Shown here in pieces: positions 1-64,000 of a DNA stretch of 64,000 bases (position 1 is the stretch's first letter; each line of letters starts with the position of its first letter). The notes beneath the pieces were generated by a model. That model was given only the letters and a program-made list of their open reading frames with translations. It ran no database searches and was not told where the DNA came from. Made by a program: the position numbers and the translations under genes. Where the stretch lies: NCBI GenBank assembly GCA_964291265.2, contig OZ219747.1:3520001-3584000 (forward strand). Direction: 5' to 3'. The stretch is from Alphaproteobacteria bacterium (GTDB lineage: Bacteria; Pseudomonadota; Alphaproteobacteria; SP197).

Positions 1-153
1 TACATGGCAACGTATATGGGGGCGTAAGCCCACCGTGTCAAGGGAAAACTTCGCCGTTACATGGGAACATTCTCGCGCCATCATCGCGCTATTTTGCCAA
101 CACAATCAACCGGTTATCGTGACTCTGCCGCTGAAATCGTCCGGAACTTCGGC
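1..153 (-). mobile_element. Left end of an IS1634-family element running off the window (transposase ATG at ~5)
   Basis: AAATCGTCCGGAACTTCGGC at 134-153 followed by TTAA is identical to the end of the element at 330-717; bases 1-70 are homologous to 565-635, where the MYVDIVPNR start lies. Confidence 0.65.
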
Positions 154-866
154 TTAAGCGCGGCCATTCCTGACTTCCGCCGGGCGCAGGGAAGGAAGCA
201 TACCGCGGCATCGGTGCTCACCGTGCACGTGCTCGCCGAGTTCGCCAACATGAAGGGCTGTGTCGCCGCCGCGCAGTTCGCGCGGTCCCTGTCCCAGGAG
301 GAGTTGGAGGCCATCGGCGCCTGGCTTAACCCGAAGTTCCAGCACCGTTCAGACGTATCGTTATGAATGTATTGACGATTGAAAGAATCGCGTGTGTCGC
401 TACTGGGACCGCTAGAGGCGCACGCCGAGGTGGTTCAGGGCTTTTTTATGGAGCGTCGTGGGCCGCGTGGTGACTTGGAAGGGCCGCAGGGTTTCGACGT
501 TCTCCATGGGCCAGGAGGAGAGACTGGTGGCGGGCGGCTCATGCGGTTGGGGACGATGTCCACGTACATGGCAACGTACATGGGGGCAACAGCTGCCTGT
601 GTCAACAGGGTGTTTCACCTTTACATGGGAACTCTTGCATGTTGTCTCTGTACGTTTTTATCAGTAATATCAACTAGTTGGTGTGGTTGTATTGCTAAAA
701 TCGTCCGGAACTTCGGCTTAACCCGAAGACGGGGCTTCGCGAGCCCGTCTCCAAGTCCACCATCCACCGGGTTATCCAGTCGATCGACCCCGAGGCTCTG
801 GAGGATGTGCTCGCCCGCTGGTCCCGGCCGCGGCTTCACCTCGCCCGTGCACTCGCCGCCGACGGC
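154..866 (+). pseudogene. ISAs1-family transposase fragment, split by a MITE
   Basis: AAIPDFRRAQGRKH...AAAQFARSLSQEELEAIGAWLNPK (154-336) resumes after the insert as NPKTGLREPVSKSTIHRVIQSIDPEALEDVLARW...ALAADG (718-866), ending at the first DDE Asp. Confidence 0.7.
330..717 (-). mobile_element. Internally deleted IS1634-derived MITE (~388 bp) with TTAA duplication
   Basis: Inverted ends CCGAAGTTCC / GGAACTTCGG; TTAA at 326-329 and 718-721; minus strand keeps an IS1634-like start (MYVDIVPNRMSRP) joined to a C-terminus (FQVTTRPTTLHKKALNHLGVRL*). Confidence 0.75.
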
Positions 867-1075
867 TGTCGGCGGCGATTTAGAACGGCGGGATTTCGGC
901 GGAGAAGTGCTTCTGAATGTGTGAGTTGGGTGACCACGGTCAGGGCAACGTGCGGCATTGGACGACGTGCCGCGCGGTCTTTGTTTTCTGCCTGTTGTTG
1001 GGTCCCACCCATTGGTCTTTGCGTTGGCGTTGACGATGTTGTTCCGGTTGGCGTTTTGGCGTTCGTCGTCTGTAG
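867..1075 (-). mobile_element. Possible IS21-family right-end remnant
   Basis: Begins TGTCGGCGGCGATTTAGAAC (IS21-like TG terminus) exactly where the ISAs1 frame stops; minus strand has YRRR, resembling the IstB C-terminal SYR motif. Confidence 0.35.
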
Positions 1076-1099
1076 CAAGTGACGTGAGGGGGAGCTTCG

Positions 1100-1308
1100 G
1101 GCTTGGAGATTGAGCCAGAACTCGCCCGAGGTGCCGAAAAACGCCCCAAGCGCAGGACGATATTGCTCGTGACCGACCGTCGGCCGTTGAGAATCTCGGT
1201 TATGCGCTTCACCGGCACTTCAATGCGTCACGCCAACTCCGACACACTCATGCCGAGCGCATCGAGATCCTCACGCAGCGTCTCGCCAAGATGGATGGGT
1301 TCGCCCAT
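1100..1308 (-). pseudogene. higA: HigA-family antitoxin (XRE HTH) pseudogene
   Basis: MGEPIHLGETLREDLDALGMSVSELA*RIEVPVKRITEILNGRRSVTSNIVLRLGRF, frameshift, GTSGEFWLNLQ; GAGGAGG RBS upstream; internal stop and frameshift. Confidence 0.75.
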
Positions 1309-1421
1309 GTCCTGCCTCCTCTCGATGGTAGTTCTTGAGGTGCGCGTCCCGATCCCCGTGCTCGCGGTACCTCCGGAACAAGGAATGCCTGCCGAAGCTC
1401 GCCCTGCGTCCGCCCAAGCGG

Positions 1422-2198
1422 CTACGGTGCGGGTGCCGCCACGAAGCCTTGGTCGGGATGGTCGGCTTCGACCGGACGCCAGCCTTCCGCGTGCAGCAGC
1501 TCCACGACCCGATCATCGCCGAGGTCGGGATACAGAACCAGCCGGTTGTCGGCAAACCTTGCGGACACCTGCCGCCGCTCCAGCCGGGCGTCGCGGTACG
1601 CCGCCGGAACCACCGCAGGCAGCGGAAGGCGCACGTCGGTTCCCATCAGCAAGGAGATAAGGGTGTCCATGCCGGGGTCCGTCGATCCACTGGAGCGGTT
1701 GACGGCGAAGATCACTTGGTCGATGCGCCGGTTGAGGGCGTCATGGTTCTCGGCGGTCCGCTCCTGAAAGGCCCGGAAATCAGCTTCCAGCCGGTCAAAT
1801 CGATGCTCGAACGTGTCGAACCGCTCGCTCAGCGCACCGATACGGGCATCCAGCGCACCAATACGAGCATCCAACCGCTCGCCCTGCGCACCGATACGAT
1901 TGTCGATCTGGCGATCCAGAAACCCGCCGACGGCCAGCAGCACGACAAGGACCGGCCCGTGTTCCTTGATCCAGTTCCAGAAGGCCAAGTGCCCCCTCCC
2001 GCTACTTGTTTTCCCTTCCAAGATAGTCCCGTCGGCCGCCGAGCGCAACGATGCCCCTTCCGGGAACCAAGATCGTTCCACGCTGGAATTCGCTTGATTT
2101 CTCTTGACGTAAGGCGTTTGTATGTTGCAGGCGCGCGGACATTTCCCGCTGGCCATCCCGCTTGGGATGTGCGACGGTCCGGTCATGTCGATTCGCAA
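1422..2198 (-). CDS. Membrane-anchored coiled-coil hypothetical protein (true start probably near 2020)
   Basis: Hydrophobic PVLVVLLAVGGFL followed by heptad repeats RLDARIGALDARIGALSERFDTFEHRFDRLEADF. Confidence 0.55.
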   Translation of the reverse strand: MRIDMTGPSHIPSGMASGKCPRACNIQTPYVKRNQANSSVERSWFPEGASLRSAADGTILEGKTSSGRGHLAFWNWIKEHGPVLVVLLAVGGFLDRQIDNRIGAQGERLDARIGALDARIGALSERFDTFEHRFDRLEADFRAFQERTAENHDALNRRIDQVIFAVNRSSGSTDPGMDTLISLLMGTDVRLPLPAVVPAAYRDARLERRQVSARFADNRLVLYPDLGDDRVVELLHAEGWRPVEADHPDQGFVAAPAP

Positions 2199-2546
2199 GG
2201 GGAGCGATTCTCATACGGGGTAATTTTGTTTAATGTTTCCCGAGTGTCTCATCATATGGGCCATGCCGCCGTCCTTCTCGGAAACATCTATGTAAGTTCC
2301 TCATAAATCGTCCTTTGACAGTCTTCGGAACACCTTTGAACCAATAGTGCTGATGAAACGTAGCTGTGATAACAACCACCGGCACGGGTCAAATTAAGTC
2401 CGAATATGCGTCAAATTCCTGAATTTTGATACAACACACAAAGTAACGTGGCCGGATACTCGACAAACAGCGTACTTTGCAAATACATAACGGGTACTAA
2501 CGACGAACACATTACCCCGTATGAGAACCACACCCTTCGCAAGCGC

Positions 2547-3286
2547 ATGGAAGCTGTCCCGATCCATCAGGAAGCTCCTGAGGGTTTTTCCCGGTCTGAG
2601 GTTGAGGTTCGCCTGGCGAGGCCGGAGGAGCGTCCGCCCCTGGACGCGCTGATGAACGAGTACCACGATCTCGGCTTCCGTCGCCTGGCGGGTCGCGGTC
2701 TGCGCTACCTTGCGACCTTCAGGGGCCATTGGCTGGGTCTGGCGGCGTGGCAGAACGGCGCCTTCAAGTGCGCTCCCCGCGACCAGTGGACCGGCTGGAA
2801 GCCTTAAGCAGCAGTTCCAGCGGCTCGGGGTGGTGGCCAACAACACGCGGTTCCTGATCCTCTCCAAGCCCGGGGTGTTTGCGAACCTTGCTTCTGAGTT
2901 TCCTTGCGTGCATGACGCGCCGGCTCTGTGACGACTGGCTGAAGGTGCACGGCCACGGGGTGCTGCTGGCGGAGACGTTGAAGCGATCCGGAGATCTTTG
3001 CCGGCACGATGTTGAGGGCTGCGGGCTGGACGTGTCTGGGTGAGACCAAGGGGTTTGCCCGCTCCAACGGGCGTTATACCGATCCTCACGGCAAACCCAA
3101 GGATATCTACGTTACGGCACTGAGGCGCGATGCCCGGGCGCTGCTGTCGAGCCCGCTGCCGCTTCCCCCCGACGTGGCGCCGCCCTCATGCCCCGAACTG
3201 GCGCCCCGGGACCCCAAGGTGCTGCGCTCGCTCTACGCTTAAGCGCGGCCATTCCCGACTTCCGCCGGGCGCAGGGAAGGAAGCAT
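2547..3286 (+). pseudogene. DUF4338 (DruA-like) N-terminal part of an ISAs1-type transposase, frameshifted and truncated
   Basis: YHDLGFRRLAGRGLRY...FKCAPRDQWTGW, VANNTRFLIL...NLAS, AAGWTCLGETKGF...KDIYV in three frames, then the same AAIPDFRRAQGRKH as at 154. Confidence 0.7.
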
Positions 3287-3644
3287 GGGTCAGGAATGGC
3301 GAACGCACGACCTCAACCCGTGTTGAGAAACGGACAACATCGCAATCCGATCCTGAATGACGCGGTCTGTTGATGCAGCGAAGTTTCGGCTGTGCGACGG
3401 CGACAGGCCCGTTGAACCGGAGGCAGCACGGCAGAGGTGCGGAGTGCCTGGCGCGGACCGTCTTGGGGGAAGCAACCGGAGTTCGGCGAGGTCGAGAGGG
3501 GAACGGGAACTCACAGGAGACGGTCTTGCCGGCGAGGTTGCGGGGGATGACGCACCTCTGCCAACGCGCCCTTTGTGTGCCCCGGTGGTGCGGCTCGCGG
3601 CGGATTGCCGGCATTGATCGTGGTTCGGGACATCCCGGGTGAAT

Positions 3645-4694
3645 TCACTCAGGCGACGGGCGGAGTTCCTGGCAGGGGAAGACGAGAACGGAATCGTGGT
3701 CGAAGCGAATTCTGACGTCACTGCCAGGTTCCGGTGCGGTCTGGCCCAGGATGCGCGCCCGCAGTGTCTCGCCGTTCGCGAGGCGCAGGGAAACGAGCGT
3801 GGAATGGCCGACCAGCCGGCGTTCGATCACCCGTGCGCCGGGACCCTCGCCTTCGGGTGCGAGGTGCAGACCTTCCGGGCGAATCAGGACATCCACCCTC
3901 TGGCCGCTGACGAATCCGTCAACCAGGACATCGCCCACCGGTGAGCGGACCCGGCCGGGAACCGCAGTGCCATGCAGCCAGTTGACGTCACCGAGGAAGC
4001 GCGCCACGAAGGCCGTCGCCGGGCGCCGGTAGATCGCGCCCGGTGTGCCCGCCTGGAGCAGTCTGCCGCCCTGGAGCACGGCAATGCGGTCGCCGAGATA
4101 GAGCGCTTCCTCGGCGTCGTGGGTGACAACCAGTGTTGTCGTCCCGATGCCGCGCAGGACCTGGAGAGTCCGGTCCCTCACCGATTCACGCAGGCGCACG
4201 TCGAGACCGGAAAACGGCTCGTCGAGCAGCAGGATGCGTGGCCTTGGCGCCAGCGCCCGCGCCAGGGCGACACGCTGCTGTTCACCACCCGACAGCATGT
4301 GCGGGTACTTCTGCGCGTAGCCGCCGAGACCGACCATGTCGAGAAGGTCCGCGACCGTGGATGTCGCCTGCCGGCGCCCGCGCAGGCCAAAGGCGACGTT
4401 GTCGGCGACAGTGAGATGAGGGAACAGGGCAAACTCCTGGAACACAAGACCCACGCCCCGTTCTTCGGGTGGCCGGTGGACGCCGTTCCCGGCGACCACT
4501 TCGTCGCCGATGCGAATCTCTCCGGTCACAAGGGCCTCGAGTCCGGCGGCAAGGTGCAGGGCGGTGGTCTTGCCGCATCCCGAGGGGCCGACCAGGCACA
4601 TGACTTCGCCGTCACCAATCTCGAGATCGACTTGTTTCAGGGCTTCTTCACCGGCCCAGGAATGGCTGACGCCGCGAAAGGACAATCCGGGCAT
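3645..4694 (-). CDS. ABC transporter ATP-binding protein (FbpC/PotA type)
   Basis: GPSGCGKTT, LSGGEQQRVALARA, LLLDEPF, VTHD and a C-terminal TOBE-like region. Confidence 0.9.
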   Translation of the reverse strand: MPGLSFRGVSHSWAGEEALKQVDLEIGDGEVMCLVGPSGCGKTTALHLAAGLEALVTGEIRIGDEVVAGNGVHRPPEERGVGLVFQEFALFPHLTVADNVAFGLRGRRQATSTVADLLDMVGLGGYAQKYPHMLSGGEQQRVALARALAPRPRILLLDEPFSGLDVRLRESVRDRTLQVLRGIGTTTLVVTHDAEEALYLGDRIAVLQGGRLLQAGTPGAIYRRPATAFVARFLGDVNWLHGTAVPGRVRSPVGDVLVDGFVSGQRVDVLIRPEGLHLAPEGEGPGARVIERRLVGHSTLVSLRLANGETLRARILGQTAPEPGSDVRIRFDHDSVLVFPCQELRPSPE

Positions 4695-4774
4695 GAAACA
4701 TCCGCATGCTGATCACGCGGCGGGGATGCTATCTGCAAGCAGTTCTTATTTTCAAGTCTTGCGTTGCGCTCTTT

Positions 4775-5356
4775 TCAGGACGGCTCTTCCTCGGCGTCCC
4801 CGGAGTCTCCCGGCAGGGGCAGATGCGGCCTGCTGTCGAGCAGCCCCGCGGCCAGCAACTCGTCGCGTCCCGGCAGGTCGTCCACCGATTCAAGACCGAA
4901 GTGTTCGAGAAACTCACCGCTGGTCCGCCACTGCAGGGGCCTGCCCGGTGTGCGCCTGCGTCCCGCCGGACGGATCCAGCCAATCTCCAGGAGGAGATCA
5001 AGCGTCCCTCGCGACAGTGAAACGCCCCGGATGCCCTCGACCTCGGCACGGGTCACGGGCTGATGATAGGCGACAATGGCGAGGGTCTCGAGGGCAGCCC
5101 GCGACAGCCGACGGCGGCGTTGGGACCGGATCCTGAGAACCGCGCCAAGGTCCGCCGCCGTGCGAAAGGACCACTTGCCGGCAATCCGCACCGGTTCGAC
5201 ACCCCGTCCCCTGTAGTCCTCTGCAAGCTGACCCAGACAGGCCCCGACATCAGCGTCCACGCCGAGCCGCGAGGCAATCTCCTTCTCGTCGACAGGGCGG
5301 GGCGACGCGAACAGCAGTGCTTCGACGATACGCACATCCCGAGTCGGCGCCTTCAT
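4775..5356 (-). CDS. scpB: SMC-Scp complex subunit ScpB
   Basis: VEALLFAS, LSRAALETLAIVAYHQPVTRAEVEGIRGV, FLEHFGLESVDDLP. Confidence 0.95.
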   Translation of the reverse strand: MKAPTRDVRIVEALLFASPRPVDEKEIASRLGVDADVGACLGQLAEDYRGRGVEPVRIAGKWSFRTAADLGAVLRIRSQRRRRLSRAALETLAIVAYHQPVTRAEVEGIRGVSLSRGTLDLLLEIGWIRPAGRRRTPGRPLQWRTSGEFLEHFGLESVDDLPGRDELLAAGLLDSRPHLPLPGDSGDAEEEPS

Positions 5357-6135
5357 GGTCCCCGCCTTCTGATCTCGACCGGTTTCCAGGCGCCATCCTG
5401 GCGCAGTTCCGCCTTCCCCTGACGGGCCAGTTCAAGCCCCGCCACCAGGGTCGAACTGACAACGGAGCGATAGTAGAGGCCGCTGTGCAGGTCTTCGGGA
5501 AGCAGACAGGTGATCTCCTTCCAGTCGGGCAGGTCACCGAGCATCGCTTCGAGGCGATGCAGCGCCGCCTCCACGGAGAACACCTCGACAGGCTCCGGAC
5601 GCCAGTCCTGCCGCTTTGCACGCTGAAGGAGTTCGCCATAGGCCCTGAGCAGGCGCCAGAGGGACTCGCGCCACACGTCCTGGGTTTCGACGGGCAGGTC
5701 TTCAGCGTGGCCGCGGCGAAAGACGTCACGATCGAGAAGGGGAAGCGCCATGAGCGCCCGGGCGCTGTCCCGCATCGACTCGAGCCGGCGCAGCTGGAAC
5801 TGCAACGCCTCGGCCATGAGTTCCGGTGACGGCTCTTCCTCCTCTTCCCTGGGGATGAGAAGCCGGGACTTGAGGTAGGCAAGCCAGGCCGCCATGACGA
5901 GGTAGTCTGCGGCAAGCTCGAGATGGTGGTGACGGGCCCGGGCCACGAACGCAAGGTACTGATCCGCCAGATCCACCATGGATATGCGGGCAAGATCGAC
6001 CTTCTGCTGACGCGCCAGGGCCAGGAGGACATCGAGCGGACCTTCGTAGCCCGCCACATCCACCCGGAAGACCACGGACGGACCGGGCACAGGGCCCGCC
6101 GCGTCTTCGGCAAAGTCCTCATCGGTCACCCGCAT
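5353..6135 (-). CDS. scpA: Segregation and condensation protein A
   Basis: YEGPLDVLLALARQQKVDL, AADYLVMAAWLAYLKSRLL; overlaps scpB. Confidence 0.93.
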   Translation of the reverse strand: MRVTDEDFAEDAAGPVPGPSVVFRVDVAGYEGPLDVLLALARQQKVDLARISMVDLADQYLAFVARARHHHLELAADYLVMAAWLAYLKSRLLIPREEEEEPSPELMAEALQFQLRRLESMRDSARALMALPLLDRDVFRRGHAEDLPVETQDVWRESLWRLLRAYGELLQRAKRQDWRPEPVEVFSVEAALHRLEAMLGDLPDWKEITCLLPEDLHSGLYYRSVVSSTLVAGLELARQGKAELRQDGAWKPVEIRRRGP

Positions 6136-6163
6136 TCCCGCCTCGATTCCAGAGGACCGGCCA

Positions 6164-6853
6164 TCATACCATCGCGATGGCAATGATGGCGCCAATGATG
6201 GCCTCGACCGGAGGCAGGAGGAGACGGGAGAGAATGTTGATGTCAAGCCCGATCTGCTCTCCGATGAGGGGCGGCAACGCGATGAGGGCGACAAGGATGG
6301 CGATTCCGTATCGTTCGATGCGTTGGAAGCGCATCGCCAGGGGCGCCGAAAGAAGGCCGGTCACCACGCGCCCGCCATCGAGCGGTGGCAACGGCAGCAT
6401 GTTGAAGACCGCCAGCACGACGTTGATGATCAGCGCATTCCTCAGGTTGGCGGCAAGCCAGGCGGAGGCCGCATCGGGGACGAGGGCCACGAGGTGAAAG
6501 GCGAGCGCCGCCGCAAGGGCCATCAGAAGATTGATGGCCGGACCGGCCGCCGCTACCAGGACCATGTCGCGGCGCGGCCGGTCGAGACGATGGAACCGCA
6601 CGGGGACCGGCCGGGCATAGCCGAACAGGAACGGCGCCTGGAAGAGGAGCAGCATGCACGGCAGCAGAATCGTTCCGAACCGGTCGATGTGCTTCAGGGG
6701 ATTGAACGTCACCCGTCCCATGAGCCTCGCCGTGTCGTCCCCGAGTTTCCACGCCGCCCAGCCGTGCGCCGCTTCGTGAAGTGTGATGGCGGTCACCACC
6801 GGCAGGGCCCAGACCGAAACCAGCCACAGGATTCCCTCCACGTCGAAGCTCAT
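6164..6853 (-). CDS. Site-2 protease (M50) membrane metalloprotease
   Basis: HEAAH, AAAGP..N, FNMLPLPPLDGGRV. Confidence 0.92.
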   Translation of the reverse strand: MSFDVEGILWLVSVWALPVVTAITLHEAAHGWAAWKLGDDTARLMGRVTFNPLKHIDRFGTILLPCMLLLFQAPFLFGYARPVPVRFHRLDRPRRDMVLVAAAGPAINLLMALAAALAFHLVALVPDAASAWLAANLRNALIINVVLAVFNMLPLPPLDGGRVVTGLLSAPLAMRFQRIERYGIAILVALIALPPLIGEQIGLDINILSRLLLPPVEAIIGAIIAIAMV

Positions 6854-7842
6854 GGCCCGGCCACCAGATGCACGAGTTCGGCGCGCGCCGCACCCGGGTC
6901 AAACCCGGGTTGCGGCGGACGGCGCATTGCCGCCGCTCTCGTCACCCGCTCCAGGGCCGCACCGACGAGCTCCGGCGTTGCAGCGGCAACCCGCTCACGC
7001 ACGTCAAGGGACTGGTTGCAGTGCATCACCAGGTCGACTCCGGCGGCGATGCACGATCGGGCCCTTGCTTCATGAGGACCGCTCAGCGCCTCCATGTCAA
7101 TCGCGTCACTCACCAGCACACCGGCAAAGCCCAGTTCACCACGAATGATGCGCCGCACCACATCCGGTGATGCCGAAGCCGGATTCCGGCTGTCGATGGC
7201 CGTGTAGACGACATGGGCCACCATGCCGAAGGGACTGCCGGCCAGACGTCGGAAGGGAACGAAGTCCCGTTCCCGCAGAACAGCGAGATCCGCCTCGACG
7301 CGCGGCAACCTGTGGTGTGGGTTCTCAGTCACTCGGCCGTGGCCTGGCATGTGCTTGATCGTCGCCTGCACGCCGCCGGCGCCAAGGCCGTCGACGAAGG
7401 CCGTTCCGAGGTCGCCGACACGGTCGGGGTCGTGGGAGAAGGCACGATCACCGATGACATCGTCCATGCCGGCGAGACGCAGGTCGAGCGACGGCGCGCA
7501 GGTGACGTCGATGCCCAGTGACGCCATGTCGTGGGCCAGCAGGCGACCGGCAAGCCGGGCGGCCCTCTCCCCTCCCCGGGCAATCGTGGCAGGAGGAAGA
7601 CCAGACCACCAGTGCGGTCCCCGGAGACGTGCCACCCGCCCCCCTTCCTGATCGATCATGACCGGCGCGTCCTGGCGCCCGACGATGTCGCGGAAGGAGG
7701 CCACGAGATCACAGACCTGGAGCGGATCGGCGATGTTGCGGCTGAACACAATGATGCCCAGTGGATCGAAGGCGCGGAGGAAGGATCTCTCTGGCGCCGT
7801 GATGGAGGTTCCGGCGATATCGGTGATGAGAGCGCGCGGCAC
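6850..7842 (-). CDS. nagZ: Beta-N-acetylhexosaminidase (GH3)
   Basis: IDQEGGRVARL, KHMPGHG, SDAIDM. Confidence 0.92.
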   Translation of the reverse strand: MPRALITDIAGTSITAPERSFLRAFDPLGIIVFSRNIADPLQVCDLVASFRDIVGRQDAPVMIDQEGGRVARLRGPHWWSGLPPATIARGGERAARLAGRLLAHDMASLGIDVTCAPSLDLRLAGMDDVIGDRAFSHDPDRVGDLGTAFVDGLGAGGVQATIKHMPGHGRVTENPHHRLPRVEADLAVLRERDFVPFRRLAGSPFGMVAHVVYTAIDSRNPASASPDVVRRIIRGELGFAGVLVSDAIDMEALSGPHEARARSCIAAGVDLVMHCNQSLDVRERVAAATPELVGAALERVTRAAAMRRPPQPGFDPGAARAELVHLVAGP

Positions 7843-7846
7843 GGTG

Positions 7847-8689
7847 TCAGTGCGTCACGACAAGGCAATCAAGGCCACGCTCGACAGCGGCAGCGCACAG
7901 ATCCTCGGCGTTCTGTTTCGCCTCGAATTCGCCGATGGTGACGCGGAAGAACAGGCTGCCGTCGACGGATGTCCTGGTGATGATGGCCTCCATGCCGCCA
8001 AAGAGATCGTTGTGTTCGCGATGCAGCCGGTCCCAGGCGGCCACTGCCGCTTCCTCACTGGAAAGGGAAGCAACGCGGACACCATAGCGCCTTTCGGAGC
8101 CGATTTCCGGATCGCCGACAGCCTCTTCCCCAAGGGAGGCGGCAACATCCGAAAACGACAATGAACCTGTCCCGGCGGCATCATCGGCAGCCAGGGCGTC
8201 CGGTCTCCAGTCCACTTGTGGCGCCGACGGCCTGTCCCCTGGCAGGGGAGGCACCAGGGGAGGACTTTCGTCGAGAGCCTCGTCGACCATGGCCGTGACC
8301 TGATCGGCATCAAAGATCGGTTCCGCCGCCACCCCCTCGATGGCGGACTCCAACGGCGCCTCGGTGACATCGACGACCTCGTCCCTCACCTCCCGCGCTC
8401 CGGTATCGAGTACAAGTGGTTCCTCCGGAGGAGGCATCAGAACCTCATGCCCTTCCGTCTCCTCTCCGTTGGCGGTGGTTTCGAGAACCAGGATGCCGGT
8501 GTTGGGAATCTCCGATACATCGGCGGTTTCCGGCGCCACCCGGAAGGGCGCGGGATCGGCCCGGAACACCGCAACTTCCCTGTCTTCGATACCGCCCCTG
8601 TCAAGCCAGGCAAACCACGCGACGACACCGGCAGCCAAGACAACCAGGAACAGCGCGATGACGAGGCGCCGCATTCCGTTCCGTCGCAC
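7847..8689 (-). CDS. SPOR-domain membrane protein (start may extend to CTG at 8785)
   Basis: N-terminal TM helix, acidic linker, C-terminal SPOR-like domain; usual position between argS and nagZ. Confidence 0.85.
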   Translation of the reverse strand: MRRNGMRRLVIALFLVVLAAGVVAWFAWLDRGGIEDREVAVFRADPAPFRVAPETADVSEIPNTGILVLETTANGEETEGHEVLMPPPEEPLVLDTGAREVRDEVVDVTEAPLESAIEGVAAEPIFDADQVTAMVDEALDESPPLVPPLPGDRPSAPQVDWRPDALAADDAAGTGSLSFSDVAASLGEEAVGDPEIGSERRYGVRVASLSSEEAAVAAWDRLHREHNDLFGGMEAIITRTSVDGSLFFRVTIGEFEAKQNAEDLCAAAVERGLDCLVVTH

Positions 8690-8781
8690 GGGCGCCGTCC
8701 CCTCCTCCAGGGCGGGAGTCTCCGTTCCTTCCCGGGGTTCGGGTCCTCCACCGGCGAAGAGCGTTGGTTCGCGGCGGTCGA

Positions 8782-10551
8782 TCAGCGCATGACCTCCCTG
8801 GGTTCGACACCAACTAGACGCAGGCCACGGGCAATCACCTGCCGTGTTGCCGCACCGAGCGCAAGTCTGGCGCGTGTCAGTTCCGTGTCACCATCCACAA
8901 CAAACCGCAGGCAGGGGTCATCCCTGCCCGTGTTCCACAGTGCGTGAAACTCACCGGCAAGCGTGCTGAGCCAGGCGACGACGCGATGGGGTTCGTGAGC
9001 GGCAGCGGCGGCATCGATGACGGCCGGCCAGCCGGCGAGGGTCCTGATGAGGGCGATCTCGCGGGGCGCGGTGAGGCGGACGAGTGGCGCACCGGCGAGT
9101 CCGGACGAGTCGATCCCGGCCTCCTCGGCCTTGCGCAGGACCGAGCAGATGCGTGCGTGGGCATACTGGACATAGAACACTGGATTGTCCTTCGACTGTT
9201 CCAGCGCCTTCGCCGGATCGAAGTCAAGGGGCACATCGTTGCGGCGTGTCACCATGATGAACCTCAACACGTCCTTGCCAACCGATTCGACGACCTCGCG
9301 CATGGTGACGTAGCGACCGGCCCGTTTCGACATTCTCGCCAGCCGGTCCTTGCCGGTGAAGCGCACGAGCTGGGTCAGCAGGATGTCGAAGGAAGCCCGA
9401 CCATCCGAGAGCGCTGCCACCGCGGCCTTGAGCCGCTTGACGTAGCCGGCATGATCGGCCCCGAAGACATTGATGATGAGATCGAATCCTCTCTCGACCT
9501 TGTCGTTGTGATAGGCGATGTCCGGGGCGAAGTAGCTCCAGGAGCCATCGGACTTCCTGAGCGGCCGATCAAGATCGTCGCCAAAGCGCGTGGAGCGGAA
9601 CAGGGTCTGCGGCGCAGGCTCCCAATCCTCGGGCTCCCTGCCCTTCGGCCGCTCCAGCACGCCGGTGTAGATGAGGCCACGGGCATCGAGCTTCTCCAGA
9701 CACTTCTCGATCCCACCGGACTCCATCATGGCGCGCTCCGAGCTGAACACTTCCTGATGAATCCCCGCCAGAGCAAGATCGTGGCGAACGATGTCCATCA
9801 TCCTTTCGATGACGAAGAAGCGGACTTCGACGAGAGGTTCCGGCAACGGCAGGCTGCCAGGCCGGCGATCGCCGATGGCCTCCTTCAAGGTCGTTCCGTA
9901 CTTGTCGGCGAGAGCCCTGCCCGTCTCGACGAGGTAGTCGCCAGGGTAGAGCGACTCCAGGACCGTTGCGTCCGCGGATTCACCGAGCGCCTCAAGGTAC
10001 CGGACATAGGCGGACCAGGCGAGGACATCGACCTGGGTTCCGGCATCGTTGATATAGTACTCCCTCGTCACCCTCCAGCCGACGGCCTCGAGCAGGGAAG
10101 CCAGGACATCGCCAATCACGGCGCCGCGCGCCGTCCCCACATGAAGTGGTCCGGTGGGATTGGCTGACACGTACTCGACGCAGGCCTTGCGACCCCGGCC
10201 GCGGTCCGCCAGCAGGGCGTCGGGACCATGGGCAAGAAGACGCTCCAGCCACGTGTGCCAGAAGCTGTCGCGAAGCGTGATGTTGATGAAGCCCGGGCCG
10301 GCGCTGACGGCCGTCGCCACGTCGGGATCCCGGCGCAGTTCGCTGGCGATCAGGTCCGCGATCTGGCGTGGCGCCATGCCGTTCGCCCCGGCCAGCACGA
10401 GAGCGGCGTTGCTCGCAAGGTCACCGTGAGCAGCCTGGCGTGGTCCGGACACCTGGATGCGATCGACTGCACCACCGGCAACGACCCCGTTCCTCTCAAG
10501 CACCTCCACGACAGTGCGGATGCGCGAGGTAAACTCTTCGTGGACATTCAT
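8782..10551 (-). CDS. argS: Arginine--tRNA ligase
   Basis: VEYVSANPTGPLHVG, GADHAGY, MSKRAG, YVQYAHAR. Confidence 0.97.
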   Translation of the reverse strand: MNVHEEFTSRIRTVVEVLERNGVVAGGAVDRIQVSGPRQAAHGDLASNAALVLAGANGMAPRQIADLIASELRRDPDVATAVSAGPGFINITLRDSFWHTWLERLLAHGPDALLADRGRGRKACVEYVSANPTGPLHVGTARGAVIGDVLASLLEAVGWRVTREYYINDAGTQVDVLAWSAYVRYLEALGESADATVLESLYPGDYLVETGRALADKYGTTLKEAIGDRRPGSLPLPEPLVEVRFFVIERMMDIVRHDLALAGIHQEVFSSERAMMESGGIEKCLEKLDARGLIYTGVLERPKGREPEDWEPAPQTLFRSTRFGDDLDRPLRKSDGSWSYFAPDIAYHNDKVERGFDLIINVFGADHAGYVKRLKAAVAALSDGRASFDILLTQLVRFTGKDRLARMSKRAGRYVTMREVVESVGKDVLRFIMVTRRNDVPLDFDPAKALEQSKDNPVFYVQYAHARICSVLRKAEEAGIDSSGLAGAPLVRLTAPREIALIRTLAGWPAVIDAAAAAHEPHRVVAWLSTLAGEFHALWNTGRDDPCLRFVVDGDTELTRARLALGAATRQVIARGLRLVGVEPREVMR

Positions 10552-11693
10552 GGTTCTTGGCGTACCAGGCGTTGATGTTCCCTGCGGGCGAAGCGATCAG
10601 TCATACCGGCAAGGTAGTCGGCGGCAAGGCGCACGCGGTCTGCTTCGTCACACCCGTCCAGATGTTCCTTCCATTCGACCGGGAGGAGTCGTGGATCGTC
10701 GCGGAAGGCGGAGAACAGGTCGCCGAGTATGGTTCCGGCCTCCCTGGTCTGCCCCTGCAACCGTTCGTGGCAGTACATATTGGCGAAGAGCCACACCTTC
10801 AAGCCCGCCGCCGATTCTGCGAAGGTCTCGCTGAAACCGATGACCGGTGCGTCGTGCCAGCGGACATCATCGGCCGACAGCGGGTGCACTCTGGCCAGGG
10901 TCGCGCGCGACGTCTCGATCAAGTCCCGGACCTGGGCATCGATGATCTTTCTCATGGTTTCGTGGATCTTGCGTTCCAGGGGCGCATCGGGCCAGCATTC
11001 CCCGACCTCCTGGATGGCCGCTGATGCAACCGGCACGTCGGCGAGATCGTCCAATGCGAAGAGGCCCATTCTCAGGCCATCGTCGAGATCATGGCCGTTG
11101 TAGGCAATGTCGTCGGCCAGCGAGGCGACCTGGGCCTCCGCGCCGGGGAACGAATCGACCTCGAGATCCTGCACGAGGTTGTAGTGCGCGATAGCCGGCG
11201 GCACCGCTGACAGCAGGGGACCGTTGTGCTTGACCACGCCTTCAAGAGTCTCCCAGGTCAGGTTGAGGCCGTCGAAGGCCGCGTAGGGAGATTCCAGCCG
11301 CGTGAGGATGCGGAAGGTCTGGATGTTGTGGCTGAAGCCGCCCCACCGCGTCATCGCTTCATCGAGAACCTTCTCGCCGATGTGACCGAACGGGGTGTGA
11401 CCGAGATCATGGGCCAGCGCGATCGCCTCGGTCAGGTCCTCGTCGAGAGACAGACTGCGCGCGACGGTCCGGGCTATCTGCGCCACCTCGAGGGAATGGG
11501 TCATGCGGGTGCGGTGGTGGTCGCCGTGAACCGTGGCGAAAACCTGCGTCTTGTGCATCAGACGGCGGAAGGCCCTGCTGTGAAGGATGCGGTCACGGTC
11601 TCTCTGGTACTCGCTGCGATAGCAGGATGGCTGCTCGGCGTAGCGGCGGCCACGGCTCGTCGTTGGGTGTGCGGCATAGGGTGCTGACATCAT
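10548..11693 (-). CDS. dgt: dGTP triphosphohydrolase
   Basis: RDRDRILHSRAFRRLMHKTQVF, RTRMTHSLEV, HDLGHTPFGH, DYLAGMTD. Confidence 0.95.
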   Translation of the reverse strand: MMSAPYAAHPTTSRGRRYAEQPSCYRSEYQRDRDRILHSRAFRRLMHKTQVFATVHGDHHRTRMTHSLEVAQIARTVARSLSLDEDLTEAIALAHDLGHTPFGHIGEKVLDEAMTRWGGFSHNIQTFRILTRLESPYAAFDGLNLTWETLEGVVKHNGPLLSAVPPAIAHYNLVQDLEVDSFPGAEAQVASLADDIAYNGHDLDDGLRMGLFALDDLADVPVASAAIQEVGECWPDAPLERKIHETMRKIIDAQVRDLIETSRATLARVHPLSADDVRWHDAPVIGFSETFAESAAGLKVWLFANMYCHERLQGQTREAGTILGDLFSAFRDDPRLLPVEWKEHLDGCDEADRVRLAADYLAGMTDRFARREHQRLVRQEP

Positions 11694-11783
11694 GGTGTCC
11701 CGTTGTTACCCCATCGCATGCAGGATTGACAGCAAGCGGCGGCGCCCTTACGTAGTGATGGTGAACCAGGCAGGAGGCGGACG

Positions 11784-12125
11784 ATGGGCGACACCCCTCT
11801 CCACGATGGCATCAACGTCTCCGAGGATGCTGCTGCCAGGATCAGCGACATCATGGCCGGAGAGGATGGCGGCCGCCTGCGGATCGTCGTGACCGGCGGC
11901 GGCTGTTCGGGGTTCCAGTACCACTTCACGGTCGACGAGGGTCCCGAGGAAGGTGATGTCGAGTACGGCGCGGACGATGCGCGGGTCGTGATCGACGATG
12001 TCTCCCTTCGATACCTTGCCGGCTCCACGCTGCAGTTCGTGAACAGTCTCGAGGGCAGCTACTTCACTCTCGACAACCCCAACGCCACGTCGTCGTGCGG
12101 CTGTGGCACGTCGTTCGCGATCTGA
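11784..12125 (+). CDS. erpA: Fe-S cluster insertion protein (HesB/IscA/ErpA)
   Basis: GGGCSGFQY, NPNATSSCGCGTSF. Confidence 0.92.
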   Translation: MGDTPLHDGINVSEDAAARISDIMAGEDGGRLRIVVTGGGCSGFQYHFTVDEGPEEGDVEYGADDARVVIDDVSLRYLAGSTLQFVNSLEGSYFTLDNPNATSSCGCGTSFAI

Positions 12126-12145
12126 CACGTCGGCCTTGCCGGCCC

Positions 12146-12919
12146 ATGAAGATCGCCACCTGGAATGTCAACTCGATCAGGGTACGGTTGCCCAATGTCC
12201 TGAAGTGGCTTGAGGCCCGGCAGCCGGATGTCGTCCTGTTGCAGGAGCTCAAGACCGTCACGGAGACCTTCCCGCACGATGCCGTCGGCGATCTCGGATA
12301 CAACTGCGCGGTGGCCGGTCAAAAGGCGCTGAACGGAGTCGCCGTCCTCTCCAAGTCTCCCATCGACATCGAGACGACCTGCCTCCCGGGTGATCCGGAT
12401 GACGCACAGGCACGTTACATGGAGGTCTTCACGTGCGGCCTCAGGGTTGCCTCGATCTATCTCCCCAACGGCAATCCTGCCCCGGGTGACAAGTTTGCCT
12501 ACAAACTGGCCTGGATGCGGCGCTTGGTCGACCATGCCCGCGGTCTCCTTGCCCACGAGGAGGCGGTCATTCTCGGTGGCGACTTCAATGTGTGCCCCAC
12601 CGACGACGATGTACACGACCCGGCTCTCTGGGAAGGCGATGCTCTCACCCGCGGCGAGTCGCGGGCGCTCTTTCGCGAACTCGTGTGGTCGGGCTACACG
12701 GAGGCCTATGCCGCATTGCACACCACGACGGCGGGCGCCTGGACGTTCTGGGACTACCAGGGGGGCGCCTGGCCCAAGGACCACGGTGTCAGAATCGACC
12801 ACTTTCTGCTCTCTCCCCATGCGGCGGACCGCCTGGTGGCGTGCGACATCGACCGTGCACCTCGCGCCTGGCCAAGGGCGTCGGACCACACGCCTGTCGT
12901 CTGCCAGCTCGATGCCTGA
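12146..12919 (+). CDS. xth: Exodeoxyribonuclease III
   Basis: MKIATWNVNSI, LQELK, YLPNG, GDFN, SDHTPV. Confidence 0.95.
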   Translation: MKIATWNVNSIRVRLPNVLKWLEARQPDVVLLQELKTVTETFPHDAVGDLGYNCAVAGQKALNGVAVLSKSPIDIETTCLPGDPDDAQARYMEVFTCGLRVASIYLPNGNPAPGDKFAYKLAWMRRLVDHARGLLAHEEAVILGGDFNVCPTDDDVHDPALWEGDALTRGESRALFRELVWSGYTEAYAALHTTTAGAWTFWDYQGGAWPKDHGVRIDHFLLSPHAADRLVACDIDRAPRAWPRASDHTPVVCQLDA

Positions 12920-13697
12920 TCACGCCTCGACGCAGCTCTTCTCGCCTGGCAGCCAAAGGAAGGGACGCCATGCCAGGGGGCGCCTCGGCTTCGTCCTTCT
13001 CAACACCGAAGAGACGGCAGACGACGACATCCGGGCGATGGCGCCCCCGGATGTCGGCGTCTTCTGCACCAGGGTGCGGCTTGCCGATCCCGTGACCGTG
13101 CAGAACCTGGCTGCGGTTGCCGGAGACCTGGGCGACGCAGCCCGCCTGCTCCCCGAAAACCTCGACGCCATCGCCTATGTGTGCACGTCCGGCAGTATCG
13201 CCGCGGGAGAGGCTGCTGTGGAGCGCGCCATAAGGGGCGTCCAGCCGGAGACCAGTCCCGTGGCGCTCGTCACATGTGTCGTCGAGGCCCTGCGCCATCT
13301 CGGGATCACCCGGGTGGCCCTGGGCACGCCCTATCTCGACGAGGTCAACCGCATGGAGGCCAGGTTCCTCGAAGGCCGCGGATTCGACATCTGTTCGATG
13401 CGTGGACTTGGCATTGCCCGGGGCCGGGACATGGCACGGGTCGAGCCCCGCGACATCGTGCGCCTCGCCCTCGACGTCTGCACGCGCGATTGTGACGGAA
13501 TCTTCCTGTCGTGCACCGCCCTGCGCGCCGTCGAGGTCGTGGACGCCATCGAGGAACGGACCGGCCGACCGGTGGTGACCAGCAATCAGGCGCTCGTCTG
13601 GCGCATGCTGCGCCAGATCGGGGTCCATGATGCAGGAGCCGGGCCCGGCACGCTGTTCCGCCAGCGGGCGCCTGTCGACATGTCGCGTGCGCGTTGA
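12912..13697 (+). CDS. Maleate isomerase / Asp-Glu racemase family protein (EutA/AMDase-like)
   Basis: YVCTSGS, TPY..EVN, FLSCTAL, PVVTSNQA (two-Cys active site). Confidence 0.85.
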   Translation: MPDHASTQLFSPGSQRKGRHARGRLGFVLLNTEETADDDIRAMAPPDVGVFCTRVRLADPVTVQNLAAVAGDLGDAARLLPENLDAIAYVCTSGSIAAGEAAVERAIRGVQPETSPVALVTCVVEALRHLGITRVALGTPYLDEVNRMEARFLEGRGFDICSMRGLGIARGRDMARVEPRDIVRLALDVCTRDCDGIFLSCTALRAVEVVDAIEERTGRPVVTSNQALVWRMLRQIGVHDAGAGPGTLFRQRAPVDMSRAR

Positions 13698-13758
13698 TTG
13701 ACTTGCATGTTGTCAGTCCACACACTCCCGCCCCCTTCCACTGCGAGACGGGTGGCGG

Positions 13759-16700
13759 ATGATTTCTCAGGCCTGGTCCGGACTGGCGGCGCCGCAGCCG
13801 GTTCCCGAGAGCGTCGAACTTCTCTGGCAGAGATGGCAGGCGGCAGCCGGACGGATTCGCGACCAGGAGTTGAGGGCATGGGCCCTCGACCTGCGCCCCG
13901 CCGGCGAAGGGATCCTTGATCCCGTCTTCCGCCACAGCCCCTACCTGTCACGCTGTGTGACAAGCGATCCCGAATTCGCCATGACGCTGATCGGCGACGG
14001 CCCGGACGCCGCCTTCGACCAGACCATCGCCATGGCGCAACCGGACATCGAAGGGGAAACCGAAAAGGACCTCATGGCCCGCCTGAGGCGCGCCAAGCGG
14101 CGCGCCCATCTCGCCGCCGGTCTCGCCGATGTCTCCGCCCTCTGGCCTCTCGAGCGGGTCACGGGAAACCTCTCGCAATTCGCTGAAACCGCCCTCAGGA
14201 CGGCCTGCCGACATCTCCTGCGCGCACTTCACGCAAGGGAGAGGCTCGCCCTCGCCGACCCCATGGATGCGGAAGCAGCGTGCGGACTCTTCGTTCTCGG
14301 CATGGGCAAGCTCGGAGCCGGAGAACTCAACTACTCCAGCGATATCGATCTCATCATTCTCTTTGATCCTGACATCGTGCCCACGACCGGGGCCGAGGAT
14401 CTGCAAAGGACCATGACACGTTTTGCCCAGGGGCTGACGCGAATCATCGATGCCCAGACGGCCGATGGATATGTCTTCCGCACGGACCTGAGGCTGCGCC
14501 CCGACCCGTCGTCGACGCCTCCGGCCATCTCCACTGTCTCCGCCGGAACCTATTACCGTGAATCGGCGCGCAACTGGGAACGCGCGGCCATGATCAAGGC
14601 GCGTACCGTGGCGGGCGACACGGCAAGGGGCGAGGTCTTTCTCGAGGCCCTGCAGCCCTTCATCTGGAGACGCCATCTTGATTTCGCGGCCATGCAGGAT
14701 ATCCGGACCATCAAGCAGCAGATCGACTCGTCGCGTTCACGTGACGGTGGAACGTTCATGGGACGCAATGTCAAGCTCGGCGGCGGCGGTATTCGCGAGA
14801 TCGAATTCTACGTCCAGGCCCAACAGTTGATCTGGGGTGGACGCGAACCCGCCCTGCGAACCAGGGGGAGCTGCGAGACGCTCGATATCCTCGTTGCAGG
14901 CGGGCACGTGAGCCACGGCGCAGCCATCGAGCTGAAGGATGCGTACCGTTTTCTGCGCACCCTCGAGCACCGGCTGCAGATGGTCGACGACCGTCAGACC
15001 CACAGTCTTCCCGGGACCGCGGAAGGCATCGCCAACATCGCGGCGTTCTCGGGATTTGCCGACGCCGAAACACTGGAGCGCTCGTTCATCGACGCCGTGG
15101 CCGTCGTGGAACGGCACTACGCCGACCTCTTTGCGGAAAGGGCGCAGAGCGTCAGGCAGCAACCGATGGATTTCACCGCGGATGCGGTGGATGACACGAC
15201 GTGCAGGAGCCTCGCGATGCTGGGCTACCGGGAACCCGAAAGCGCCGCCGCCACCGTCCTGGCGTGGAAGACGGAACCCTATCCGGCGCTGCGGGCTCCG
15301 CGGTCCACCGAACACCTGATGCGCGTTGCTCCTGCTGCACTCGCCGCCTTCTCCGGATTGCGCGACTGCGACGGCGTGCTGATGAAATTCGACGAGTTCC
15401 TGTCCCGCCTGCCCGCCGGCACATCCTTCTTTTCTCTCGTTGCGGCTCATCCTCACCTCCTGGAACTGCTTGGCGGGATCCTCGGGGTGGCGCCGTACCT
15501 GTCACGCTGGCTGACCCGCAACCCGTCGCTTCTGGACAGTGTTCTGGCCCGCGAGTTCACCGATCTTTCCTTCGATGACCAGGATCTGGAGGCGGAGATT
15601 GCCGAAACCGCCCGCCGGGGTCTCGTGCGCCTGTTCTATACCCTCGAGCTCGACAGGGACGGGATGACGTCCCAGCTCGCCGAAGCCACTGGCAGGGCAA
15701 GGGACTTCCAGGACGTGCTTGACGAAGTCAGGCGCTGGGCGAATGACAAGGTCTTCCAGATCGGCGTGCACCTGCTCGAGGGCATGCTGACTCCCGTCGA
15801 GGCCGCCCGCCCCCTCTCCGACATCGCCGACGCCTGCATAGCCGCCCTGCTGCCCGTCGTCGAAGGGGAATTCGAGGCGGATCATGGCCGTGTTCCCGGA
15901 GGCGCCTTCGGGATCGTCGCCTTCGGAAAGCTCGGCAGCCGGGAGATGACGGTGAGTTCGGATCTCGATCTCATGTTTCTCTACGACCAGAGCGGCAGCG
16001 AGGAGCTATCGGATGGCCGCAAGCCGCTCCCGGCCACCCAGTACTATGCGCGCCTGTGCCGGCGCCTGATCACCGCCATCACGGCGCCAACCGGACAAGG
16101 CCGCCTCTATGACGTCGACATGAGACTGCGGCCCTCCGGCAAGTCCGGTCCCATCGCCTGTTCCCTCCGTTCCTTCGAGTCCTATCAGCACGAGAACGCT
16201 TGGACTTGGGAACACCAGGCCCTCACCAGGGCCCGTGTGGTCACCGCCGGCGAACACCTTGGCGACGACTTCGCAAGGGTGTGCCAGGAGGTTCTCACCC
16301 TGGAGCGCAGCCGGGAAGCTCTCGCCGGCGACGTCGTCGCCATGCGGAACCGCATTCGTGAGGAGAACCGATCCTGCGAGCAGACCATCAAGCACATGCC
16401 AGGGGGGCTTCTCGATGTCGAGTTCATCGCCCAGTACCTGGAACTCCTGCATGCCCGTGGCGCTCCGTCGATCCTTGCCGGCAACACCTGCGGAGTCTTC
16501 GAACGGGCCGGCGAGCTCTCCCTCGTCGCCGAGGAGGTCGCCGTCGAACTCGGCGAAACGACGACACTCTGGAACAATCTCCAGGGCATGGCGCGGCTGA
16601 CCGGGAACGAGCTGACTGTCGGCAGCCTGGCCGACACCGCTCTCATGGAGCGGCTCGGCGGGCAGCTTGTCTCCCACGCCCTCGTCGATTCCATCGATCA

Positions 16701-16761
16701 TGCGGCGAAACGGGCGCGACACCACTTCGAAACGATCCTCGGCATCGACCCAGGGACATGA
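13759..16761 (+). CDS. glnE: Bifunctional glutamine synthetase adenylyltransferase/deadenylylase
   Basis: Two nucleotidyltransferase modules: MGKLGAGELNYSSDIDL...DLRLRP and FGKLGSREMTVSSDLDL...DMRLRPSG. Confidence 0.95.
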   Translation: MISQAWSGLAAPQPVPESVELLWQRWQAAAGRIRDQELRAWALDLRPAGEGILDPVFRHSPYLSRCVTSDPEFAMTLIGDGPDAAFDQTIAMAQPDIEGETEKDLMARLRRAKRRAHLAAGLADVSALWPLERVTGNLSQFAETALRTACRHLLRALHARERLALADPMDAEAACGLFVLGMGKLGAGELNYSSDIDLIILFDPDIVPTTGAEDLQRTMTRFAQGLTRIIDAQTADGYVFRTDLRLRPDPSSTPPAISTVSAGTYYRESARNWERAAMIKARTVAGDTARGEVFLEALQPFIWRRHLDFAAMQDIRTIKQQIDSSRSRDGGTFMGRNVKLGGGGIREIEFYVQAQQLIWGGREPALRTRGSCETLDILVAGGHVSHGAAIELKDAYRFLRTLEHRLQMVDDRQTHSLPGTAEGIANIAAFSGFADAETLERSFIDAVAVVERHYADLFAERAQSVRQQPMDFTADAVDDTTCRSLAMLGYREPESAAATVLAWKTEPYPALRAPRSTEHLMRVAPAALAAFSGLRDCDGVLMKFDEFLSRLPAGTSFFSLVAAHPHLLELLGGILGVAPYLSRWLTRNPSLLDSVLAREFTDLSFDDQDLEAEIAETARRGLVRLFYTLELDRDGMTSQLAEATGRARDFQDVLDEVRRWANDKVFQIGVHLLEGMLTPVEAARPLSDIADACIAALLPVVEGEFEADHGRVPGGAFGIVAFGKLGSREMTVSSDLDLMFLYDQSGSEELSDGRKPLPATQYYARLCRRLITAITAPTGQGRLYDVDMRLRPSGKSGPIACSLRSFESYQHENAWTWEHQALTRARVVTAGEHLGDDFARVCQEVLTLERSREALAGDVVAMRNRIREENRSCEQTIKHMPGGLLDVEFIAQYLELLHARGAPSILAGNTCGVFERAGELSLVAEEVAVELGETTTLWNNLQGMARLTGNELTVGSLADTALMERLGGQLVSHALVDSIDHAAKRARHHFETILGIDPGT

Positions 16762-16947
16762 GCAGCAGGCTTGAACGGCGGATGGCGGCGTTCTAGGTTT
16801 CGGACCTGATCATCGGGAATGCCAGAGACTGTCGATCGGCAAGAAGGGCACGACATCCCCGATCGTCGCCCGGGGAACCATGCGGTTCCCTGAGGTGTAC
16901 GCCATTTACGCCATTTCAGCGCCAACAGGAGAAAGCGGGTCTCAACC

Positions 16948-17289
16948 ATGGAAGTCAGGACAGAGCAAGAGGACGATGTCCTTGTCACCATCGTCAATGG
17001 TCGCATTGACAGCGCCACCGTCAGCGAGTTCCAGCACCTGATGGAGAGGGCGATCACCGATGACATCAAGAGGGTCGTCGTCGACTTCGAGAATCTGAGC
17101 TACATCAACAGCGCCGGACTGAGGGCGGTTCTCGTGATCACCAAGAGTCTGTGGACGCGCAAGGCGAAGCTGGCGCTCCATTCGCTGCAGCCATCCATCC
17201 AGGAAGTCTTCTCCATTGCCGGATTCGACAAGATCATCCAGGTCTGCGCCAGCCGGGCCGAGGCACTTGACGCCACCCGGGAAGAGTAG
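16948..17289 (+). CDS. STAS anti-sigma-factor antagonist
   Basis: GRIDSAT, VVDFENLSYINSAGLR (phospho-acceptor Ser), VFSIAGF. Confidence 0.92.
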   Translation: MEVRTEQEDDVLVTIVNGRIDSATVSEFQHLMERAITDDIKRVVVDFENLSYINSAGLRAVLVITKSLWTRKAKLALHSLQPSIQEVFSIAGFDKIIQVCASRAEALDATREE

Positions 17290-17337
17290 GACCGCACCAC
17301 CCGTATTCCTCCGGCTCAACTTGATCATGGGCGCCAC

Positions 17338-18495
17338 ATGACCGAACCGCGCAAGATACTTGTCGTCGACGACGAACCGGACCTCGAACGCCTGATGCTG
17401 CAGAGGATGCGCCGGGAGGTCAGGCACGGCAAGTTTCGCTTCACGTTCGCCGGCAACGGTGTCGAAGCTCTCGAGGCTCTCAGCAAGGATCCCGAAATCG
17501 AGATGGTTCTCTCGGACATCAACATGCCCGAGATGGATGGCCTGACGCTGCTCGAGCAGATTCCCAAGGTGGACCCGAATATCCGTTCGGTGATTGTTTC
17601 GGCCTATGGCGACATGAAGAATATCCGCACCGCGATGAATCGCGGCGCCTTCGACTTCGTGACCAAGCCGCTGGACTTCGATGACCTGAGAGTGACCATC
17701 GACCGCACTCTTCGGCATCTCGAGATGCTCCGTGAAGCCCTGCAATCGCGCGACAAGCTCGTCGCCCTGGAGAATGAGCTCAGCGTCGGACGCGCGATGC
17801 AGCAGGCGATCCTCCCCACAAGCTTTCCGGAGACGCAGACCTATCAGGTCTTTGCCAACATGGAACCCGCCCGGGATGTCGGCGGAGACTTCTTCGACAT
17901 CCTCCATCTGCCTGACGATCGGATCGGACTGTCCATCGCGGATGTCTCGGGCAAGGGAGTTCCAGCCGCCCTTTTCATGATGTCGAGCCGTACCCTTCTC
18001 AAGGGCGCCGCGGTCGGCAGGACCTCGCCAAGCGACGTGTTGCAGGAAGTCAACGACCTGCTGAACGAGAACAACGAGACTTCGATGTTCGTGACGCTTT
18101 TCTTTGCCATCTTCGACCCCGCCTCGGGCCTGCTCACCTTTTCCAATGCAGGTCACAATCCGCCGATCATCATTCACCCCGATGGCAGCCACACGCAGTT
18201 CGGCACAACCGCTGGCGTGGCGCTCGGGATTGTGCCGGCAATGGAATACACGCAACAGCAGATCCGGCTGGAACCCGGTGACATGGCCGTCCTCTACACG
18301 GATGGCGTGACGGAGGCCGAAAACGAGGTCCAGGAACAGTTCGGTCTGGACCGCCTGACAACGCTGTTCGGCGAGTCGCCGCCGACGAGCGCCAGGGAAG
18401 CCAACAAGGCCGTGTTCGAGGCGGTCGAGGCCTTCTCGGGGAACGCTCCGCAGTTCGACGACATCACCTGCCTCACTCTCTACCGTTCGGGGTAA
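17338..18495 (+). CDS. Response regulator REC + PP2C/SpoIIE phosphatase
   Basis: ILVVDDE, SDINMPEMDG, VTKP; VGGDFFD, IADVSGKG, NAGHNPP, YTDGVTEA, DDIT. Confidence 0.93.
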   Translation: MTEPRKILVVDDEPDLERLMLQRMRREVRHGKFRFTFAGNGVEALEALSKDPEIEMVLSDINMPEMDGLTLLEQIPKVDPNIRSVIVSAYGDMKNIRTAMNRGAFDFVTKPLDFDDLRVTIDRTLRHLEMLREALQSRDKLVALENELSVGRAMQQAILPTSFPETQTYQVFANMEPARDVGGDFFDILHLPDDRIGLSIADVSGKGVPAALFMMSSRTLLKGAAVGRTSPSDVLQEVNDLLNENNETSMFVTLFFAIFDPASGLLTFSNAGHNPPIIIHPDGSHTQFGTTAGVALGIVPAMEYTQQQIRLEPGDMAVLYTDGVTEAENEVQEQFGLDRLTTLFGESPPTSAREANKAVFEAVEAFSGNAPQFDDITCLTLYRSG

Positions 18496-18499
18496 TGGG

Positions 18500-18919
18500 G
18501 TGACAGCCAGCACGACCCTGGTCATCAGAACGGCCATCGAGGAACTGCGGAAGATCGAGGCTGCCGTCGACGAGATGTCCGGCGCCGAGAGCTGGCAGCC
18601 GGACATCGAGTTCAAGATCAGGCTGGCCCTCGATGAACTGTGCACCAACGTGATCAACTACGCCCACCGCGACAGCCTCGATCACGACATGACGGTGACG
18701 ATCGAGTCCGATGACGACGAAGTGAGAGTCGAGATCATCGACGGCGGCGATCCCTTCAATCCCCTCGAGGATGCCCCGGAACCCGACACGGAATCGGCGT
18801 TGACGGACCGCGACATCGGCGGACTCGGCATCCATTTCGTCAAGACGCTCGTGGATGACGCCCGTTACTGGCGCAAGGACAACAGGAACCACCTCGCGCT
18901 CTCCAAACGGAGGAGATGA
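18500..18919 (+). CDS. RsbW-like anti-sigma factor / Ser kinase (HATPase_c)
   Basis: LALDELCTNVINYA, IIDGGDPFNP, GGLGIHFV. Confidence 0.92.
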   Translation: MTASTTLVIRTAIEELRKIEAAVDEMSGAESWQPDIEFKIRLALDELCTNVINYAHRDSLDHDMTVTIESDDDEVRVEIIDGGDPFNPLEDAPEPDTESALTDRDIGGLGIHFVKTLVDDARYWRKDNRNHLALSKRRR

Positions 18920-20160
18920 TGCAACGGGCCATGCTGCCTTGCTTGCACGCTGGCGTGCTGGTGCTCGCTGTCGGCCTTGCATGTGCCGAGGAAGCCGGTG
19001 TCGACGAGGATTCCGTCACTTTCGGACAGTCGGCAGCCTTCAGCGGACCGGCGCAGGATCTCGGAGTCGAAATGCGCCGGGGCATCGAAATGGCATTCGC
19101 GGAAGCCAACGAGGCAGGCGGCGTCTTTGGCCGCACTCTCGAGCTCGTCTCACGCGATGACGCCTATGAGCCGGAGGCTGCCATCGCCAACACGACGGAA
19201 CTGATCACGGAGGAGAAGGTGTTCGCCCTGATCGGAGCCGTGGGCACGCCAACCTCACGATCCGCCGTCCCTGTGGCCCATGCCGAGAGTGTTCCCTATA
19301 TCGCGCCCTTCACGGGCGCCGCCTTCCTGCGTGACCGCCGGTGGAACAACGTGATCAACCTGAGGGCGTCCTACTATCAGGAAACCGAGAAAATCGTCGA
19401 CTTCCTCACCACGTCGCTGGGTATCGACCGCATCGGCGTCCTCTACCAGGACGATTCGTTCGGCCAGGCCGGATTGCGCGGCGTCCAGATCGCTCTGCAG
19501 CGGCGCGGCCTCGAGATGGTCGGCACCGGTGTCTATCCGCGCAACACAAGGGCGGTCAAGACGGGGCTTCTTGACCTGCGGTCGGCCAATCCCGATGCGG
19601 TCGTGCTCGTGGGCGCCTATCAGCCGGTGGCGCATTTCATCGCCTGGGCCAGGCAGATCGGCTTCGAACCCCACTTCATGACCATCTCGTTCGTCGGCAG
19701 CAATGCGCTCATGGAAGAACTCGGACCCACGAGCAGCGGCATCTTCGTCACCCAGGTTGTTCCGTCACCGCACGATGACGAAGGCGCCGTCATCGTCGAG
19801 GACGGGCTTCTTCGCGCCGTCGACATCGACAGCACCGACACCGGTCCGCCCATTGTCGGACACTACCGGCAGCTTCTGGCCCGGATGCATCCCGGGACGC
19901 CGCCCGGTTTCGTGTCACTCGAGGGCTACCTGGCGGGTCGCTTGGTGGTCAGTATCCTGGAAAGCTGTGGCGCATCTCCCGATCGTGCCTGTTTCCTCGA
20001 GGCCATGACCCACGACCACGTCATCGATCTGGGAGGATTCTCGATTCGCTTCGGAAACGACAACCAGGGGTCCGATGCGGTCTACCTGACGGTCGTCGAT
20101 GATCAGGGCCGCTACCGGAAGGTTGTCGAGACAGCAGGCGGTGCCGCCGGCGGGAAATGA
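18916..20160 (+). CDS. Periplasmic binding protein (LivJ-like type I fold)
   Basis: Signal peptide, FGQSAAFSGPA, DDAYEP, LIGAVGTPT, NLRASY. Confidence 0.88.
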   Translation: MMQRAMLPCLHAGVLVLAVGLACAEEAGVDEDSVTFGQSAAFSGPAQDLGVEMRRGIEMAFAEANEAGGVFGRTLELVSRDDAYEPEAAIANTTELITEEKVFALIGAVGTPTSRSAVPVAHAESVPYIAPFTGAAFLRDRRWNNVINLRASYYQETEKIVDFLTTSLGIDRIGVLYQDDSFGQAGLRGVQIALQRRGLEMVGTGVYPRNTRAVKTGLLDLRSANPDAVVLVGAYQPVAHFIAWARQIGFEPHFMTISFVGSNALMEELGPTSSGIFVTQVVPSPHDDEGAVIVEDGLLRAVDIDSTDTGPPIVGHYRQLLARMHPGTPPGFVSLEGYLAGRLVVSILESCGASPDRACFLEAMTHDHVIDLGGFSIRFGNDNQGSDAVYLTVVDDQGRYRKVVETAGGAAGGK

Positions 20161-22343
20161 CGATGTTCCGGCGCCTCCTGGATCTGCGATCGCGTATCTC
20201 GGCGCAGCTCACCATTGCCATCATGGGAGCGGTCGCCCTGACGATCGTCTCCGGCATGGTGGGCTGGTACTCCTTCGATCGCGTGGCGGATGCCCAACGG
20301 CACGTCAACGAGGGAACGGTTCCGGCCATCGCCGCTGCCTTCGGCATTGCCCAGCAGAGCGGCGCCTTGGCGGCGGCGGCGCCAAAGCTCGCCTCGGCCA
20401 GCACCCAGCTTGATCTTACCTACGCAGGTTTCGAGATCCAGCAGAATCGCGAGCAGTTCGCCAGACAATTGCAGGTGCTCGAGGAACTCGGCGGCGACGA
20501 GGCGCACTTCCAGCCCATCCGCAGCCAGGGACGTGCTCTGGTCAGCACCATCGTCGACATCGAAGACCTGATGTGGAACCTCTTCGCCATCGAGGCATCA
20601 CGCCAGGGTCTCAGGGACCGGATGGCGGCGCTCTCCAGGGAATTCAATCACTTTCTTGTTCCCGCCATCGACGATCAGCTGTTCTATGCCATGACCGGCT
20701 ACCGGGTTCTCGGCGAAGTCCCGGTGGCTCGAACCCACGTCTTCGCCGACCGCGAGATCCTGCGTTACCGAACCCTCTCGGAAGTCCATTCCGGCACGAC
20801 GGTAGCGTTCGAAATCCTGGCGACGGTCTTCAACACGTCCAGCATCACGCTCCTCGAACCGCTCAGGGAACGGTTCGAGGCTGTCAGAAGGGGGATTCAC
20901 AACAACGTCAACACCCTTCCCGGCGGTGAAGAGAGGCAACAGCTCGAGCAGCTCTTCATCGAGATGGACAGGCTTGGCAGCGGCGAGGGCAGCGGTTTCG
21001 ACATCCGCGAGCGGGAGCTCGAAGCCGAAGCCGAACTCCAGGAAATCCTGGAGCTGAACCAGTCGCTGGCGCTCAACCTGGTCAACAATGTCGAGAAGCT
21101 GGTCAGCGTGGCCGAAGACGCCGCCATCGAAGCGACCCTGGCTTCCGAGGATGCCATCCTGACCGGGCGCAATCTCCTGATCGGCATCAGCCTGGCCAGT
21201 ATCGTGGGGGCCGTTCTGATCTCCTGGCTCTATGTCGGACGCGGCCTCATTCGGCGGTTGTCACTGTTGTCGGACCGCATGCGGGTGATGGCGAAAGGTG
21301 ACCTGGAGAAGGAGATCGAGGTCGGTGGCAACGACGAAATCGCGGAGATGTCCTCGGCGCTGGAAGTCTTCCGACAACATGCCCTCGAGGTCCAGAGACT
21401 CAATCTTGTCGAGAGGATGGCCGACGAACTGAAGGCCAAGAACGAGCTCATCGAGACGGCCCTCAACGATCTCGAGAAGGCCCAGGACCAGATCGTCATG
21501 CGCGAGAAACTCGCAGCTCTCGGTGAACTCACCGCCGGTGTCGCCCACGAGATCCGCAATCCCCTCAACTTCATCAAGAATTTCGCCGAAGGCTCGACAG
21601 AGCTCCTCGAGGAGATGGTGGAGGAGATCGAGGCCCTGCTTGCCGGCATCGAGGAAAGCGAAGAGACGAAGGAACGCCGTGATCTCGTCCGGGAGATTGT
21701 CGACGATCTGGTCGAGAACACGCGACTCATCCGCCAGCACGGCACGCGCGCCGACAGCATCGTCCAGAGCATGCTGATGATGGGCCGCGGATCGGGCGAG
21801 CGCCAGCCGGCCGCCATCAACCCTCTTGTCGACGAACATGCCCGTCTCGCCTATCACAGCGCCCGGGCCACGGATACCAACTTCCAGGCGGAACTCGTCT
21901 TCGACCTTGATCCCGAGGTCCCGGAGATGAACATCATTCCCCAGGATATCGGCCGCGTCTTTCTCAATCTGATCGGCAACGCATGCTATGCGGCCGATGA
22001 CCGTCGGCGCAGGATGCGCGAGGCAGACCCGCGGGCCCGTTTCGACCCGGTCATCCGGATCAGCACCAGGAAGATGGCGGACGGCATCGAGATCTCCATA
22101 CGCGACAACGGCACCGGCATCCCCGACGACGTCATCGACAAGATCTTCAACCCCTTCTTCACGACCAAGCCGACGGATCAGGGGACCGGGCTCGGACTGT
22201 CCATGTCGAACGACATCATTCGCCAGCACGGCGGCACCATCACGGTCGACTCCGAACCCGATTCCTACACCGAGTTCACCGTGCGCCTGCCCTTCGACAC
22301 GACGCCGGCCACCAGCGATTCTTCCCCGTCCCCGCTCGATTGA
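20157..22343 (+). CDS. HAMP-domain sensor histidine kinase with large helical periplasmic domain (TorS-like)
   Basis: Two TM segments, HAMP (GNDEIAEM), AGVAHEIRNPL, NLIGNA, DNGTGI, FFTTK..GTGLGLS. Confidence 0.9.
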   Translation: MTMFRRLLDLRSRISAQLTIAIMGAVALTIVSGMVGWYSFDRVADAQRHVNEGTVPAIAAAFGIAQQSGALAAAAPKLASASTQLDLTYAGFEIQQNREQFARQLQVLEELGGDEAHFQPIRSQGRALVSTIVDIEDLMWNLFAIEASRQGLRDRMAALSREFNHFLVPAIDDQLFYAMTGYRVLGEVPVARTHVFADREILRYRTLSEVHSGTTVAFEILATVFNTSSITLLEPLRERFEAVRRGIHNNVNTLPGGEERQQLEQLFIEMDRLGSGEGSGFDIRERELEAEAELQEILELNQSLALNLVNNVEKLVSVAEDAAIEATLASEDAILTGRNLLIGISLASIVGAVLISWLYVGRGLIRRLSLLSDRMRVMAKGDLEKEIEVGGNDEIAEMSSALEVFRQHALEVQRLNLVERMADELKAKNELIETALNDLEKAQDQIVMREKLAALGELTAGVAHEIRNPLNFIKNFAEGSTELLEEMVEEIEALLAGIEESEETKERRDLVREIVDDLVENTRLIRQHGTRADSIVQSMLMMGRGSGERQPAAINPLVDEHARLAYHSARATDTNFQAELVFDLDPEVPEMNIIPQDIGRVFLNLIGNACYAADDRRRRMREADPRARFDPVIRISTRKMADGIEISIRDNGTGIPDDVIDKIFNPFFTTKPTDQGTGLGLSMSNDIIRQHGGTITVDSEPDSYTEFTVRLPFDTTPATSDSSPSPLD

Positions 22344-22373
22344 CCGGGGCCGTCGTCATCAGTCGGACACGTA

Positions 22374-24092
22374 TCACAGATCGGCGAAGACGTGGGTTTC
22401 ACCTCCGCCGCCCGGGTGCGAGACGGCGCCAAGGCGGGCCGGTCCGACAGTCTGTGCGTACTTCCAGATGACGCCCGAATTGTAATCGGTGGTCCTGGGC
22501 TTCCACGCCTTGCGACGGGCTTCGAGCTCTGCCGCGTCGAGTTCGACATCGAGTGTGCCCGCCGCTGCATCGATGGCGATCATGTCGCCGTCCCTGAGCA
22601 AACCGATGGGTCCGCCCGCTCCCGCCTCCGGTCCCACATGACCGATGCAGAATCCGCGGGTCGCTCCGGAGAACCGGCCATCGGTGATGAGGGCGACCCT
22701 TTCACCCATTCCCTGACCATAGAGTGCGCTGGTGGTGGCCAGCATCTCGCGCATCCCCGGACCGCCCCTTGGTCCTTCGTAGCGGATGATCAGGACATCT
22801 CCCTCATCGAAGGCGCCGGCGAGAACGGCATCGAGGCAGGCTTCCTCGGTGTCAAAGCAGCGCGCCGGGCCGCGGAACTGAAGGCGAGCGAGGCCGGCGA
22901 TCTTCACGATGGCGCCTTCGGGTGCAAGATTGCCCTTGAGACCGACCACGCCACCGGTGTTCGACAACGGATTGGTCACGGGCCGAACCACGTCCTGGTC
23001 CTCGGGGAAGACGACGTCGGCATGATTTTCGGCGAGCGTCCTTCCGGTCACGGTGAGCGTATCGCCGTGCAGGAATCCTCCGTCGAGAAGGGTCCTGATC
23101 AGGACCGGAATGCCTCCGATTCCGTAGAGATCCTTCGCCACGTAGCGGCCACCGGGCTTGAGGTCGGCGATGTAGGGGGTGCGGCGAAAGACATCGCAGA
23201 CATCCTCGAGGGTGAAGTCGATGCCCGCCTCGTGGGCGATGGCCGGCAGATGCAGTCCGGCATTGGTGGAACCGCCTGTTGCGGCAACCACCACGGCGGC
23301 ATTCTCGAGCGCCTTGCGGGTGACGATGTCACGTGGCCGGATATTGTCGGCAACGAGGCGCATGACCGCCTGACCGGAAGCTTCGGCGAACATGTCGCGG
23401 CTGTCGAAGGGCGCCGGTGTCATGGCTGAATTGGGAAGAGCCAGGCCGATCGCTTCGGATACGGTGGCCATGGTATTGGCGGTGAACTGGCCACCGCACG
23501 ATCCGCCTGATGGGCAGGCGGCATGTTCGAGTACATCGAGTTCGTCATCGCTCATGCCGCCGGAGGCATGGGCTCCGACACCCTCGAAGACATCGATGAT
23601 GGTGACGTCCCGGTTGCGGTAGCGCCCGGGCAGTATCGAGCCACCGTACATGAAGACTGACGGGACGTTCAGTCTCACCATGGCCATCATCATGCCCGGC
23701 AGCGACTTGTCGCAGCCGGCAAGTCCGACAAGACCGTCATAGCAATGGCCGCGCATGGTGAGCTCCACGGAGTCTGCAATCACCTCGCGGCTGACCAGCG
23801 ATGACTTCATTCCGGCATGGCCCATCGCAATGCCGTCGGTCACGGTGATGGTGGTGAACTCGCGGGGCGTGCCGCCACCGGCCTTCACGCCCTTCTTGGC
23901 GGCCTGGGCCTGACGCATCAGGGTAATGTTGCAGGGGGCTGCCTCGTTCCAGGTGGTCGCCACGCCGACGAAAGGCTGCTCCACCTCGGCATCGCTCATG
24001 CCCATGGCATAGTAGAAGGCGCGATGCGGTGCGCTCTTGGGGCCGACCGATACGTGACGGCTCGGCAGCCTGGACTTGTCCCAACGGGTCAT
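22374..24092 (-). CDS. ilvD: Dihydroxy-acid dehydratase
   Basis: [48 protein letters not shown]; GGAGG RBS. Confidence 0.96.
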
Positions 24093-24895
24093 GAGGTCCT
24101 CCATGGAGATTGACAGACAACTCGAGGCGGAGACTAGGTTCGGTTCCGGCGATTGTCACGTCCCCGATGCCTTGGCGCGGATTGACCGTGCGCCGCCCGG
24201 CTTGTCCGTTCTTCTGACGACCCCCCTCCCCGCCATGGCTGCGGTCGTCCCTGGCGCCATGGAAGCGACCGGCCGGATTGCCATGACGGCGCCGATCATG
24301 GCGCCGGTGGCCGTGCTCCTTCGGGCGCGGAGCGAGGCATCGGGTCCGTCGCGCCGGCACGACACTCTTCACCGGTGGCGCCTTCGCACTCCATGCCGGT
24401 TGTCTGCTCCTCACCGAGGTGTCGCATGCACTCATTCTCCTCGACGTGTCGCCGGCCCGGAGCACGGCGCACGAAATCCGGCCTCCCAGGCAAGCGGCTC
24501 ACCCCGGCCCGGATCCAGGCGATGATTCCAGGCCTTGCCGGGGTCCTCGTCCTGCTGCCCGACGCCGGCTTGACCCTCCCCCGCAAGGCCGCCAGGCACC
24601 GGATGGCCGTTGCCGCCGGCGAGTTCCGGGCCTGTAAGCGTTCGGTCACGCGCAATCGAAAGAGCGGTGACGGACAAAGCCTCTGCCTACGGATGCGCGC
24701 GCCAGTGGCCTACCCGACCGGTGATTGGGGCGATGACAGCACTGAGCGAATGCAGGCGAGTCCCGGGGCCATGCGTAGTCGCCACTGTCATTTTCATCAT
24801 CATCTCTTGACCGAACGCTTACCGGAAAACTATGTGTTGCATGATGGCCGTGCACCGGCCTATAGTTCAGGTGCTTATACTGCTACGGGCGTATT

Positions 24896-24932
24896 TTGAC
24901 TTGACATCCCGTCTTGATCATGCAGTAAAATC
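24896..24932 (+). promoter_or_regulatory. Sigma70-like promoter candidate (TTGACA, 19 nt, TAAAAT)
   Basis: TTGACTTGACA at 24896-24906 and AGTAAAATC at 24924-24932. Confidence 0.45.
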
Positions 24933-25001
24933 CGCGCCACGCGCCACGCGCCACGCGCCACGCGCCACGCGCCACGCGCCACGCGCCACGCGCCACGCGC
25001 C
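24933..25001 (+). repeat. Perfect heptamer tandem repeat (CGCGCCA) x ~9.9
   Basis: Nine complete units plus CGCGCC, read directly. Confidence 0.97.
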
Positions 25002-25403
25002 CTTTACTGTATCGGCCTTACGAATGCGGGCGGGTAGCACGGCGCTTCCTGACTGAGCTTCGGCTGCCGGCAGCGTCGGCGTTCTGTCTATCCTATTTGG
25101 CCGCATGCGGCCCGGACGTGCCGCTTCGCCTGCGACCTCGTGCGCTCTCCCCGGCCCGTCTTCCACCCGCCGCGTCCGCTCGACAAGACTTGTCCCACTC
25201 CCGCCGTATCTCGGCGTCGGGCAGGTCTCCGGCATTGCCGTCGTCCGCCGGACCTCTGGCGCACCCGGCCGTCGGCATCCCCCTGACCGACTTTTGGAAA
25301 CCTAATGAGACTCAACGATGACAAACAACTTCGACCCCCGCATGCGCGGCGTCAAAAGGACGACGATGCCTACAGTGCTACAACCAGACACGGAGAATGA
25401 ACG

Positions 25404-26498
25404 ATGACGACGACAAGATGGCCTGGCAGACCGATTACTGAACTCGCGGGTCGCGATCATACTGGGGGGCGCCACCCTGAAAGAAACGAAGAGCTTTCCC
25501 TTAGTAGCGGCCATGCAACCCAGGGCGACGACTGGCTCCACGGTTACCGTGGCGACGACATCATTTTCGCCCACGGCGGCAACGACAGGCTTCACGGTGG
25601 GAAAGGCGACGACTGGCTCTATGGTTATGCTGGAGACGACCAAATCCAAGGCGGCAGGGGCGACGACACTCTGTCCGGCGGCGACGGTGACGATACTCTG
25701 TTCGGCGGCGCCGGCGACGACACGATTTACGCCCACGGCGGCAACGACAGGCTTCACGGCGGGAAAGGCGACGACCGGCTCTATGGTTATGCTGGAGACG
25801 ACCAAATCCGCGGCGGCAGCGGCAACGACACGCTGGACGGCGGTGCCGGCAACAACAGGCTTCACGGCGGCGCCGGCAACGACACGCTGAACGGCGGCAA
25901 CGACGACGACACTCTGATCGGAGGCGACGGCGACGACAAAATTTACGCTCACGTCGGCAACGACCGGCTGTTCGGCGGTAGCGGTGTCGACTGGCTCTAT
26001 GGTTATGCTGGAAACGACCAAATCCGCGGCGGCAGAGGTGATGACCATCTTTTCGGTATGCAAGGCGACGACCTGCTATATGGACTCACGGGAGACGACT
26101 TCCTCTCCGGTGGAGACGGGAACGACACTCTCCGAGGAAGCAAGGGCAACGACACGCTATGGGCCGGTAAAGGCAACGACACGCTCTATGGCGGCAAAGA
26201 CAACGACGAACTCTACGGCGACGCCGGCAACGACACGCTCTATGGCGACTCTGGCAATGACAATTTTGTGTTCAAATACAAGAGCGGCCACGATATCGTT
26301 AAGGACTTCGGCAAAGGCAATGACAAGATTTATTTCAGTCGCTCCGGCGAAAAACTGACCTACTCGGACCTGACCATTGAAGACAGCGAAACCGGTGCAG
26401 TCATCACCGGCCCGACAGACCAATGGAGCATTACGCTTGAAGGCGTAAGCGCCTCCGAGTTGACGGAAGACTATTTCGACTTCCAATACATAGCTTGA
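25404..26498 (+). CDS. RTX (hemolysin-type Ca-binding) repeat protein without catalytic domain
   Basis: Many GGxGxDxLx nonapeptides; C-terminal FVF..SGHDIVKDF...ITLEGVSASELTEDYFDF cap. Confidence 0.9.
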   Translation: MTTTRWPGRPITELAGRDHTGGRHPERNEELSLSSGHATQGDDWLHGYRGDDIIFAHGGNDRLHGGKGDDWLYGYAGDDQIQGGRGDDTLSGGDGDDTLFGGAGDDTIYAHGGNDRLHGGKGDDRLYGYAGDDQIRGGSGNDTLDGGAGNNRLHGGAGNDTLNGGNDDDTLIGGDGDDKIYAHVGNDRLFGGSGVDWLYGYAGNDQIRGGRGDDHLFGMQGDDLLYGLTGDDFLSGGDGNDTLRGSKGNDTLWAGKGNDTLYGGKDNDELYGDAGNDTLYGDSGNDNFVFKYKSGHDIVKDFGKGNDKIYFSRSGEKLTYSDLTIEDSETGAVITGPTDQWSITLEGVSASELTEDYFDFQYIA

Positions 26499-26542
26499 CG
26501 GTAGCTGCCCAGGTCTGATTTCGCCGAGCCCTCACAGAGGAT

Positions 26543-29452
26543 CAGACGTCCTGACTTCGGAAAGCCGTCTTGGGTCTGACGGAGCCCTTTTCCACAGGGA
26601 AACCAAGGGTTTTCAGGGTTTGGCGGGCTTAACAAGTGAATCTGCTGTCGAGCAAGGTACGCAACCCCACTTTCTTTCTCCAGGTGGCCCATGGACACGC
26701 TTCCCCTGTCCCCTCCCGAGGCGGTTCCGATCGGACATTCCTGCTTCTCGTTCGCCGAGAACGAACGCGGTCAGGTGGTCTATTTTTCGAACCTCGAACC
26801 CTACGACTTTCACGATGTGGACGATCGCGGCGCCTGGCTCCTGCGGGCGGCCCGCCTGGCCGAGAGCGGGGTGCGCCGAGCGGACATCCGGATGGCCTTC
26901 GGTCTCTCTCGCACGACCCTGCAGCGGGCGGTGAACCGATTGCGCGATGAGGGCGAGGCCGGCTTCCTGCAGTTCTGTCCGGTACGCGGGGTGAGCGCGA
27001 TCACGGGGGAGATGAAGGAGCGTGCGACGCGTCTGCTGGCCGAGGGGATGAGCGGTGCGGCGGTGGCGCGGGAACTGGGGCTGTCGAAGGAGACGCTGAA
27101 CTACAACCGCCGGCGCGGCCATCTTGCGCCCGCGGGTTCGGGGGACGGTGCTGCCGCTCGCGGACTTCGTCCGTGCCGCGAGGTCCCGGCGCTCTCGGCC
27201 GCGACGAAGGAGCAGGCTCTCGGTCTCCTGGCCGAGGGGAGGAGCGATGCGGCGGTGGCCCGTGCTCTGGGGATGTCGAAGGAGATGTTGCAGGCCCACC
27301 GCCGGAAGGGTCATCTGCCTTTCGCGGGAGCGGTTGGAGGCTCCGGCGTGTCCGGTGTCCGTCCGGGTGGGAGTGGCCGCGTGGTGATCACGCAGGAGAT
27401 CCGCGAGGAAGCGGACCGTCTGCTGGCCGAGGGCAAGAGCGTGTCGGCGGCGGCCCGCGAACTCGGCGTGAACGCCGCGACCCTGAACTACCATCGCCGG
27501 AAGGGTTCGATCGGCGCGGCGCGGCCGGAGGCCGCGACTGCCGGGTCCGGCCCGGATGCATCGGAGAAGCCCGATGGGCCGCAAGAAGCGTCCATGCCGG
27601 CCTGCGACACCGAGGTCTGCGGATCCCCGGCGCCGCGTCCGCTCGACCGCGCCGCCCGCGACGATCGGGACCGTTCGGCGCCGATGGGTCGCGGCGCGCG
27701 GGACGGCATGGGGCGGGTCGCGGCCGCAGTCGGAAAGTTGCCCAAGGCGCAGCCCCGGTTTGCCGAGGCCCTGTCGGCGGTGGCGCACGGCGGCGTGCTC
27801 GCGGCGCTGCCGGCGCTTCTCCGGGAGGGGCTGCTGAAGCACGCGCCCGCGTTCCTGTCATTGCCGAAGGGGTACTACGGGGTGACGAGCATCCTGTTGC
27901 TGCAGGCCTTTCTCCTGCTGGCCCGGGTGCGGAACGCGGAGGCGCTACGCTACCAGTCCCCGGGGGAATGGGGCGCCATCCTGGGTCTGGACCGCTGTCC
28001 GGAGGTCAAGACGCTGCGGAGCAAGGTTCGCGCACTGGCGGCGGATGCGGAACGGCTCACGGCGTGGCAGGCAGGGCGCTCTGGCGAGGGACTGGTGCGC
28101 GGAGGACCCGGAGGCGACCGCGACGCTGTCGGTCGACGGTCACGTGAAAGTGTATACCGGCCGCAAGGGGGTTAAGCCGAAGCACTTCGTGTCTCGTCAG
28201 AAGCTCTGCCTGCCGGCTTCGGTCAGCTACTGGGTCCATGCGCTTGGCGGCCGGCCGCTGCTGTGCTTGCATAAGAACCTCGATCCCACCCTGACCCGCG
28301 CCCTGGAACGGGATGTTCTGCCGGCGCTGGAGGAGTTGGGCGTGGCGGGGCCGGATGCACCGGATCTCACCACTGCCGACATGGCCGTGCCGGCCCTGAC
28401 GCTGGTCTTCGACCGGGAGGGCTGGAGTCCGGCCCTGTTCCGTCGTCTCGCCCGGCGCGGGATCGCGGTGATCACCTGGCACAAGAATTTCAAGGACAAG
28501 GACTGGCCGGAAGAGGAGTTCTCCCTCGAGACGGTGCCGATTCACGGCCCCGGAGGCGACCGCACGAGCAACATCTGGCTGGCCGAGAAGCGCATCCGCC
28601 TGCACGACGGTCCCGAGGTCCGGCAGATCCGCCGTCGGCTGAACGACGGCCGCCAGATCGCCCTGATCACCACGGACTTCCGCCTGTCGCGGGCCCGGGT
28701 CGCGAGTGCCCTGTTCTCGCGATGGTCCCAGGAGAACTTCTTCAAGTACGCTCGGGAAGAATTCCACCTCGACTCCCTGCCGGTGCACAGTCTGGTCCCC
28801 CAGGATCCGGACGCACAGGTCATCAACCCGGACTGGCGCAACAGGGACCGCGAGCTGCGCCGCCGCCGGCAGGCACTCGGCACGCTCCGCAACCGGATCG
28901 CCGAACTGGAACGCAAGCCCGAACCCTCCAACGCAATCCTCCGGAAAGTCGGACAACTGCAGGCCGAGAAGGAGACACTCGAAGCCAGGATCAAGACCCT
29001 GCAACAAGAACGCAAGGAAACCCCGAAGTATGTCCGGGTCAAGGATCTCAGAGACGATCAAGCCCTCGATGCCCTGGCGTCCCGGGAGAGGCACTGGCTC
29101 GACATCCTGCGCATGATCGCCTACCGCGCCGAAACCCGGATGATGGCGGCCGTGGCCAGGGAGCAGGGCAAGAAACAGCGACCGCGAAGACACCTTCGCG
29201 CACTCCTGCAGGCCGACGCCGACATCCTCCCCGACCCCGAACGGGGCATCCTCCGGGTGCGCATCCTCGGAACCGCATGCAACGCCAGCGATGACGCCAT
29301 CGCAGGGCTGCTGCAGGAACTCAACGATACCCGCACACGCTTTCCAGGAACCGAACTCCGCATGGTCTACGAACTGCCCGAGAAGCCCACCTGAACGGCC
29401 ACCAAGGGTTCACACTTCTTGATCGCCAACACTCCCGAAGTCAGGACGTCTG
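26543..29452 (+). mobile_element. Insertion sequence, 2910 bp, 18-bp perfect terminal inverted repeats, 5-bp target duplication
   Basis: CAGACGTCCTGACTTCGG (26543-26560) / CCGAAGTCAGGACGTCTG (29435-29452); AGGAT at 26538-26542 and 29453-29457. Confidence 0.92.
26691..29394 (+). pseudogene. Large putative DDE transposase with multiple N-terminal HTH repeats, one frameshift
   Basis: ORFs 26691-28175 and 28045-29394 join if the duplicated GCAG (28067-28074) is removed; motifs SVDGHVKVYTG, LVFDREGWS, RWSQENFFKY. Confidence 0.8.
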
Positions 29453-29639
29453 AGGATGGATTGATGGTTCCGATCTGGTGGCGCCGACAAGCGCTCGGTC
29501 ACGCAGTGATAGGGACATAGTGGAACTGAGCGAATGCGTGCGAGATCCGGGACGGTGCGTGAGTGCCACCGTCATCCTCATCATCGTCACCCATTGACCG
29601 AACACTTTCCCGGGCCTGGAGGGCCCAACAGGATTCGCA

Positions 29640-29979
29640 TGGATCCCGAGCGAGTCACTCCTTCGTTCCTTCTCGTCGGCTCGGCTGTCTCGCTCGCCTG
29701 GTTCCGGCAACCGGGCCTGATGGGACGAATCGATCCTCAGCGCCCTGCATGGATCCTCCCGATTGCGTCGGTGTTTTCACGGCGATCATGTTCACGCAGT
29801 TCCATGCCTGTCAGCGCCCTGACACGGCCAGGGTGGGAATTGTCCCCCGGATCGCGGTGATGGCTGGAATCGCCAGTACCGGGATCCTGACCGTCGTGCC
29901 CGCCGGCCGGCGAGAGGCCACCGGAGTCGTTCTCGCCTGCTCGTCGGCATTCGTCTTGAACAGGGCACCATGGCGCTGA
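29640..29979 (+). pseudogene. Eroded DMT/EamA transporter C-terminal remnant
   Basis: DTARVGIV..IAVMAGIASTGILTVVPAGRREATGVVLA resembles the last EamA helices; frame broken. Confidence 0.4.
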
Positions 29980-29998
29980 CCGCCGATGGGGGGCGACG

Positions 29999-31234
29999 CT
30001 ACGCCAGCAAGGCGTCCTCATAGGGGAAGGTCGACAGGCGCTGAACGCCAGTGTCGGTGACGAGAACCTGTTCCTCGAGCTTGACACCCTCAAGACCGTC
30101 TTCGGCGCCAATGTAGCTCTCGACACACAGTGTCATGCCGGGCTCGATGACGCCGGTCGAGGAACGCTGCGGCGTGTCCGCGAAGGAGATCGAGGGATAC
30201 TCGTCGACAAGGCCGACTCCGTGGGCGGCGATGCCATACCTGCGGGCACGGAATTCACGCGGAACCGGCCACGATCTTTCGGCGGCTTCGACAAAACTCA
30301 TGCCCGGTTCGAGAATGCCGATGTTGAACTGGACCTGCTCGAAGGCAAGCGCGTAGAGCCGGCGCTGCTCGTCCGTCGGTCGTCCCGGACCGCAGAACCA
30401 GGTGCGGCTGATATCCGCGCAATAGCCGAAGGGGCCGACAAGATCGGTGTCGAGACCGATGAGTTCGCCAGCACGGATCACCCGACTCGAGGCCTCGCGG
30501 AACCAGGGATTGGTCCTGCCTCCGGATGCGAGAAGTCGGGTCTCTATCCACTCGCCGCCGAGTTCGATGTTCACCTGGTGGAGAATCGACCACAGAGCCG
30601 TCTCGCTGATGCCGGCGCGGAGTTCACCGCGCATCCTTGCCATGGCCGCCTCGCACACGGAGATGGAAACCAGCATGGCCTCGATCTCGTCCCGGGACTT
30701 GATCACCCTGGCGCGTTCCGTCACGCGTGTCCCGCTGGCGATCTCGTAGCCCATCTCCTGGAGGGCGCCGGCGCCCTCGAAGTCGAGCCGGTCGGCGGCG
30801 ATGCGCCGGCCGGCTCCATGGGCGCGCATCACGGAATCGATATCCCGGGCCCAGGCCCTGACCCGCGCCTCGATGTTCTCCGAAGCCACCATGTAGATGA
30901 AGCCCAGAGCCGGTCTGATCTCGCCGATGGTCTCCAGGTGCCGGTAGAGATGCATCGACTTCTCGTAATCGAAGAGGACGGCCTTGCCTTGGGCTGGAAC
31001 GAAGCAGTAGCGGATCGGGTTGTGGGTGAACCACACCTGCATGTTGCTGGAACCGGTGGCATAGCGGATGTTGACCGGGTCGTAGAGAATGATGCCACCC
31101 AGATCGAGGCGGTGAAGCTCACCCTGGATCCGCTCCAGGCGCCAGGCGCGCATGCGGCGAATGTCGATCTGCGGTTCGGCGTCGTGCTGGGCAATGCCCG
31201 GAGTGTTGCGTGCCAGGCGTATGGCGTCGTTCAT
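29999..31234 (-). CDS. M24 (Xaa-Pro peptidase fold) protein, DddP-like
   Basis: DPVNIRYATGSSNMQVW..HN, GGEWIETRLLASGGRTNPWF, DTDLVG..G.C.DISR, RYG..AHGVG, CVES, KLEEQ, YPY. Confidence 0.85.
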   Translation of the reverse strand: MNDAIRLARNTPGIAQHDAEPQIDIRRMRAWRLERIQGELHRLDLGGIILYDPVNIRYATGSSNMQVWFTHNPIRYCFVPAQGKAVLFDYEKSMHLYRHLETIGEIRPALGFIYMVASENIEARVRAWARDIDSVMRAHGAGRRIAADRLDFEGAGALQEMGYEIASGTRVTERARVIKSRDEIEAMLVSISVCEAAMARMRGELRAGISETALWSILHQVNIELGGEWIETRLLASGGRTNPWFREASSRVIRAGELIGLDTDLVGPFGYCADISRTWFCGPGRPTDEQRRLYALAFEQVQFNIGILEPGMSFVEAAERSWPVPREFRARRYGIAAHGVGLVDEYPSISFADTPQRSSTGVIEPGMTLCVESYIGAEDGLEGVKLEEQVLVTDTGVQRLSTFPYEDALLA

Positions 31235-31246
31235 GTCACATGCCCA

Positions 31247-32497
31247 TCATCCAAGCAGCGCCTCATCGAACGGGTATGTCGAGAGACGCTGGGGACCTGA
31301 CCGGGTCACAAGGATCTGCTCTTCGAGCTTGACACCCTCGTTGCCGTCCTCGGCGCCGATATAGCTTTCGACGCAGATGGTCATGTTCTCCTCGAGAACA
31401 CCGGGCATGGCCAGGTCGGCCTTGTCGGAAAACGTCAGGCCCGGCCACTCGTCGGCCATGCCGACGCCGTGCGCCATGGAACCGTATCGTCGCGCCATGA
31501 ATTCGTTGGGAACACGCCAGGATGACTCGGCAACATCCCGGAAGGTCCGGCCGGGGCGCATTTCCTGGATGTTGGTCTCGATCTGCTCATGGGCATAGGC
31601 ATAGAGCCGCCTCTGCTCCTCCGTCGGCTTGCCGGGACCGCAGAACCAGGTGCGCGAGATATCGGAACAGTAGCCGAAGGGTCCGATGAGATCCGTGTCG
31701 AAGGCCACCAGCTCGCCGGCCCGGATGATGCGATCGCTGCATTCCCTGAACCACGGATTGGTCCGGCCGCCGGAAGCCAGAAGTCGGGTCTCGATCCATT
31801 CGCCGCCCATGGCGATGTTCACCTGGTGGAGATGCGACCACAGCTGGTTCTCCGTGATCCCGGCGCGCAGGTTCTCATGCATCCTCGCCATCCCCGACTC
31901 GCACACGGAGATGGAGACAAGCATCGCCTGGATTTCGTCGTCGGACTTGATGGACCGGGCGCGCTCCATGACTTCCTGACCGTTGGCGATGGTGCAGCCT
32001 CTCTCCTCCAGCGCCCGGGCACCGGAGGGATCGAGATGGTCGGCGGCCAGAGTGAGGTCGCCTCCCGAGGTCTCGCGGATGACATCGACCAGTTCATCCG
32101 CCCACAGGCGGACCCTTTCCTGGTAGGTGTCGCCGGCGCCGAAGTAGGTCCAGGTGCGCGCGGGACGGACCTCGCGGATGGTCTCGAGGTGTTCAGACAG
32201 GTGAACGGCCGGAGGATAGTCGAAGAGAACGGTTCCTCCTTCGGCCGGGACCCAGCAGTACCGGTGCTGATTGTGCAGGATCCAGACCTGCATGTTGCTG
32301 GAGCCGTTGGCGTAGCGAACATTGATGGGGTCATAGAGAAGCACGCCTGCGAGAGAGCGTTCCTTCAGCATCTCCTGGACCCTGCCGAGACGGTAGCGGC
32401 GCATCCCCGGAACATCGATCTGGGGCTCGGCATCGTGCTGGGCAATCCCCGGGGTGTTGCGGGCAAGGTACTGACTGTCTGGAGAAGGTCGGAGCAT
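31247..32497 (-). CDS. M24 protein, DddP-like paralogue
   Basis: Same motif set (FDTDLIGPFGYCSDISR, HGVGMADEWP, KLEEQ, YPFDEALLG). Confidence 0.85.
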   Translation of the reverse strand: MLRPSPDSQYLARNTPGIAQHDAEPQIDVPGMRRYRLGRVQEMLKERSLAGVLLYDPINVRYANGSSNMQVWILHNQHRYCWVPAEGGTVLFDYPPAVHLSEHLETIREVRPARTWTYFGAGDTYQERVRLWADELVDVIRETSGGDLTLAADHLDPSGARALEERGCTIANGQEVMERARSIKSDDEIQAMLVSISVCESGMARMHENLRAGITENQLWSHLHQVNIAMGGEWIETRLLASGGRTNPWFRECSDRIIRAGELVAFDTDLIGPFGYCSDISRTWFCGPGKPTEEQRRLYAYAHEQIETNIQEMRPGRTFRDVAESSWRVPNEFMARRYGSMAHGVGMADEWPGLTFSDKADLAMPGVLEENMTICVESYIGAEDGNEGVKLEEQILVTRSGPQRLSTYPFDEALLG

Positions 32498-32625
32498 CGG
32501 CTTGCTGTCCCCGTCACATGATTGTCATGGAACGGACGATCAAAGGGAGTGTCAATCGCAAAAGTGCGATCGCTTCAGAGCGACCTGGGGTACAATCGCC
32601 GCACGTGTGGAGGAAGGAGAAGGCG

Positions 32626-34149
32626 ATGGCCCGTCGACGCAGGAGTCGCGCCGGTCTCGGCAGCGAGCGCAAGGCGCTCCACCTCCTCCCATGGCGCCAG
32701 GTGCGCAATCCCTTTCCGCCCATCTCGCCTCTCTGTGACGACGAGGTCGAGGTCATTCACCGGACCTCGCTCAGGGTTCTCGACGAACTCGGCATGAAGG
32801 TGCTCGACGGCGAGACCCGCAGTCTTCTCAGGAACGCCGGGGCGCGCGTGGACGAGACCGCGGAGATGGTCTTCATGGAGCCTGGCCTGGTGGAGCAGGC
32901 CATCGCCACCACGCCGCCCGTCTTCACCCTCCATGCGCGCAACCCGGCGCGCAACATCGAGGTGGGCGGCAACGCCATCAACTTCACGCCGGTTGGCGGA
33001 CCTGCCTTCACCAGCAACCTCGAGAAGGGACGGCGCGCCGGGACCTACGCGGAGTTCTGCGACTTCGTGAAGCTCGAACAGATGTTCGACGTCATCCACA
33101 TGATGGGCGTAGGCGCCTTTGCCTCTCTCGATTTGCCTGCCGAGACGCGCCATCTCGATCATGGTCTGGCAGGATACCTGTATGGCGACAAGGCCGTCCC
33201 GGTGAACCTCCTGGGCCGCGAGCGGGCGCGCGACGGCATCGAACTCGCCAAGATCGCCCTCGGCCTCGATGAGCAGGACATCGAGACAACGCCCTGCGTC
33301 CTCGGCAACATCAACACCAACTCGCCACGCCAGCTTGACGGCTCCATGGCCCAGGGACTGATCACCCTCGCCCGGTCCAACCAGCCGGTGGTGGTGACGC
33401 CCTTCACCCTGTGCGGCGCCATGGCCCCTGCGACCGTCGCGGGCGCCCTGGTGCAGCAGAACGCGGAAGCGCTCTTCGGTCTGGCCCTGATCCAGATCGT
33501 CAGGCCCGGGGCCCCCGGTCTCTATGGCGGCTTCACCAGCAACGTCGACATGAAGACCGGCGCCCCGGCCTTCGGCACCCCGGAGTATGCCCTCGCCTGT
33601 CAGGCAACCGGACAGCTGACACGGCGCTACTGCGTACCCTACCGGTCGAGCAACACCAATGCCTCGAACGCTCCCGATGCCCAGGCTGCCTACGAGAGCA
33701 TGATGTCCCTGTGGGGCGCCATCATGGGCCACGCCAATTTCCTCTTCCATGGCGCCGGCTGGCTCGAGGGCGGCCTCGTCGGCAGTTTCGAGAAACTCGT
33801 CATCGATGCGGAAATGCTGCAGATGATGGCCGTCTACCTCGAAGGGATCCGGGTCGACGAGGACAGTCTGGGATTCGATGCCATCGCCGAAGTGCAACCT
33901 GGAGGGCACTACTTCGGCGCTCGCCACACTCTGGAGCGCTACGAGACGGCCTTCTACAGCCCCTTGCTGTCGGACTGGCGGAACTTCGAGAACTGGAGCG
34001 ACTCCGGGGCCGTGGAGACGGCCGAGAGGGCCCACCGGTTATGGAAGCGCATGCTGAAGGACTACGAGGCACCACCCATCGATCCGGGCACCGTCGAGGG
34101 CCTCAACGACTATGTCGCCCGCCGCAAGGAGGACATTCTCGGCCCCTGA
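32626..34149 (+). CDS. Trimethylamine methyltransferase (MttB) family protein, no in-frame amber codon
   Basis: IHRTSLRVLDELG, INTNSPRQLD, TPFTLCGAMAPAT, NVDMKTGAPAFGTPE, HGAGWLEGGL. Confidence 0.9.
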   Translation: MARRRRSRAGLGSERKALHLLPWRQVRNPFPPISPLCDDEVEVIHRTSLRVLDELGMKVLDGETRSLLRNAGARVDETAEMVFMEPGLVEQAIATTPPVFTLHARNPARNIEVGGNAINFTPVGGPAFTSNLEKGRRAGTYAEFCDFVKLEQMFDVIHMMGVGAFASLDLPAETRHLDHGLAGYLYGDKAVPVNLLGRERARDGIELAKIALGLDEQDIETTPCVLGNINTNSPRQLDGSMAQGLITLARSNQPVVVTPFTLCGAMAPATVAGALVQQNAEALFGLALIQIVRPGAPGLYGGFTSNVDMKTGAPAFGTPEYALACQATGQLTRRYCVPYRSSNTNASNAPDAQAAYESMMSLWGAIMGHANFLFHGAGWLEGGLVGSFEKLVIDAEMLQMMAVYLEGIRVDEDSLGFDAIAEVQPGGHYFGARHTLERYETAFYSPLLSDWRNFENWSDSGAVETAERAHRLWKRMLKDYEAPPIDPGTVEGLNDYVARRKEDILGP

Positions 34150-34156
34150 TCCCCTT

Positions 34157-35482
34157 TCAGGTGTCCCAGAAACGGACGGGCCGGCCCGTTGGCGTGTCGC
34201 TGATCTCGCCGTCGCGCATGGCCACATGCCCGCGGATCACGGTGGCCTGCGGCCAACCGGTGACCTTCATGCCGTCGTAGGCCGTCCATCCACACCTGGC
34301 ATGCTGCCCGGCATGGCAGATCGTGCGCGTTTCCTTCAGATCGACGAGCGTCAGGTCCCCGTCGTATCCGACGGCGATACGGCCCTTGCCACGGATGTTG
34401 TAGATTCTCTGGGGTCCGTAGCACAGGAGGTCGACCAGGCGCTCGAGACTCAGGCGCCCCTCGGACACGTGGTTCAGCAGGAGCGGCAGGAGCGTCTCGA
34501 CACCCGGCATGCCACCCGGCGTGTCCGGATAGGGCCGCCGCTTCTGCTCGGCCGTATGCGGCGCGTGATCCGATCCCACCACATCGACGATTCCCTGGTC
34601 AATCCCGTGCCACAGGGCGTCCCTGTGACGGGAATCACGAATCGGCGGATTGACCTGGGCGAAGCCACCCAGGCGCTCGTAGCAGTCCGGGGCCGCGAGG
34701 GTGAGATGCTGGGGCAGCAATTCGACGGTTGCGACATCCCTGACGCTGCCAAGAAAAGCAATCTCCTCGGCGGTCGTCACGTGAAGAACATGGATCGGCC
34801 GCGCCGCATCGCGGGCCAGGGCCACGATGCGCCGTGTGGCCTTCAGCGCCGTCTCGACATCCCGCCAGACGGGGTGCGCCCTCGGATGCCCCTCCTCGAC
34901 CGCCAGATGGCGGCGTTCGGCCAGACGGAACTCGTCCTCGGCGTGGATGGCGACGCGCCGTCTGCCGGATTGCAGAACGGATGCGAGTGCGGCGTCGTCT
35001 GCAACCAGCAGGCTGCCCGTGGAACTCCCCATGAAGATCTTGACGCCACAGCAACCGGGATGGAGTTCCAGTTCGGCCAGTCCGTCGTGATTGTCAGCGC
35101 TGGCGCCGGCGAAGAACGCGTGATCGCACCACATGCCGCGTGCTCTCTCGAGCTTGTCCTCCAGGGCTGCAGGCGTTGTCGTCGGCGGGTCGGTGTTCGG
35201 CATTTCGAAGACGGCGACCACACCGCCGGCAACGGCTGAACGTGATCCGTTGGCAAGATCCTCCTTCTCCTCGTGTCCGGGCTCGCGAAAGTGCACCTGG
35301 GTATCGATGATACCTGGCAGGATCACAAGTCCACGTGCATCGAGCGAGGTCCCGGCCGCAGTCGACGGTACATCACCGATGGCGGCAATCCGGCCATCGG
35401 TGACGGCCACATCCGCCTGGCGCCGTCCGGCGGGGGTCATCACCTCGCCACCGGCAACAACGAGATCGAAGGTCTTGCTCAT
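34157..35482 (-). CDS. pyrC: Dihydroorotase
   Basis: DTQVHFREPG, EMPNT, KIFMGSSTG, HAEDE, VNPPIR, GSDHAPH. Confidence 0.88.
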   Translation of the reverse strand: MSKTFDLVVAGGEVMTPAGRRQADVAVTDGRIAAIGDVPSTAAGTSLDARGLVILPGIIDTQVHFREPGHEEKEDLANGSRSAVAGGVVAVFEMPNTDPPTTTPAALEDKLERARGMWCDHAFFAGASADNHDGLAELELHPGCCGVKIFMGSSTGSLLVADDAALASVLQSGRRRVAIHAEDEFRLAERRHLAVEEGHPRAHPVWRDVETALKATRRIVALARDAARPIHVLHVTTAEEIAFLGSVRDVATVELLPQHLTLAAPDCYERLGGFAQVNPPIRDSRHRDALWHGIDQGIVDVVGSDHAPHTAEQKRRPYPDTPGGMPGVETLLPLLLNHVSEGRLSLERLVDLLCYGPQRIYNIRGKGRIAVGYDGDLTLVDLKETRTICHAGQHARCGWTAYDGMKVTGWPQATVIRGHVAMRDGEISDTPTGRPVRFWDT

Positions 35483-36225
35483 GGTTCGTCATCCCTTCCG
35501 CTCAGGTGAAAACCGGGCATGTCACTGATAATCGAATCGACACCGGAATTCATGAGTGTCTGCGCTTCGTCGGCATCGTTCACCGTGTAGACGGCAACGC
35601 GTCGACCCCGGCGATGAGCACGGGAGACGAATTCCGGGGTGGCCAGGGACGGATCAACGTGAATGCCGGCGCACCCGAGAAGGGCCGCGTGCCAGGACCA
35701 CAGACGGCGCAACCGGTGTCCCATGATCAGGGCGAGGGGCCAGCGATACCCGGCGAGACGGGCATGATAGAGAACTGCGAGACTGAAGCTCGACACCAGG
35801 GGGCGCTGCCGTCCGGCAGGCCACCGGCTGCGGATGATGTCCGTCGCCCGCCGCGCCAGCGTCATGAGACCACCGCCGTCGGCCTTGATTTCCACATTGG
35901 GAGTCAGGCCCAGGACAATGCAGGCATCGACCGCCTGAACCAGGGTCGGCACCCGTTCCCCCGACCACACGGAATCAAACCAGCTTCCGGCATCGAGGGC
36001 ACCGAGATCCGTGCTGCGCACCTCGTCGATCAGCCGGTCAACACCGGTGGTGCGAAGAAGACTGCGATCATGCAGCACCACCGGGACATCGTCGCCGGCA
36101 AGACGGACATCGAACTCAACCCATTCCAGGCCTTCCTCGGCGGCACGCGCCAGTCCCCCCAGGGTGTTTTCCGGAGCCCTCGCCGCCACGCCGCGGTGGC
36201 CGATGACGGATGGAGCTTCGATCAT
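35479..36225 (-). CDS. ugpQ: Glycerophosphodiester phosphodiesterase
   Basis: GHRG..APENTL, EFDV, LHD, NVEIK, YTVND. Confidence 0.88.
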   Translation of the reverse strand: MIEAPSVIGHRGVAARAPENTLGGLARAAEEGLEWVEFDVRLAGDDVPVVLHDRSLLRTTGVDRLIDEVRSTDLGALDAGSWFDSVWSGERVPTLVQAVDACIVLGLTPNVEIKADGGGLMTLARRATDIIRSRWPAGRQRPLVSSFSLAVLYHARLAGYRWPLALIMGHRLRRLWSWHAALLGCAGIHVDPSLATPEFVSRAHRRGRRVAVYTVNDADEAQTLMNSGVDSIISDMPGFHLSGRDDEP

Positions 36226-36230
36226 GCCGT

Positions 36231-38549
36231 TCAGCCGATCAGAACGTCCTGGCCACGTCTGACCAGGCTGTGAGCGATGATCATGCGCTGGATTTCACTG
36301 GTTCCTTCCCAGATCCGCTCCACGCGCAGTTCCCGATAGAACCTCTCTGCCGCGTACTCGCGCATATAGCCACGACCGCCGAAGATCTGCACCGCCCGAT
36401 CAGCGACCCGATTGGCCATTTCCGAACAATGGAGCTTCGCCATGGAGCACATGGCGTGCTGGACCTTGACGTCCTCCCCCTCATCGATAACCGCGGCGAG
36501 GCGGTGAACCATCAGGCGGCCAGCCCACAGCTCCACGAGGCTGTCGGCCAGCATGAACGATATCGCCTGGTTGGCCACGATCGGCCGGCCGAACTGGATG
36601 CGCTCCAGTGCAAAGGCGAGCGCTTCGTCGATGAGGCGGCTGGCGGCCCCGCAGCAGCGCGCCGCGATACCGAAGCGTTCCTGGCGAAACCACTCATGGA
36701 TCCCGGTGCGGCCATCGCCTCCAGGATCGATCAGTGCGTCGGCGGTCACCCTGACCGAATCGAATCGCACGATCGGATGATGGGAGGGGTAGGTGTGGCT
36801 GTAGGCGGGCGTGCGCACGACCTCGACACCCCTGGCATCGCTGTCGACATAGAAGAGCCCGTGGTGACCATTCTCGAAGCGCGCCTGAACGATGACGATG
36901 CCGGCCCGGTTGAAGCCGGTGACATGCCACTTCGTTCCGTTCAGCACCCAGCCGTTTCCGGAACGCACAGCGGTCGTTTCGATGGCATCGACATCGCTCC
37001 CCGCTCCTTCTTCGGTGACAGCGTAGCACTCGCTCGTGGCGCCTTCGAGCAGTGGCTGGACCCAAGCTTCCATCTGTGACGGTGTCGCCGCGCGCACCAG
37101 GAAGGGAGAGACATCATGGAAGAAGAAGCCGACGCCGTTGGTCAGCCTTCCGACCTCTTCCCAGATACCGGCCATGGCCCCGGCAGTGAACCCGCCGCCG
37201 CCGGCCTCCTTCGGCACCTGAGGCAGCCACAGGCCCATGTCCCGGGCAGTACGGAGATGACGCTCCCGGATGTCATCTGGAATCTGTCCGTCATTCATCT
37301 CGGCAACCTGCTCGAGTGGCAGGCGCTCGGCATCGATGAAGGGTCGCAACCTGCTGCGCCAGGCCAGGGCTTCGGCGCTCTCGCCGGCACCGGTGAGAGC
37401 ATCCTGGCCCCGTTTCAGCAGGCCATCGGCAATGATCACGCGCTGGATTTCGCTGGTACCTTCCCAGATCCGGTCAACCCTGAGTTCCCGGTAGAATCTC
37501 TCGGCTACATTCTCGCGCATGTAACCGCGCCCACCGAAGATCTGCACGGCGCGATCGGCCGTCCGGTGCGCGAATTCCGAGCAGAAGAGCTTGGCCATGG
37601 CGCACTTGCCATGGAGAACCTTGACGTCGTCTTCCCGGTCCATGGCCTGTGCCACGTCGTAGGTCATGAGTCGTCCTGCCCAAAGCTCGGTCAGACTGTC
37701 AGCCAGGGGAAACTGGACCGCCTGGTTGTGCCAGATCGGCCGGCCAAACTGAACGCGGTTCCTGGCAAAGGCGAGTGCCTCGTCGATGAGACGGCTGGCG
37801 GCGCCGCAGCAGCGTGCCGCAATCTTCATTCGTTCCTGGCGAAACCAGGCGTATGTCCACTGAAGACCGTCACCTTTTTCGTCGATGAGACTGTCCGCAG
37901 GCACGTGGACGTCGCGGAACTCCATCTCCAGGTGATGGCCACGGCAGTGATGCATGTAGCGCGGCGTGCGCAGGACGGTGACACCGGACGCTCCCTTTTC
38001 CACCCAGAACAGCGCGTGGCGGCCATCCTCGAGCCTTGCCTGGAAGATGATCCAGTCGGAGAGGTTGGCTCCGGTGACATGCATCTTGGTTCCGTTGAGG
38101 AGCCAGCCGTTGCCGTCGCGCCGCGCGGTTGCCTCGATGGCACCGACGTCACTGCCGGTTCCGGGTTCGGTAATGGCATAGGCGACCCGCTTGCGTCCCT
38201 CGATCAGGGGCCGGATGAAGGTCTCCATCTGCCAGGGGGTCGCCGTGTGCCAGAGAAACGGCGACAGATCATGATAGCAGCCCCACAGGCCGTTGGTGGC
38301 CCTGCCCAGGGCTTCCTGGATCACGGCAATCTCGAAGCATGACAGATGGCGACCGCCACTCTCGTCCGGAAGGGAGGGATAGAGGAGACCCATCTCCTCC
38401 GTTGCCCGGAGAATTGCGGCATGGGCTTCATCGGCGATGAAGCCATCGTTCATCTCGGCCTCGACCTCCCGCGGCTGGAGTTCATTCTCGACAAGGGCGC
38501 GCAAGGCCTCCTGCCATTGCCGGGCCTTCGCGGACATCGGATAGACCAT
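36231..38549 (-). CDS. Tandem double acyl-CoA dehydrogenase (two complete ACAD units in one ORF)
   Basis: Two copies each of ITEP/VTEE..GSD, LNGTK.HVTG, R.QFGRPI..NQA, QIFGGRGYM and RIWEGTSEIQR; AGGAG RBS. Confidence 0.9.
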   Translation of the reverse strand: MVYPMSAKARQWQEALRALVENELQPREVEAEMNDGFIADEAHAAILRATEEMGLLYPSLPDESGGRHLSCFEIAVIQEALGRATNGLWGCYHDLSPFLWHTATPWQMETFIRPLIEGRKRVAYAITEPGTGSDVGAIEATARRDGNGWLLNGTKMHVTGANLSDWIIFQARLEDGRHALFWVEKGASGVTVLRTPRYMHHCRGHHLEMEFRDVHVPADSLIDEKGDGLQWTYAWFRQERMKIAARCCGAASRLIDEALAFARNRVQFGRPIWHNQAVQFPLADSLTELWAGRLMTYDVAQAMDREDDVKVLHGKCAMAKLFCSEFAHRTADRAVQIFGGRGYMRENVAERFYRELRVDRIWEGTSEIQRVIIADGLLKRGQDALTGAGESAEALAWRSRLRPFIDAERLPLEQVAEMNDGQIPDDIRERHLRTARDMGLWLPQVPKEAGGGGFTAGAMAGIWEEVGRLTNGVGFFFHDVSPFLVRAATPSQMEAWVQPLLEGATSECYAVTEEGAGSDVDAIETTAVRSGNGWVLNGTKWHVTGFNRAGIVIVQARFENGHHGLFYVDSDARGVEVVRTPAYSHTYPSHHPIVRFDSVRVTADALIDPGGDGRTGIHEWFRQERFGIAARCCGAASRLIDEALAFALERIQFGRPIVANQAISFMLADSLVELWAGRLMVHRLAAVIDEGEDVKVQHAMCSMAKLHCSEMANRVADRAVQIFGGRGYMREYAAERFYRELRVERIWEGTSEIQRMIIAHSLVRRGQDVLIG

Positions 38550-38644
38550 GGACAACTCCTTACCGGACGGAACGACCGTCGCTACACTGCGACCGGGCGC
38601 CATGGTGGCGCAAGACCTTCCCCTTCTCCGGGAGTGAACGACAC

Positions 38645-40444
38645 ATGACGGACCATCGTCTCGACCGCATGCTCAATCCCCGATCCATTGCCGTGGTCGG
38701 CGCTTCTCAGCGGGAAGGCAGTGCCGGTCACGGGATGATGCACGGCCTCATCAACGCCGGGTTTGACGGCGACATCTTCCCGATCAATCCGCGTTACCGG
38801 AACGTCGCCGGTCTCCCGTGCCATGAGTCCCTCACGGACCTGCCGCAACCTGTCGACCTTGCCATGCTCGGCGTCAACAGCATTCGCCTTGAAGGACAGC
38901 TCGACGATGCCATCGCCGCAGGCGCCGGAAGCGCCGTCATCTTCGATACCTGCTATCTTGCCGGGGAGAGCGACAGAGGGCTTCTCGACCGCCTGAAGAC
39001 CAAGGCAAGGGCCGCCGATCTCCCGGTCTGTGGCGGCAACGGCATGGGGTTCATCAATCTCTCGCGGCGGCTGCCCGTCACCATCTTCGACGCCTCGTCC
39101 AAGTTGCGTGACGGGGGCAACGTCGCCTTCATCACCCATTCGGGAACCGTGTTCAGCGAAATCGGCATCAACGACTTCCGCTATGCCTGCAATCTGATCG
39201 TCTCCTGCGGCCAGGAGATCAACGGCACCATGGCCGACTACATGGACTATGCGCTCAACATGGATACGACAAGGGTCGTCGCACTCTTCATCGAGGAGGC
39301 GCGAGACTCCCGGGCCTTCACGGCGGCCCTGGAGAAGGCGCGCGTGCAGGACATCCCGGTGGTGGCCATGAAGGTCGGCCGGACCAGGCTCGCCGCCGAA
39401 TTCGCTCGCGTTCATTCCGATGCCGATACCGGCAATGACAAGGCCTACCAGGCCGTCTTCGATCACTACGGCGTCATGCGCGTCGGCAGCATGGATGAAA
39501 TGGCGAATCTTCTCGCCCTGCTCTCCCACCGACGCCCGCTCGCTCGGGGCGGGATCGGCGTCGTTCTCGATTCGGGCGGCGAAAGGGAGATGTTCACCGA
39601 CCTGGCTGAAGACACCAAAGTTCCCCTGGCCGTCATCACGAGCGAGACGCAGGCGCGTATCCGCCCTCACCTCCACCATGCCCTGGAGCCCGTCAATCCC
39701 CTCGATGCCTGGGGCACCGCCCACAACTACGAGGATGACTTCGAGGCCTACTTTCTCGCCATGTCACAAGATCCCGGTGTCGCCATGGTCACGTTCTGTG
39801 GTGATTTCCAGTGGAACCCCAGTGTCGAGCGCGGCTACGCGAAGGCGCTCGTCGCGGCATCCGGTCAGACCGGCAAACCCGTTTCGGCCATCCTCAACAC
39901 TCCGATGTCAGGCCTGATGACGGCTGGCCGGGACATGAGCAGGCACGGCATTGTCGTCCTTTGCGGCACCAGGGAATCGCTGCTTGCCATCCGGCACGCG
40001 CTTGCCTGGCGGAACCGCACGCTCCCTCGGCCTCCGGTGGCCGCTCCGTGCCACCCTGCCCTTGACGACGATTTCCCCGCCGCGCTTGGCCTTGCCCGAT
40101 CCACGCGAGAGAGTCGCATGAGCGCGATGCCGACCATTCTCCTGAAGGTCGACCCTGCCTTCGGTCCTCTCGTGGGCCTGCGCCGCGGCGGGTCGGATGA
40201 GGAGGTGTGGGCCCTGCCGGGAATCGATCCCGCAACGGCCTGCACGCTCATCGACCGGCTCTACGGGACATGGTTTCCGGGTACCGCCGACCTCCGTCGG
40301 GGTCTCGCCGGTGTCGTGTCGCTGTTTTCGTCCATCGCACCGGACCTTGCAGTCAAGGTGACGTCACTTGAACTCGGTCCGATTCTCGAAGAAGGGGGCG
40401 GCATGGCATGTGCCGGCTTCACGTGGCAGAACGCCGGGGCGTGA
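38645..40444 (+). CDS. Acetate--CoA ligase (ADP-forming) family protein with shortened ATP-grasp tail
   Basis: NPRSIAVVGAS, FPINPRY, GGNGMG, THSG, KVGRT, NPLD. Confidence 0.82.
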   Translation: MTDHRLDRMLNPRSIAVVGASQREGSAGHGMMHGLINAGFDGDIFPINPRYRNVAGLPCHESLTDLPQPVDLAMLGVNSIRLEGQLDDAIAAGAGSAVIFDTCYLAGESDRGLLDRLKTKARAADLPVCGGNGMGFINLSRRLPVTIFDASSKLRDGGNVAFITHSGTVFSEIGINDFRYACNLIVSCGQEINGTMADYMDYALNMDTTRVVALFIEEARDSRAFTAALEKARVQDIPVVAMKVGRTRLAAEFARVHSDADTGNDKAYQAVFDHYGVMRVGSMDEMANLLALLSHRRPLARGGIGVVLDSGGEREMFTDLAEDTKVPLAVITSETQARIRPHLHHALEPVNPLDAWGTAHNYEDDFEAYFLAMSQDPGVAMVTFCGDFQWNPSVERGYAKALVAASGQTGKPVSAILNTPMSGLMTAGRDMSRHGIVVLCGTRESLLAIRHALAWRNRTLPRPPVAAPCHPALDDDFPAALGLARSTRESRMSAMPTILLKVDPAFGPLVGLRRGGSDEEVWALPGIDPATACTLIDRLYGTWFPGTADLRRGLAGVVSLFSSIAPDLAVKVTSLELGPILEEGGGMACAGFTWQNAGA

Positions 40445-41232
40445 GCGACTTCCGGCAAGACGTCATCGAGGGGCTCGCCGCCTCTTCGAGATACCGGTAC
40501 CTCTCCGCCGGTCTTCTGGCGCGGACCGCCGACTGGGCCATGGCGCGTCACGCAAGGCCGGGACCGGCTCTCAAGGCAGCCAAGCGCAAGCTCCATCAGG
40601 TGTTCGGCGCCTATGCCGTGAAGCTCGATTCCCTGGGACACCACCTTGACGCTCTCGAGGCCGGTGGCGAGACACCTGCCGTGTGCCGGCGCATCCTCAA
40701 GCTTCACCATTCCACCGCGGAACGCCTTTGCTTCATGGAGGAATTCCACGCAACCATATGGAAACATTGTGGAATACCACGACACATCCTCGATCTGGCT
40801 GCCGGACTACACGCGTTCTCCCTGCCGTTTTCAGGCCTTGACCCGGCGGTTTCCTACACGGCCATCGAGGTCGATCGGCGCATGGTTGACGCCATCAGAC
40901 GCTTCCTGGCCATCACGCAACGGCCTGGGGGGTGTCTCTGGCATGATATCCTTGACGGGATTCCGCCGGACAACGCCGATGTTGCCCTGGTGCTCAAGAC
41001 CCTGCCCTGTCTCGAACGCCTGGAACCCGGGTCTGCCGTCGAACTCATGCATCGCCTCGACACCATCCCCACCATTGTCGTCAGCTATCCGGTGCAATCG
41101 CTGGGTGGCGCCAGGAAGAACATGCCACAGACCTATCGCGCCCAGGCCGAGGCTCTTGCGGCCGCTTGCGGAAGGGACATCGCATTTCTCGATCTCAACC
41201 GGGAAATCGTTGCCGTACTGTCACATGGCTGA
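40441..41232 (+). CDS. 16S rRNA (guanine(1405)-N7)-methyltransferase family protein (ArmA/Rmt/Sgm/FmrO-like)
   Basis: KRKLHQVFGAY, HHSTAERL, ILDLAAG, DVALVLKTLPCLE, VVSYPVQSLGG..KNM..TY; GTGA overlap with the upstream stop. Confidence 0.82.
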   Translation: MSDFRQDVIEGLAASSRYRYLSAGLLARTADWAMARHARPGPALKAAKRKLHQVFGAYAVKLDSLGHHLDALEAGGETPAVCRRILKLHHSTAERLCFMEEFHATIWKHCGIPRHILDLAAGLHAFSLPFSGLDPAVSYTAIEVDRRMVDAIRRFLAITQRPGGCLWHDILDGIPPDNADVALVLKTLPCLERLEPGSAVELMHRLDTIPTIVVSYPVQSLGGARKNMPQTYRAQAEALAAACGRDIAFLDLNREIVAVLSHG

Positions 41233-41294
41233 GCTCTTGAAGACTGCCGATGGTCCCTCATAATGCATGGTGGACCGCATGAAGGATCCATGAC

Positions 41295-41828
41295 GTGAAA
41301 CACTTCCTGTCCGCCCTGGCACTCTGCGTTCCAGTCATGGCCCATGCCGACCTCGCGGGCGATCCCATGGTCCTGGACGGTGACACCTTGAGTTTCGGTG
41401 AGAAGGAGGTCGATCTCTTCGGCGTGCATGCGCCGACCATCACGCAGACCTGTGGCGAGAGTGGCCGTGTCTGGTCATGCGGCTGGGAAGCGGCCCTCCA
41501 TCTTGAGGAACTCGTCAGCGTCGGAAATGTCGTCTGTGTCGAAATCCCTGACAGCGGTTCGCCGACGCCTCTGGCCCGTTGCACCGCTGATGGAGTCGAT
41601 CTCGCCGGGCAGATGATCGATGCCGGACTGGCGGTGCGCGACGAGACCCTGGGCGATGACTATGCCGAGCGCGAACTGGCGGCCGCAACGCAGGAGCGGG
41701 GAATCTGGGCCGGCCCCTTCATCGACCCCGTCACGTGGGCCGAACGGGCCGGATGCGCCTGCAGTGCCCGCAAGAAGGCGCTGGCGGAGTCCGCCGCCCT
41801 GCTGAAGGACGAAAAAACGGCGGAGTAG
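41295..41828 (+). CDS. Secreted thermonuclease (SNase-like) family protein
   Basis: Signal peptide, VLDGDTL, LFGVHAP..QTC, GIWAGPF..P..W. Confidence 0.8.
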   Translation: MKHFLSALALCVPVMAHADLAGDPMVLDGDTLSFGEKEVDLFGVHAPTITQTCGESGRVWSCGWEAALHLEELVSVGNVVCVEIPDSGSPTPLARCTADGVDLAGQMIDAGLAVRDETLGDDYAERELAAATQERGIWAGPFIDPVTWAERAGCACSARKKALAESAALLKDEKTAE

Positions 41829-41861
41829 CGCGATCATTCGCGGATTTCGACCTCCCTGCCG

Positions 41862-43061
<1,200 letters not shown>

Positions 43062-43212
43062 GACAACATCCTTCCCCACCGGACCCCACCATACCCCGCG
43101 AGGGGCGCTGCGCCACCAGGTCCGGCATCCCTGCCTGTTGCCACGACAGCGGGACGCCGTGCATCATGTCCGACGATGTCGATCACAACACCGACTCCAG
43201 GAGTTGAGAGAG

Positions 43213-44150
43213 GTGGATCACGAGTGGCTTCGGGACTGGTTGTTTCATGTTGATGAGTTGACTGCAGCGCAGCGCAAGGCAGTGGCGGCAACGCTTTCGG
43301 AGCGGGCGGAGGGTGTGGACACGCTGGCAGCGATCGAGCCGGGAGTGGGTGGCGAGCGACGTTGCCCGCACTGCGGCGTTGGCGGGGCTGCGTCTCGGGG
43401 CAAGGCGCGCGGTCTGCAGAAGGACCTTCGGCGCGCTCACGGGCACGGCGTTGTCGAGGCTGAACCAAGGGGAGCGCTGGCTGTCCCTCGTCGCTTCGCT
43501 TGCCGAGGGCGAGACGATCAAGGATGCACCGTGCGCTGCGGGATTGCACCGAACACGGCGCATCGCTGGCGCCACCGCTTCCCGACAACAGTCAGGCAGA
43601 CGCCGGAGCGGCTTGCCGGGATCGTCGAGGCAGACGGGGCCTTCGTTCCAGAGAGCCGGGACGCGCAGCGGAAGCTCGACCGCAAGCCGCGCCGGCGTGG
43701 CGGCAAGGCCAGGAAGCGCGGCCTCTCGTGCGAGCAGGTGCCGGTCCCGGTCACCGCTCGCAATCACGGTGTGATCCTCGGCCAGACCCTGACGGGGTTT
43801 AACGCAGACAGCGTGAAAGCGGTGCCGGGACCGGTGCTCGCCCCGGATACCCTGCGGGTCTCCGGCGCCAACCGCTGCTGTCCGCCCGTCGCGGCGGCGC
43901 TCAACATCCCTCACGCAAGCATCAACACCTCTGGCGGCGAGCGAGTCTGGAACACCATGCACGTTCAGACGGTCAACAGCCGCCGTGGCCAGATTGAGGA
44001 CTTCCTGCTCAAGCGGCGCGGCATCGCCACCAAGTACCTCGACAGCCATCTGCGATGGTTCCATCTCATCGAACGCGCCGACCAACCATCGCCAGGACCC
44101 TGTTGCCAACCGTGCCAAACCAGGGGCGCCAACTACCACTCCGGTGCCAT
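43213..44150 (+). pseudogene. IS1595-family transposase remnant
   Basis: CPHCG Zn ribbon, AHRWRHRF, LAGIVEAD, RGLS.EQVPV, HVQTVNS, RGIATKYLD; frameshifts and deletions. Confidence 0.8.
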
Positions 44151-44163
44151 CAGTGGGTTTCTC

Positions 44164-44295
44164 ATGATCTCCCTTCGCTCCTTGCATGCGTCCGACATAC
44201 ATCTCGCTAGTCCGCTTACAGGTCTGGCAGGCATGGAAGGCATGGCGGAGGATCGCGTTCGCTCTGCGCCGCGGACTGCCTTTGACGCGCTAGTA
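44164..44295 (+). pseudogene. Metallophosphoesterase (SbcD/YhaO-like) N-terminal fragment
   Basis: LHASDIHLASPLTGL...TAFDALV. Confidence 0.6.
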
Positions 44296-44339
44296 CCCCC
44301 CGAGGAGGGCGTGGGCGGTGGAATTCGCTGTCGTTCGAT

Positions 44340-44631
44340 CTCAACCGTCTCAGCAGCAACGCTCGCTTGCGGCGAACCAGCCCGGAAGACCCATCTGTTC
44401 GATCAACCTGTTGTCGACCGTTCGCGGGCGCGCGTGACTGGCCCGTTCACGGTAGAAGCCGTGCCAGCGCCCGTTGCAAAACCCATTGAGGCTGAGATCG
44501 ACGCCAGTTTGTTCGAGGCGTACCGCGGCACAGAGTCTCTCCCATTTGACACAGGCAACCGTGGTCGGGCTGGCGTCACAATTGTGAATAATCGAGTTGT
44601 CGAGAGCTCGACAATTGTGGAGTTGGAGTAG
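44340..44631 (+). pseudogene. Fragments of a type III-like DNA methyltransferase (Mod)
   Basis: LFDQPVVDRSRARVTGPFTVEAVPAP joined to the C-terminal AEID...YRGTESLPFD..G...IV...ES. Confidence 0.6.
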
Positions 44632-45315
44632 TGAGTGAGTGTTCCAGGAAGACGGTCGAGCATGTTGGAGACAGGCTCCTGCTTCCCCATCACTTGACGG
44701 TGTCTTCGGTCGCTATTGCCGATTTTTGCAAGCGCTGGCGTGTCATCAGATTATCGCTGTTCGGCTCGGTGCTGAGCGACGACTTCGGCAGATGGAGTGA
44801 CATAGACGTAATGGTGGAATTCGAGCCTGACGGCGTGCCCGGTATCCGGTTTTTCAGCATGGCGGCAGAGCTGTCAGTGTTGTTTGGCAGGCCTGTTGAT
44901 GTTGTAACCCTGCCTGCAGTTGAACGAAGTCCCAACCATATTCGACGAAGGGCAATTCTAGAGTCGGCCGAGGTCATCTATGCGCATGACGACTCTTACC
45001 TGCTCGACATGCTCGTCGCGGCGCGCAAGGCAATCCATTTCGCGCAAGATCTCGACTTCGCGCGGTTCGCGCAGAGCGATCTGCACCAAAATGCGATCTT
45101 CAAGGCTCTGGAAATTGTCGGTGAAGCCGCGGCCCGCATAAGCGAACAAAAAAACAAGCACACCCTGACATTCCATGGACCGATATGGTGGGACTCAGGA
45201 ACCGGTTTGTACATGTCTATTTCGAGATTGACCTGACCGTGGTCTGGAACATCGTCAGCGACGACGTTCCGTCGTTGATCCGCCAGCTGGAAAAACTTCG
45301 CCACCGGAGGTCGAG
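44631..45315 (+). pseudogene. MNT nucleotidyltransferase + HEPN (DUF86) toxin-antitoxin pair, fused and frameshifted
   Basis: LFGSVL..DF...SDIDVMVEF; YLLDML...LEIVGEAA; shift near the A7 run (45148-45154); HEPN motif RNRFVH. Confidence 0.8.
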
Positions 45316-45317
45316 TA

Positions 45318-45700
45318 GTGAGCAGAACGACGATCGACCGGCTGATCGTCAACTCTCCCTACGAAGAGCCGGCACGGCCCTGGCCCTACGGTCGAGGGTC
45401 AAGGTTTTTGATCTTGCAGAGGGCGCAGATCAGCCGGATATGTCACGGCCTCTCAAGATTCGAGGCGTTCTACGCTCCGGGCACTTTCGTGGAGATACCA
45501 CTGGCCAATCGTATCCGTGCAAGAGTGAAGGATTGGCGGAACGAGGGACATCTCGGTGCTTCGGGCGTGAGCGGTGATTGTTGGAGTGCTGGATTAATCG
45601 AAGAGAATTCGAGAGCAGGCGCTTTTTCTTCTGTCAGCTCGAGGTCGTCGAGACCCTGATCTGACTGACGGATGCAACCGATGCCGAAAAGGCCGGTCTA
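45318..45700 (+). pseudogene. N-terminal remnant of a type III-like restriction helicase (BPTD_3080-like)
   Basis: LIVNSPYEEP, IPLANRIRARVKDWR and FFFCQLE.VETLI across frames. Confidence 0.65.
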
Positions 45701-45734
45701 GTACCTGATCCACGCGACGACCGCCGTGCGCTAG

Positions 45735-45754
45735 TCCGAAGTTCCGGACGATTT
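45735..45754 (+). mobile_element. Isolated IS1634-type terminal repeat
   Basis: CTAG then TCCGAAGTTCCGGACGATTT, the reverse complement of the ends at 134-153 and 698-717 except for the terminal base. Confidence 0.7.
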
Positions 45755-45864
45755 GTCGCGGTAGGGAACCGGGTTATCCCGGTCCCCCCGCAGTCGCGGT
45801 AGGGATGCGCATTGCTGCGCACCCCCCGCACAGATCCGGACTTGGACGTTAATCCATCCGGCTC

Positions 45865-46699
45865 CTACCTCGGGTGCTTGACGGTAAACCGCTGGTCCGG
45901 CCATGGGTGGCGGATGGAGACGCGCGGCCAAAGAAGCTCGGTCATGCGCTCCAGTCGCTTCCAGTCAAAACGGTGGCGCTGGGAGCGGCGGCGGATCGCT
46001 CGCAGCCATAGGCGTTGCAGCCTGTGGCGGAACGTGCGCAGCCATCGGGTCGACCCCGGGACGGCGAAGTAGTTGAACCAGCCATGACAGACCCGCCCAA
46101 GCCACATGCCGACCTCCCATATATCGTGATGCCGTCGATTGCGAAGCACCTCCTCGATGCGCGCCAGGGTCCTTGCGACCCGTTTTGCGACCGGCTTGCG
46201 ACCAAGCCTGAAGCGTCCTCTCCGGGTCTCCGTGCAAAAGTGCGTGAAGCCCAGGAAGTCGAACGTCTCCGGCCTGCCCGTCCCGCGAGATCGCCGGTTC
46301 GCCTTAGCAAACCGGCCAAACTCAACGAGACGGGTCTTGTCCGGGTAAAGGGTGAGACCAAAGCGGTCCAGCCTCTCCCGAACGTCGCGAAGGTATGTCT
46401 CCGCATCCCGCTTGTGCTGGAACCCGACCACAATATCGTCCGCGTAGCGGACAATGATCGCTTCACCGTTCGGAACCTTCGGACGCCATGCCTTGTGAAA
46501 CCACAGATCGAGCACGTAGTGCAGAAACACGTTCGCCAGGCAGGGGCTGACAATGGCCCCCTGCGGTGTCCCCTTGCCCGTATCCGACCAGTCGGTCCCT
46601 TCCATGACGCCAGCGTTCAGCCACTTGATGATCAGCCGGATGACCCGCTTGTCCCCGATCCGTTTCCCGAGCATCGCAACCAGATGGTCGCGGTCGAGC
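45865..46699 (-). pseudogene. ltrA: Group II intron reverse transcriptase/maturase, N-terminus deleted, no En domain
   Basis: GTPQGAIVSPCLANVFL, RYADD, FDFLGF, GWFNYF; stop abuts DV. Confidence 0.9.
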
Positions 46700-47912
46700 C
46701 TTGATCCGGTTCTCCATGTCTCCCCGAGCACAGTACAACTGCTCATAGAGTTCCCGAGCGCCGACCTCCTTCCTGGGGATGGTCGTCACGACATAACGAG
46801 CGTTCTTGCCGCGCGGTCCCGGTAGCCATTCCGCCTTGGCCACCACTCGCCGCTCGCGGGACCATGACTTCTGCGTGCGATACCGCAGATCCCGATACCG
46901 TCTGGATGGCTTGCCGGACACCAGACAACGCCGCCTCGACTTGTTGAGTGCCTTCGTGACCATGCTGTTCAAGCGAGGATTCTGACCATATCCAAAGACA
47001 TAGTCGACACCATGGTCCTCGCACCAGACCATGATGTCGTCCGTGCCGAAGTCACAATCCCCCCGCACCACGATCCGTGTCCGGGGCCACGTGCCGCGGA
47101 TCTGCTCAACGATCCGTGACAGCTCATCCACCGAGCCATCCGCCGCGCCATGGTCGGCCGTCCGCAAACGGCAGCGCAGGATGTGCTCGCCGCAGACGAC
47201 GAAGAGCGGCAGGAAGCAATGGTGGTCGTAATAGCCGTGGAAGTACTTGCCCTCCTGGTCGCCATGCACCGGATCGTCGGTGGCATCAAGATCCAGAACA
47301 ATCTCCTCGGGCGGTGCCGCATGGCTCTCCAGAAACAGGTCCACAAGAAGACGGTCCAGTGCTTCGTGATCGGCCACGATCTTCTTGTAGCGGTCCAGGC
47401 TCGCCTCATTCGGATCGCCGAGTTCCAGGCGGTTCAGCGTGCTCGAGGCCGCCAGCACATGTCCACGGTCCCGCTCGCGAACCCGTCTCGCTCCCTCCAC
47501 ATCGTCGATCCCGCAAGCCAGGGCCAGAGCAGGGTCGTCACGCAGACGGTCATGATCGTTGAGATCCTCGTAACCCGGAGCCAAAGCGATGATGCGCTGC
47601 GCCACCAGTGTCGTCACATCGTGTTCAATGCGACTGGGATCACGATAATCAACAAAAGCGTCAGCAACACGCTCCGTCACGTTGAAAAGCCTGTCTGCTT
47701 CCCGCAACAGAAGCGCACCACCGTCGGAGGTCATGCGGCCACCATCGAAATTGGCCACAATCTGCCGCCGTCCGAGACCTTCAAACTCCAGTTGTTGTGC
47801 TGAACACTGTGTCGCCATGTGGATGGGCTCCTTGGTGCGTGTAACTCATTGGTCTTATTCATATATCACAAACCCCATCCCCATCAATAGGAAACTTGGT
47901 GACAAATCCGGG
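46700..47912 (-). mobile_element. IS1380-family element, 3'-truncated, inside the intron (transposase starts at 47818)
   Basis: FDGGRMTSDGG, GYEDLNDHD.LR.DP, LDLDATDD.VHG.QEG, VRGD, YCARGDMENRIK; left end CCCGGATTTGTCACCAAGTTTCC. Confidence 0.9.
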
Positions 47913-48290
47913 TTAGTTCCTTTCCTCTGCGGCCCCTCCACGACAGAGGGACAATTGAAAGACCTCCCAGGTCCCGGTGGACTGCTTCGGCGCGTGCCAT
48001 GGTTCTCGGACCCCGCGGAGCCCCTGCTCGCCTCACCAACGCGGCACACAGGGTGTTGCCTTCGGCCCATTGGACGACCTCGGCACTCCGGTTTCACAGT
48101 ATCTCGGGCCTCAATAACCCGGCCCACGCCTGCCGCTCGCCAACGCTTCGCCTTACGCCTCACGACGCACGACGCATGGTTCACGGAGAAAGCGGTGGTT
48201 AGCCTCTCTTCGTGCCGGGACTTGCACCCGGCAACATTCCACCAGTTTGCCTGGCGCACCCGAATGGCCTCCGCCACCAGCTGACCTGCC

Positions 48291-48500
48291 TCATCCGGTA
48301 AGACTCCACCGATCAGGCTGACCGGTGGTCTTCGCCTCGCGTGCACCTGCAAAGTGATCGAGTGCGGCGGCAAACTTGTCGCGGCAACCGGGATTGCAGA
48401 AGCCGACGACATCGCCATTGAATTCAATGAGTGAGTCGGCGGCGACCGGATCTCCCGACCAAGGGCAGGTCGCGTTGATGCAGTCGTCGGGCTTGAGCAC
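48291..48500 (-). CDS. Small YHS/TRASH-like metal-binding protein
   Basis: INATCPWSG.PV, VVGFCNPGCRDKF; GAGGAG RBS before the GTG at 48500. Confidence 0.7.
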   Translation of the reverse strand: MLKPDDCINATCPWSGDPVAADSLIEFNGDVVGFCNPGCRDKFAAALDHFAGAREAKTTGQPDRWSLTG

Positions 48501-48514
48501 GAAACCAAGGCTCC

Positions 48515-48949
48515 TCAAGTGGAGGACCAGGAGAAGTTACCGGATTCGTCCAGTGGTGAGAAGGGATTCCATGCCACTTCCCAGATGTGCCCATCGGGGT
48601 CGCGGAAGTATCCGGAATGGCCGCCCCAGAAGACATCCGCCGCCGCCTTCATGAGCGTGCCTCCTGCCTCGACGGCCTCGTCGAGAACCTCTGCCACTGC
48701 ATCGCGGGACCGCACGTTGAAGGCAAGCACGACGCCACCATTCGCTTCACATGAGAGATCACCGAGCTCCATCTCCTCACGGAACCGGTGACGCGGATAG
48801 AGGGCAAGACCGATCCCGTTGAGAGTGAAGCAGACGATTTCGTTGGCCGCCGTCTCGCTTGCCGCGCGCCAGCCGAGCGCTTCATAGAAGGCCCGCGCCC
48901 TTGCCAGGTTATCAACTGTCAGGGTGATGATGCTGAGTCTCTGTTCCAT
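48515..48949 (-). CDS. VOC/glyoxalase family protein
   Basis: MEQRLSIITL.V..LARARAFYEALGW, FWGGHSGYFRDPDGHIWEVAWNP. Confidence 0.92.
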   Translation of the reverse strand: MEQRLSIITLTVDNLARARAFYEALGWRAASETAANEIVCFTLNGIGLALYPRHRFREEMELGDLSCEANGGVVLAFNVRSRDAVAEVLDEAVEAGGTLMKAAADVFWGGHSGYFRDPDGHIWEVAWNPFSPLDESGNFSWSST

Positions 48950-49179
48950 GGTTCATCTGGCATGCCTGAATCGCAGGGGTTTGCCGTCCCTCCGGTGCAA
49001 TGCTGGGTCTCTCAGAACGACGGTGACCTCAACCATGCGACTCACTGTTGTTTCCGAATCTGTCAGTGCCGTCCAGACAGGACGGGAGTACGGAATCATC
49101 CGAGGCACCGATTGTGCAAGTCCTGCAAGCGTCCGGAGGAAACACCCGCAACGCCATGGATTTGCGGGTCGGCCTCTCC

Positions 49180-49600
49180 CGTCACGCCATCCGCGACGAC
49201 ATCATCCCCGGCCTGTTCCTGCGCGTCTTCCCCTCCGGCGCGCGCAGCTTCGCCCTCGACCGCATGATGCGCGGGCGCAGGCGTTCCGATACCCTCGGCG
49301 GCGCCGACACGATGACGGTCCCCGAGGCGCGGCGCGAGGCCCGCAGGCTCATCGCCGACACCGCGACCGGGGACGGCGGAGCGACCCGTGGATGCCTTCG
49401 CCAATGGGTTCCTCGGCCGCGCGGCCGGCATTGGAAACCCCGGACCCGAGAGCATGGTGCCGGATCGTCTACAGGTACATCCTGCCCGCTTTCACCCACC
49501 TGACCGTGGACGCCATCACGGTCGAACAGGTTCGGGACTTACTCGCCTCCGTGGCCGGCACGTTCACGTTGCCAACCTGCCGGTGCTGTCCATGATGGCG
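49180..49600 (+). pseudogene. Tyrosine integrase remnant (arm-binding domain plus part of the core-binding domain)
   Basis: IRDDIIPGLFLRVFPSGARSF, TLG...MTVPEARREAR, RHWKPRT, ILPAFTHLTVDAIT. Confidence 0.7.
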
Positions 49601-49648
49601 CACGGAACGACGGTTGCAGACGCCACCAAGGCCGGTCATCCAGAAAGG

Positions 49649-51763
49649 TCAGCCCAGAAAGTCGAAATCGGCTGCGGTGATTTGCGACGCCTGGATGCCC
49701 TCCAGCGTGATCGATCCGCTATCGTAGGTGATGACCGTGTCATCACCCGACTGGACAATGGTGAGATCATCGAAACTCATGACTTCACGCCAGTATTCGA
49801 CGACACGGCGGCCGTCCTCCAAGTATCTGGTATAATGTGAGGTCCTGATGTTGATGATGTCCCGGCCGTCCTGAAAGTCGACGATCGTGTCGTTGCCGTT
49901 GTCCCCGTCCCACTGTTCCCCCCTGTGGGGAACAACGGCGCCGACGCTCAGTAAGGTATCCATGTAGTCCACCATGTCGTCGTCGTCGCCCGGGGAAGCA
50001 GCAAAGACAAACCGGTCATTGCCGCCGCCGCCCTTGAGGGTGTCGTCGCCGGCAGCGCCGAACAGCCGATCGTCGCCGTCGCCGCCCTTGAGGGTGTCGT
50101 CACCAGCATTACCGTAGAGGTAGTCGACACCCCTTCCGCTTTCGAGGATGTCGTCACCGGCCCCGCCACGGAGGTGGTCGTTGCCAGCGCCGCCGTAAAG
50201 CGTGTCGTCGCCGTTTTCGCCATAAAGGTAGTCGACGCCGTCGCCGCCGTCGAGGTAGTCGTCGCCGTCTCCGCCATAGAGGACGTCGGTGCCATCCTCG
50301 TTGTCGCCGCCATAAAGCGTGTCGTTGCCGTCACCGCCATAGAGGTCATCCTTGCCGGCGCCACCGTAAAGCGTGTCGCCACCGCCGCCGCCGGTGAGGA
50401 TGTCGTCGCCGGCTCTGCCATGGAGGCGATCGTCGCCGTCGCCACCGGTCAGTGTGTCGTCGCCGTCACCGCCGGTCAGCGTGATGCCGCTGCCGGTCCC
50501 CACCAGGAGGAAGTCGTCTGCACCGAGGGAACCCGCCCACACGCCCGACAGGGTGATGGTGTCGCCGTCGTCGCCGTAGCGAATGATGGTATCGGTGCCG
50601 TCCTGCTCGATGACCAGCACCGCAAACTCGCCGGATACGCCATCCAGGCGAATCCTGTCGCCACCCCCGAAGTCGGTAATCGTGTCATCGCCGTCGCCGA
50701 CCGCGAACACGAAGAGGTCGCTGCCCTTGCCGCCGGCCAGCGTGTCGTCGCCGGCACCGCCGGTCAGCGTGTCGGCGCCCCTGGCGCCACGCAGGGTGTC
50801 GTCGCCAGCCTCGCCCATCAGCGTGTCATTGCCCTTGCCGCCCCCCAGGGTGTCGTCGCCAGCCCCGCCGATCAGTGTGTCGGCGCCCAGGCCGCCATAG
50901 AGAAGGTCGTCGCCGGCTCCACCGGTCAGCGTGTCGGCGCCCCCGTAGCCGCGCAGGGTGTCGTCGCCATCACCACCGGTCAGTGTGTCCGCGTCCTTGC
51001 CGCCCTTCAGCACCTCGCCGCCAGCAGGCCCGCCGCTCGAGGCGTCGCCGGACGTGCCCTGCGGCGGCGCACCCTGTGCAAGAGCGTCTGGCGAGACAGC
51101 CTCCTCGCCGCCAGTCTCCGGCGGAACCGTCTCGACGGGAAGGAACCGGAAGTCGTCCGCGCCCAGGGAGGCCGCCGTCACGCCCTCCAGCTTGATCGTG
51201 TCGCCGTCGCCGTAGCGGATGACGGTATGGAAGCCCTGCTGCTCGATCACAAGATCCCCGAAGCCGCCGGACACGCCGGCGATCTCGATGATGTCTCCAG
51301 CCTCGAAATCGCCGATGTAATCAGCCCCGTCGCCGACCGCGAACGCAAAGGTGTCATGGCCACTGCCGCCATAGAGCGAGTCCGTGCCCCGGCCCCCGGT
51401 CAGCCTGTCGACGCCCCGGCCGCCGAACAGGCGGTCGTTGCCCGCACCGCCATCGAGAGTGTCGTCCCCGTCGCCGCCATAGAGCGTGTCATCGCCCGCG
51501 CCGCCATCCAGCGTGTCATGGCCCGCGCCTCCGTCCAGCGTGTCGTTCCCCGCGCCGCCGTCCAGCGTGTCATCGTCCGAACTGCCGGGGTTCATGTCGA
51601 GAAAGTCCGCGTCGGCGCCCGGGCTTGCGGTTCCGCCCGTCAGCGTGTCGTCCCCGGCGCCGCCGGTGAGGATATCGTCGCCGAGGCCGCCGGTCAGCGT
51701 ATCGTCGCCGATACCACCCGTCAGGGTGTCGTTGTCAGCGCCGCCGATTCGCTCGATAGCCAT
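49649..51763 (-). CDS. Three-module RTX Ca-binding repeat protein
   Basis: Many GGxGDDTLx repeats; three F.F..GDG.D.I.DF...ITL.G..A..L.A.DF caps; GGAGGG RBS. Confidence 0.92.
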
Positions 51764-51795
51764 GATAGATCCCTCCAGATTCTGTTCGGAGCCAG

Positions 51796-51829
51796 ATTTT
51801 ACTCCCCCCCCCCCCCCAAAGCAAGTCAA
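51796..51829 (-). promoter_or_regulatory. Promoter candidate with a G14 homopolymer between the -35 and -10 elements
   Basis: Minus strand reads TTGACTTGCTTT-G14-AGTAAAAT; C14 on the plus strand at 51804-51817. Confidence 0.65.
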
Positions 51830-51926
51830 GCAGTTTGCGCTCCAGGGCAGGTTTGACCCGAACGCCGTCAGGAAAACGATCCATGATCAGCAGGGTTGCG
51901 CAGTTATCCGGGAGGAAAGTCGGTGT

Positions 51927-53318
51927 TCACGAAGCCTTCCCGCGACTCGTGCACCTGGCGCGGATAGTCTCGAGGAGCCCGCGTGCAGCCATGACTTCAC
52001 CTCCCTTGGGACGGCCTGGCCTGTGGCGCCGGTTCCATGCCATGAGGTCGATGTGGGCCCAGGGAATGGTGCTGTCCACGAACTTCTCGAGAAAGAGAGC
52101 CGCCGTGATCGCCCCGGCAAAGGAAGTCGAGCCCGTGGTCCGCAGGTCCGCAACGTCGCTGCTGATGTCCGAAGCATAGCCGGACCACAAGGGCAGACGC
52201 CAGACGGGATCCTCGACACGGAGGCAGCTGTCCATGATGTCCCGCGCGAGGCTTTCCTCGTTGCAGAAAAGCGCCGGCAGATCGGGCCCGAGGGCCACGC
52301 GGGCCGCACCGGTCAGCGTCGCGAGATCCACCAGCAGGTCCGTTCCCGCCGATGAAGCCTCAGCAAGGGCATCACAGAGGATGACCCTGCCTTCGGCATC
52401 GGTATTGCCGATCTCGATGGTGAGCCCCTTGCGGGTGCGGAAGACATCGAGCGGCCTGAAGGCGTTGCCGGAAATGGCGTTGTCGACGGCCGGAACCATG
52501 AGGCGAAGCCTTACGGGAAGACCGAGATCCATGATCATGGACGCAAGGGCAATGGCGGTTGCGGCACCGCCCATGTCCTTCTTCATGAGCAGCATGCCGC
52601 CTGAAGACTTGATGTCGAGGCCACCGGAATCGAAACAAACTCCCTTGCCAATCAGGGTGACGCGGTAGGCAGCAGGATCGCCCCAAATCATGTCGACGAG
52701 CCGCGGTGCCCGTGAACTGGCACGTCCTACCGCATGAATTGACGGAAAATTCTTCTCAAGAAGGTCATCACCCACGACGGTCGTCAGATCACCCTGATGA
52801 CGATCGGCGAGCGCCGCCACTTCCCCGGCGAGTTCCGCCGGGCCGAGATCCTCGGCGGGCGTGTTGATGAGATCGCGGCCAAGCCAGACCGCACGGGCCA
52901 CGGTTTCGACTTCTGTCCGGTCGGCCTGACCCGGAAAAACCATTCGTGCCGTCTTGCGTTCGCTGCTTTGATAGCGCCCGAACCGGTAGCTGCCCAGAGC
53001 CCAGCCAAGGGCATAGGCCGTCGCTCTGTCGCCATCCACGTCATCTGCGAGACGCCACGTCACGGAGGAGGGCAGGTGCACCGGCAGTTCGGCAAGGGTC
53101 ATCATGCCTGCGGGTTCGTCGGCAATCACCAGCACGCGAGCGACATCGCCATCCGCATCGGGGACCGCGATGTGCCACGTCCCGGAGGTTCCGGGGTCGT
53201 GGCTCCTGATCCAGCGGGCCTGATGATCGGGAATGGCAGCGAGCCAGTCCTCGAGATCATGGCGGGCGACAACGTCAAGACCGACAGCGCCGTGCGTGTC
53301 GTTGGCGAAACACTCCAT
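51927..53318 (-). CDS. Leucyl aminopeptidase (M17, PepB-like)
   Basis: GKGVCFDSGGLDIK, MKKDMGGAA, NTDAEGR, DLATLTGA. Confidence 0.93.
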   Translation of the reverse strand: MECFANDTHGAVGLDVVARHDLEDWLAAIPDHQARWIRSHDPGTSGTWHIAVPDADGDVARVLVIADEPAGMMTLAELPVHLPSSVTWRLADDVDGDRATAYALGWALGSYRFGRYQSSERKTARMVFPGQADRTEVETVARAVWLGRDLINTPAEDLGPAELAGEVAALADRHQGDLTTVVGDDLLEKNFPSIHAVGRASSRAPRLVDMIWGDPAAYRVTLIGKGVCFDSGGLDIKSSGGMLLMKKDMGGAATAIALASMIMDLGLPVRLRLMVPAVDNAISGNAFRPLDVFRTRKGLTIEIGNTDAEGRVILCDALAEASSAGTDLLVDLATLTGAARVALGPDLPALFCNEESLARDIMDSCLRVEDPVWRLPLWSGYASDISSDVADLRTTGSTSFAGAITAALFLEKFVDSTIPWAHIDLMAWNRRHRPGRPKGGEVMAARGLLETIRARCTSRGKAS

Positions 53319-53399
53319 TCCGGTCCCCGGCGGTTGCCTGGTCCCACAGTGGCACACTTCGACAGTTTGCGGTATTCACCCCCACGGGATGTGCCAGCC

Positions 53400-55739
53400 A
53401 TGACGAACCGTACCGACCTCGCGTCTCTCGATGCCCTGCAGAGGAAGGTGCTGTGGCTGTCGAGCTGGATGATTCACCACGCCAATCACCTGCGTCCGTC
53501 CCGGGACGGGCTCAAGGTGGGCGGGCACCAGGCATCGTGCGCTTCCATCGTGCAGATCATGTGCGCACTCTACTTTCATGTCCTCATGCCGCGGGACAGA
53601 ATCGCCGTCAAGCCCCATGCCAGTCCCGTTTTCCATGCCATCCAGTATCTCCTGGGACACCAGAGTCGCGAACAGATCGAGGCCTTCCGAGCCCTGGGCG
53701 GAGCCCAGTCATATCCGTCGCGTACCAAGGACGCCGATGACGTGGACCTGTCGACCGGATCGGTGGGGCTGGGCGTTGCGATGACCGCCTTCACCGCACT
53801 CGTGGAGGACTATCTGGGCCGCAAGAACCTGCTTTCCGACCACGACAGCGCCGGACGCATGGTGGCGCTCGTCGGCGATGCGGAACTCGATGAGGGCAAC
53901 GTCTGGGAGGCTCTTCTCGAGAGCTGGAAACACAACATCGGCAATGTCTGGTGGATTGTGGACTACAACAGGCAGAGTCTCGACAGTGTCGTTTCGGACC
54001 GGTTGTTCAGGAGAATACAGGGATTCTTCGGCGCGGTCGGCTGGAAGGTTGTCACGCTCAAGTACGGCAAGCGACTTGAGGCCGCATTCCGGCAACCCGG
54101 GGGCGATGACCTGCGCGCCTGGATCGATGCCTGTCCCAACGATCTCTACTCGGCGCTGTGCTTCAAGGGCGGCGGCGCCTGGCGCGAACGTCTCGAAGGG
54201 GACTTCGGCGCATCCGGCCCCGGCCGCCGTCTCGTTGACGACCTCGACGATGATTCTCTCCACCGATTGATGACAAACCTCGCCGGACATGACCTCGAAA
54301 GCCTGCTCGAGGGCTTCACCGGCGAAATGACCGGAGATGACCAGCCGGTCTGCTTCATCTGCTACACGATCAAGGGGTTTGGCCTTCCCTTCGCCGGGCA
54401 CAAGGACAATCACGCCGGTCTCATGAATCCCACCCAGATGGCACGGTTCCGGAACCAGAATGGCATCGCCGAGGGGAGCGAATGGGAGCCCTATGCCGGC
54501 ATGGAGGACCGAGCGGAGGAACTCGATGCCTTTCTTTCCAGCACCCCCTTCGCCCAGGAGTATCCACGCCGCCATGCGGCACCGGCGGTCGCGGTACCCG
54601 AGCGGCTGCCGTTCAAGGGGGAGGCGCGGAACTCAACCCAGCAGGTGTTCGGATCCATCCTCAGCGAGCTTGGCCGGAGCGATCATGAACTGGCCGACCG
54701 CATCGTCACGACCTCGCCGGATGTCGCCGTATCCACCAACCTGGGACCATGGATCAACAGACGAGGCCTCTTCGATCGACGGGAACATACCGACATCTTC
54801 AAGGCGGAAAAGGTGATGTCGGCCCAATCGTGGGACATCAGTCACAAGGGTCAGCACATCGAACTCGGCATTGCCGAAAACAACCTCTTCCTTCTCGTCG
54901 CCGCCATGGGCCTTGCCCACAGCCTCTTCGGGGTGAGGCTGCTGCCAATCGGCACTCTCTATGACCCCTTCATCTGCCGCGGTCTCGACTCCCTCAACCA
55001 TGCCTGCTACCAGGACAGTCGTTTCATGCTTGCCGGCACGCCTTCAGGGATCTCGCTGGCACCCGAGGGTGGCGCCCACCAGTCGATCTACACACCCCTC
55101 ATTGGACTCGGCCAAGCCGGACTCATTGCCTTCGAACCGGCCTACGGGGACGAACTCTCCGTCATCATGCGCTGGGGTTTCGAGCACATGCAGGCGAGCG
55201 ACGGATGTTCCATCTACATGCGGCTCTCGACCCGTCCCGTCGAGCAGATCGAACGCACTGTCACACCGGATCTCGAATCCGGAATTGTCTCTGGTGGATA
55301 CTGGCTCTTCGAACCCGGAACGGCATCTGAGATCGCCATCGTTGCGATGGGGGCGACGGTGACCGAGGCGATGGCAGCCCGCACCATGCTGAATGAGGAT
55401 CTCGTGGATGTCGGCCTTCTCGTGGTGACGTCCGCCGATCTCCTGATGGCTGGCTGGCACAGGCGTGACGGCAATTCGCATGCCGAACGGCTGCTTGCAC
55501 GCCTTCCCTCAGACGCCGGCCTTGTCACGGTCTGTGACGCCCATCCCGCCACCCTGTCGTGGATGGCGGCTGTCGGCCGCCACCGGATTCGCGCTCTCGG
55601 TGTGACGGACTTCGGCCAGAGTGCCGATGTACCTGATCTCTACCGTTTGCACGGCATTGACGCCGCCGCCATTGTCGATGCCGCCTCCAGCCTGTGCCTT
55701 GAGCGGTCGGAATTGTCGCTCGGCGAGTTTCGCGCGTAA
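53400..55739 (+). CDS. Transketolase-like / homodimeric 2-oxoacid dehydrogenase E1 (AceE-like)
   Basis: KVGGHQAS, STGSVGLG, GDAELDEG...N (TPP motif), ELGIAENN, EGGAHQS. Confidence 0.85.
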   Translation: MTNRTDLASLDALQRKVLWLSSWMIHHANHLRPSRDGLKVGGHQASCASIVQIMCALYFHVLMPRDRIAVKPHASPVFHAIQYLLGHQSREQIEAFRALGGAQSYPSRTKDADDVDLSTGSVGLGVAMTAFTALVEDYLGRKNLLSDHDSAGRMVALVGDAELDEGNVWEALLESWKHNIGNVWWIVDYNRQSLDSVVSDRLFRRIQGFFGAVGWKVVTLKYGKRLEAAFRQPGGDDLRAWIDACPNDLYSALCFKGGGAWRERLEGDFGASGPGRRLVDDLDDDSLHRLMTNLAGHDLESLLEGFTGEMTGDDQPVCFICYTIKGFGLPFAGHKDNHAGLMNPTQMARFRNQNGIAEGSEWEPYAGMEDRAEELDAFLSSTPFAQEYPRRHAAPAVAVPERLPFKGEARNSTQQVFGSILSELGRSDHELADRIVTTSPDVAVSTNLGPWINRRGLFDRREHTDIFKAEKVMSAQSWDISHKGQHIELGIAENNLFLLVAAMGLAHSLFGVRLLPIGTLYDPFICRGLDSLNHACYQDSRFMLAGTPSGISLAPEGGAHQSIYTPLIGLGQAGLIAFEPAYGDELSVIMRWGFEHMQASDGCSIYMRLSTRPVEQIERTVTPDLESGIVSGGYWLFEPGTASEIAIVAMGATVTEAMAARTMLNEDLVDVGLLVVTSADLLMAGWHRRDGNSHAERLLARLPSDAGLVTVCDAHPATLSWMAAVGRHRIRALGVTDFGQSADVPDLYRLHGIDAAAIVDAASSLCLERSELSLGEFRA

Positions 55740-55767
55740 TCTGGCAACGATCTTCGGAGAATCAGGC

Positions 55768-57195
55768 ATGTCAGCAAGCGATCTTCATTATCTTGGCGCC
55801 GTCGACGCAGTCCGCATGTTCCGCACCCGCGACTTGTCACCGGTGGAACTGATGGACGCCGTGATCACGCGTGCAGAAGCAGTGGCGCCGCGCCTCAATC
55901 CCTTCAGCCAGACGTTCTTCGATGAAGCCCGCGATCAGGCGAAAAAGGCGGAAACGCGCTATGCCAGAGGCAATCGCACCCGTTCGCTCGAGGGCCTGCC
56001 GCTGGCGGTCAAGGACGAGGAGACGATCAGGGGGTTGCCGGCAACATCGGGTTCGACCGCCTTTCGACACGCGATCGGCGAGGAAACCACGCCCGTTGTC
56101 GAGCGCTGCTTCAATGCCGGCGCGATCATGCATGTGAGAACCACGACGCCGGAATTTTCCTGCGCCGGAGTCTGTCACACCCGGCACTGGGGCGTGACAC
56201 GCAACCCGTGGAACACGGAATACACGCCAGGCGGTTCATCGGGGGGATCAGGAGCAACCCTGGCGGCCGGCGCCTCTTCTCTCGCCACAGGTTCGGACAT
56301 TGCCGGATCGATCCGAATTCCTGCGAGCTGTTCAGGAGTGGTCGGCTTCAAACCCCCCTACGGACGGAATCCGCAGGGTCATGTCTTCAATCTCGACACC
56401 TACTGCCATTCGGGGCCCATGGCGCGCTCCGTCGCCGACTGTGCCCTCTTGCAGAACGCCATGGCCGGTCCCCACCCCCGGGACATTGCGACACTGAAGC
56501 CGAAACTGCGCCTTCCTCTCGACTATGCGCCGGTCGAGGGCATGCGCATTGCCCTCTCCATTGACCTTGGATACTGCGAGGTCGACGAGGACGTACGCCG
56601 GAACACACTCGATTCGGCCACCAAGCTGAAGGAGGCAGGCGCCGTCGTCGATGAGGTGGAGATCGGCTGGTCCTGGGACGTGCTGACTGCGGCGATGAAC
56701 TATCTCGGTCACCTCTTCGGCAACTCCATCGCTCCCGCCCTGCGCCGTCATCGTCATGAACTGATGCCTTACACAGTCGCCTTCGCCGACTTCGGTGCGG
56801 GGACCACGGGCGAGGACTTCCTCGATGCCCAGAAACTTGCCGGCGAGATGTACGATGTCCTGGGCCCTCTGCTGTCGCGCTACGACGCGCTGGTGTGCCC
56901 GACGAATGCGCTGGCCGCGGTTCCCGCGGACTTCGACTCCACAAGGGAGGACCTCACCATCAACGGAGTTGCCGTCGATCCCATGCTCGGCTGGGTCATG
57001 ACCTATCCCTTCAACATCATGTCTCGCTGCCCCGTTCTCACCGTTCCATCCGGTCTCGACCGCAATCATGTGCCGACCGGCCTGCAGGTCGTCGGCCGCA
57101 CGTATGATGACCCGACAGTCTTTCGCATCGGACATGCCGTCGAGTCGGCCGACCCCTGGTACACCAACCCGGCGCGCCGTCCTGATGTCAGCTAG
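55768..57195 (+). CDS. Amidase-signature family protein
   Basis: GLPLAVKD, GGSSGGS, GSDIAGSIRIPAS. Confidence 0.93.
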   Translation: MSASDLHYLGAVDAVRMFRTRDLSPVELMDAVITRAEAVAPRLNPFSQTFFDEARDQAKKAETRYARGNRTRSLEGLPLAVKDEETIRGLPATSGSTAFRHAIGEETTPVVERCFNAGAIMHVRTTTPEFSCAGVCHTRHWGVTRNPWNTEYTPGGSSGGSGATLAAGASSLATGSDIAGSIRIPASCSGVVGFKPPYGRNPQGHVFNLDTYCHSGPMARSVADCALLQNAMAGPHPRDIATLKPKLRLPLDYAPVEGMRIALSIDLGYCEVDEDVRRNTLDSATKLKEAGAVVDEVEIGWSWDVLTAAMNYLGHLFGNSIAPALRRHRHELMPYTVAFADFGAGTTGEDFLDAQKLAGEMYDVLGPLLSRYDALVCPTNALAAVPADFDSTREDLTINGVAVDPMLGWVMTYPFNIMSRCPVLTVPSGLDRNHVPTGLQVVGRTYDDPTVFRIGHAVESADPWYTNPARRPDVS

Positions 57196-57844
57196 GTCAT
57201 GGAGCCAGCGAGCGTGCGCAGCGCTCCTTGCCGTGGTTCTGGCGCCGGCCGGAGCCCAGGCCATCACCGGAGAGGCAACGGTGGTGGATGGCGACACTCT
57301 TGTGATCGGTACCGAACGCATCCGCGTGTTCGGAATCGATGCACCCGAAAGCGACCAGGACTGTGGCGATGGCTGGCCCTGCGGCCAGGAAGCGACCAAC
57401 GCCGTGGAAGAGCTGGCCAGGGGCAAGTCCGTGCGTTGTGAGGGCGATTCCCGCGACGTCTACGGCAGGCTGATCGCCATCTGCCATGCCGGGTCCGTGG
57501 ACATAGGCGGTGATCTTGTTCGCCGGGGCCTTGCCCTCGCCTACCGCCGCTACTCCATGGCCTACGTGGAACTCGAGGACGAGGCAAGACAGAATGGCCG
57601 CGGCATGTGGTCCGGCGCGTTCGTCGCTCCTTGGGACTGGCGCCGGGGCGTGAGAGTGCCTGAGGAACCGGACATCGCGGGCCCCACGTCCGAGGGGGAC
57701 GTGTTGGCCCTCTACGACGACAACGACAACGGATCGATTTCCTGCAGCGAAGCGCGCCGTCACGGCATTGCGCCGGTCGCGGCCGGGCATCCGGCCTATC
57801 AGTTCATGAGAGATGGCGACGGCGACAGAGTCGTCTGCGAATAG
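57185..57844 (+). CDS. Secreted thermonuclease with C-terminal Ca-binding (Excalibur/EF-hand-like) domain
   Basis: VVDGDTL, RVFGIDAPE, DVYGRL; tail YDDNDNGSISCSEAR.HG..PV...HPAY..MRDGDGD.VVCE. Confidence 0.85.
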   Translation: MSARSWSQRACAALLAVVLAPAGAQAITGEATVVDGDTLVIGTERIRVFGIDAPESDQDCGDGWPCGQEATNAVEELARGKSVRCEGDSRDVYGRLIAICHAGSVDIGGDLVRRGLALAYRRYSMAYVELEDEARQNGRGMWSGAFVAPWDWRRGVRVPEEPDIAGPTSEGDVLALYDDNDNGSISCSEARRHGIAPVAAGHPAYQFMRDGDGDRVVCE

Positions 57845-57870
57845 CCATGGGATTCGCCGCCCCGCACGGG

Positions 57871-58983
57871 TCAGCCGGGCGGAACGGCGGCAGCCAGGGC
57901 CGTTGCCTTCGTGATGACAGCCTCCTGGTGGGGATAGAGCTGATGGCCGCCCGCCGTGTCGACGTACCGGGCGAAGGGATCCTCGATCGTCGACGAGATC
58001 CCTGACAGCTCTTCCATCACCGTCAGGCCGCAGTAGGGAACGTAGGCGGCCGAATACCCTCCTTCGTGACTTGCCACCAAGGTGCCGCCCGTGAGTTCGT
58101 CGGCAAGATCCAGCATGATTGATGTCAAGTTGCGGTAGGTGGAACTCGTCACCATCATGCGTCCCAGGGGATCGTAGATCGAACCGTCGAAACCCGACGC
58201 AACGACGATGAGTTGCGGCCGAAAGCGCCGCAGTGCCGGCGCGACGACACGCTCGAAGGCGCCAATGTAGGCATCCCGACCCGAACCAGGAGGCAACGGT
58301 ACATTGATGGTCGCTCCCTTTCCCGCGCCCTCACCGGTCTCGTGAATGTGACCGGAGTCTGCCGGATACCAGTTGTCCTGGTGAATCGAGATGGCGAGCA
58401 CATCCCGGTCTTCCCAGAAGATTCGCTGGGTGCCGTTGCCGTGGTGCACGTCCCAGTCGACGACAGCGCAGCGCTCCACGCCATGGTGGTGACGCGCATG
58501 CTCGATGGCCACACCAACGTTGCCGAAGATGCAGAAACCGCGCCCGATGTCGGGTTCGGCATGGTGACCCGGAGGACGGACGAGGGCATAGCCATTGTCG
58601 ATGTCACCACGCAAGGCAGCGTCCACCATGGCGATCGTGCCCCCTGCCGAAAGACAGGCGATCTCGTAGCTGCCGTGACCGAACGGAGTCGCTTCGCCGG
58701 CGTCACCACCATGACCGGCCGACATCTCCTTGATCTTCTCGACATAGTCCCGGGTGTGCACCCTGAGAATGTCCTCTTCGCTCGCCATCACCGGGGCCAC
58801 ATCGACGAGACCGTCGAGGATGCCGGCCACGTCCATGAGATTTCTCATGCGCCGCTTGGTCTCGGCGTTCTCTCCATGTTCACCAGGCTGCACCGTCAAC
58901 CCGGGTCGCAGCCACAGGGCAGCATGCCCCGTGTCATGCCACATGTAGAGTTCGTGAAACAGGAAACCTGTCTTTCGGTTCAT
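57871..58983 (-). CDS. Class II histone deacetylase-like amidohydrolase
   Basis: RPPGHHA, GFCIF.N, DWDVHHGNGTQ, SGFD, HEGGY. Confidence 0.92.
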   Translation of the reverse strand: MNRKTGFLFHELYMWHDTGHAALWLRPGLTVQPGEHGENAETKRRMRNLMDVAGILDGLVDVAPVMASEEDILRVHTRDYVEKIKEMSAGHGGDAGEATPFGHGSYEIACLSAGGTIAMVDAALRGDIDNGYALVRPPGHHAEPDIGRGFCIFGNVGVAIEHARHHHGVERCAVVDWDVHHGNGTQRIFWEDRDVLAISIHQDNWYPADSGHIHETGEGAGKGATINVPLPPGSGRDAYIGAFERVVAPALRRFRPQLIVVASGFDGSIYDPLGRMMVTSSTYRNLTSIMLDLADELTGGTLVASHEGGYSAAYVPYCGLTVMEELSGISSTIEDPFARYVDTAGGHQLYPHQEAVITKATALAAAVPPG

Positions 58984-59010
58984 CGAAGCCTCGTCTGTCT
59001 TGTCGGCGGC

Positions 59011-60048
59011 TTACAGCCAGGGAAGCCTAACACTTCCATCGTCAGAGCGGGAAAGAAAGGCCTCACCCATGGCGCACATGGCGGCGGTGTAGCCTTCCTT
59101 GTTGTCAACGGCAAGCTCGGTTTCGGCGTGGCTGCCGAACCAGGCGAGAATGGCGAAGCGGCGCATCATCACCAGTGACGGAATGATGGCCATGTCATCC
59201 GCCTCCAGGGACCGGACGGACCTGTACCCGGCGCACCAGGCGGCGACGAGATCGCCGGTGGTATCGAGATTGTCGATCAGCGTCAGGGCCGACGCGAGAT
59301 CATAGAGAAACCAGGAGAGACCGCAGTCGTCGAAATCGATGACGCGCGTTTCGTCTCCCACCAGCAACAGGTTGCCGAGGCGAAGATCGCAGTGCGCCAG
59401 TCCGAAACGCCCGGGCGCCATGCCGTAGGTCCCCAGGCGCTCGACAACCTCCTCTTCGACATCTTCGAGAAAGGTGCGCTGAAGCGTGTCATCGAGCGGA
59501 CCATCTCGCCAGTCCCCCCAGTTGGGACGGGGGCCGAAAACGCCGGCAGCATCCCAGTCGAGGCGTTCGAAGAATGCCGGGCGCTGCCATGTCATGGCAT
59601 GGCGATGAAGTCTCGCGCTCACTTCGCCAAGGCGCCTGAATGGTTCTTCCAGATCGACATCCATCGATGGTTCCACGCCATCGATGAACTCGAAGAGCAC
59701 CATGTTCCGAGGGCTTGCCAGACCGGGAACATGGCCGGTCTGGATCTCGTCGCCATCCACGCCGGCAATGGCCTGGGGCGTGACGAGGCCGATGTCGTTC
59801 TGGAGAGCGTGCAACCAGACGAGTTCAGTCCTGATTCCGTCCCTTGAGTGATAGCCGTCACGATGAATCCGGAGGATCCAGCGTTCTCCCGAGGGGCCAT
59901 CGAGCCGCCAGGTCACGTTCTCCGAGACATTGACCAGCGTCACCGATGTCTGGGAAGGCAGATCCCAACGCCCGAGCGACTGGTACGCCAGATCATGCAG
60001 ACGCTCCAAGGTGCTGCCGGTTTCGCTCCATGCCGTGACACCGGTCAT
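59011..60048 (-). CDS. Phosphotransferase (APH / type II homoserine kinase-like)
   Basis: SENVTW, LRIHR, HCDLRLGNLL, IDFDDCG.SWFLYDLA. Confidence 0.88.
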   Translation of the reverse strand: MTGVTAWSETGSTLERLHDLAYQSLGRWDLPSQTSVTLVNVSENVTWRLDGPSGERWILRIHRDGYHSRDGIRTELVWLHALQNDIGLVTPQAIAGVDGDEIQTGHVPGLASPRNMVLFEFIDGVEPSMDVDLEEPFRRLGEVSARLHRHAMTWQRPAFFERLDWDAAGVFGPRPNWGDWRDGPLDDTLQRTFLEDVEEEVVERLGTYGMAPGRFGLAHCDLRLGNLLLVGDETRVIDFDDCGLSWFLYDLASALTLIDNLDTTGDLVAAWCAGYRSVRSLEADDMAIIPSLVMMRRFAILAWFGSHAETELAVDNKEGYTAAMCAMGEAFLSRSDDGSVRLPWL

Positions 60049-60064
60049 CAAGGCACCGCCGAAG

Positions 60065-60151
60065 TGGTGCGGACGAGGGGAGTCGAACCCCTACTCCATG
60101 CCTGGAAGCGGATTTTAAGTCCGCTGCGTCTACCCATTTCGCCACGTCCGC
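60065..60151 (-). tRNA. tRNA-Leu (UAA)
   Basis: GCGGACGTGGCGAAATGGGTAGACGCA-GCGGA CTTAAAA TCCGC-long variable arm-GGTTCGACTCC-CCTCGTCCGCACCA, 87 nt. Confidence 0.96.
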
Positions 60152-60265
60152 CCATGGCATTCCGGCTACACAATCCGCCTTCCCGACGCAAGATCATCAC
60201 CCTGGATCGCCGTCGGGGAGGACGAGATTGTGATCATGCAGGAGTCCAGGTCCTTCGCACATCTG

Positions 60266-60520
60266 TCAGTAACTGGTGTGAATTTCCTCTCTGTCAGCCG
60301 AACACCGCACGATGCGTCTCGATCCCGACGCCGGCTCGAACCCGGTCCGGGCATGGAGGATGCTGTGGTTGTCCAAAACATGGCACTCGCCGGGCTGAAG
60401 CTTGTGCCGATAGACCAGGTCCGCTGAACAAAGCTCTGCGGCGAAGGCGCCGGGCAGCCAGGAGGCCATCGAAGAGATTGGCGTCGATTTCAGGTCGGGT
60501 AGGTCACTGGCGCGCACACC
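60266..60520 (-). pseudogene. TauD/gamma-butyrobetaine dioxygenase C-terminal remnant
   Basis: KLQPGECHVLDNHSILHARTGFEPASGSRRI..C..DREEI. Confidence 0.6.
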
Positions 60521-60587
60521 CGTAGGCAGAGGCATGATCCGGCACCGCTCATTCGACTGCGGGTTCGCAGAACCACCACAGACCAAG

Positions 60588-60646
60588 TTTTGACTTATTC
60601 CTGTATCATCAATCCCATCTCCATCAAACGGAAACTTGGTGACAAG
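60588..60646 (-). mobile_element. Degenerate IS1380-like left end
   Basis: CTTATTC..TATCA..AA.CCCATC.CCATCAA..GGAAACTTGGTGACAA matches 47855-47905. Confidence 0.55.
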
Positions 60647-61199
60647 AGCTTGACTCGCTGCACGCCCAAGATGAACTGATGCTGGGTGGCGCATAGCTCC
60701 CGCCTTCATCCGTGTGGGGCGCGAGGCGCATCCGGCCGCCGGCTCCGAGATTACGCTCCTCTTTCCAGGGTTGCCGCGCCTCGATCGTCGCAATGGCGCC
60801 AAAGTCGGTGTTGCACATCACGCCCGTCCTTCCGGCAAGACGCCACTGTCTCGCACGAAGGCGTCTACCGTGCGGTGAAGCTGCTGGCGGCCATTGACAA
60901 CGGGGGACGGTCCCTGGTGCACCGCAGCGGCCACGCAGATGCGAGGGTGATCTCCCCGGCGATGACGCAACACTCCATGATCGTCTCATCTGACATTGGC
61001 CGAGGCCAGGATGTCTGAAGATTGTCCTTCTCGATGGTCGATGAGACAACTTCAAGGGGAGCCGTTTCCATTGGCCGTTCTTGAAGTTGGTGGCACCTTC
61101 TCGAGGTCGGAACCGGCATATCGACAACGAAATCCGGTCCCGAATGGACCTCCAGATCTGCCTGCAACGCCCCCTCGCCGGACGAAACCGGACAAGAGA

Positions 61200-61467
61200 A
61201 GAGCCTTGGGGACTCGAGAGGGGGCTTCAGAGAGGACTCGAGAGGGGAAGAGCCGAGAGACTCGAGAAGGGAATCGAACGAGGCCGGAGCGAGGCCCTCG
61301 CGGAACTTCTTCTTCGTCAACTGTCCTTGCGCTTCGGTGATGTGCCGGGCGCGGTCCGCGAGCGGGTCCGCAACGCGTCGGCCGCCGAACTGGAGGCCTG
61401 GGCGGAGGCGGTGCTGGTGGCCATGAGCCTTGATGATGTGCTGGCCGCCAGGCCCAGGCACGGGTAG
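61200..61467 (+). pseudogene. Rpn/YhgA-like C-terminal (DUF4351) remnant
   Basis: GLERGLQRGLERG repeats, then LLLRQLSLRFGDVP...AELEAWAEAVL...LDDVL. Confidence 0.7.
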
Positions 61468-62625
61468 GCGTTCGGTCACGCGATCATGAAGGGGATGATC
61501 TCAAGAGAATGCTGAGCGAAAACCGGGACAATGCGCAGATGTCACTGTCATGTCCATCATCCTCGCCCCTTTGACCGAATGCTGACGACCGGAACCAACC
61601 AGAATCAGTCCTCACCGTGACCGAACGCTTACAATCGACGTGAACTCCGTGGTCAATGAAACTCCGGATTCTCGATGGAGACCGGGTCGGTCTGCACCTG
61701 ATGTCAGAGATTCAAAACATGGTCCATCTGCTGGAGAACGCACTCAAAGTTCTGGCTCGGATGTCTCCCGTCATCATTCTTGCGGCGTCAATGGTGAACG
61801 CCGCATCTCTGACCCCTCCACGGACAGTCTCGGAACGCGACCGGGATCCCCGGAGAGGACCTGCGCCCAGACTCAGGAAGAACTGCTGGTTGTCGGCGTC
61901 GATCACTGTTGCTTCATCGGAGACGAGCCCCTGCCGGTGCTGGTGAACAGTCCGCCATGCGCCACAACAGGCCACGATCTCGCTGCCCTGCCCCTCCCCG
62001 GCCATCGAGCGGCTCGAACTTCAGAGCAGTGACGGTCCGAGCACTCTTGGCGGTCACGCCGTTCGCGGTGTCATCACGGCGGTCCGAGTGTGGAGGTCGA
62101 TTTCGGATTGGACCCACCAGGCGCCCGGCTGGCGTTGGTAGGAGGACCACTGTCGGGCCCGGCGACCGCAAGACGACTCGGGCAGCAGGCGTCGAGGCGG
62201 CGCACACGAAGAGTTACTCGCTTCTGCGCTTTCTGCACGGCGATGGCGGAACCCACGACGTCACCTATGTACTCGGCGCCAACGGGGTGAGTCATGCCGG
62301 TGAGCGACCGTCGGGGTGTTCGCGGAACCGCTGATGCCCCTTGCCGAAACCCTGGACATCGGAGTTGCCGGACAGGGCGAGGGTGTCGAAGTAAGCGACG
62401 TTCTGGACCATCGCCATGATCATGGGGTTTCCGCGAGGGTCGATCGAGGGAGCGTCCATCGGTTTCGGGCGACGCCCGCTTGAAGATTGCCTTCTCTTTG
62501 CTGTTCGGTGTGAGGGGCTCTGGATGACAAGGCAGGGCGGAGGTTGGCTCATGACTGTTTCCGGGGTGGAGACCTGGGGAGGTGGAATCGGAGAAGGACG
62601 CGAGGGCGATGCTGGTTAAGCTGCA

Positions 62626-64000: not shown

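What the first reader, a model, noticed from the sequence alone, without database searches (positions are those of the whole stretch)
24896..51829. Two unlinked RTX genes share a promoter motif, each paired with a different simple-sequence repeat: candidate contingency system
Seen: TTGACTTG-N20-AGTAAAATC at 24896-24932 (+) and TTGACTTG-N18-AGTAAAATC at 51829-51795 (-). Both precede catalytically empty RTX proteins, both touch an SSR (heptamer array; G14) and both lie beside mobile debris. These are the only long SSRs I noticed in 64 kb. Inference: a dispersed family of phase-variable secreted or surface Ca-binding proteins with a common promoter cassette, possibly for host interaction or phage evasion.
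Basis: partly seen in the sequence, partly recalled or inferred. Interest (0 to 1): 0.72.

Follow-up and report, generated by a model that had tools for sequence, protein, structure and literature searches.

The report
Mobile repeat-switched RTX gene cassettes
Both genes belong to a genome-wide set of predicted secreted calcium-binding proteins whose predicted promoters carry DNA repeats that differ in length between gene copies and likely act as random on/off or volume switches, and near-identical promoter-repeat-gene units in a bacterium of another order indicate they were likely swapped between lineages.

Summary
The two sites belong to two unrelated promoter families.

Site 2 has G14 inside the spacer (TTGCTT-17-TAAAAT), one of 7 poly-G-spacer promoters in the genome, all before RTX genes. 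Site 1 has (CGCGCCA)x9.9 directly behind a predicted -10, one of 6 copies of a tandem-promoter cassette that precede RTX or lipoprotein genes. SSRs lie upstream of 9 of 27 RTX ORFs versus 21 of 3,666 other predicted genes, and near-identical paralogues differ in repeat number.

Two additions. Site 1 is a 5-kb unit bounded by IS66-type MITEs and an 8-bp target duplication, absent from the congener loci examined. A genome of another order carries the same promoter-repeat-RTX units at 88-94% DNA identity (ilvD: 72%) with different repeat counts.

Best reading: horizontally exchanged, slippage-controlled contingency loci for RTX-repeat-only secreted proteins. Switching and expression were not observed. 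The mechanisms are known (porA, HMW1A), and this scan noted poly-G spacer promoters before on other DNA. I found no paper on the mobile, cross-order RTX repertoire.

The parts
24626..24633 (.). left copy of 8-bp target-site duplication CCGGGCCT
   Evidence: single copy at the empty site in congeners
24634..24822 (.). left MITE (189 bp; TIR GTAAGCGTTCGGTCA, IS66-type ends)
   Evidence: same TIR type and 8-bp TSD on 2,883-bp elements encoding a PF03050 IS66 transposase
24837..24866 (+). predicted upstream promoter P1 of the class II cassette, TTGCAT-18-TATAGT
   Evidence: sequence; conserved in 5 of 6 aligned paralogous cassettes; activity inferred
   Evidence: 19-nt spacer in 5 of 6 copies; activity inferred; not listed by the consensus scanner, which allows only 16-18 nt
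24933..25001 (+). heptamer SSR (CGCGCCA)x9.9 at the predicted transcript start
   Evidence: paralogues carry related 7/8-mers at the same place, about 1.5 to 20.4 copies
25002..25403 (+). about 400-nt predicted untranslated leader; no Rfam family, no fold more stable than shuffles
25404..26498 (+). 364-aa RTX-repeat-only protein (one RTX block plus C-terminal cap)
26538..29457 (+). separate IS (Transposase_29, two overlapping ORFs) nested inside the unit
   Evidence: 99% copy at C2:2599579
29487..29609 (.). right MITE (123 bp)
29610..29617 (.). right copy of the 8-bp target-site duplication
49096..49500 (+). integrase relic (Arm DNA-binding domain) at the 3' end of the site 2 insertion
   Evidence: PF13356 E=1.8e-8
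49649..51763 (-). 704-aa RTX-repeat-only protein (three RTX blocks, each followed by a cap domain)
51772..51776 (-). predicted ribosome-binding site GGAGG
   Evidence: sequence
51796..51824 (-). predicted class I promoter TTGCTT-17-TAAAAT; a second TTG hexamer (TTGACT, 51829-51824) would give a 22-nt spacer
   Evidence: activity inferred
51804..51817 (-). G14 homopolymer forming most of the -35/-10 spacer
51927..53357 (-). flanking core gene, M17 aminopeptidase; the RTX unit is inserted behind it
22374..24104 (-). flanking core gene ilvD

Best explanation
The two genes are members of a dispersed family of RTX-repeat-only proteins, predicted to be exported by the genome's type I secretion system, whose expression is likely switched by slippage of repeats in two different predicted promoter designs, and the promoter-repeat-gene units have likely moved within the genome and between orders. 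Site 2 (class I): gain or loss of a G changes the -35/-10 spacer; G14 gives 17 nt and would be ON, as in porA (architecture shown, switching inferred). Most class I copies have a second TTG hexamer 4-5 nt upstream, so two tract lengths could each give a usable spacer (inferred). Site 1 (class II): the heptamer array would be the first transcribed sequence of a 330-750-nt leader, so copy number would tune output in steps by affecting promoter escape or RNA fate (position shown, effect and direction inferred; no HMW1A-like hairpin found). Each cell would display its own subset of these acidic, Cys-poor beta-roll proteins, together with FN3 surface proteins switched by frameshifting poly-C tracts (class III). 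Site 1 arrived as a MITE-bounded unit, likely moved in trans by a resident IS66 transposase (structure shown, enzyme inferred). The selecting agent (host recognition, phage, grazers) is not determined.
For: Placement: 6 of 36 G/C runs of 9 or more sit between TTG and TANNNT, and all 6 precede RTX genes; controls 1 of 5,832 (G5-6) and 1 of 117 (G7-8); a G8 copy also precedes an RTX gene. G/C runs of 10 or more: 30 seen, 0.4 expected. SSR within 500 nt upstream: 9 of 27 RTX ORFs vs 21 of 3,666 other genes, Fisher P=2e-13, overstated because paralogues are not independent. Length changes faster than flanks: octamer x20.4 vs x10.4 behind 257 identical nt; G12 vs G10 with 1 mismatch in 100 nt downstream; C18 vs C11; G6 vs G9 in two G267 paralogues; heptamer x10 vs x3 in loci 93.6% identical over 2,198 nt between G000 and G267. 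Class III: of 6 FN3 genes, the poly-C leaves 2 in frame and 4 out of frame with the upstream ATG. One PrtD/PrtE pair over cut-off at C2:1810600-1813621, flanked by RTX genes. Site 1: 8-bp TSD round two MITEs, and 9 of 13 congener loci join 24634 directly to 29612; a second such unit (TSD 7 of 8) carries a class III FN3 gene. Transfer: the 5' 690 nt of the site 2 gene are 88-89.5% identical to four G267 genes but 80-85% to its own paralogues, and group with them at 100/100; ilvD is 72% and the aminopeptidase gene has no hit at 1e-30 in G267; only G000 and G267 match at 1e-60 among 401 class genomes, and 2 of 46 in G267's family at 1e-30.
Against: No within-population length variation was seen. 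The only runs found are contig sets that drop rare variants; X1 shows G14, X3 shows no gap at the tract but ends 7 nt past it, and none spans the heptamer. There are no RNA data, so promoters and start sites are predictions, and the consensus scanner listed neither. By simple spacer arithmetic only 2 of 7 class I copies have a 17-18-nt option. The 19-nt P2 spacer is suboptimal for sigma-70. 18 of 27 RTX ORFs have no SSR at my thresholds. Many of the 51 SSRs lie near ordinary genes or inside them. mutS and mutL look intact, so no mutator state is indicated. The pattern TTG..G9..TANNNT occurs in 69 of 301 class genomes, mostly once and often matched by the reversed control, so one such site alone is weak evidence.
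Confidence: 0.78

Rival explanations
1. The repeats are neutral by-products: a few promoter-gene cassettes were duplicated by mobile elements in an IS-rich genome and their repeats drift without selected switching.
For: 15.6% of the genome lies in 25-mers present 5 or more times. Several copies are relics: a truncated RTX behind G8, class II relics with about 1.5-2 repeat copies, class III copies without an FN3 gene. The enrichment rests on about three ancestral cassettes. Long G runs vary widely among congeners.
Against: Three unrelated designs (spacer poly-G, post -10 oligomer array, coding poly-C) each sit where length would change expression, mostly at predicted surface or secreted proteins. 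Different 7/8-mer units expanded at the same position in different copies. In G267 the spacer poly-G also precedes an RTX gene with a different N-terminus (L163).
Confidence: 0.12
2. One reading: TTGACTTG-N-AGTAAAATC is one dedicated promoter cassette or regulator site shared by RTX genes, with a different SSR added at each.
For: Only 2 exact hits genome-wide, both before RTX genes. The site 2 -10 region (AGTAAAATC) differs from its class I sisters (TARAGT) and equals site 1's, so a shared origin of this short core is not excluded.
Against: No alignment between the two upstream regions. The other 25 RTX ORFs lack the motif. Each site's true paralogues differ at the shared positions outside the hexamers. 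TTG-N19-22-TAAAAT occurs at 11 places in the genome, including before non-RTX genes.
Confidence: 0.06
3. The G000-G267 similarity reflects ancient shared ancestry with loss elsewhere, or a chimeric assembly, rather than horizontal transfer.
For: Only two genomes are involved, direction is unknown, and only 2 candidate places per genome were scored in the class-wide search. G374, a congener of G267, has weaker matches (68-75%).
Against: Non-coding promoter and leader DNA is 93.6% identical while ilvD is 72%. Both sets lie at many places on single multi-Mb contigs. The genes of the two genomes interleave in the tree with two starred mixed clades, and 0 of 200 bootstrap trees kept either genome's genes together.
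Confidence: 0.08
4. The long G/C tracts are sequencing or assembly artefacts.
For: Exact homopolymer lengths in any assembly are uncertain (general knowledge). Some relatives show clustered G runs that look artefactual.
Against: An X1 contig reproduces G14 exactly. The tracts sit at one position in paralogous promoters of two genomes.
Confidence: 0.02

Closest known systems
Neisseria meningitidis porA promoter poly-G phase variation (passages of PMC7864442, citing van der Ende 1995)
   Same: Poly-G between -35 and -10 with an optimal spacing of 17 nt; the site 2 promoter has exactly this layout.
   Different: Here it is a family of 7 paralogous promoters driving RTX-repeat proteins in an uncultured alphaproteobacterium, most with a second TTG hexamer 4-5 nt upstream. 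Switching is not shown.
Haemophilus influenzae hmw1A/hmw2A (ATCTTTC)n heptamer in the 5'-UTR (abstract and introduction of PMC12721329)
   Same: Heptamer array at the predicted 5' end of a long leader before a secreted or surface protein, at several paralogous loci.
   Different: GC-rich, self-pairing CGCG/GCGC units; no long hairpin with a downstream arm; targets are RTX proteins and lipoproteins (one with a TbpB-type barrel), not two-partner adhesins.
Non-enzymatic RTX proteins: oscillin, SwmA, NodO, RsaA and the polymorphic FrpC family (passages of PMC3034196)
   Same: Nonapeptide Gly/Asp repeats, acidic, almost no Cys, no catalytic domain found, polymorphic multi-gene family, unlinked secretion genes.
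   Different: Repeating block-plus-cap architecture; below the cut-off of every NCBIfam family hit. SSR control is not described for these proteins in the passages read.
MITE-flanked mobilised cassettes (integrons, mcr-5; passages of review PMC10969869)
   Same: Cargo bounded by two MITEs, with a likely transposase in trans.
   Different: IS66-type MITE (IS66 is not mentioned in that review's text), and the cargo is a repeat-controlled surface-protein gene with its promoter, not a resistance gene.

Membership tests
porA-type spacer-tract phase variation (site 2) | homopolymer between -35 and -10 hexamers with spacing near 17 nt | tested here: met
   TTGCTT-T-G14-AG-TAAAAT; hexamers are predicted
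porA-type spacer-tract phase variation (site 2) | tract length differs between otherwise similar copies | tested here: met
   G8-G19 across 7 paralogues; G12 vs G10; G6 vs G9 in G267
porA-type spacer-tract phase variation (site 2) | reversible length change within a population | tested here: inconclusive
porA-type spacer-tract phase variation (site 2) | transcription depends on tract length | not testable with these tools
   needs reporters or RNA data
HMW1A-type 5'-UTR heptamer rheostat (site 1) | heptamer array downstream of the promoter, in a leader before a surface-protein gene, variable in number | tested here: met
   x10 vs x3 between G000 and G267 homologues of a sister locus; start site not mapped
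HMW1A-type 5'-UTR heptamer rheostat (site 1) | long hairpin between the repeats and a downstream G-rich arm | tested here: not met
   5 leaders folded; z from -2.65 to +2.56 (site 1: +0.72); repeats pair mainly with themselves or in short scattered stems
HMW1A-type 5'-UTR heptamer rheostat (site 1) | RNase III processing controls output | not testable with these tools
   experiment needed
RTX protein / type I secretion substrate | Gly/Asp nonapeptide repeats forming beta-rolls | tested here: met
   PF00353 E=4e-121 and 3e-87; model with three beta-strand blocks, mean pLDDT 59.9, no alignment; best Foldseek hits are RTX domains
RTX protein / type I secretion substrate | cognate ABC transporter and membrane-fusion protein in the genome | tested here: met
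   TIGR01842 and TIGR01843 over cut-off, adjacent
RTX protein / type I secretion substrate | functional C-terminal secretion signal | tested here: inconclusive
   conserved acidic cap ending in a D-F-x-F-like motif in most family members; export not tested
RTX cytotoxins (HlyA-like) | N-terminal pore-forming or enzymatic domain | tested here: not met
   Pfam finds only repeats; non-repeat segments are caps and linkers; NF033943 260 and 198 bits vs cut-off 1000
MITE-bounded composite element (site 1) | two MITE copies with a target-site duplication round the pair | tested here: met
MITE-bounded composite element (site 1) | empty site in relatives | tested here: met
   9 of 13 congener loci join 24634 to 29612; 4 do not show the junction; none holds an RTX gene
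MITE-bounded composite element (site 1) | autonomous partner with the same ends and TSD length | tested here: met
   2,883-bp elements with 8-bp TSD and PF03050 transposase
MITE-bounded composite element (site 1) | moves as one unit | not testable with these tools
   recombination of a MITE-bearing circle into a solo MITE would give the same structure

The most novel reading that the evidence does not exclude
A shared, mobile pool of ready-made contingency cassettes (promoter + slippage repeat + surface gene) is traded between co-occurring alphaproteobacteria of different orders and spread by IS66 MITEs. It gives each cell a combinatorial coat of RTX beta-roll proteins, lipoproteins and FN3 proteins. 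The class II cassette is a portable rheostat of a new kind (self-pairing GC-rich 7/8-mers at the transcription start, no downstream hairpin) that can be put in front of unrelated genes, including a dndC phosphorothioation gene.
Probability: 0.35. Interest if true: 0.8.

Novelty: new variant of a known kind. Interest (0 to 1): 0.6.

Why it matters
The SSR phase-variation examples in the papers I read come from pathogens and commensals of people. This uncultured alphaproteobacterium has a comparable repertoire in three designs, applied to a 27-member family of payload-free RTX ORFs and to other surface proteins. The switch appears to travel with the gene across an order boundary. If confirmed, it shows that contingency loci can be acquired whole rather than evolved in place, points to strong fluctuating selection on the surface of these bacteria, and offers a simple reporter-testable new leader-repeat rheostat. 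Ten paper searches (open-access library only) listed nothing describing this system; that is weak evidence of absence.

Tried and rejected
Sigma-70 scanner listed neither promoter; its rules are E. coli-like and limited to 16-18-nt spacers. Rfam found no family in either leader, only a group II intron part and a tRNA elsewhere. An HMW1A-like hairpin was rejected. My early idea that the 'CTCTTGA-Gn-TACGA' family is an ECF promoter was rejected: the tract lies in signal-peptide coding sequence. Sequencing runs: no RNA holder listed; 3 contig sets of one study; contigs break at the heptamer and give no lengths. Metagenome scan for the class I pattern: 6 hits, none before an RTX gene. Class II heptamer pattern: 0 of 32 family genomes; site 1 leader: no meaningful hit in them. 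The order-wide pattern search returned the same 33 genomes as the family search. Homologue search with the C-terminal 145 aa gave 396 generic RTX proteins, about 26-42% identical where coverage was full. The protein atlas did not answer, so the lipoproteins at C2:1466037 and 3258666 remain without a family. Habitat was not established: named relatives are unclassified Alphaproteobacteria MAGs and the paper search for one isolate label found nothing. Proximity to mobile DNA as a general signal was rejected; MITEs specifically are near 4 of 27 RTX ORFs vs 119 of 3,691 genes, P=0.011. No supplements were read.
Full report
Observation. Both motifs, the heptamer array (24933-25001, 9.9 copies) and G14 (51804-51817) are as described. 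The window is C2:3520001-3584000 of a 4.83-Mb, two-contig, 64.7% GC genome. The nearest named records by the aminopeptidase protein are unclassified Alphaproteobacteria or 'bacterium' MAGs at 83-87%; cultured genera follow at about 55% or less. The exact motif occurs only twice in the genome. Read as a promoter, site 2 is TTGCTT-17-TAAAAT with the G run as spacer, an RBS, and the ATG 33 nt behind the -10. Site 1 is TTGACA-19-TAAAAT followed at once by the array and about 400 nt of leader. These readings are predictions; the consensus scanner listed neither.

The two sites are not one cassette. BLAST of 180 nt upstream of site 2 and 114 nt upstream of site 1 against the genome finds no cross-hit at E=10. 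Site 2 belongs to class I: seven promoters of the form TTG..TTG(A/C)-Gn-TA(A/G)A(G/A)T with n = 8, 10, 11, 12, 13, 14 and 19, each followed by a short leader and an RTX gene beginning MAIER or MTIKR. Six of the seven have two TTG hexamers 4-5 nt apart; the spacers offered are 19/15, 20/15, 18/13, 19/14, 25/21, 22/17 and 10, so only two copies would be near the optimum in this assembly. Site 1 belongs to class II: six copies of a roughly 110-nt cassette with two predicted promoters in tandem and a 7- or 8-mer array directly behind the second -10. These are CGCGCCA x9.9 (RTX), TCGCGTC x10.3 (RTX), TCGCGCC x5.3 (lipoprotein with a TbpB-type barrel), GCCTCTGC x20.4 and x10.4 (lipoprotein-like by sequence, no family), and a relic with about 1.5 copies. 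A third class, outside the finding, has poly-C in the coding region of the long signal peptide of FN3 surface proteins; of six such genes two are in frame and four out of frame with the upstream ATG.

More than chance. With a home-made gene set of 3,691 genes and 51 SSRs, an SSR lies within 500 nt upstream of 9 of 27 RTX ORFs (4 or more repeats; 4 ORFs with fewer were dropped) and 21 of 3,666 other genes. The P value (2e-13) is overstated because the nine descend from about three cassettes. G/C runs of 10 or more number 30 against 0.4 expected. All 6 runs of 9 or more that lie between TTG and TANNNT precede RTX genes, against 1 of 5,832 shorter control runs. Eighteen RTX ORFs have no SSR at these thresholds; three of them have a G8, a 13-mer x3.6 or a 16-mer x2.9 upstream. 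Evidence that length changes: octamer x20.4 vs x10.4 behind 257 identical bases, G12 vs G10, and C18 vs C11 in close paralogues. Variation within a population was not seen. mutS and mutL are present over cut-off.

The proteins. Both consist of RTX blocks, each closed by a roughly 70-aa cap, with Gly 21-24%, Asp 16-18% and essentially no Cys. Pfam finds only PF00353 and no NCBIfam family reaches its cut-off. A single-sequence model of the 704-aa protein (mean pLDDT 59.9; C-terminus unreliable) shows three beta-strand blocks and matches RTX domains best. One PrtD/PrtE transporter pair lies at C2:1810600-1813621 between two RTX genes, so the dispersed genes are probably its substrates (inference). 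PF00353 content is patchy in the genus: 10 of 22 congeners have any match, and G000 has the most listed matches (180). Known non-enzymatic RTX proteins form S-layers, fibrils or channels (passages of PMC3034196); which applies here is open.

How the units got there. Site 1 lies in a 4,976-bp unit (24634-29609) bounded by two copies of a roughly 123-bp MITE family (51 copies by my pairing rule) and a perfect 8-bp duplication. Nine of 13 congener loci join 24634 directly to 29612, and none of the 13 holds an RTX gene. Elements of 2,883 bp with the same type of ends and 8-bp duplications encode an IS66 transposase. Of 128 end-pairs examined, 27 had duplications with at most one mismatch; most are IS66 copies, and one other carries a class III FN3 gene. 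Site 2 is an insertion behind the aminopeptidase gene: 11 congener loci show no RTX gene in the roughly 1.5 kb held, and two of them continue after about 400 nt into window 49098-48311. The insertion ends in an integrase relic. Class I-like G tracts occur in 5 of 22 congeners but before other genes, which look by eye like autotransporters, glycosyltransferases and an oxygenase (not tested against libraries).

Cross-order sharing. A class-wide pattern search (69 of 301 genomes with at least one loose match) showed nearly the same class I promoters in G267, which is of another family and absent from the window's order set. Four of six G267 sites precede intact RTX genes (three of the MAIER type), one precedes a MAIER relic followed by a lipoprotein like the class II one, and one precedes no RTX gene. 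The five sites read from G282 and G050 precede no RTX gene. The 5' 690 nt of the window's site 2 gene are 88-89.5% identical to four G267 genes and 80-85% to its own paralogues. In a 14-row tree (L160 left out as too divergent; no G374 row was recovered) it groups with the four at 100/100, and a second G000 gene pairs with another G267 gene at 100/99. The class II RTX locus at C2:511500 is 93.6% identical over 2,198 nt to a G267 locus, promoter and leader included, with 10 versus 3 heptamers. ilvD is 72% identical and the aminopeptidase gene has no hit at 1e-30. The site 1 gene itself has no such close G267 match (best 67-71%). Only G000 and G267 matched at 1e-60 among 401 class genomes, with two candidates scored per genome, and 2 of 46 genomes of G267's family at 1e-30. 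G267 has its own HlyD over cut-off. I read this as horizontal transfer of whole promoter-repeat-gene units, at least twice; the tree is unrooted and direction is not determined.

Mechanism and comparison. Class I matches the porA design (passages of PMC7864442). Class II resembles the hmw1A 5'-UTR heptamer (abstract and introduction of PMC12721329), but the defining long hairpin was not found in five leaders. It works like a leader-repeat rheostat, but I do not file it in that family. MITE-flanked mobilisation is known for resistance cassettes (passages of PMC10969869). PMC5953494 was read in passages only, for the Neisseria repertoire. Earlier notes of this scan report poly-G spacer promoters before lipoprotein and lectin-RTX genes in other genomes; I did not test them. 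Nothing had been noted on this genome or its look-alikes.

Verdict. The feature is real. New variant of a known kind; confidence 0.78 in repeat-controlled expression, interest 0.6.

Noticed in passing
L196 (G267:C1:4560237-4563474, - strand): A class II cassette with about 41 copies of the heptamer TCGCGCC, followed some 500 nt later by an ORF over the TIGR03183 DndC cut-off (DNA phosphorothioation), cut by the locus end: a possible repeat-tuned DNA-modification or defence gene.
   Followed up: partly
G000 C2:743139, 2035112, 2411939, 3114846, 3328957, 3925347 (L117-L122); relics at 1501550, 3299302: Class III poly-C tracts (C10-C19) in the signal-peptide coding region of large FN3 proteins, one with an autotransporter barrel; 2 in frame, 4 out.
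   Followed up: yes
G000 C2:3048047-3048059 (L123): A C13 tract lies at the overlap of a 1,763-aa and a 6,178-aa FN3/Calx-beta ORF in different frames, so tract length would set the length of a giant surface protein.
   Followed up: partly
G000 C2:3323751-3329400: Second unit bounded by MITE-type ends (TSD 7 of 8), carrying the in-frame class III FN3 gene; a third on C1:217609-219144 carries a 218-aa unknown gene with a perfect 8-bp TSD.
   Followed up: partly
G000 C2:3907504 (C24), 1178983 (C14), 2965180 (G10), 3782227 (G10): Long tracts upstream of or inside housekeeping-type genes: a TPP enzyme, a family 5 solute-binding protein, a carboxyl transferase and a class I tRNA synthetase.
   Followed up: no
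G000 C2:769184 (C13), 1810244 (13-mer x3.6), 3228299 (16-mer x2.9), about 3463750 (short C run in a promoter-like spacer): Further RTX genes with repeats upstream that fit neither class I nor class II.
   Followed up: no
window 24867-24925 and paralogues: Class II cassettes keep a 19-nt P2 spacer and an imperfect dyad (CGTTGCGACG in most copies, degenerate at site 1) between P1 and P2, a possible regulator site.
   Followed up: no
window 23900-24634, run X3: An 8,228-nt X3 contig (about 95% identical) aligns up to 24634, the left edge of the unit, and about 5 kb of it lies beyond without aligning: a close relative may lack the site 1 unit.
   Followed up: partly
window 45865-48508: Group II intron pieces (RT fragment, Rfam RF02005 at 48001-48224) interrupted by an IS with a DDE_Tnp_1_4 transposase.
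   Followed up: no
L015, L020, L022 (G017, G022); L021, L024 (G009): Congeners use spacer poly-G tracts before autotransporter-like and glycosyltransferase-like genes (judged by eye), which suggests the design recurs in the genus with other targets.
   Followed up: partly
G267, many places; L148: G267 has dozens of 550-nt matches at about 90% to part of the G000 IS66 element, so mobile elements may also be shared between the two genomes.
   Followed up: no

Follow-up and report, generated by a model that had tools for sequence, protein, structure and literature searches.

Why should an alphaproteobacterium that lies outside the aminoglycoside producers keep a homologue of the Arm/Rmt 16S rRNA methyltransferases on its chromosome, behind a CoA-ligase-like gene, and what would the enzyme do there? 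The gene, rmt, sits in a 64,000-nucleotide stretch of contig OZ219747.1 (positions 3,520,001 to 3,584,000), which is the whole of the DNA first analysed and is called the window here. A preliminary description had placed an ArmA/Rmt/Sgm-like 16S methyltransferase of 263 aa at this position, and the assignment was borne out by the profile that it had named as a check, with Pfam FmrO (PF07091) scoring 135.9 bits against a cut-off of 27 (E 2e-39) and matching over nearly its whole length. The general Rmt model of NCBIfam (NF000466) gave 154 bits, below its equivalog cut-off of 250, and gave higher scores (193–230 bits) to the three scanned relatives that bear tgt2, a second tgt gene introduced below; the named RmtB-H families gave at most 93 bits against cut-offs of 500–550. 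Structurally, all eight entries found in a PDB sequence search matched, the best being Sgm (E 3e-33), and an AlphaFold2 model built on a 114-sequence alignment (pLDDT 94) combined helical N1 and N2 domains with a class I SAM fold, superposing on Sgm with a TM-score of 0.88 and on RmtB with 0.83. By profile, fold and catalytic residues, the window Rmt is a genuine member of the family, and it lies outside every named Rmt family.

The reading frame starts at a GTG, and its first four bases, GTGA, contain the stop of the upstream open reading frame (Table 1), an overlap that had been noticed before and that likely couples the translation of rmt to that of the CoA-ligase-like gene. An upstream ATG at 40408 was considered as the start and ruled out, since the relatives begin at the position equivalent to the GTG. 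A sigma-70-like site at 41237–41264 is no more than chance would give (one such site against 0.8 expected). A contig from another sample (run X2) covers rmt and differs at five positions, none of them inside the gene, so the odd residues of the protein are not assembly errors.

Table 1. Positions of rmt, its neighbours and two distant genes of the same genome (window coordinates, unless preceded by a contig label)
Feature	Position	Strand	Basis or remark
790-aa protein, two tandem acyl-CoA dehydrogenase units	36231-38603	-	conserved in relatives
CoA-ligase-like gene, upstream neighbour	38645-40444	+	CoA_binding_2, Succ_CoA_lig; upstream of rmt only in a 14-genome clade
GTGA stop/start overlap, CoA-ligase-like gene with rmt	40441-40444	+	sequence
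rmt, FmrO/Kgm-family 16S rRNA methyltransferase homologue, 263 aa	40441-41232	+	PF07091, NF000466, fold, residues
Staphylococcal-nuclease-like gene, ancestral downstream neighbour, outside the module	41295-41828	+	weak PF00565 match of an orthologue
pcaF, 3-oxoadipyl-CoA thiolase, convergent	41862-43079	-	TIGR02430 over cut-off; synteny
Mobile-element remnants: an IS1595-like ORF, a nucleotidyltransferase that runs into a HepT-like piece, a fragment of a group II intron reverse transcriptase, and an IS1380-type transposase	43060-48500		
726-aa protein with glycine/aspartate-rich nonapeptide repeats, RTX-like calcium-binding type	49649-51829	-	judged from sequence only
Short RsmI, sole RsmI of the genome, outside the window	C2:2752957-2753640		807 kb from rmt
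RpoB reading frame (L056)	C2:2934110-2938963		~1618 aa in the window's clade, ~1380 in most other members

The neighbourhood had been called a core metabolic operon, which overstates it: there is a same-strand run of three genes (CoA-ligase-like, rmt and nuclease-like), whereas the acyl-CoA dehydrogenase gene is divergent from this run and pcaF convergent, so neither belongs to it. Across the order (33 genomes, all of one family), rmt is single-copy in 27 genomes, and in 13 of these, among which one has the genes in pieces (G003) and another has them split over two contigs (G021), it is preceded by rsmI and by the second, divergent tgt (tgt2), which overlaps the start of rmt by 4 or 8 bases. 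The other 14, including the window genome (G000), form one clade in which only the canonical tgt is present and the CoA-ligase gene lies upstream, overlapping rmt by 4 bases in 12 of the window genome's 13 clade relatives. We found no tgt2 in any of these 14 genomes, nowhere in G000 and in none of the six rmt-less genomes; within the order, it occurs only beside rmt (13/13 genomes, against 0/6 without rmt). In G000, 807 kb separate blocks that adjoin each other in the tgt2-bearing genomes, and the break falls where tgt2 was, with no remnant. The nuclease-like gene follows rmt in 27/27 genomes and is also present in the 5/5 rmt-less genomes searched, and pcaF marks, by synteny, the ancestral downstream block. 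The link between rmt and the CoA-ligase gene is secondary: the rearrangement in which tgt2 was lost also brought the CoA-ligase gene upstream of rmt. The 'metabolic operon' thus came about by accident, and the informative context is an rsmI-tgt2-rmt module that is invisible from the window. Counting the module's genes over the 33 genomes, all three are present in 13, all but TGT2 in 14, the short RsmI alone in two and none in four, the last being genera g3 and g5, of which the three g3 genomes served as the outgroup and the fourth genome (G026) is absent from the tree. The CoA-ligase-like protein itself (599 aa, with CoA-binding and flavodoxin-like domains and no Pfam match to an ATP-grasp domain) keeps its length in relatives, at 68–89% identity.

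Functionally, the question becomes what the enzyme retains. We aligned the Rmt proteins of 27 order members with RmtB1, RmtC, ArmA, RmtF1 and RmtG from plasmid records, taking residue roles from work on RmtC (10.1101/2023.03.13.532395 and 10.1101/712810). The window Rmt keeps the equivalent of RmtC R211 and those of H54, Y60, S107, R111, D188, K204 and M245, the latter seven being invariant in 27/27 order members; the D160 equivalent is Glu in the window Rmt and in 24 order members (of 27). At the docking surface, the N1 positions K20, R39, K47 and R50 are still basic and the N2 basic residues K67/R68/K71/K72 are not retained, while K236 has become Gln219 and R241 has become Ala224, which Arg225 adjoins; N140 and Q212 are replaced by His and Leu, respectively. 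In RmtC, a single Ala at 236 or 241 is described as reducing resistance only partly, and the activity of the window Rmt may be lower than that of RmtC because two basic residues of the loop differ. For a wider comparison, we searched metagenomes with a profile built from 62 homologues and took the best 80 of 533 confirmed loci, among which there are several near-duplicates and two loci of this order. Gln at 236 occurs in 16/67 and His at 140 in 14/67 of these homologues, and an aliphatic residue at 212 is common; Arg or Lys stands at 241 in 63/67 tgt2-linked and 6/6 unlinked homologues, with Ala not among the common residues. Motif I does read DLAAGLHAF, as first reported, and its drift from C to A (23/27) and from P to A (19/27) is order-wide, with the change from N to H found in 1/27 within the order and in 19/85 homologues outside it. 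The target is in place: the single 16S gene found in the host is identical to that of E. coli at 1395-1420, 1482-1507, 1509-1525 and 778-800, and the G1405 site and the docking helices are thus present in E. coli-like form.

Changes that set in with the loss of tgt2 (R241 to A, V or H, E246 to P and a 2-residue deletion at the N1-N2 hinge, each in 13/14 genomes), together with the lower NF000466 score of the window Rmt, favour an alternative in which the protein drifted after the loss, still binding 30S and SAM but methylating weakly or not at all, and is retained for a part in ribosome assembly, as a binding factor or for a different target. We consider this unlikely, because the catalytic and SAM-pocket residues are invariant and because Arg at 242 (10/14 tgt2-less genomes) and at 211 (14/14) looks compensatory. 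At the tested Rmt positions, the residues of the 6 metagenome loci without a TGT cannot be told apart from those of the 67 loci with one; the loop changes seen in the window's clade therefore do not signal TGT2 loss in general. Selection argues in the same direction. The dN/dS of the window Rmt against 8 relatives is 0.22, the highest among seven genes compared, with neighbouring genes at 0.09–0.21 and three of them at 0.19–0.21. From tgt2-bearing to tgt2-less pairs, the ratio for Rmt goes from 0.139 to 0.176, and those of three control genes go from 0.116 to 0.213, from 0.079 to 0.126 and from 0.083 to 0.120 (simple pairwise counting on non-independent pairs, 8 vs 55), so that rmt, in what is a single phylogenetic event, outlives tgt2 without gene-specific relaxation. 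A pooled value of 0.37 for the tgt2-bearing genomes was set aside, as distant pairs are saturated in dS, and the 8 close pairs were used. Two genomes (G017, 94% complete, and G022, 100% complete) have lost rmt outright, through a clean deletion of tgt2 and rmt, so the gene is not essential.

We posit, with a rough probability of 0.72, that the window Rmt is a constitutive m7G1405 methylase of its own 16S rRNA, as predicted from its residues and fold. Such methylation would lower the intrinsic sensitivity of the ribosome to aminoglycosides of the gentamicin/kanamycin type. By homology to RmtC, docking on h24/h27/h44/h45 would fall to the basic N-terminal domain, h44 would be distorted by His52 together with the loop that ends in Met228, and G1405 would flip into the SAM pocket, where Lys186 would position N7. 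Krm, a distant family member, is described as methylating G1405 (PMC2760815), and methylases of this kind are described as also altering decoding and stress phenotypes (PMC12406665). Within this reading, we would put retention for ribosome co-adaptation at about 60% and retention through antibiotic exposure at about 40%, as an estimate only.

Beyond the order, the same association recurs. A TGT lies adjacent to Rmt in 67 of the best 80 metagenome loci (36/38 of those with at least 3 kb upstream), and 66 of these score better as the divergent type; RsmI is present in 29. Against plasmids, the top 12 matches of tgt2 have 42–45% identity, after which identity drops to 35%, and the four plasmid records opened from among these 12 place the tgt beside rmtG (two records), rmtB2 and rmtD2, with a metallophosphoesterase gene between the divergent tgt and rmtB2 (L128:3980-6721) that found no match in the 80 metagenome loci. 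The gentamicin and fortimicin clusters may hold a tgt-like gene as well. An rsmH-tgt-rmtG-rsmL operon is mentioned in a review (PMC9311965); in the open-licence literature, we found no description of TGT2 as a distinct subfamily, or of the short RsmI. A weak search for fused Rmt forms gave no TGT fusion and one Rmt-RsmF/NOL1 fusion, a 656-aa protein (P0248) in which an FmrO domain is joined to an RsmF/NOL1-type cytosine-C5 methyltransferase.

TGT2 keeps the catalytic aspartates and the guanine-binding residues of TGT, with the equivalents of D102, D156, C158, Q203 and D280 invariant in 110/110 aligned proteins (background on TGT in PMC6165067 and PMC4425180). In canonical TGT, the Leu231-Ala232 peptide is described as flipping, its amide binding guanine N7 through water (PMC3660597). 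The corresponding dipeptide is Trp-Pro in 110/110 aligned TGT2 proteins and in 49/49 full-length metagenome copies. Because proline lacks an amide hydrogen and a cation can stack on tryptophan, the pocket may suit 7-methylguanine. The TGT2 proteins of the order (L014, L017, L025, L027 and L028) have lost three zinc-binding cysteines, which are kept in 48/49 metagenome copies. The tight linkage (a TGT beside 67 of the best 80 loci, 66 of the distinct type) and the retained catalytic aspartates could also mean that the native target of Rmt is a base first installed by TGT2, for example a 7-deazaguanine derivative, and that N7 of G1405 is not its natural target; this is quite improbable, since in 14 genomes Rmt is still under purifying selection although TGT2 is gone, and family members are described as working alone in E. 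coli (PMC2760815; PMC12406665).

The third gene of the module is a variant RsmI (RsmI* in our annotation). Genera g1, g2 and g4 (29 genomes) have the short RsmI only, and full-length RsmI is found in three of the four module-free genomes, with none in the fourth (G031, 81% complete). The short proteins score over the TIGR00096 cut-off and keep T46, R47, F144 and R174 in 27/27 analysed (of 29), R196 is I, L or V in the same number, and the C-terminal domain is missing, with 7–33 residues after position 236 vs 50–55. They group (SH 99) with 19/23 module RsmIs analysed (of the 29 in metagenome loci), apart from the alphaproteobacterial enzymes. In E. coli RsmI, R196 and W202 are described as holding G1405, and the enzyme as nearly inactive without its C-terminal domain (PMC13037946); ArmA is described as blocking E. 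coli RsmI (PMC3923132). The missing domain counts against activity of the short RsmI, but the protein is the only copy and its dN/dS is 0.08–0.13. Judged from these sequence features, it may tolerate m7G1405 and may have displaced the native gene.

As to inheritance, rmt was above cut-off in 0/397 other alphaproteobacterial genomes sampled, with four weak sub-cut-off matches, and for this reason must have entered the lineage by transfer at some point. Since then it has been a resident, vertically inherited gene, neither a mobile nor a producer gene. In a FastTree phylogeny of 149 rows, Sgm itself not included, the order's Rmts make up a single clade (SH 0.988) to which the clinical enzymes do not belong. 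The Rmt tree has the same main groups as the RpoB tree (30/33 genomes) across three genera. The same gene order was found in relatives from two sponge metagenomes of different studies (runs X4 and X7), in run X7 on one 12-kb contig at ~83–89% identity. One member (G008, L035) has a very long Rmt branch (1.15) and no direct CoA-ligase overlap, and its RpoB is also long-branched; RpoB of the window's clade carries an insertion of ~250 aa near the N-terminal third, with no Pfam match. A recently acquired resistance gene or a producer's self-resistance gene is the least probable explanation and is largely refuted: the absence from 397 other genomes of the class and the mobile-element remnants that start 1.8 kb downstream are outweighed by the congruence of the Rmt tree with RpoB, a GC3 of 0.71 (0.71–0.78 in neighbours), the same downstream neighbour in 27/27 genomes and aroB as the only member of the DHQ-synthase family. 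The mobile remnants have no tblastn matches in syntenic relatives, and the nearest of them (IS1595-like, sub-cut-off) lies past pcaF, in keeping with the original remark that no IS immediately flanks rmt. The non-producer, chromosomal status likewise holds, with no 2-deoxy-scyllo-inosose synthase found in the genome by a search that covered PF01761, whose one gene is aroB. Of the two roles first offered, the housekeeping-like one fits, with a single copy in 27/33 genomes, a tree in line with RpoB, neighbour-like GC3 and a dN/dS of 0.22, whereas 'resistance reservoir' applies only loosely, given at most 33.5% identity to plasmid enzymes (the best plasmid-borne match), the placement of those enzymes outside its clade and no sign of mobility.

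Taken as a history, an rsmI*-tgt2-rmt module would have entered the ancestor of three genera, where its short RsmI would have replaced the native RsmI, likely because m7G1405 hinders the latter; a later rearrangement would then have cut the module at tgt2, coupling rmt to an unrelated CoA-ligase gene and leaving the short RsmI gene 807 kb off. What is new here is that within the order tgt2 is never found without rmt, while rmt outlives tgt2, and that the module's RsmI, without the C-terminal domain and the G1405-reading arginine, probably replaced the native one. The asymmetry of loss is better explained if TGT2 acts on the product of Rmt than if Rmt acts on that of TGT2, on the strength of one event. 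We therefore entertain, as a tentative and on balance doubtful extension, that Arm/Rmt methylases are natively part of a co-adapted decoding-centre kit, in which Rmt would write m7G1405, the short RsmI would keep C1402 methylated despite m7G1405, and TGT2 would swap 7-methylguanine out of the RNA as an eraser or base converter. Against a simple eraser, resistant isolates are the source of the plasmids that have a tgt beside rmtD or rmtG. If the extension were true, it would amount to RNA demethylation by base exchange, and the order would be a natural knockout series of the kit, its order of loss placing TGT2 downstream of the Rmt product. More broadly, the presence of an Arm/Rmt-family gene among the old core genes of a non-producer lineage, in the same module that was the source of the mobilised rmtG, rmtD2 and rmtB2, bears on the origin of the clinical 16S methylases and on their native role. 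The order offers matched genomes that have or lack the TGT partner, and the variant RsmI offers a concrete and testable explanation of why m7G1405 and C1402 methylation are known to clash. From a surveillance viewpoint, the window rmt is a distant, non-mobile homologue, and its interest lies in the parent module and in the order's loss series.

Compared with known systems, the window Rmt has the same N1/N2/Rossmann layout as the producer enzymes Sgm (Micromonospora zionensis; PDB 3LCU/3LCV), Kgm and FmrO, and Sgm is its best match in both sequence and structure (E 3e-33, TM 0.88, 31% identity). Unlike those producers, its host is without the entry enzyme of the 2-deoxystreptamine pathway, and the protein has drifted in motif I and in the 237-246 loop. 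With the acquired enzymes ArmA, RmtB, RmtC, RmtF and RmtG it has the catalytic residues and the fold in common, at 21–33.5% identity, but it is chromosomal, inherited and not IS-flanked. The plasmid segments rsmH-tgt-rmtG, tgt-rmtD2 and tgt-phosphoesterase-rmtB2 carry a tgt that belongs with the order's tgt2 in one divergent subfamily (42–45% identity, canonical TGT reaching at most 35%); relative to the rmtG segment, the order's module is resident and has the short RsmI in place of RsmH, and in the window's lineage tgt2 has been lost. TGT2 shares the fold and the catalytic and guanine-binding residues of Z. mobilis and E. coli TGT, from which it differs in the Trp-Pro switch, in extra insertions and, in the order's copies, in the loss of the zinc ligands. 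The short RsmI, finally, shares T46, R47, F144 and R174 with the E. coli enzyme that forms Cm1402, and differs from it in having no C-terminal domain and in carrying I, L or V in place of R196.
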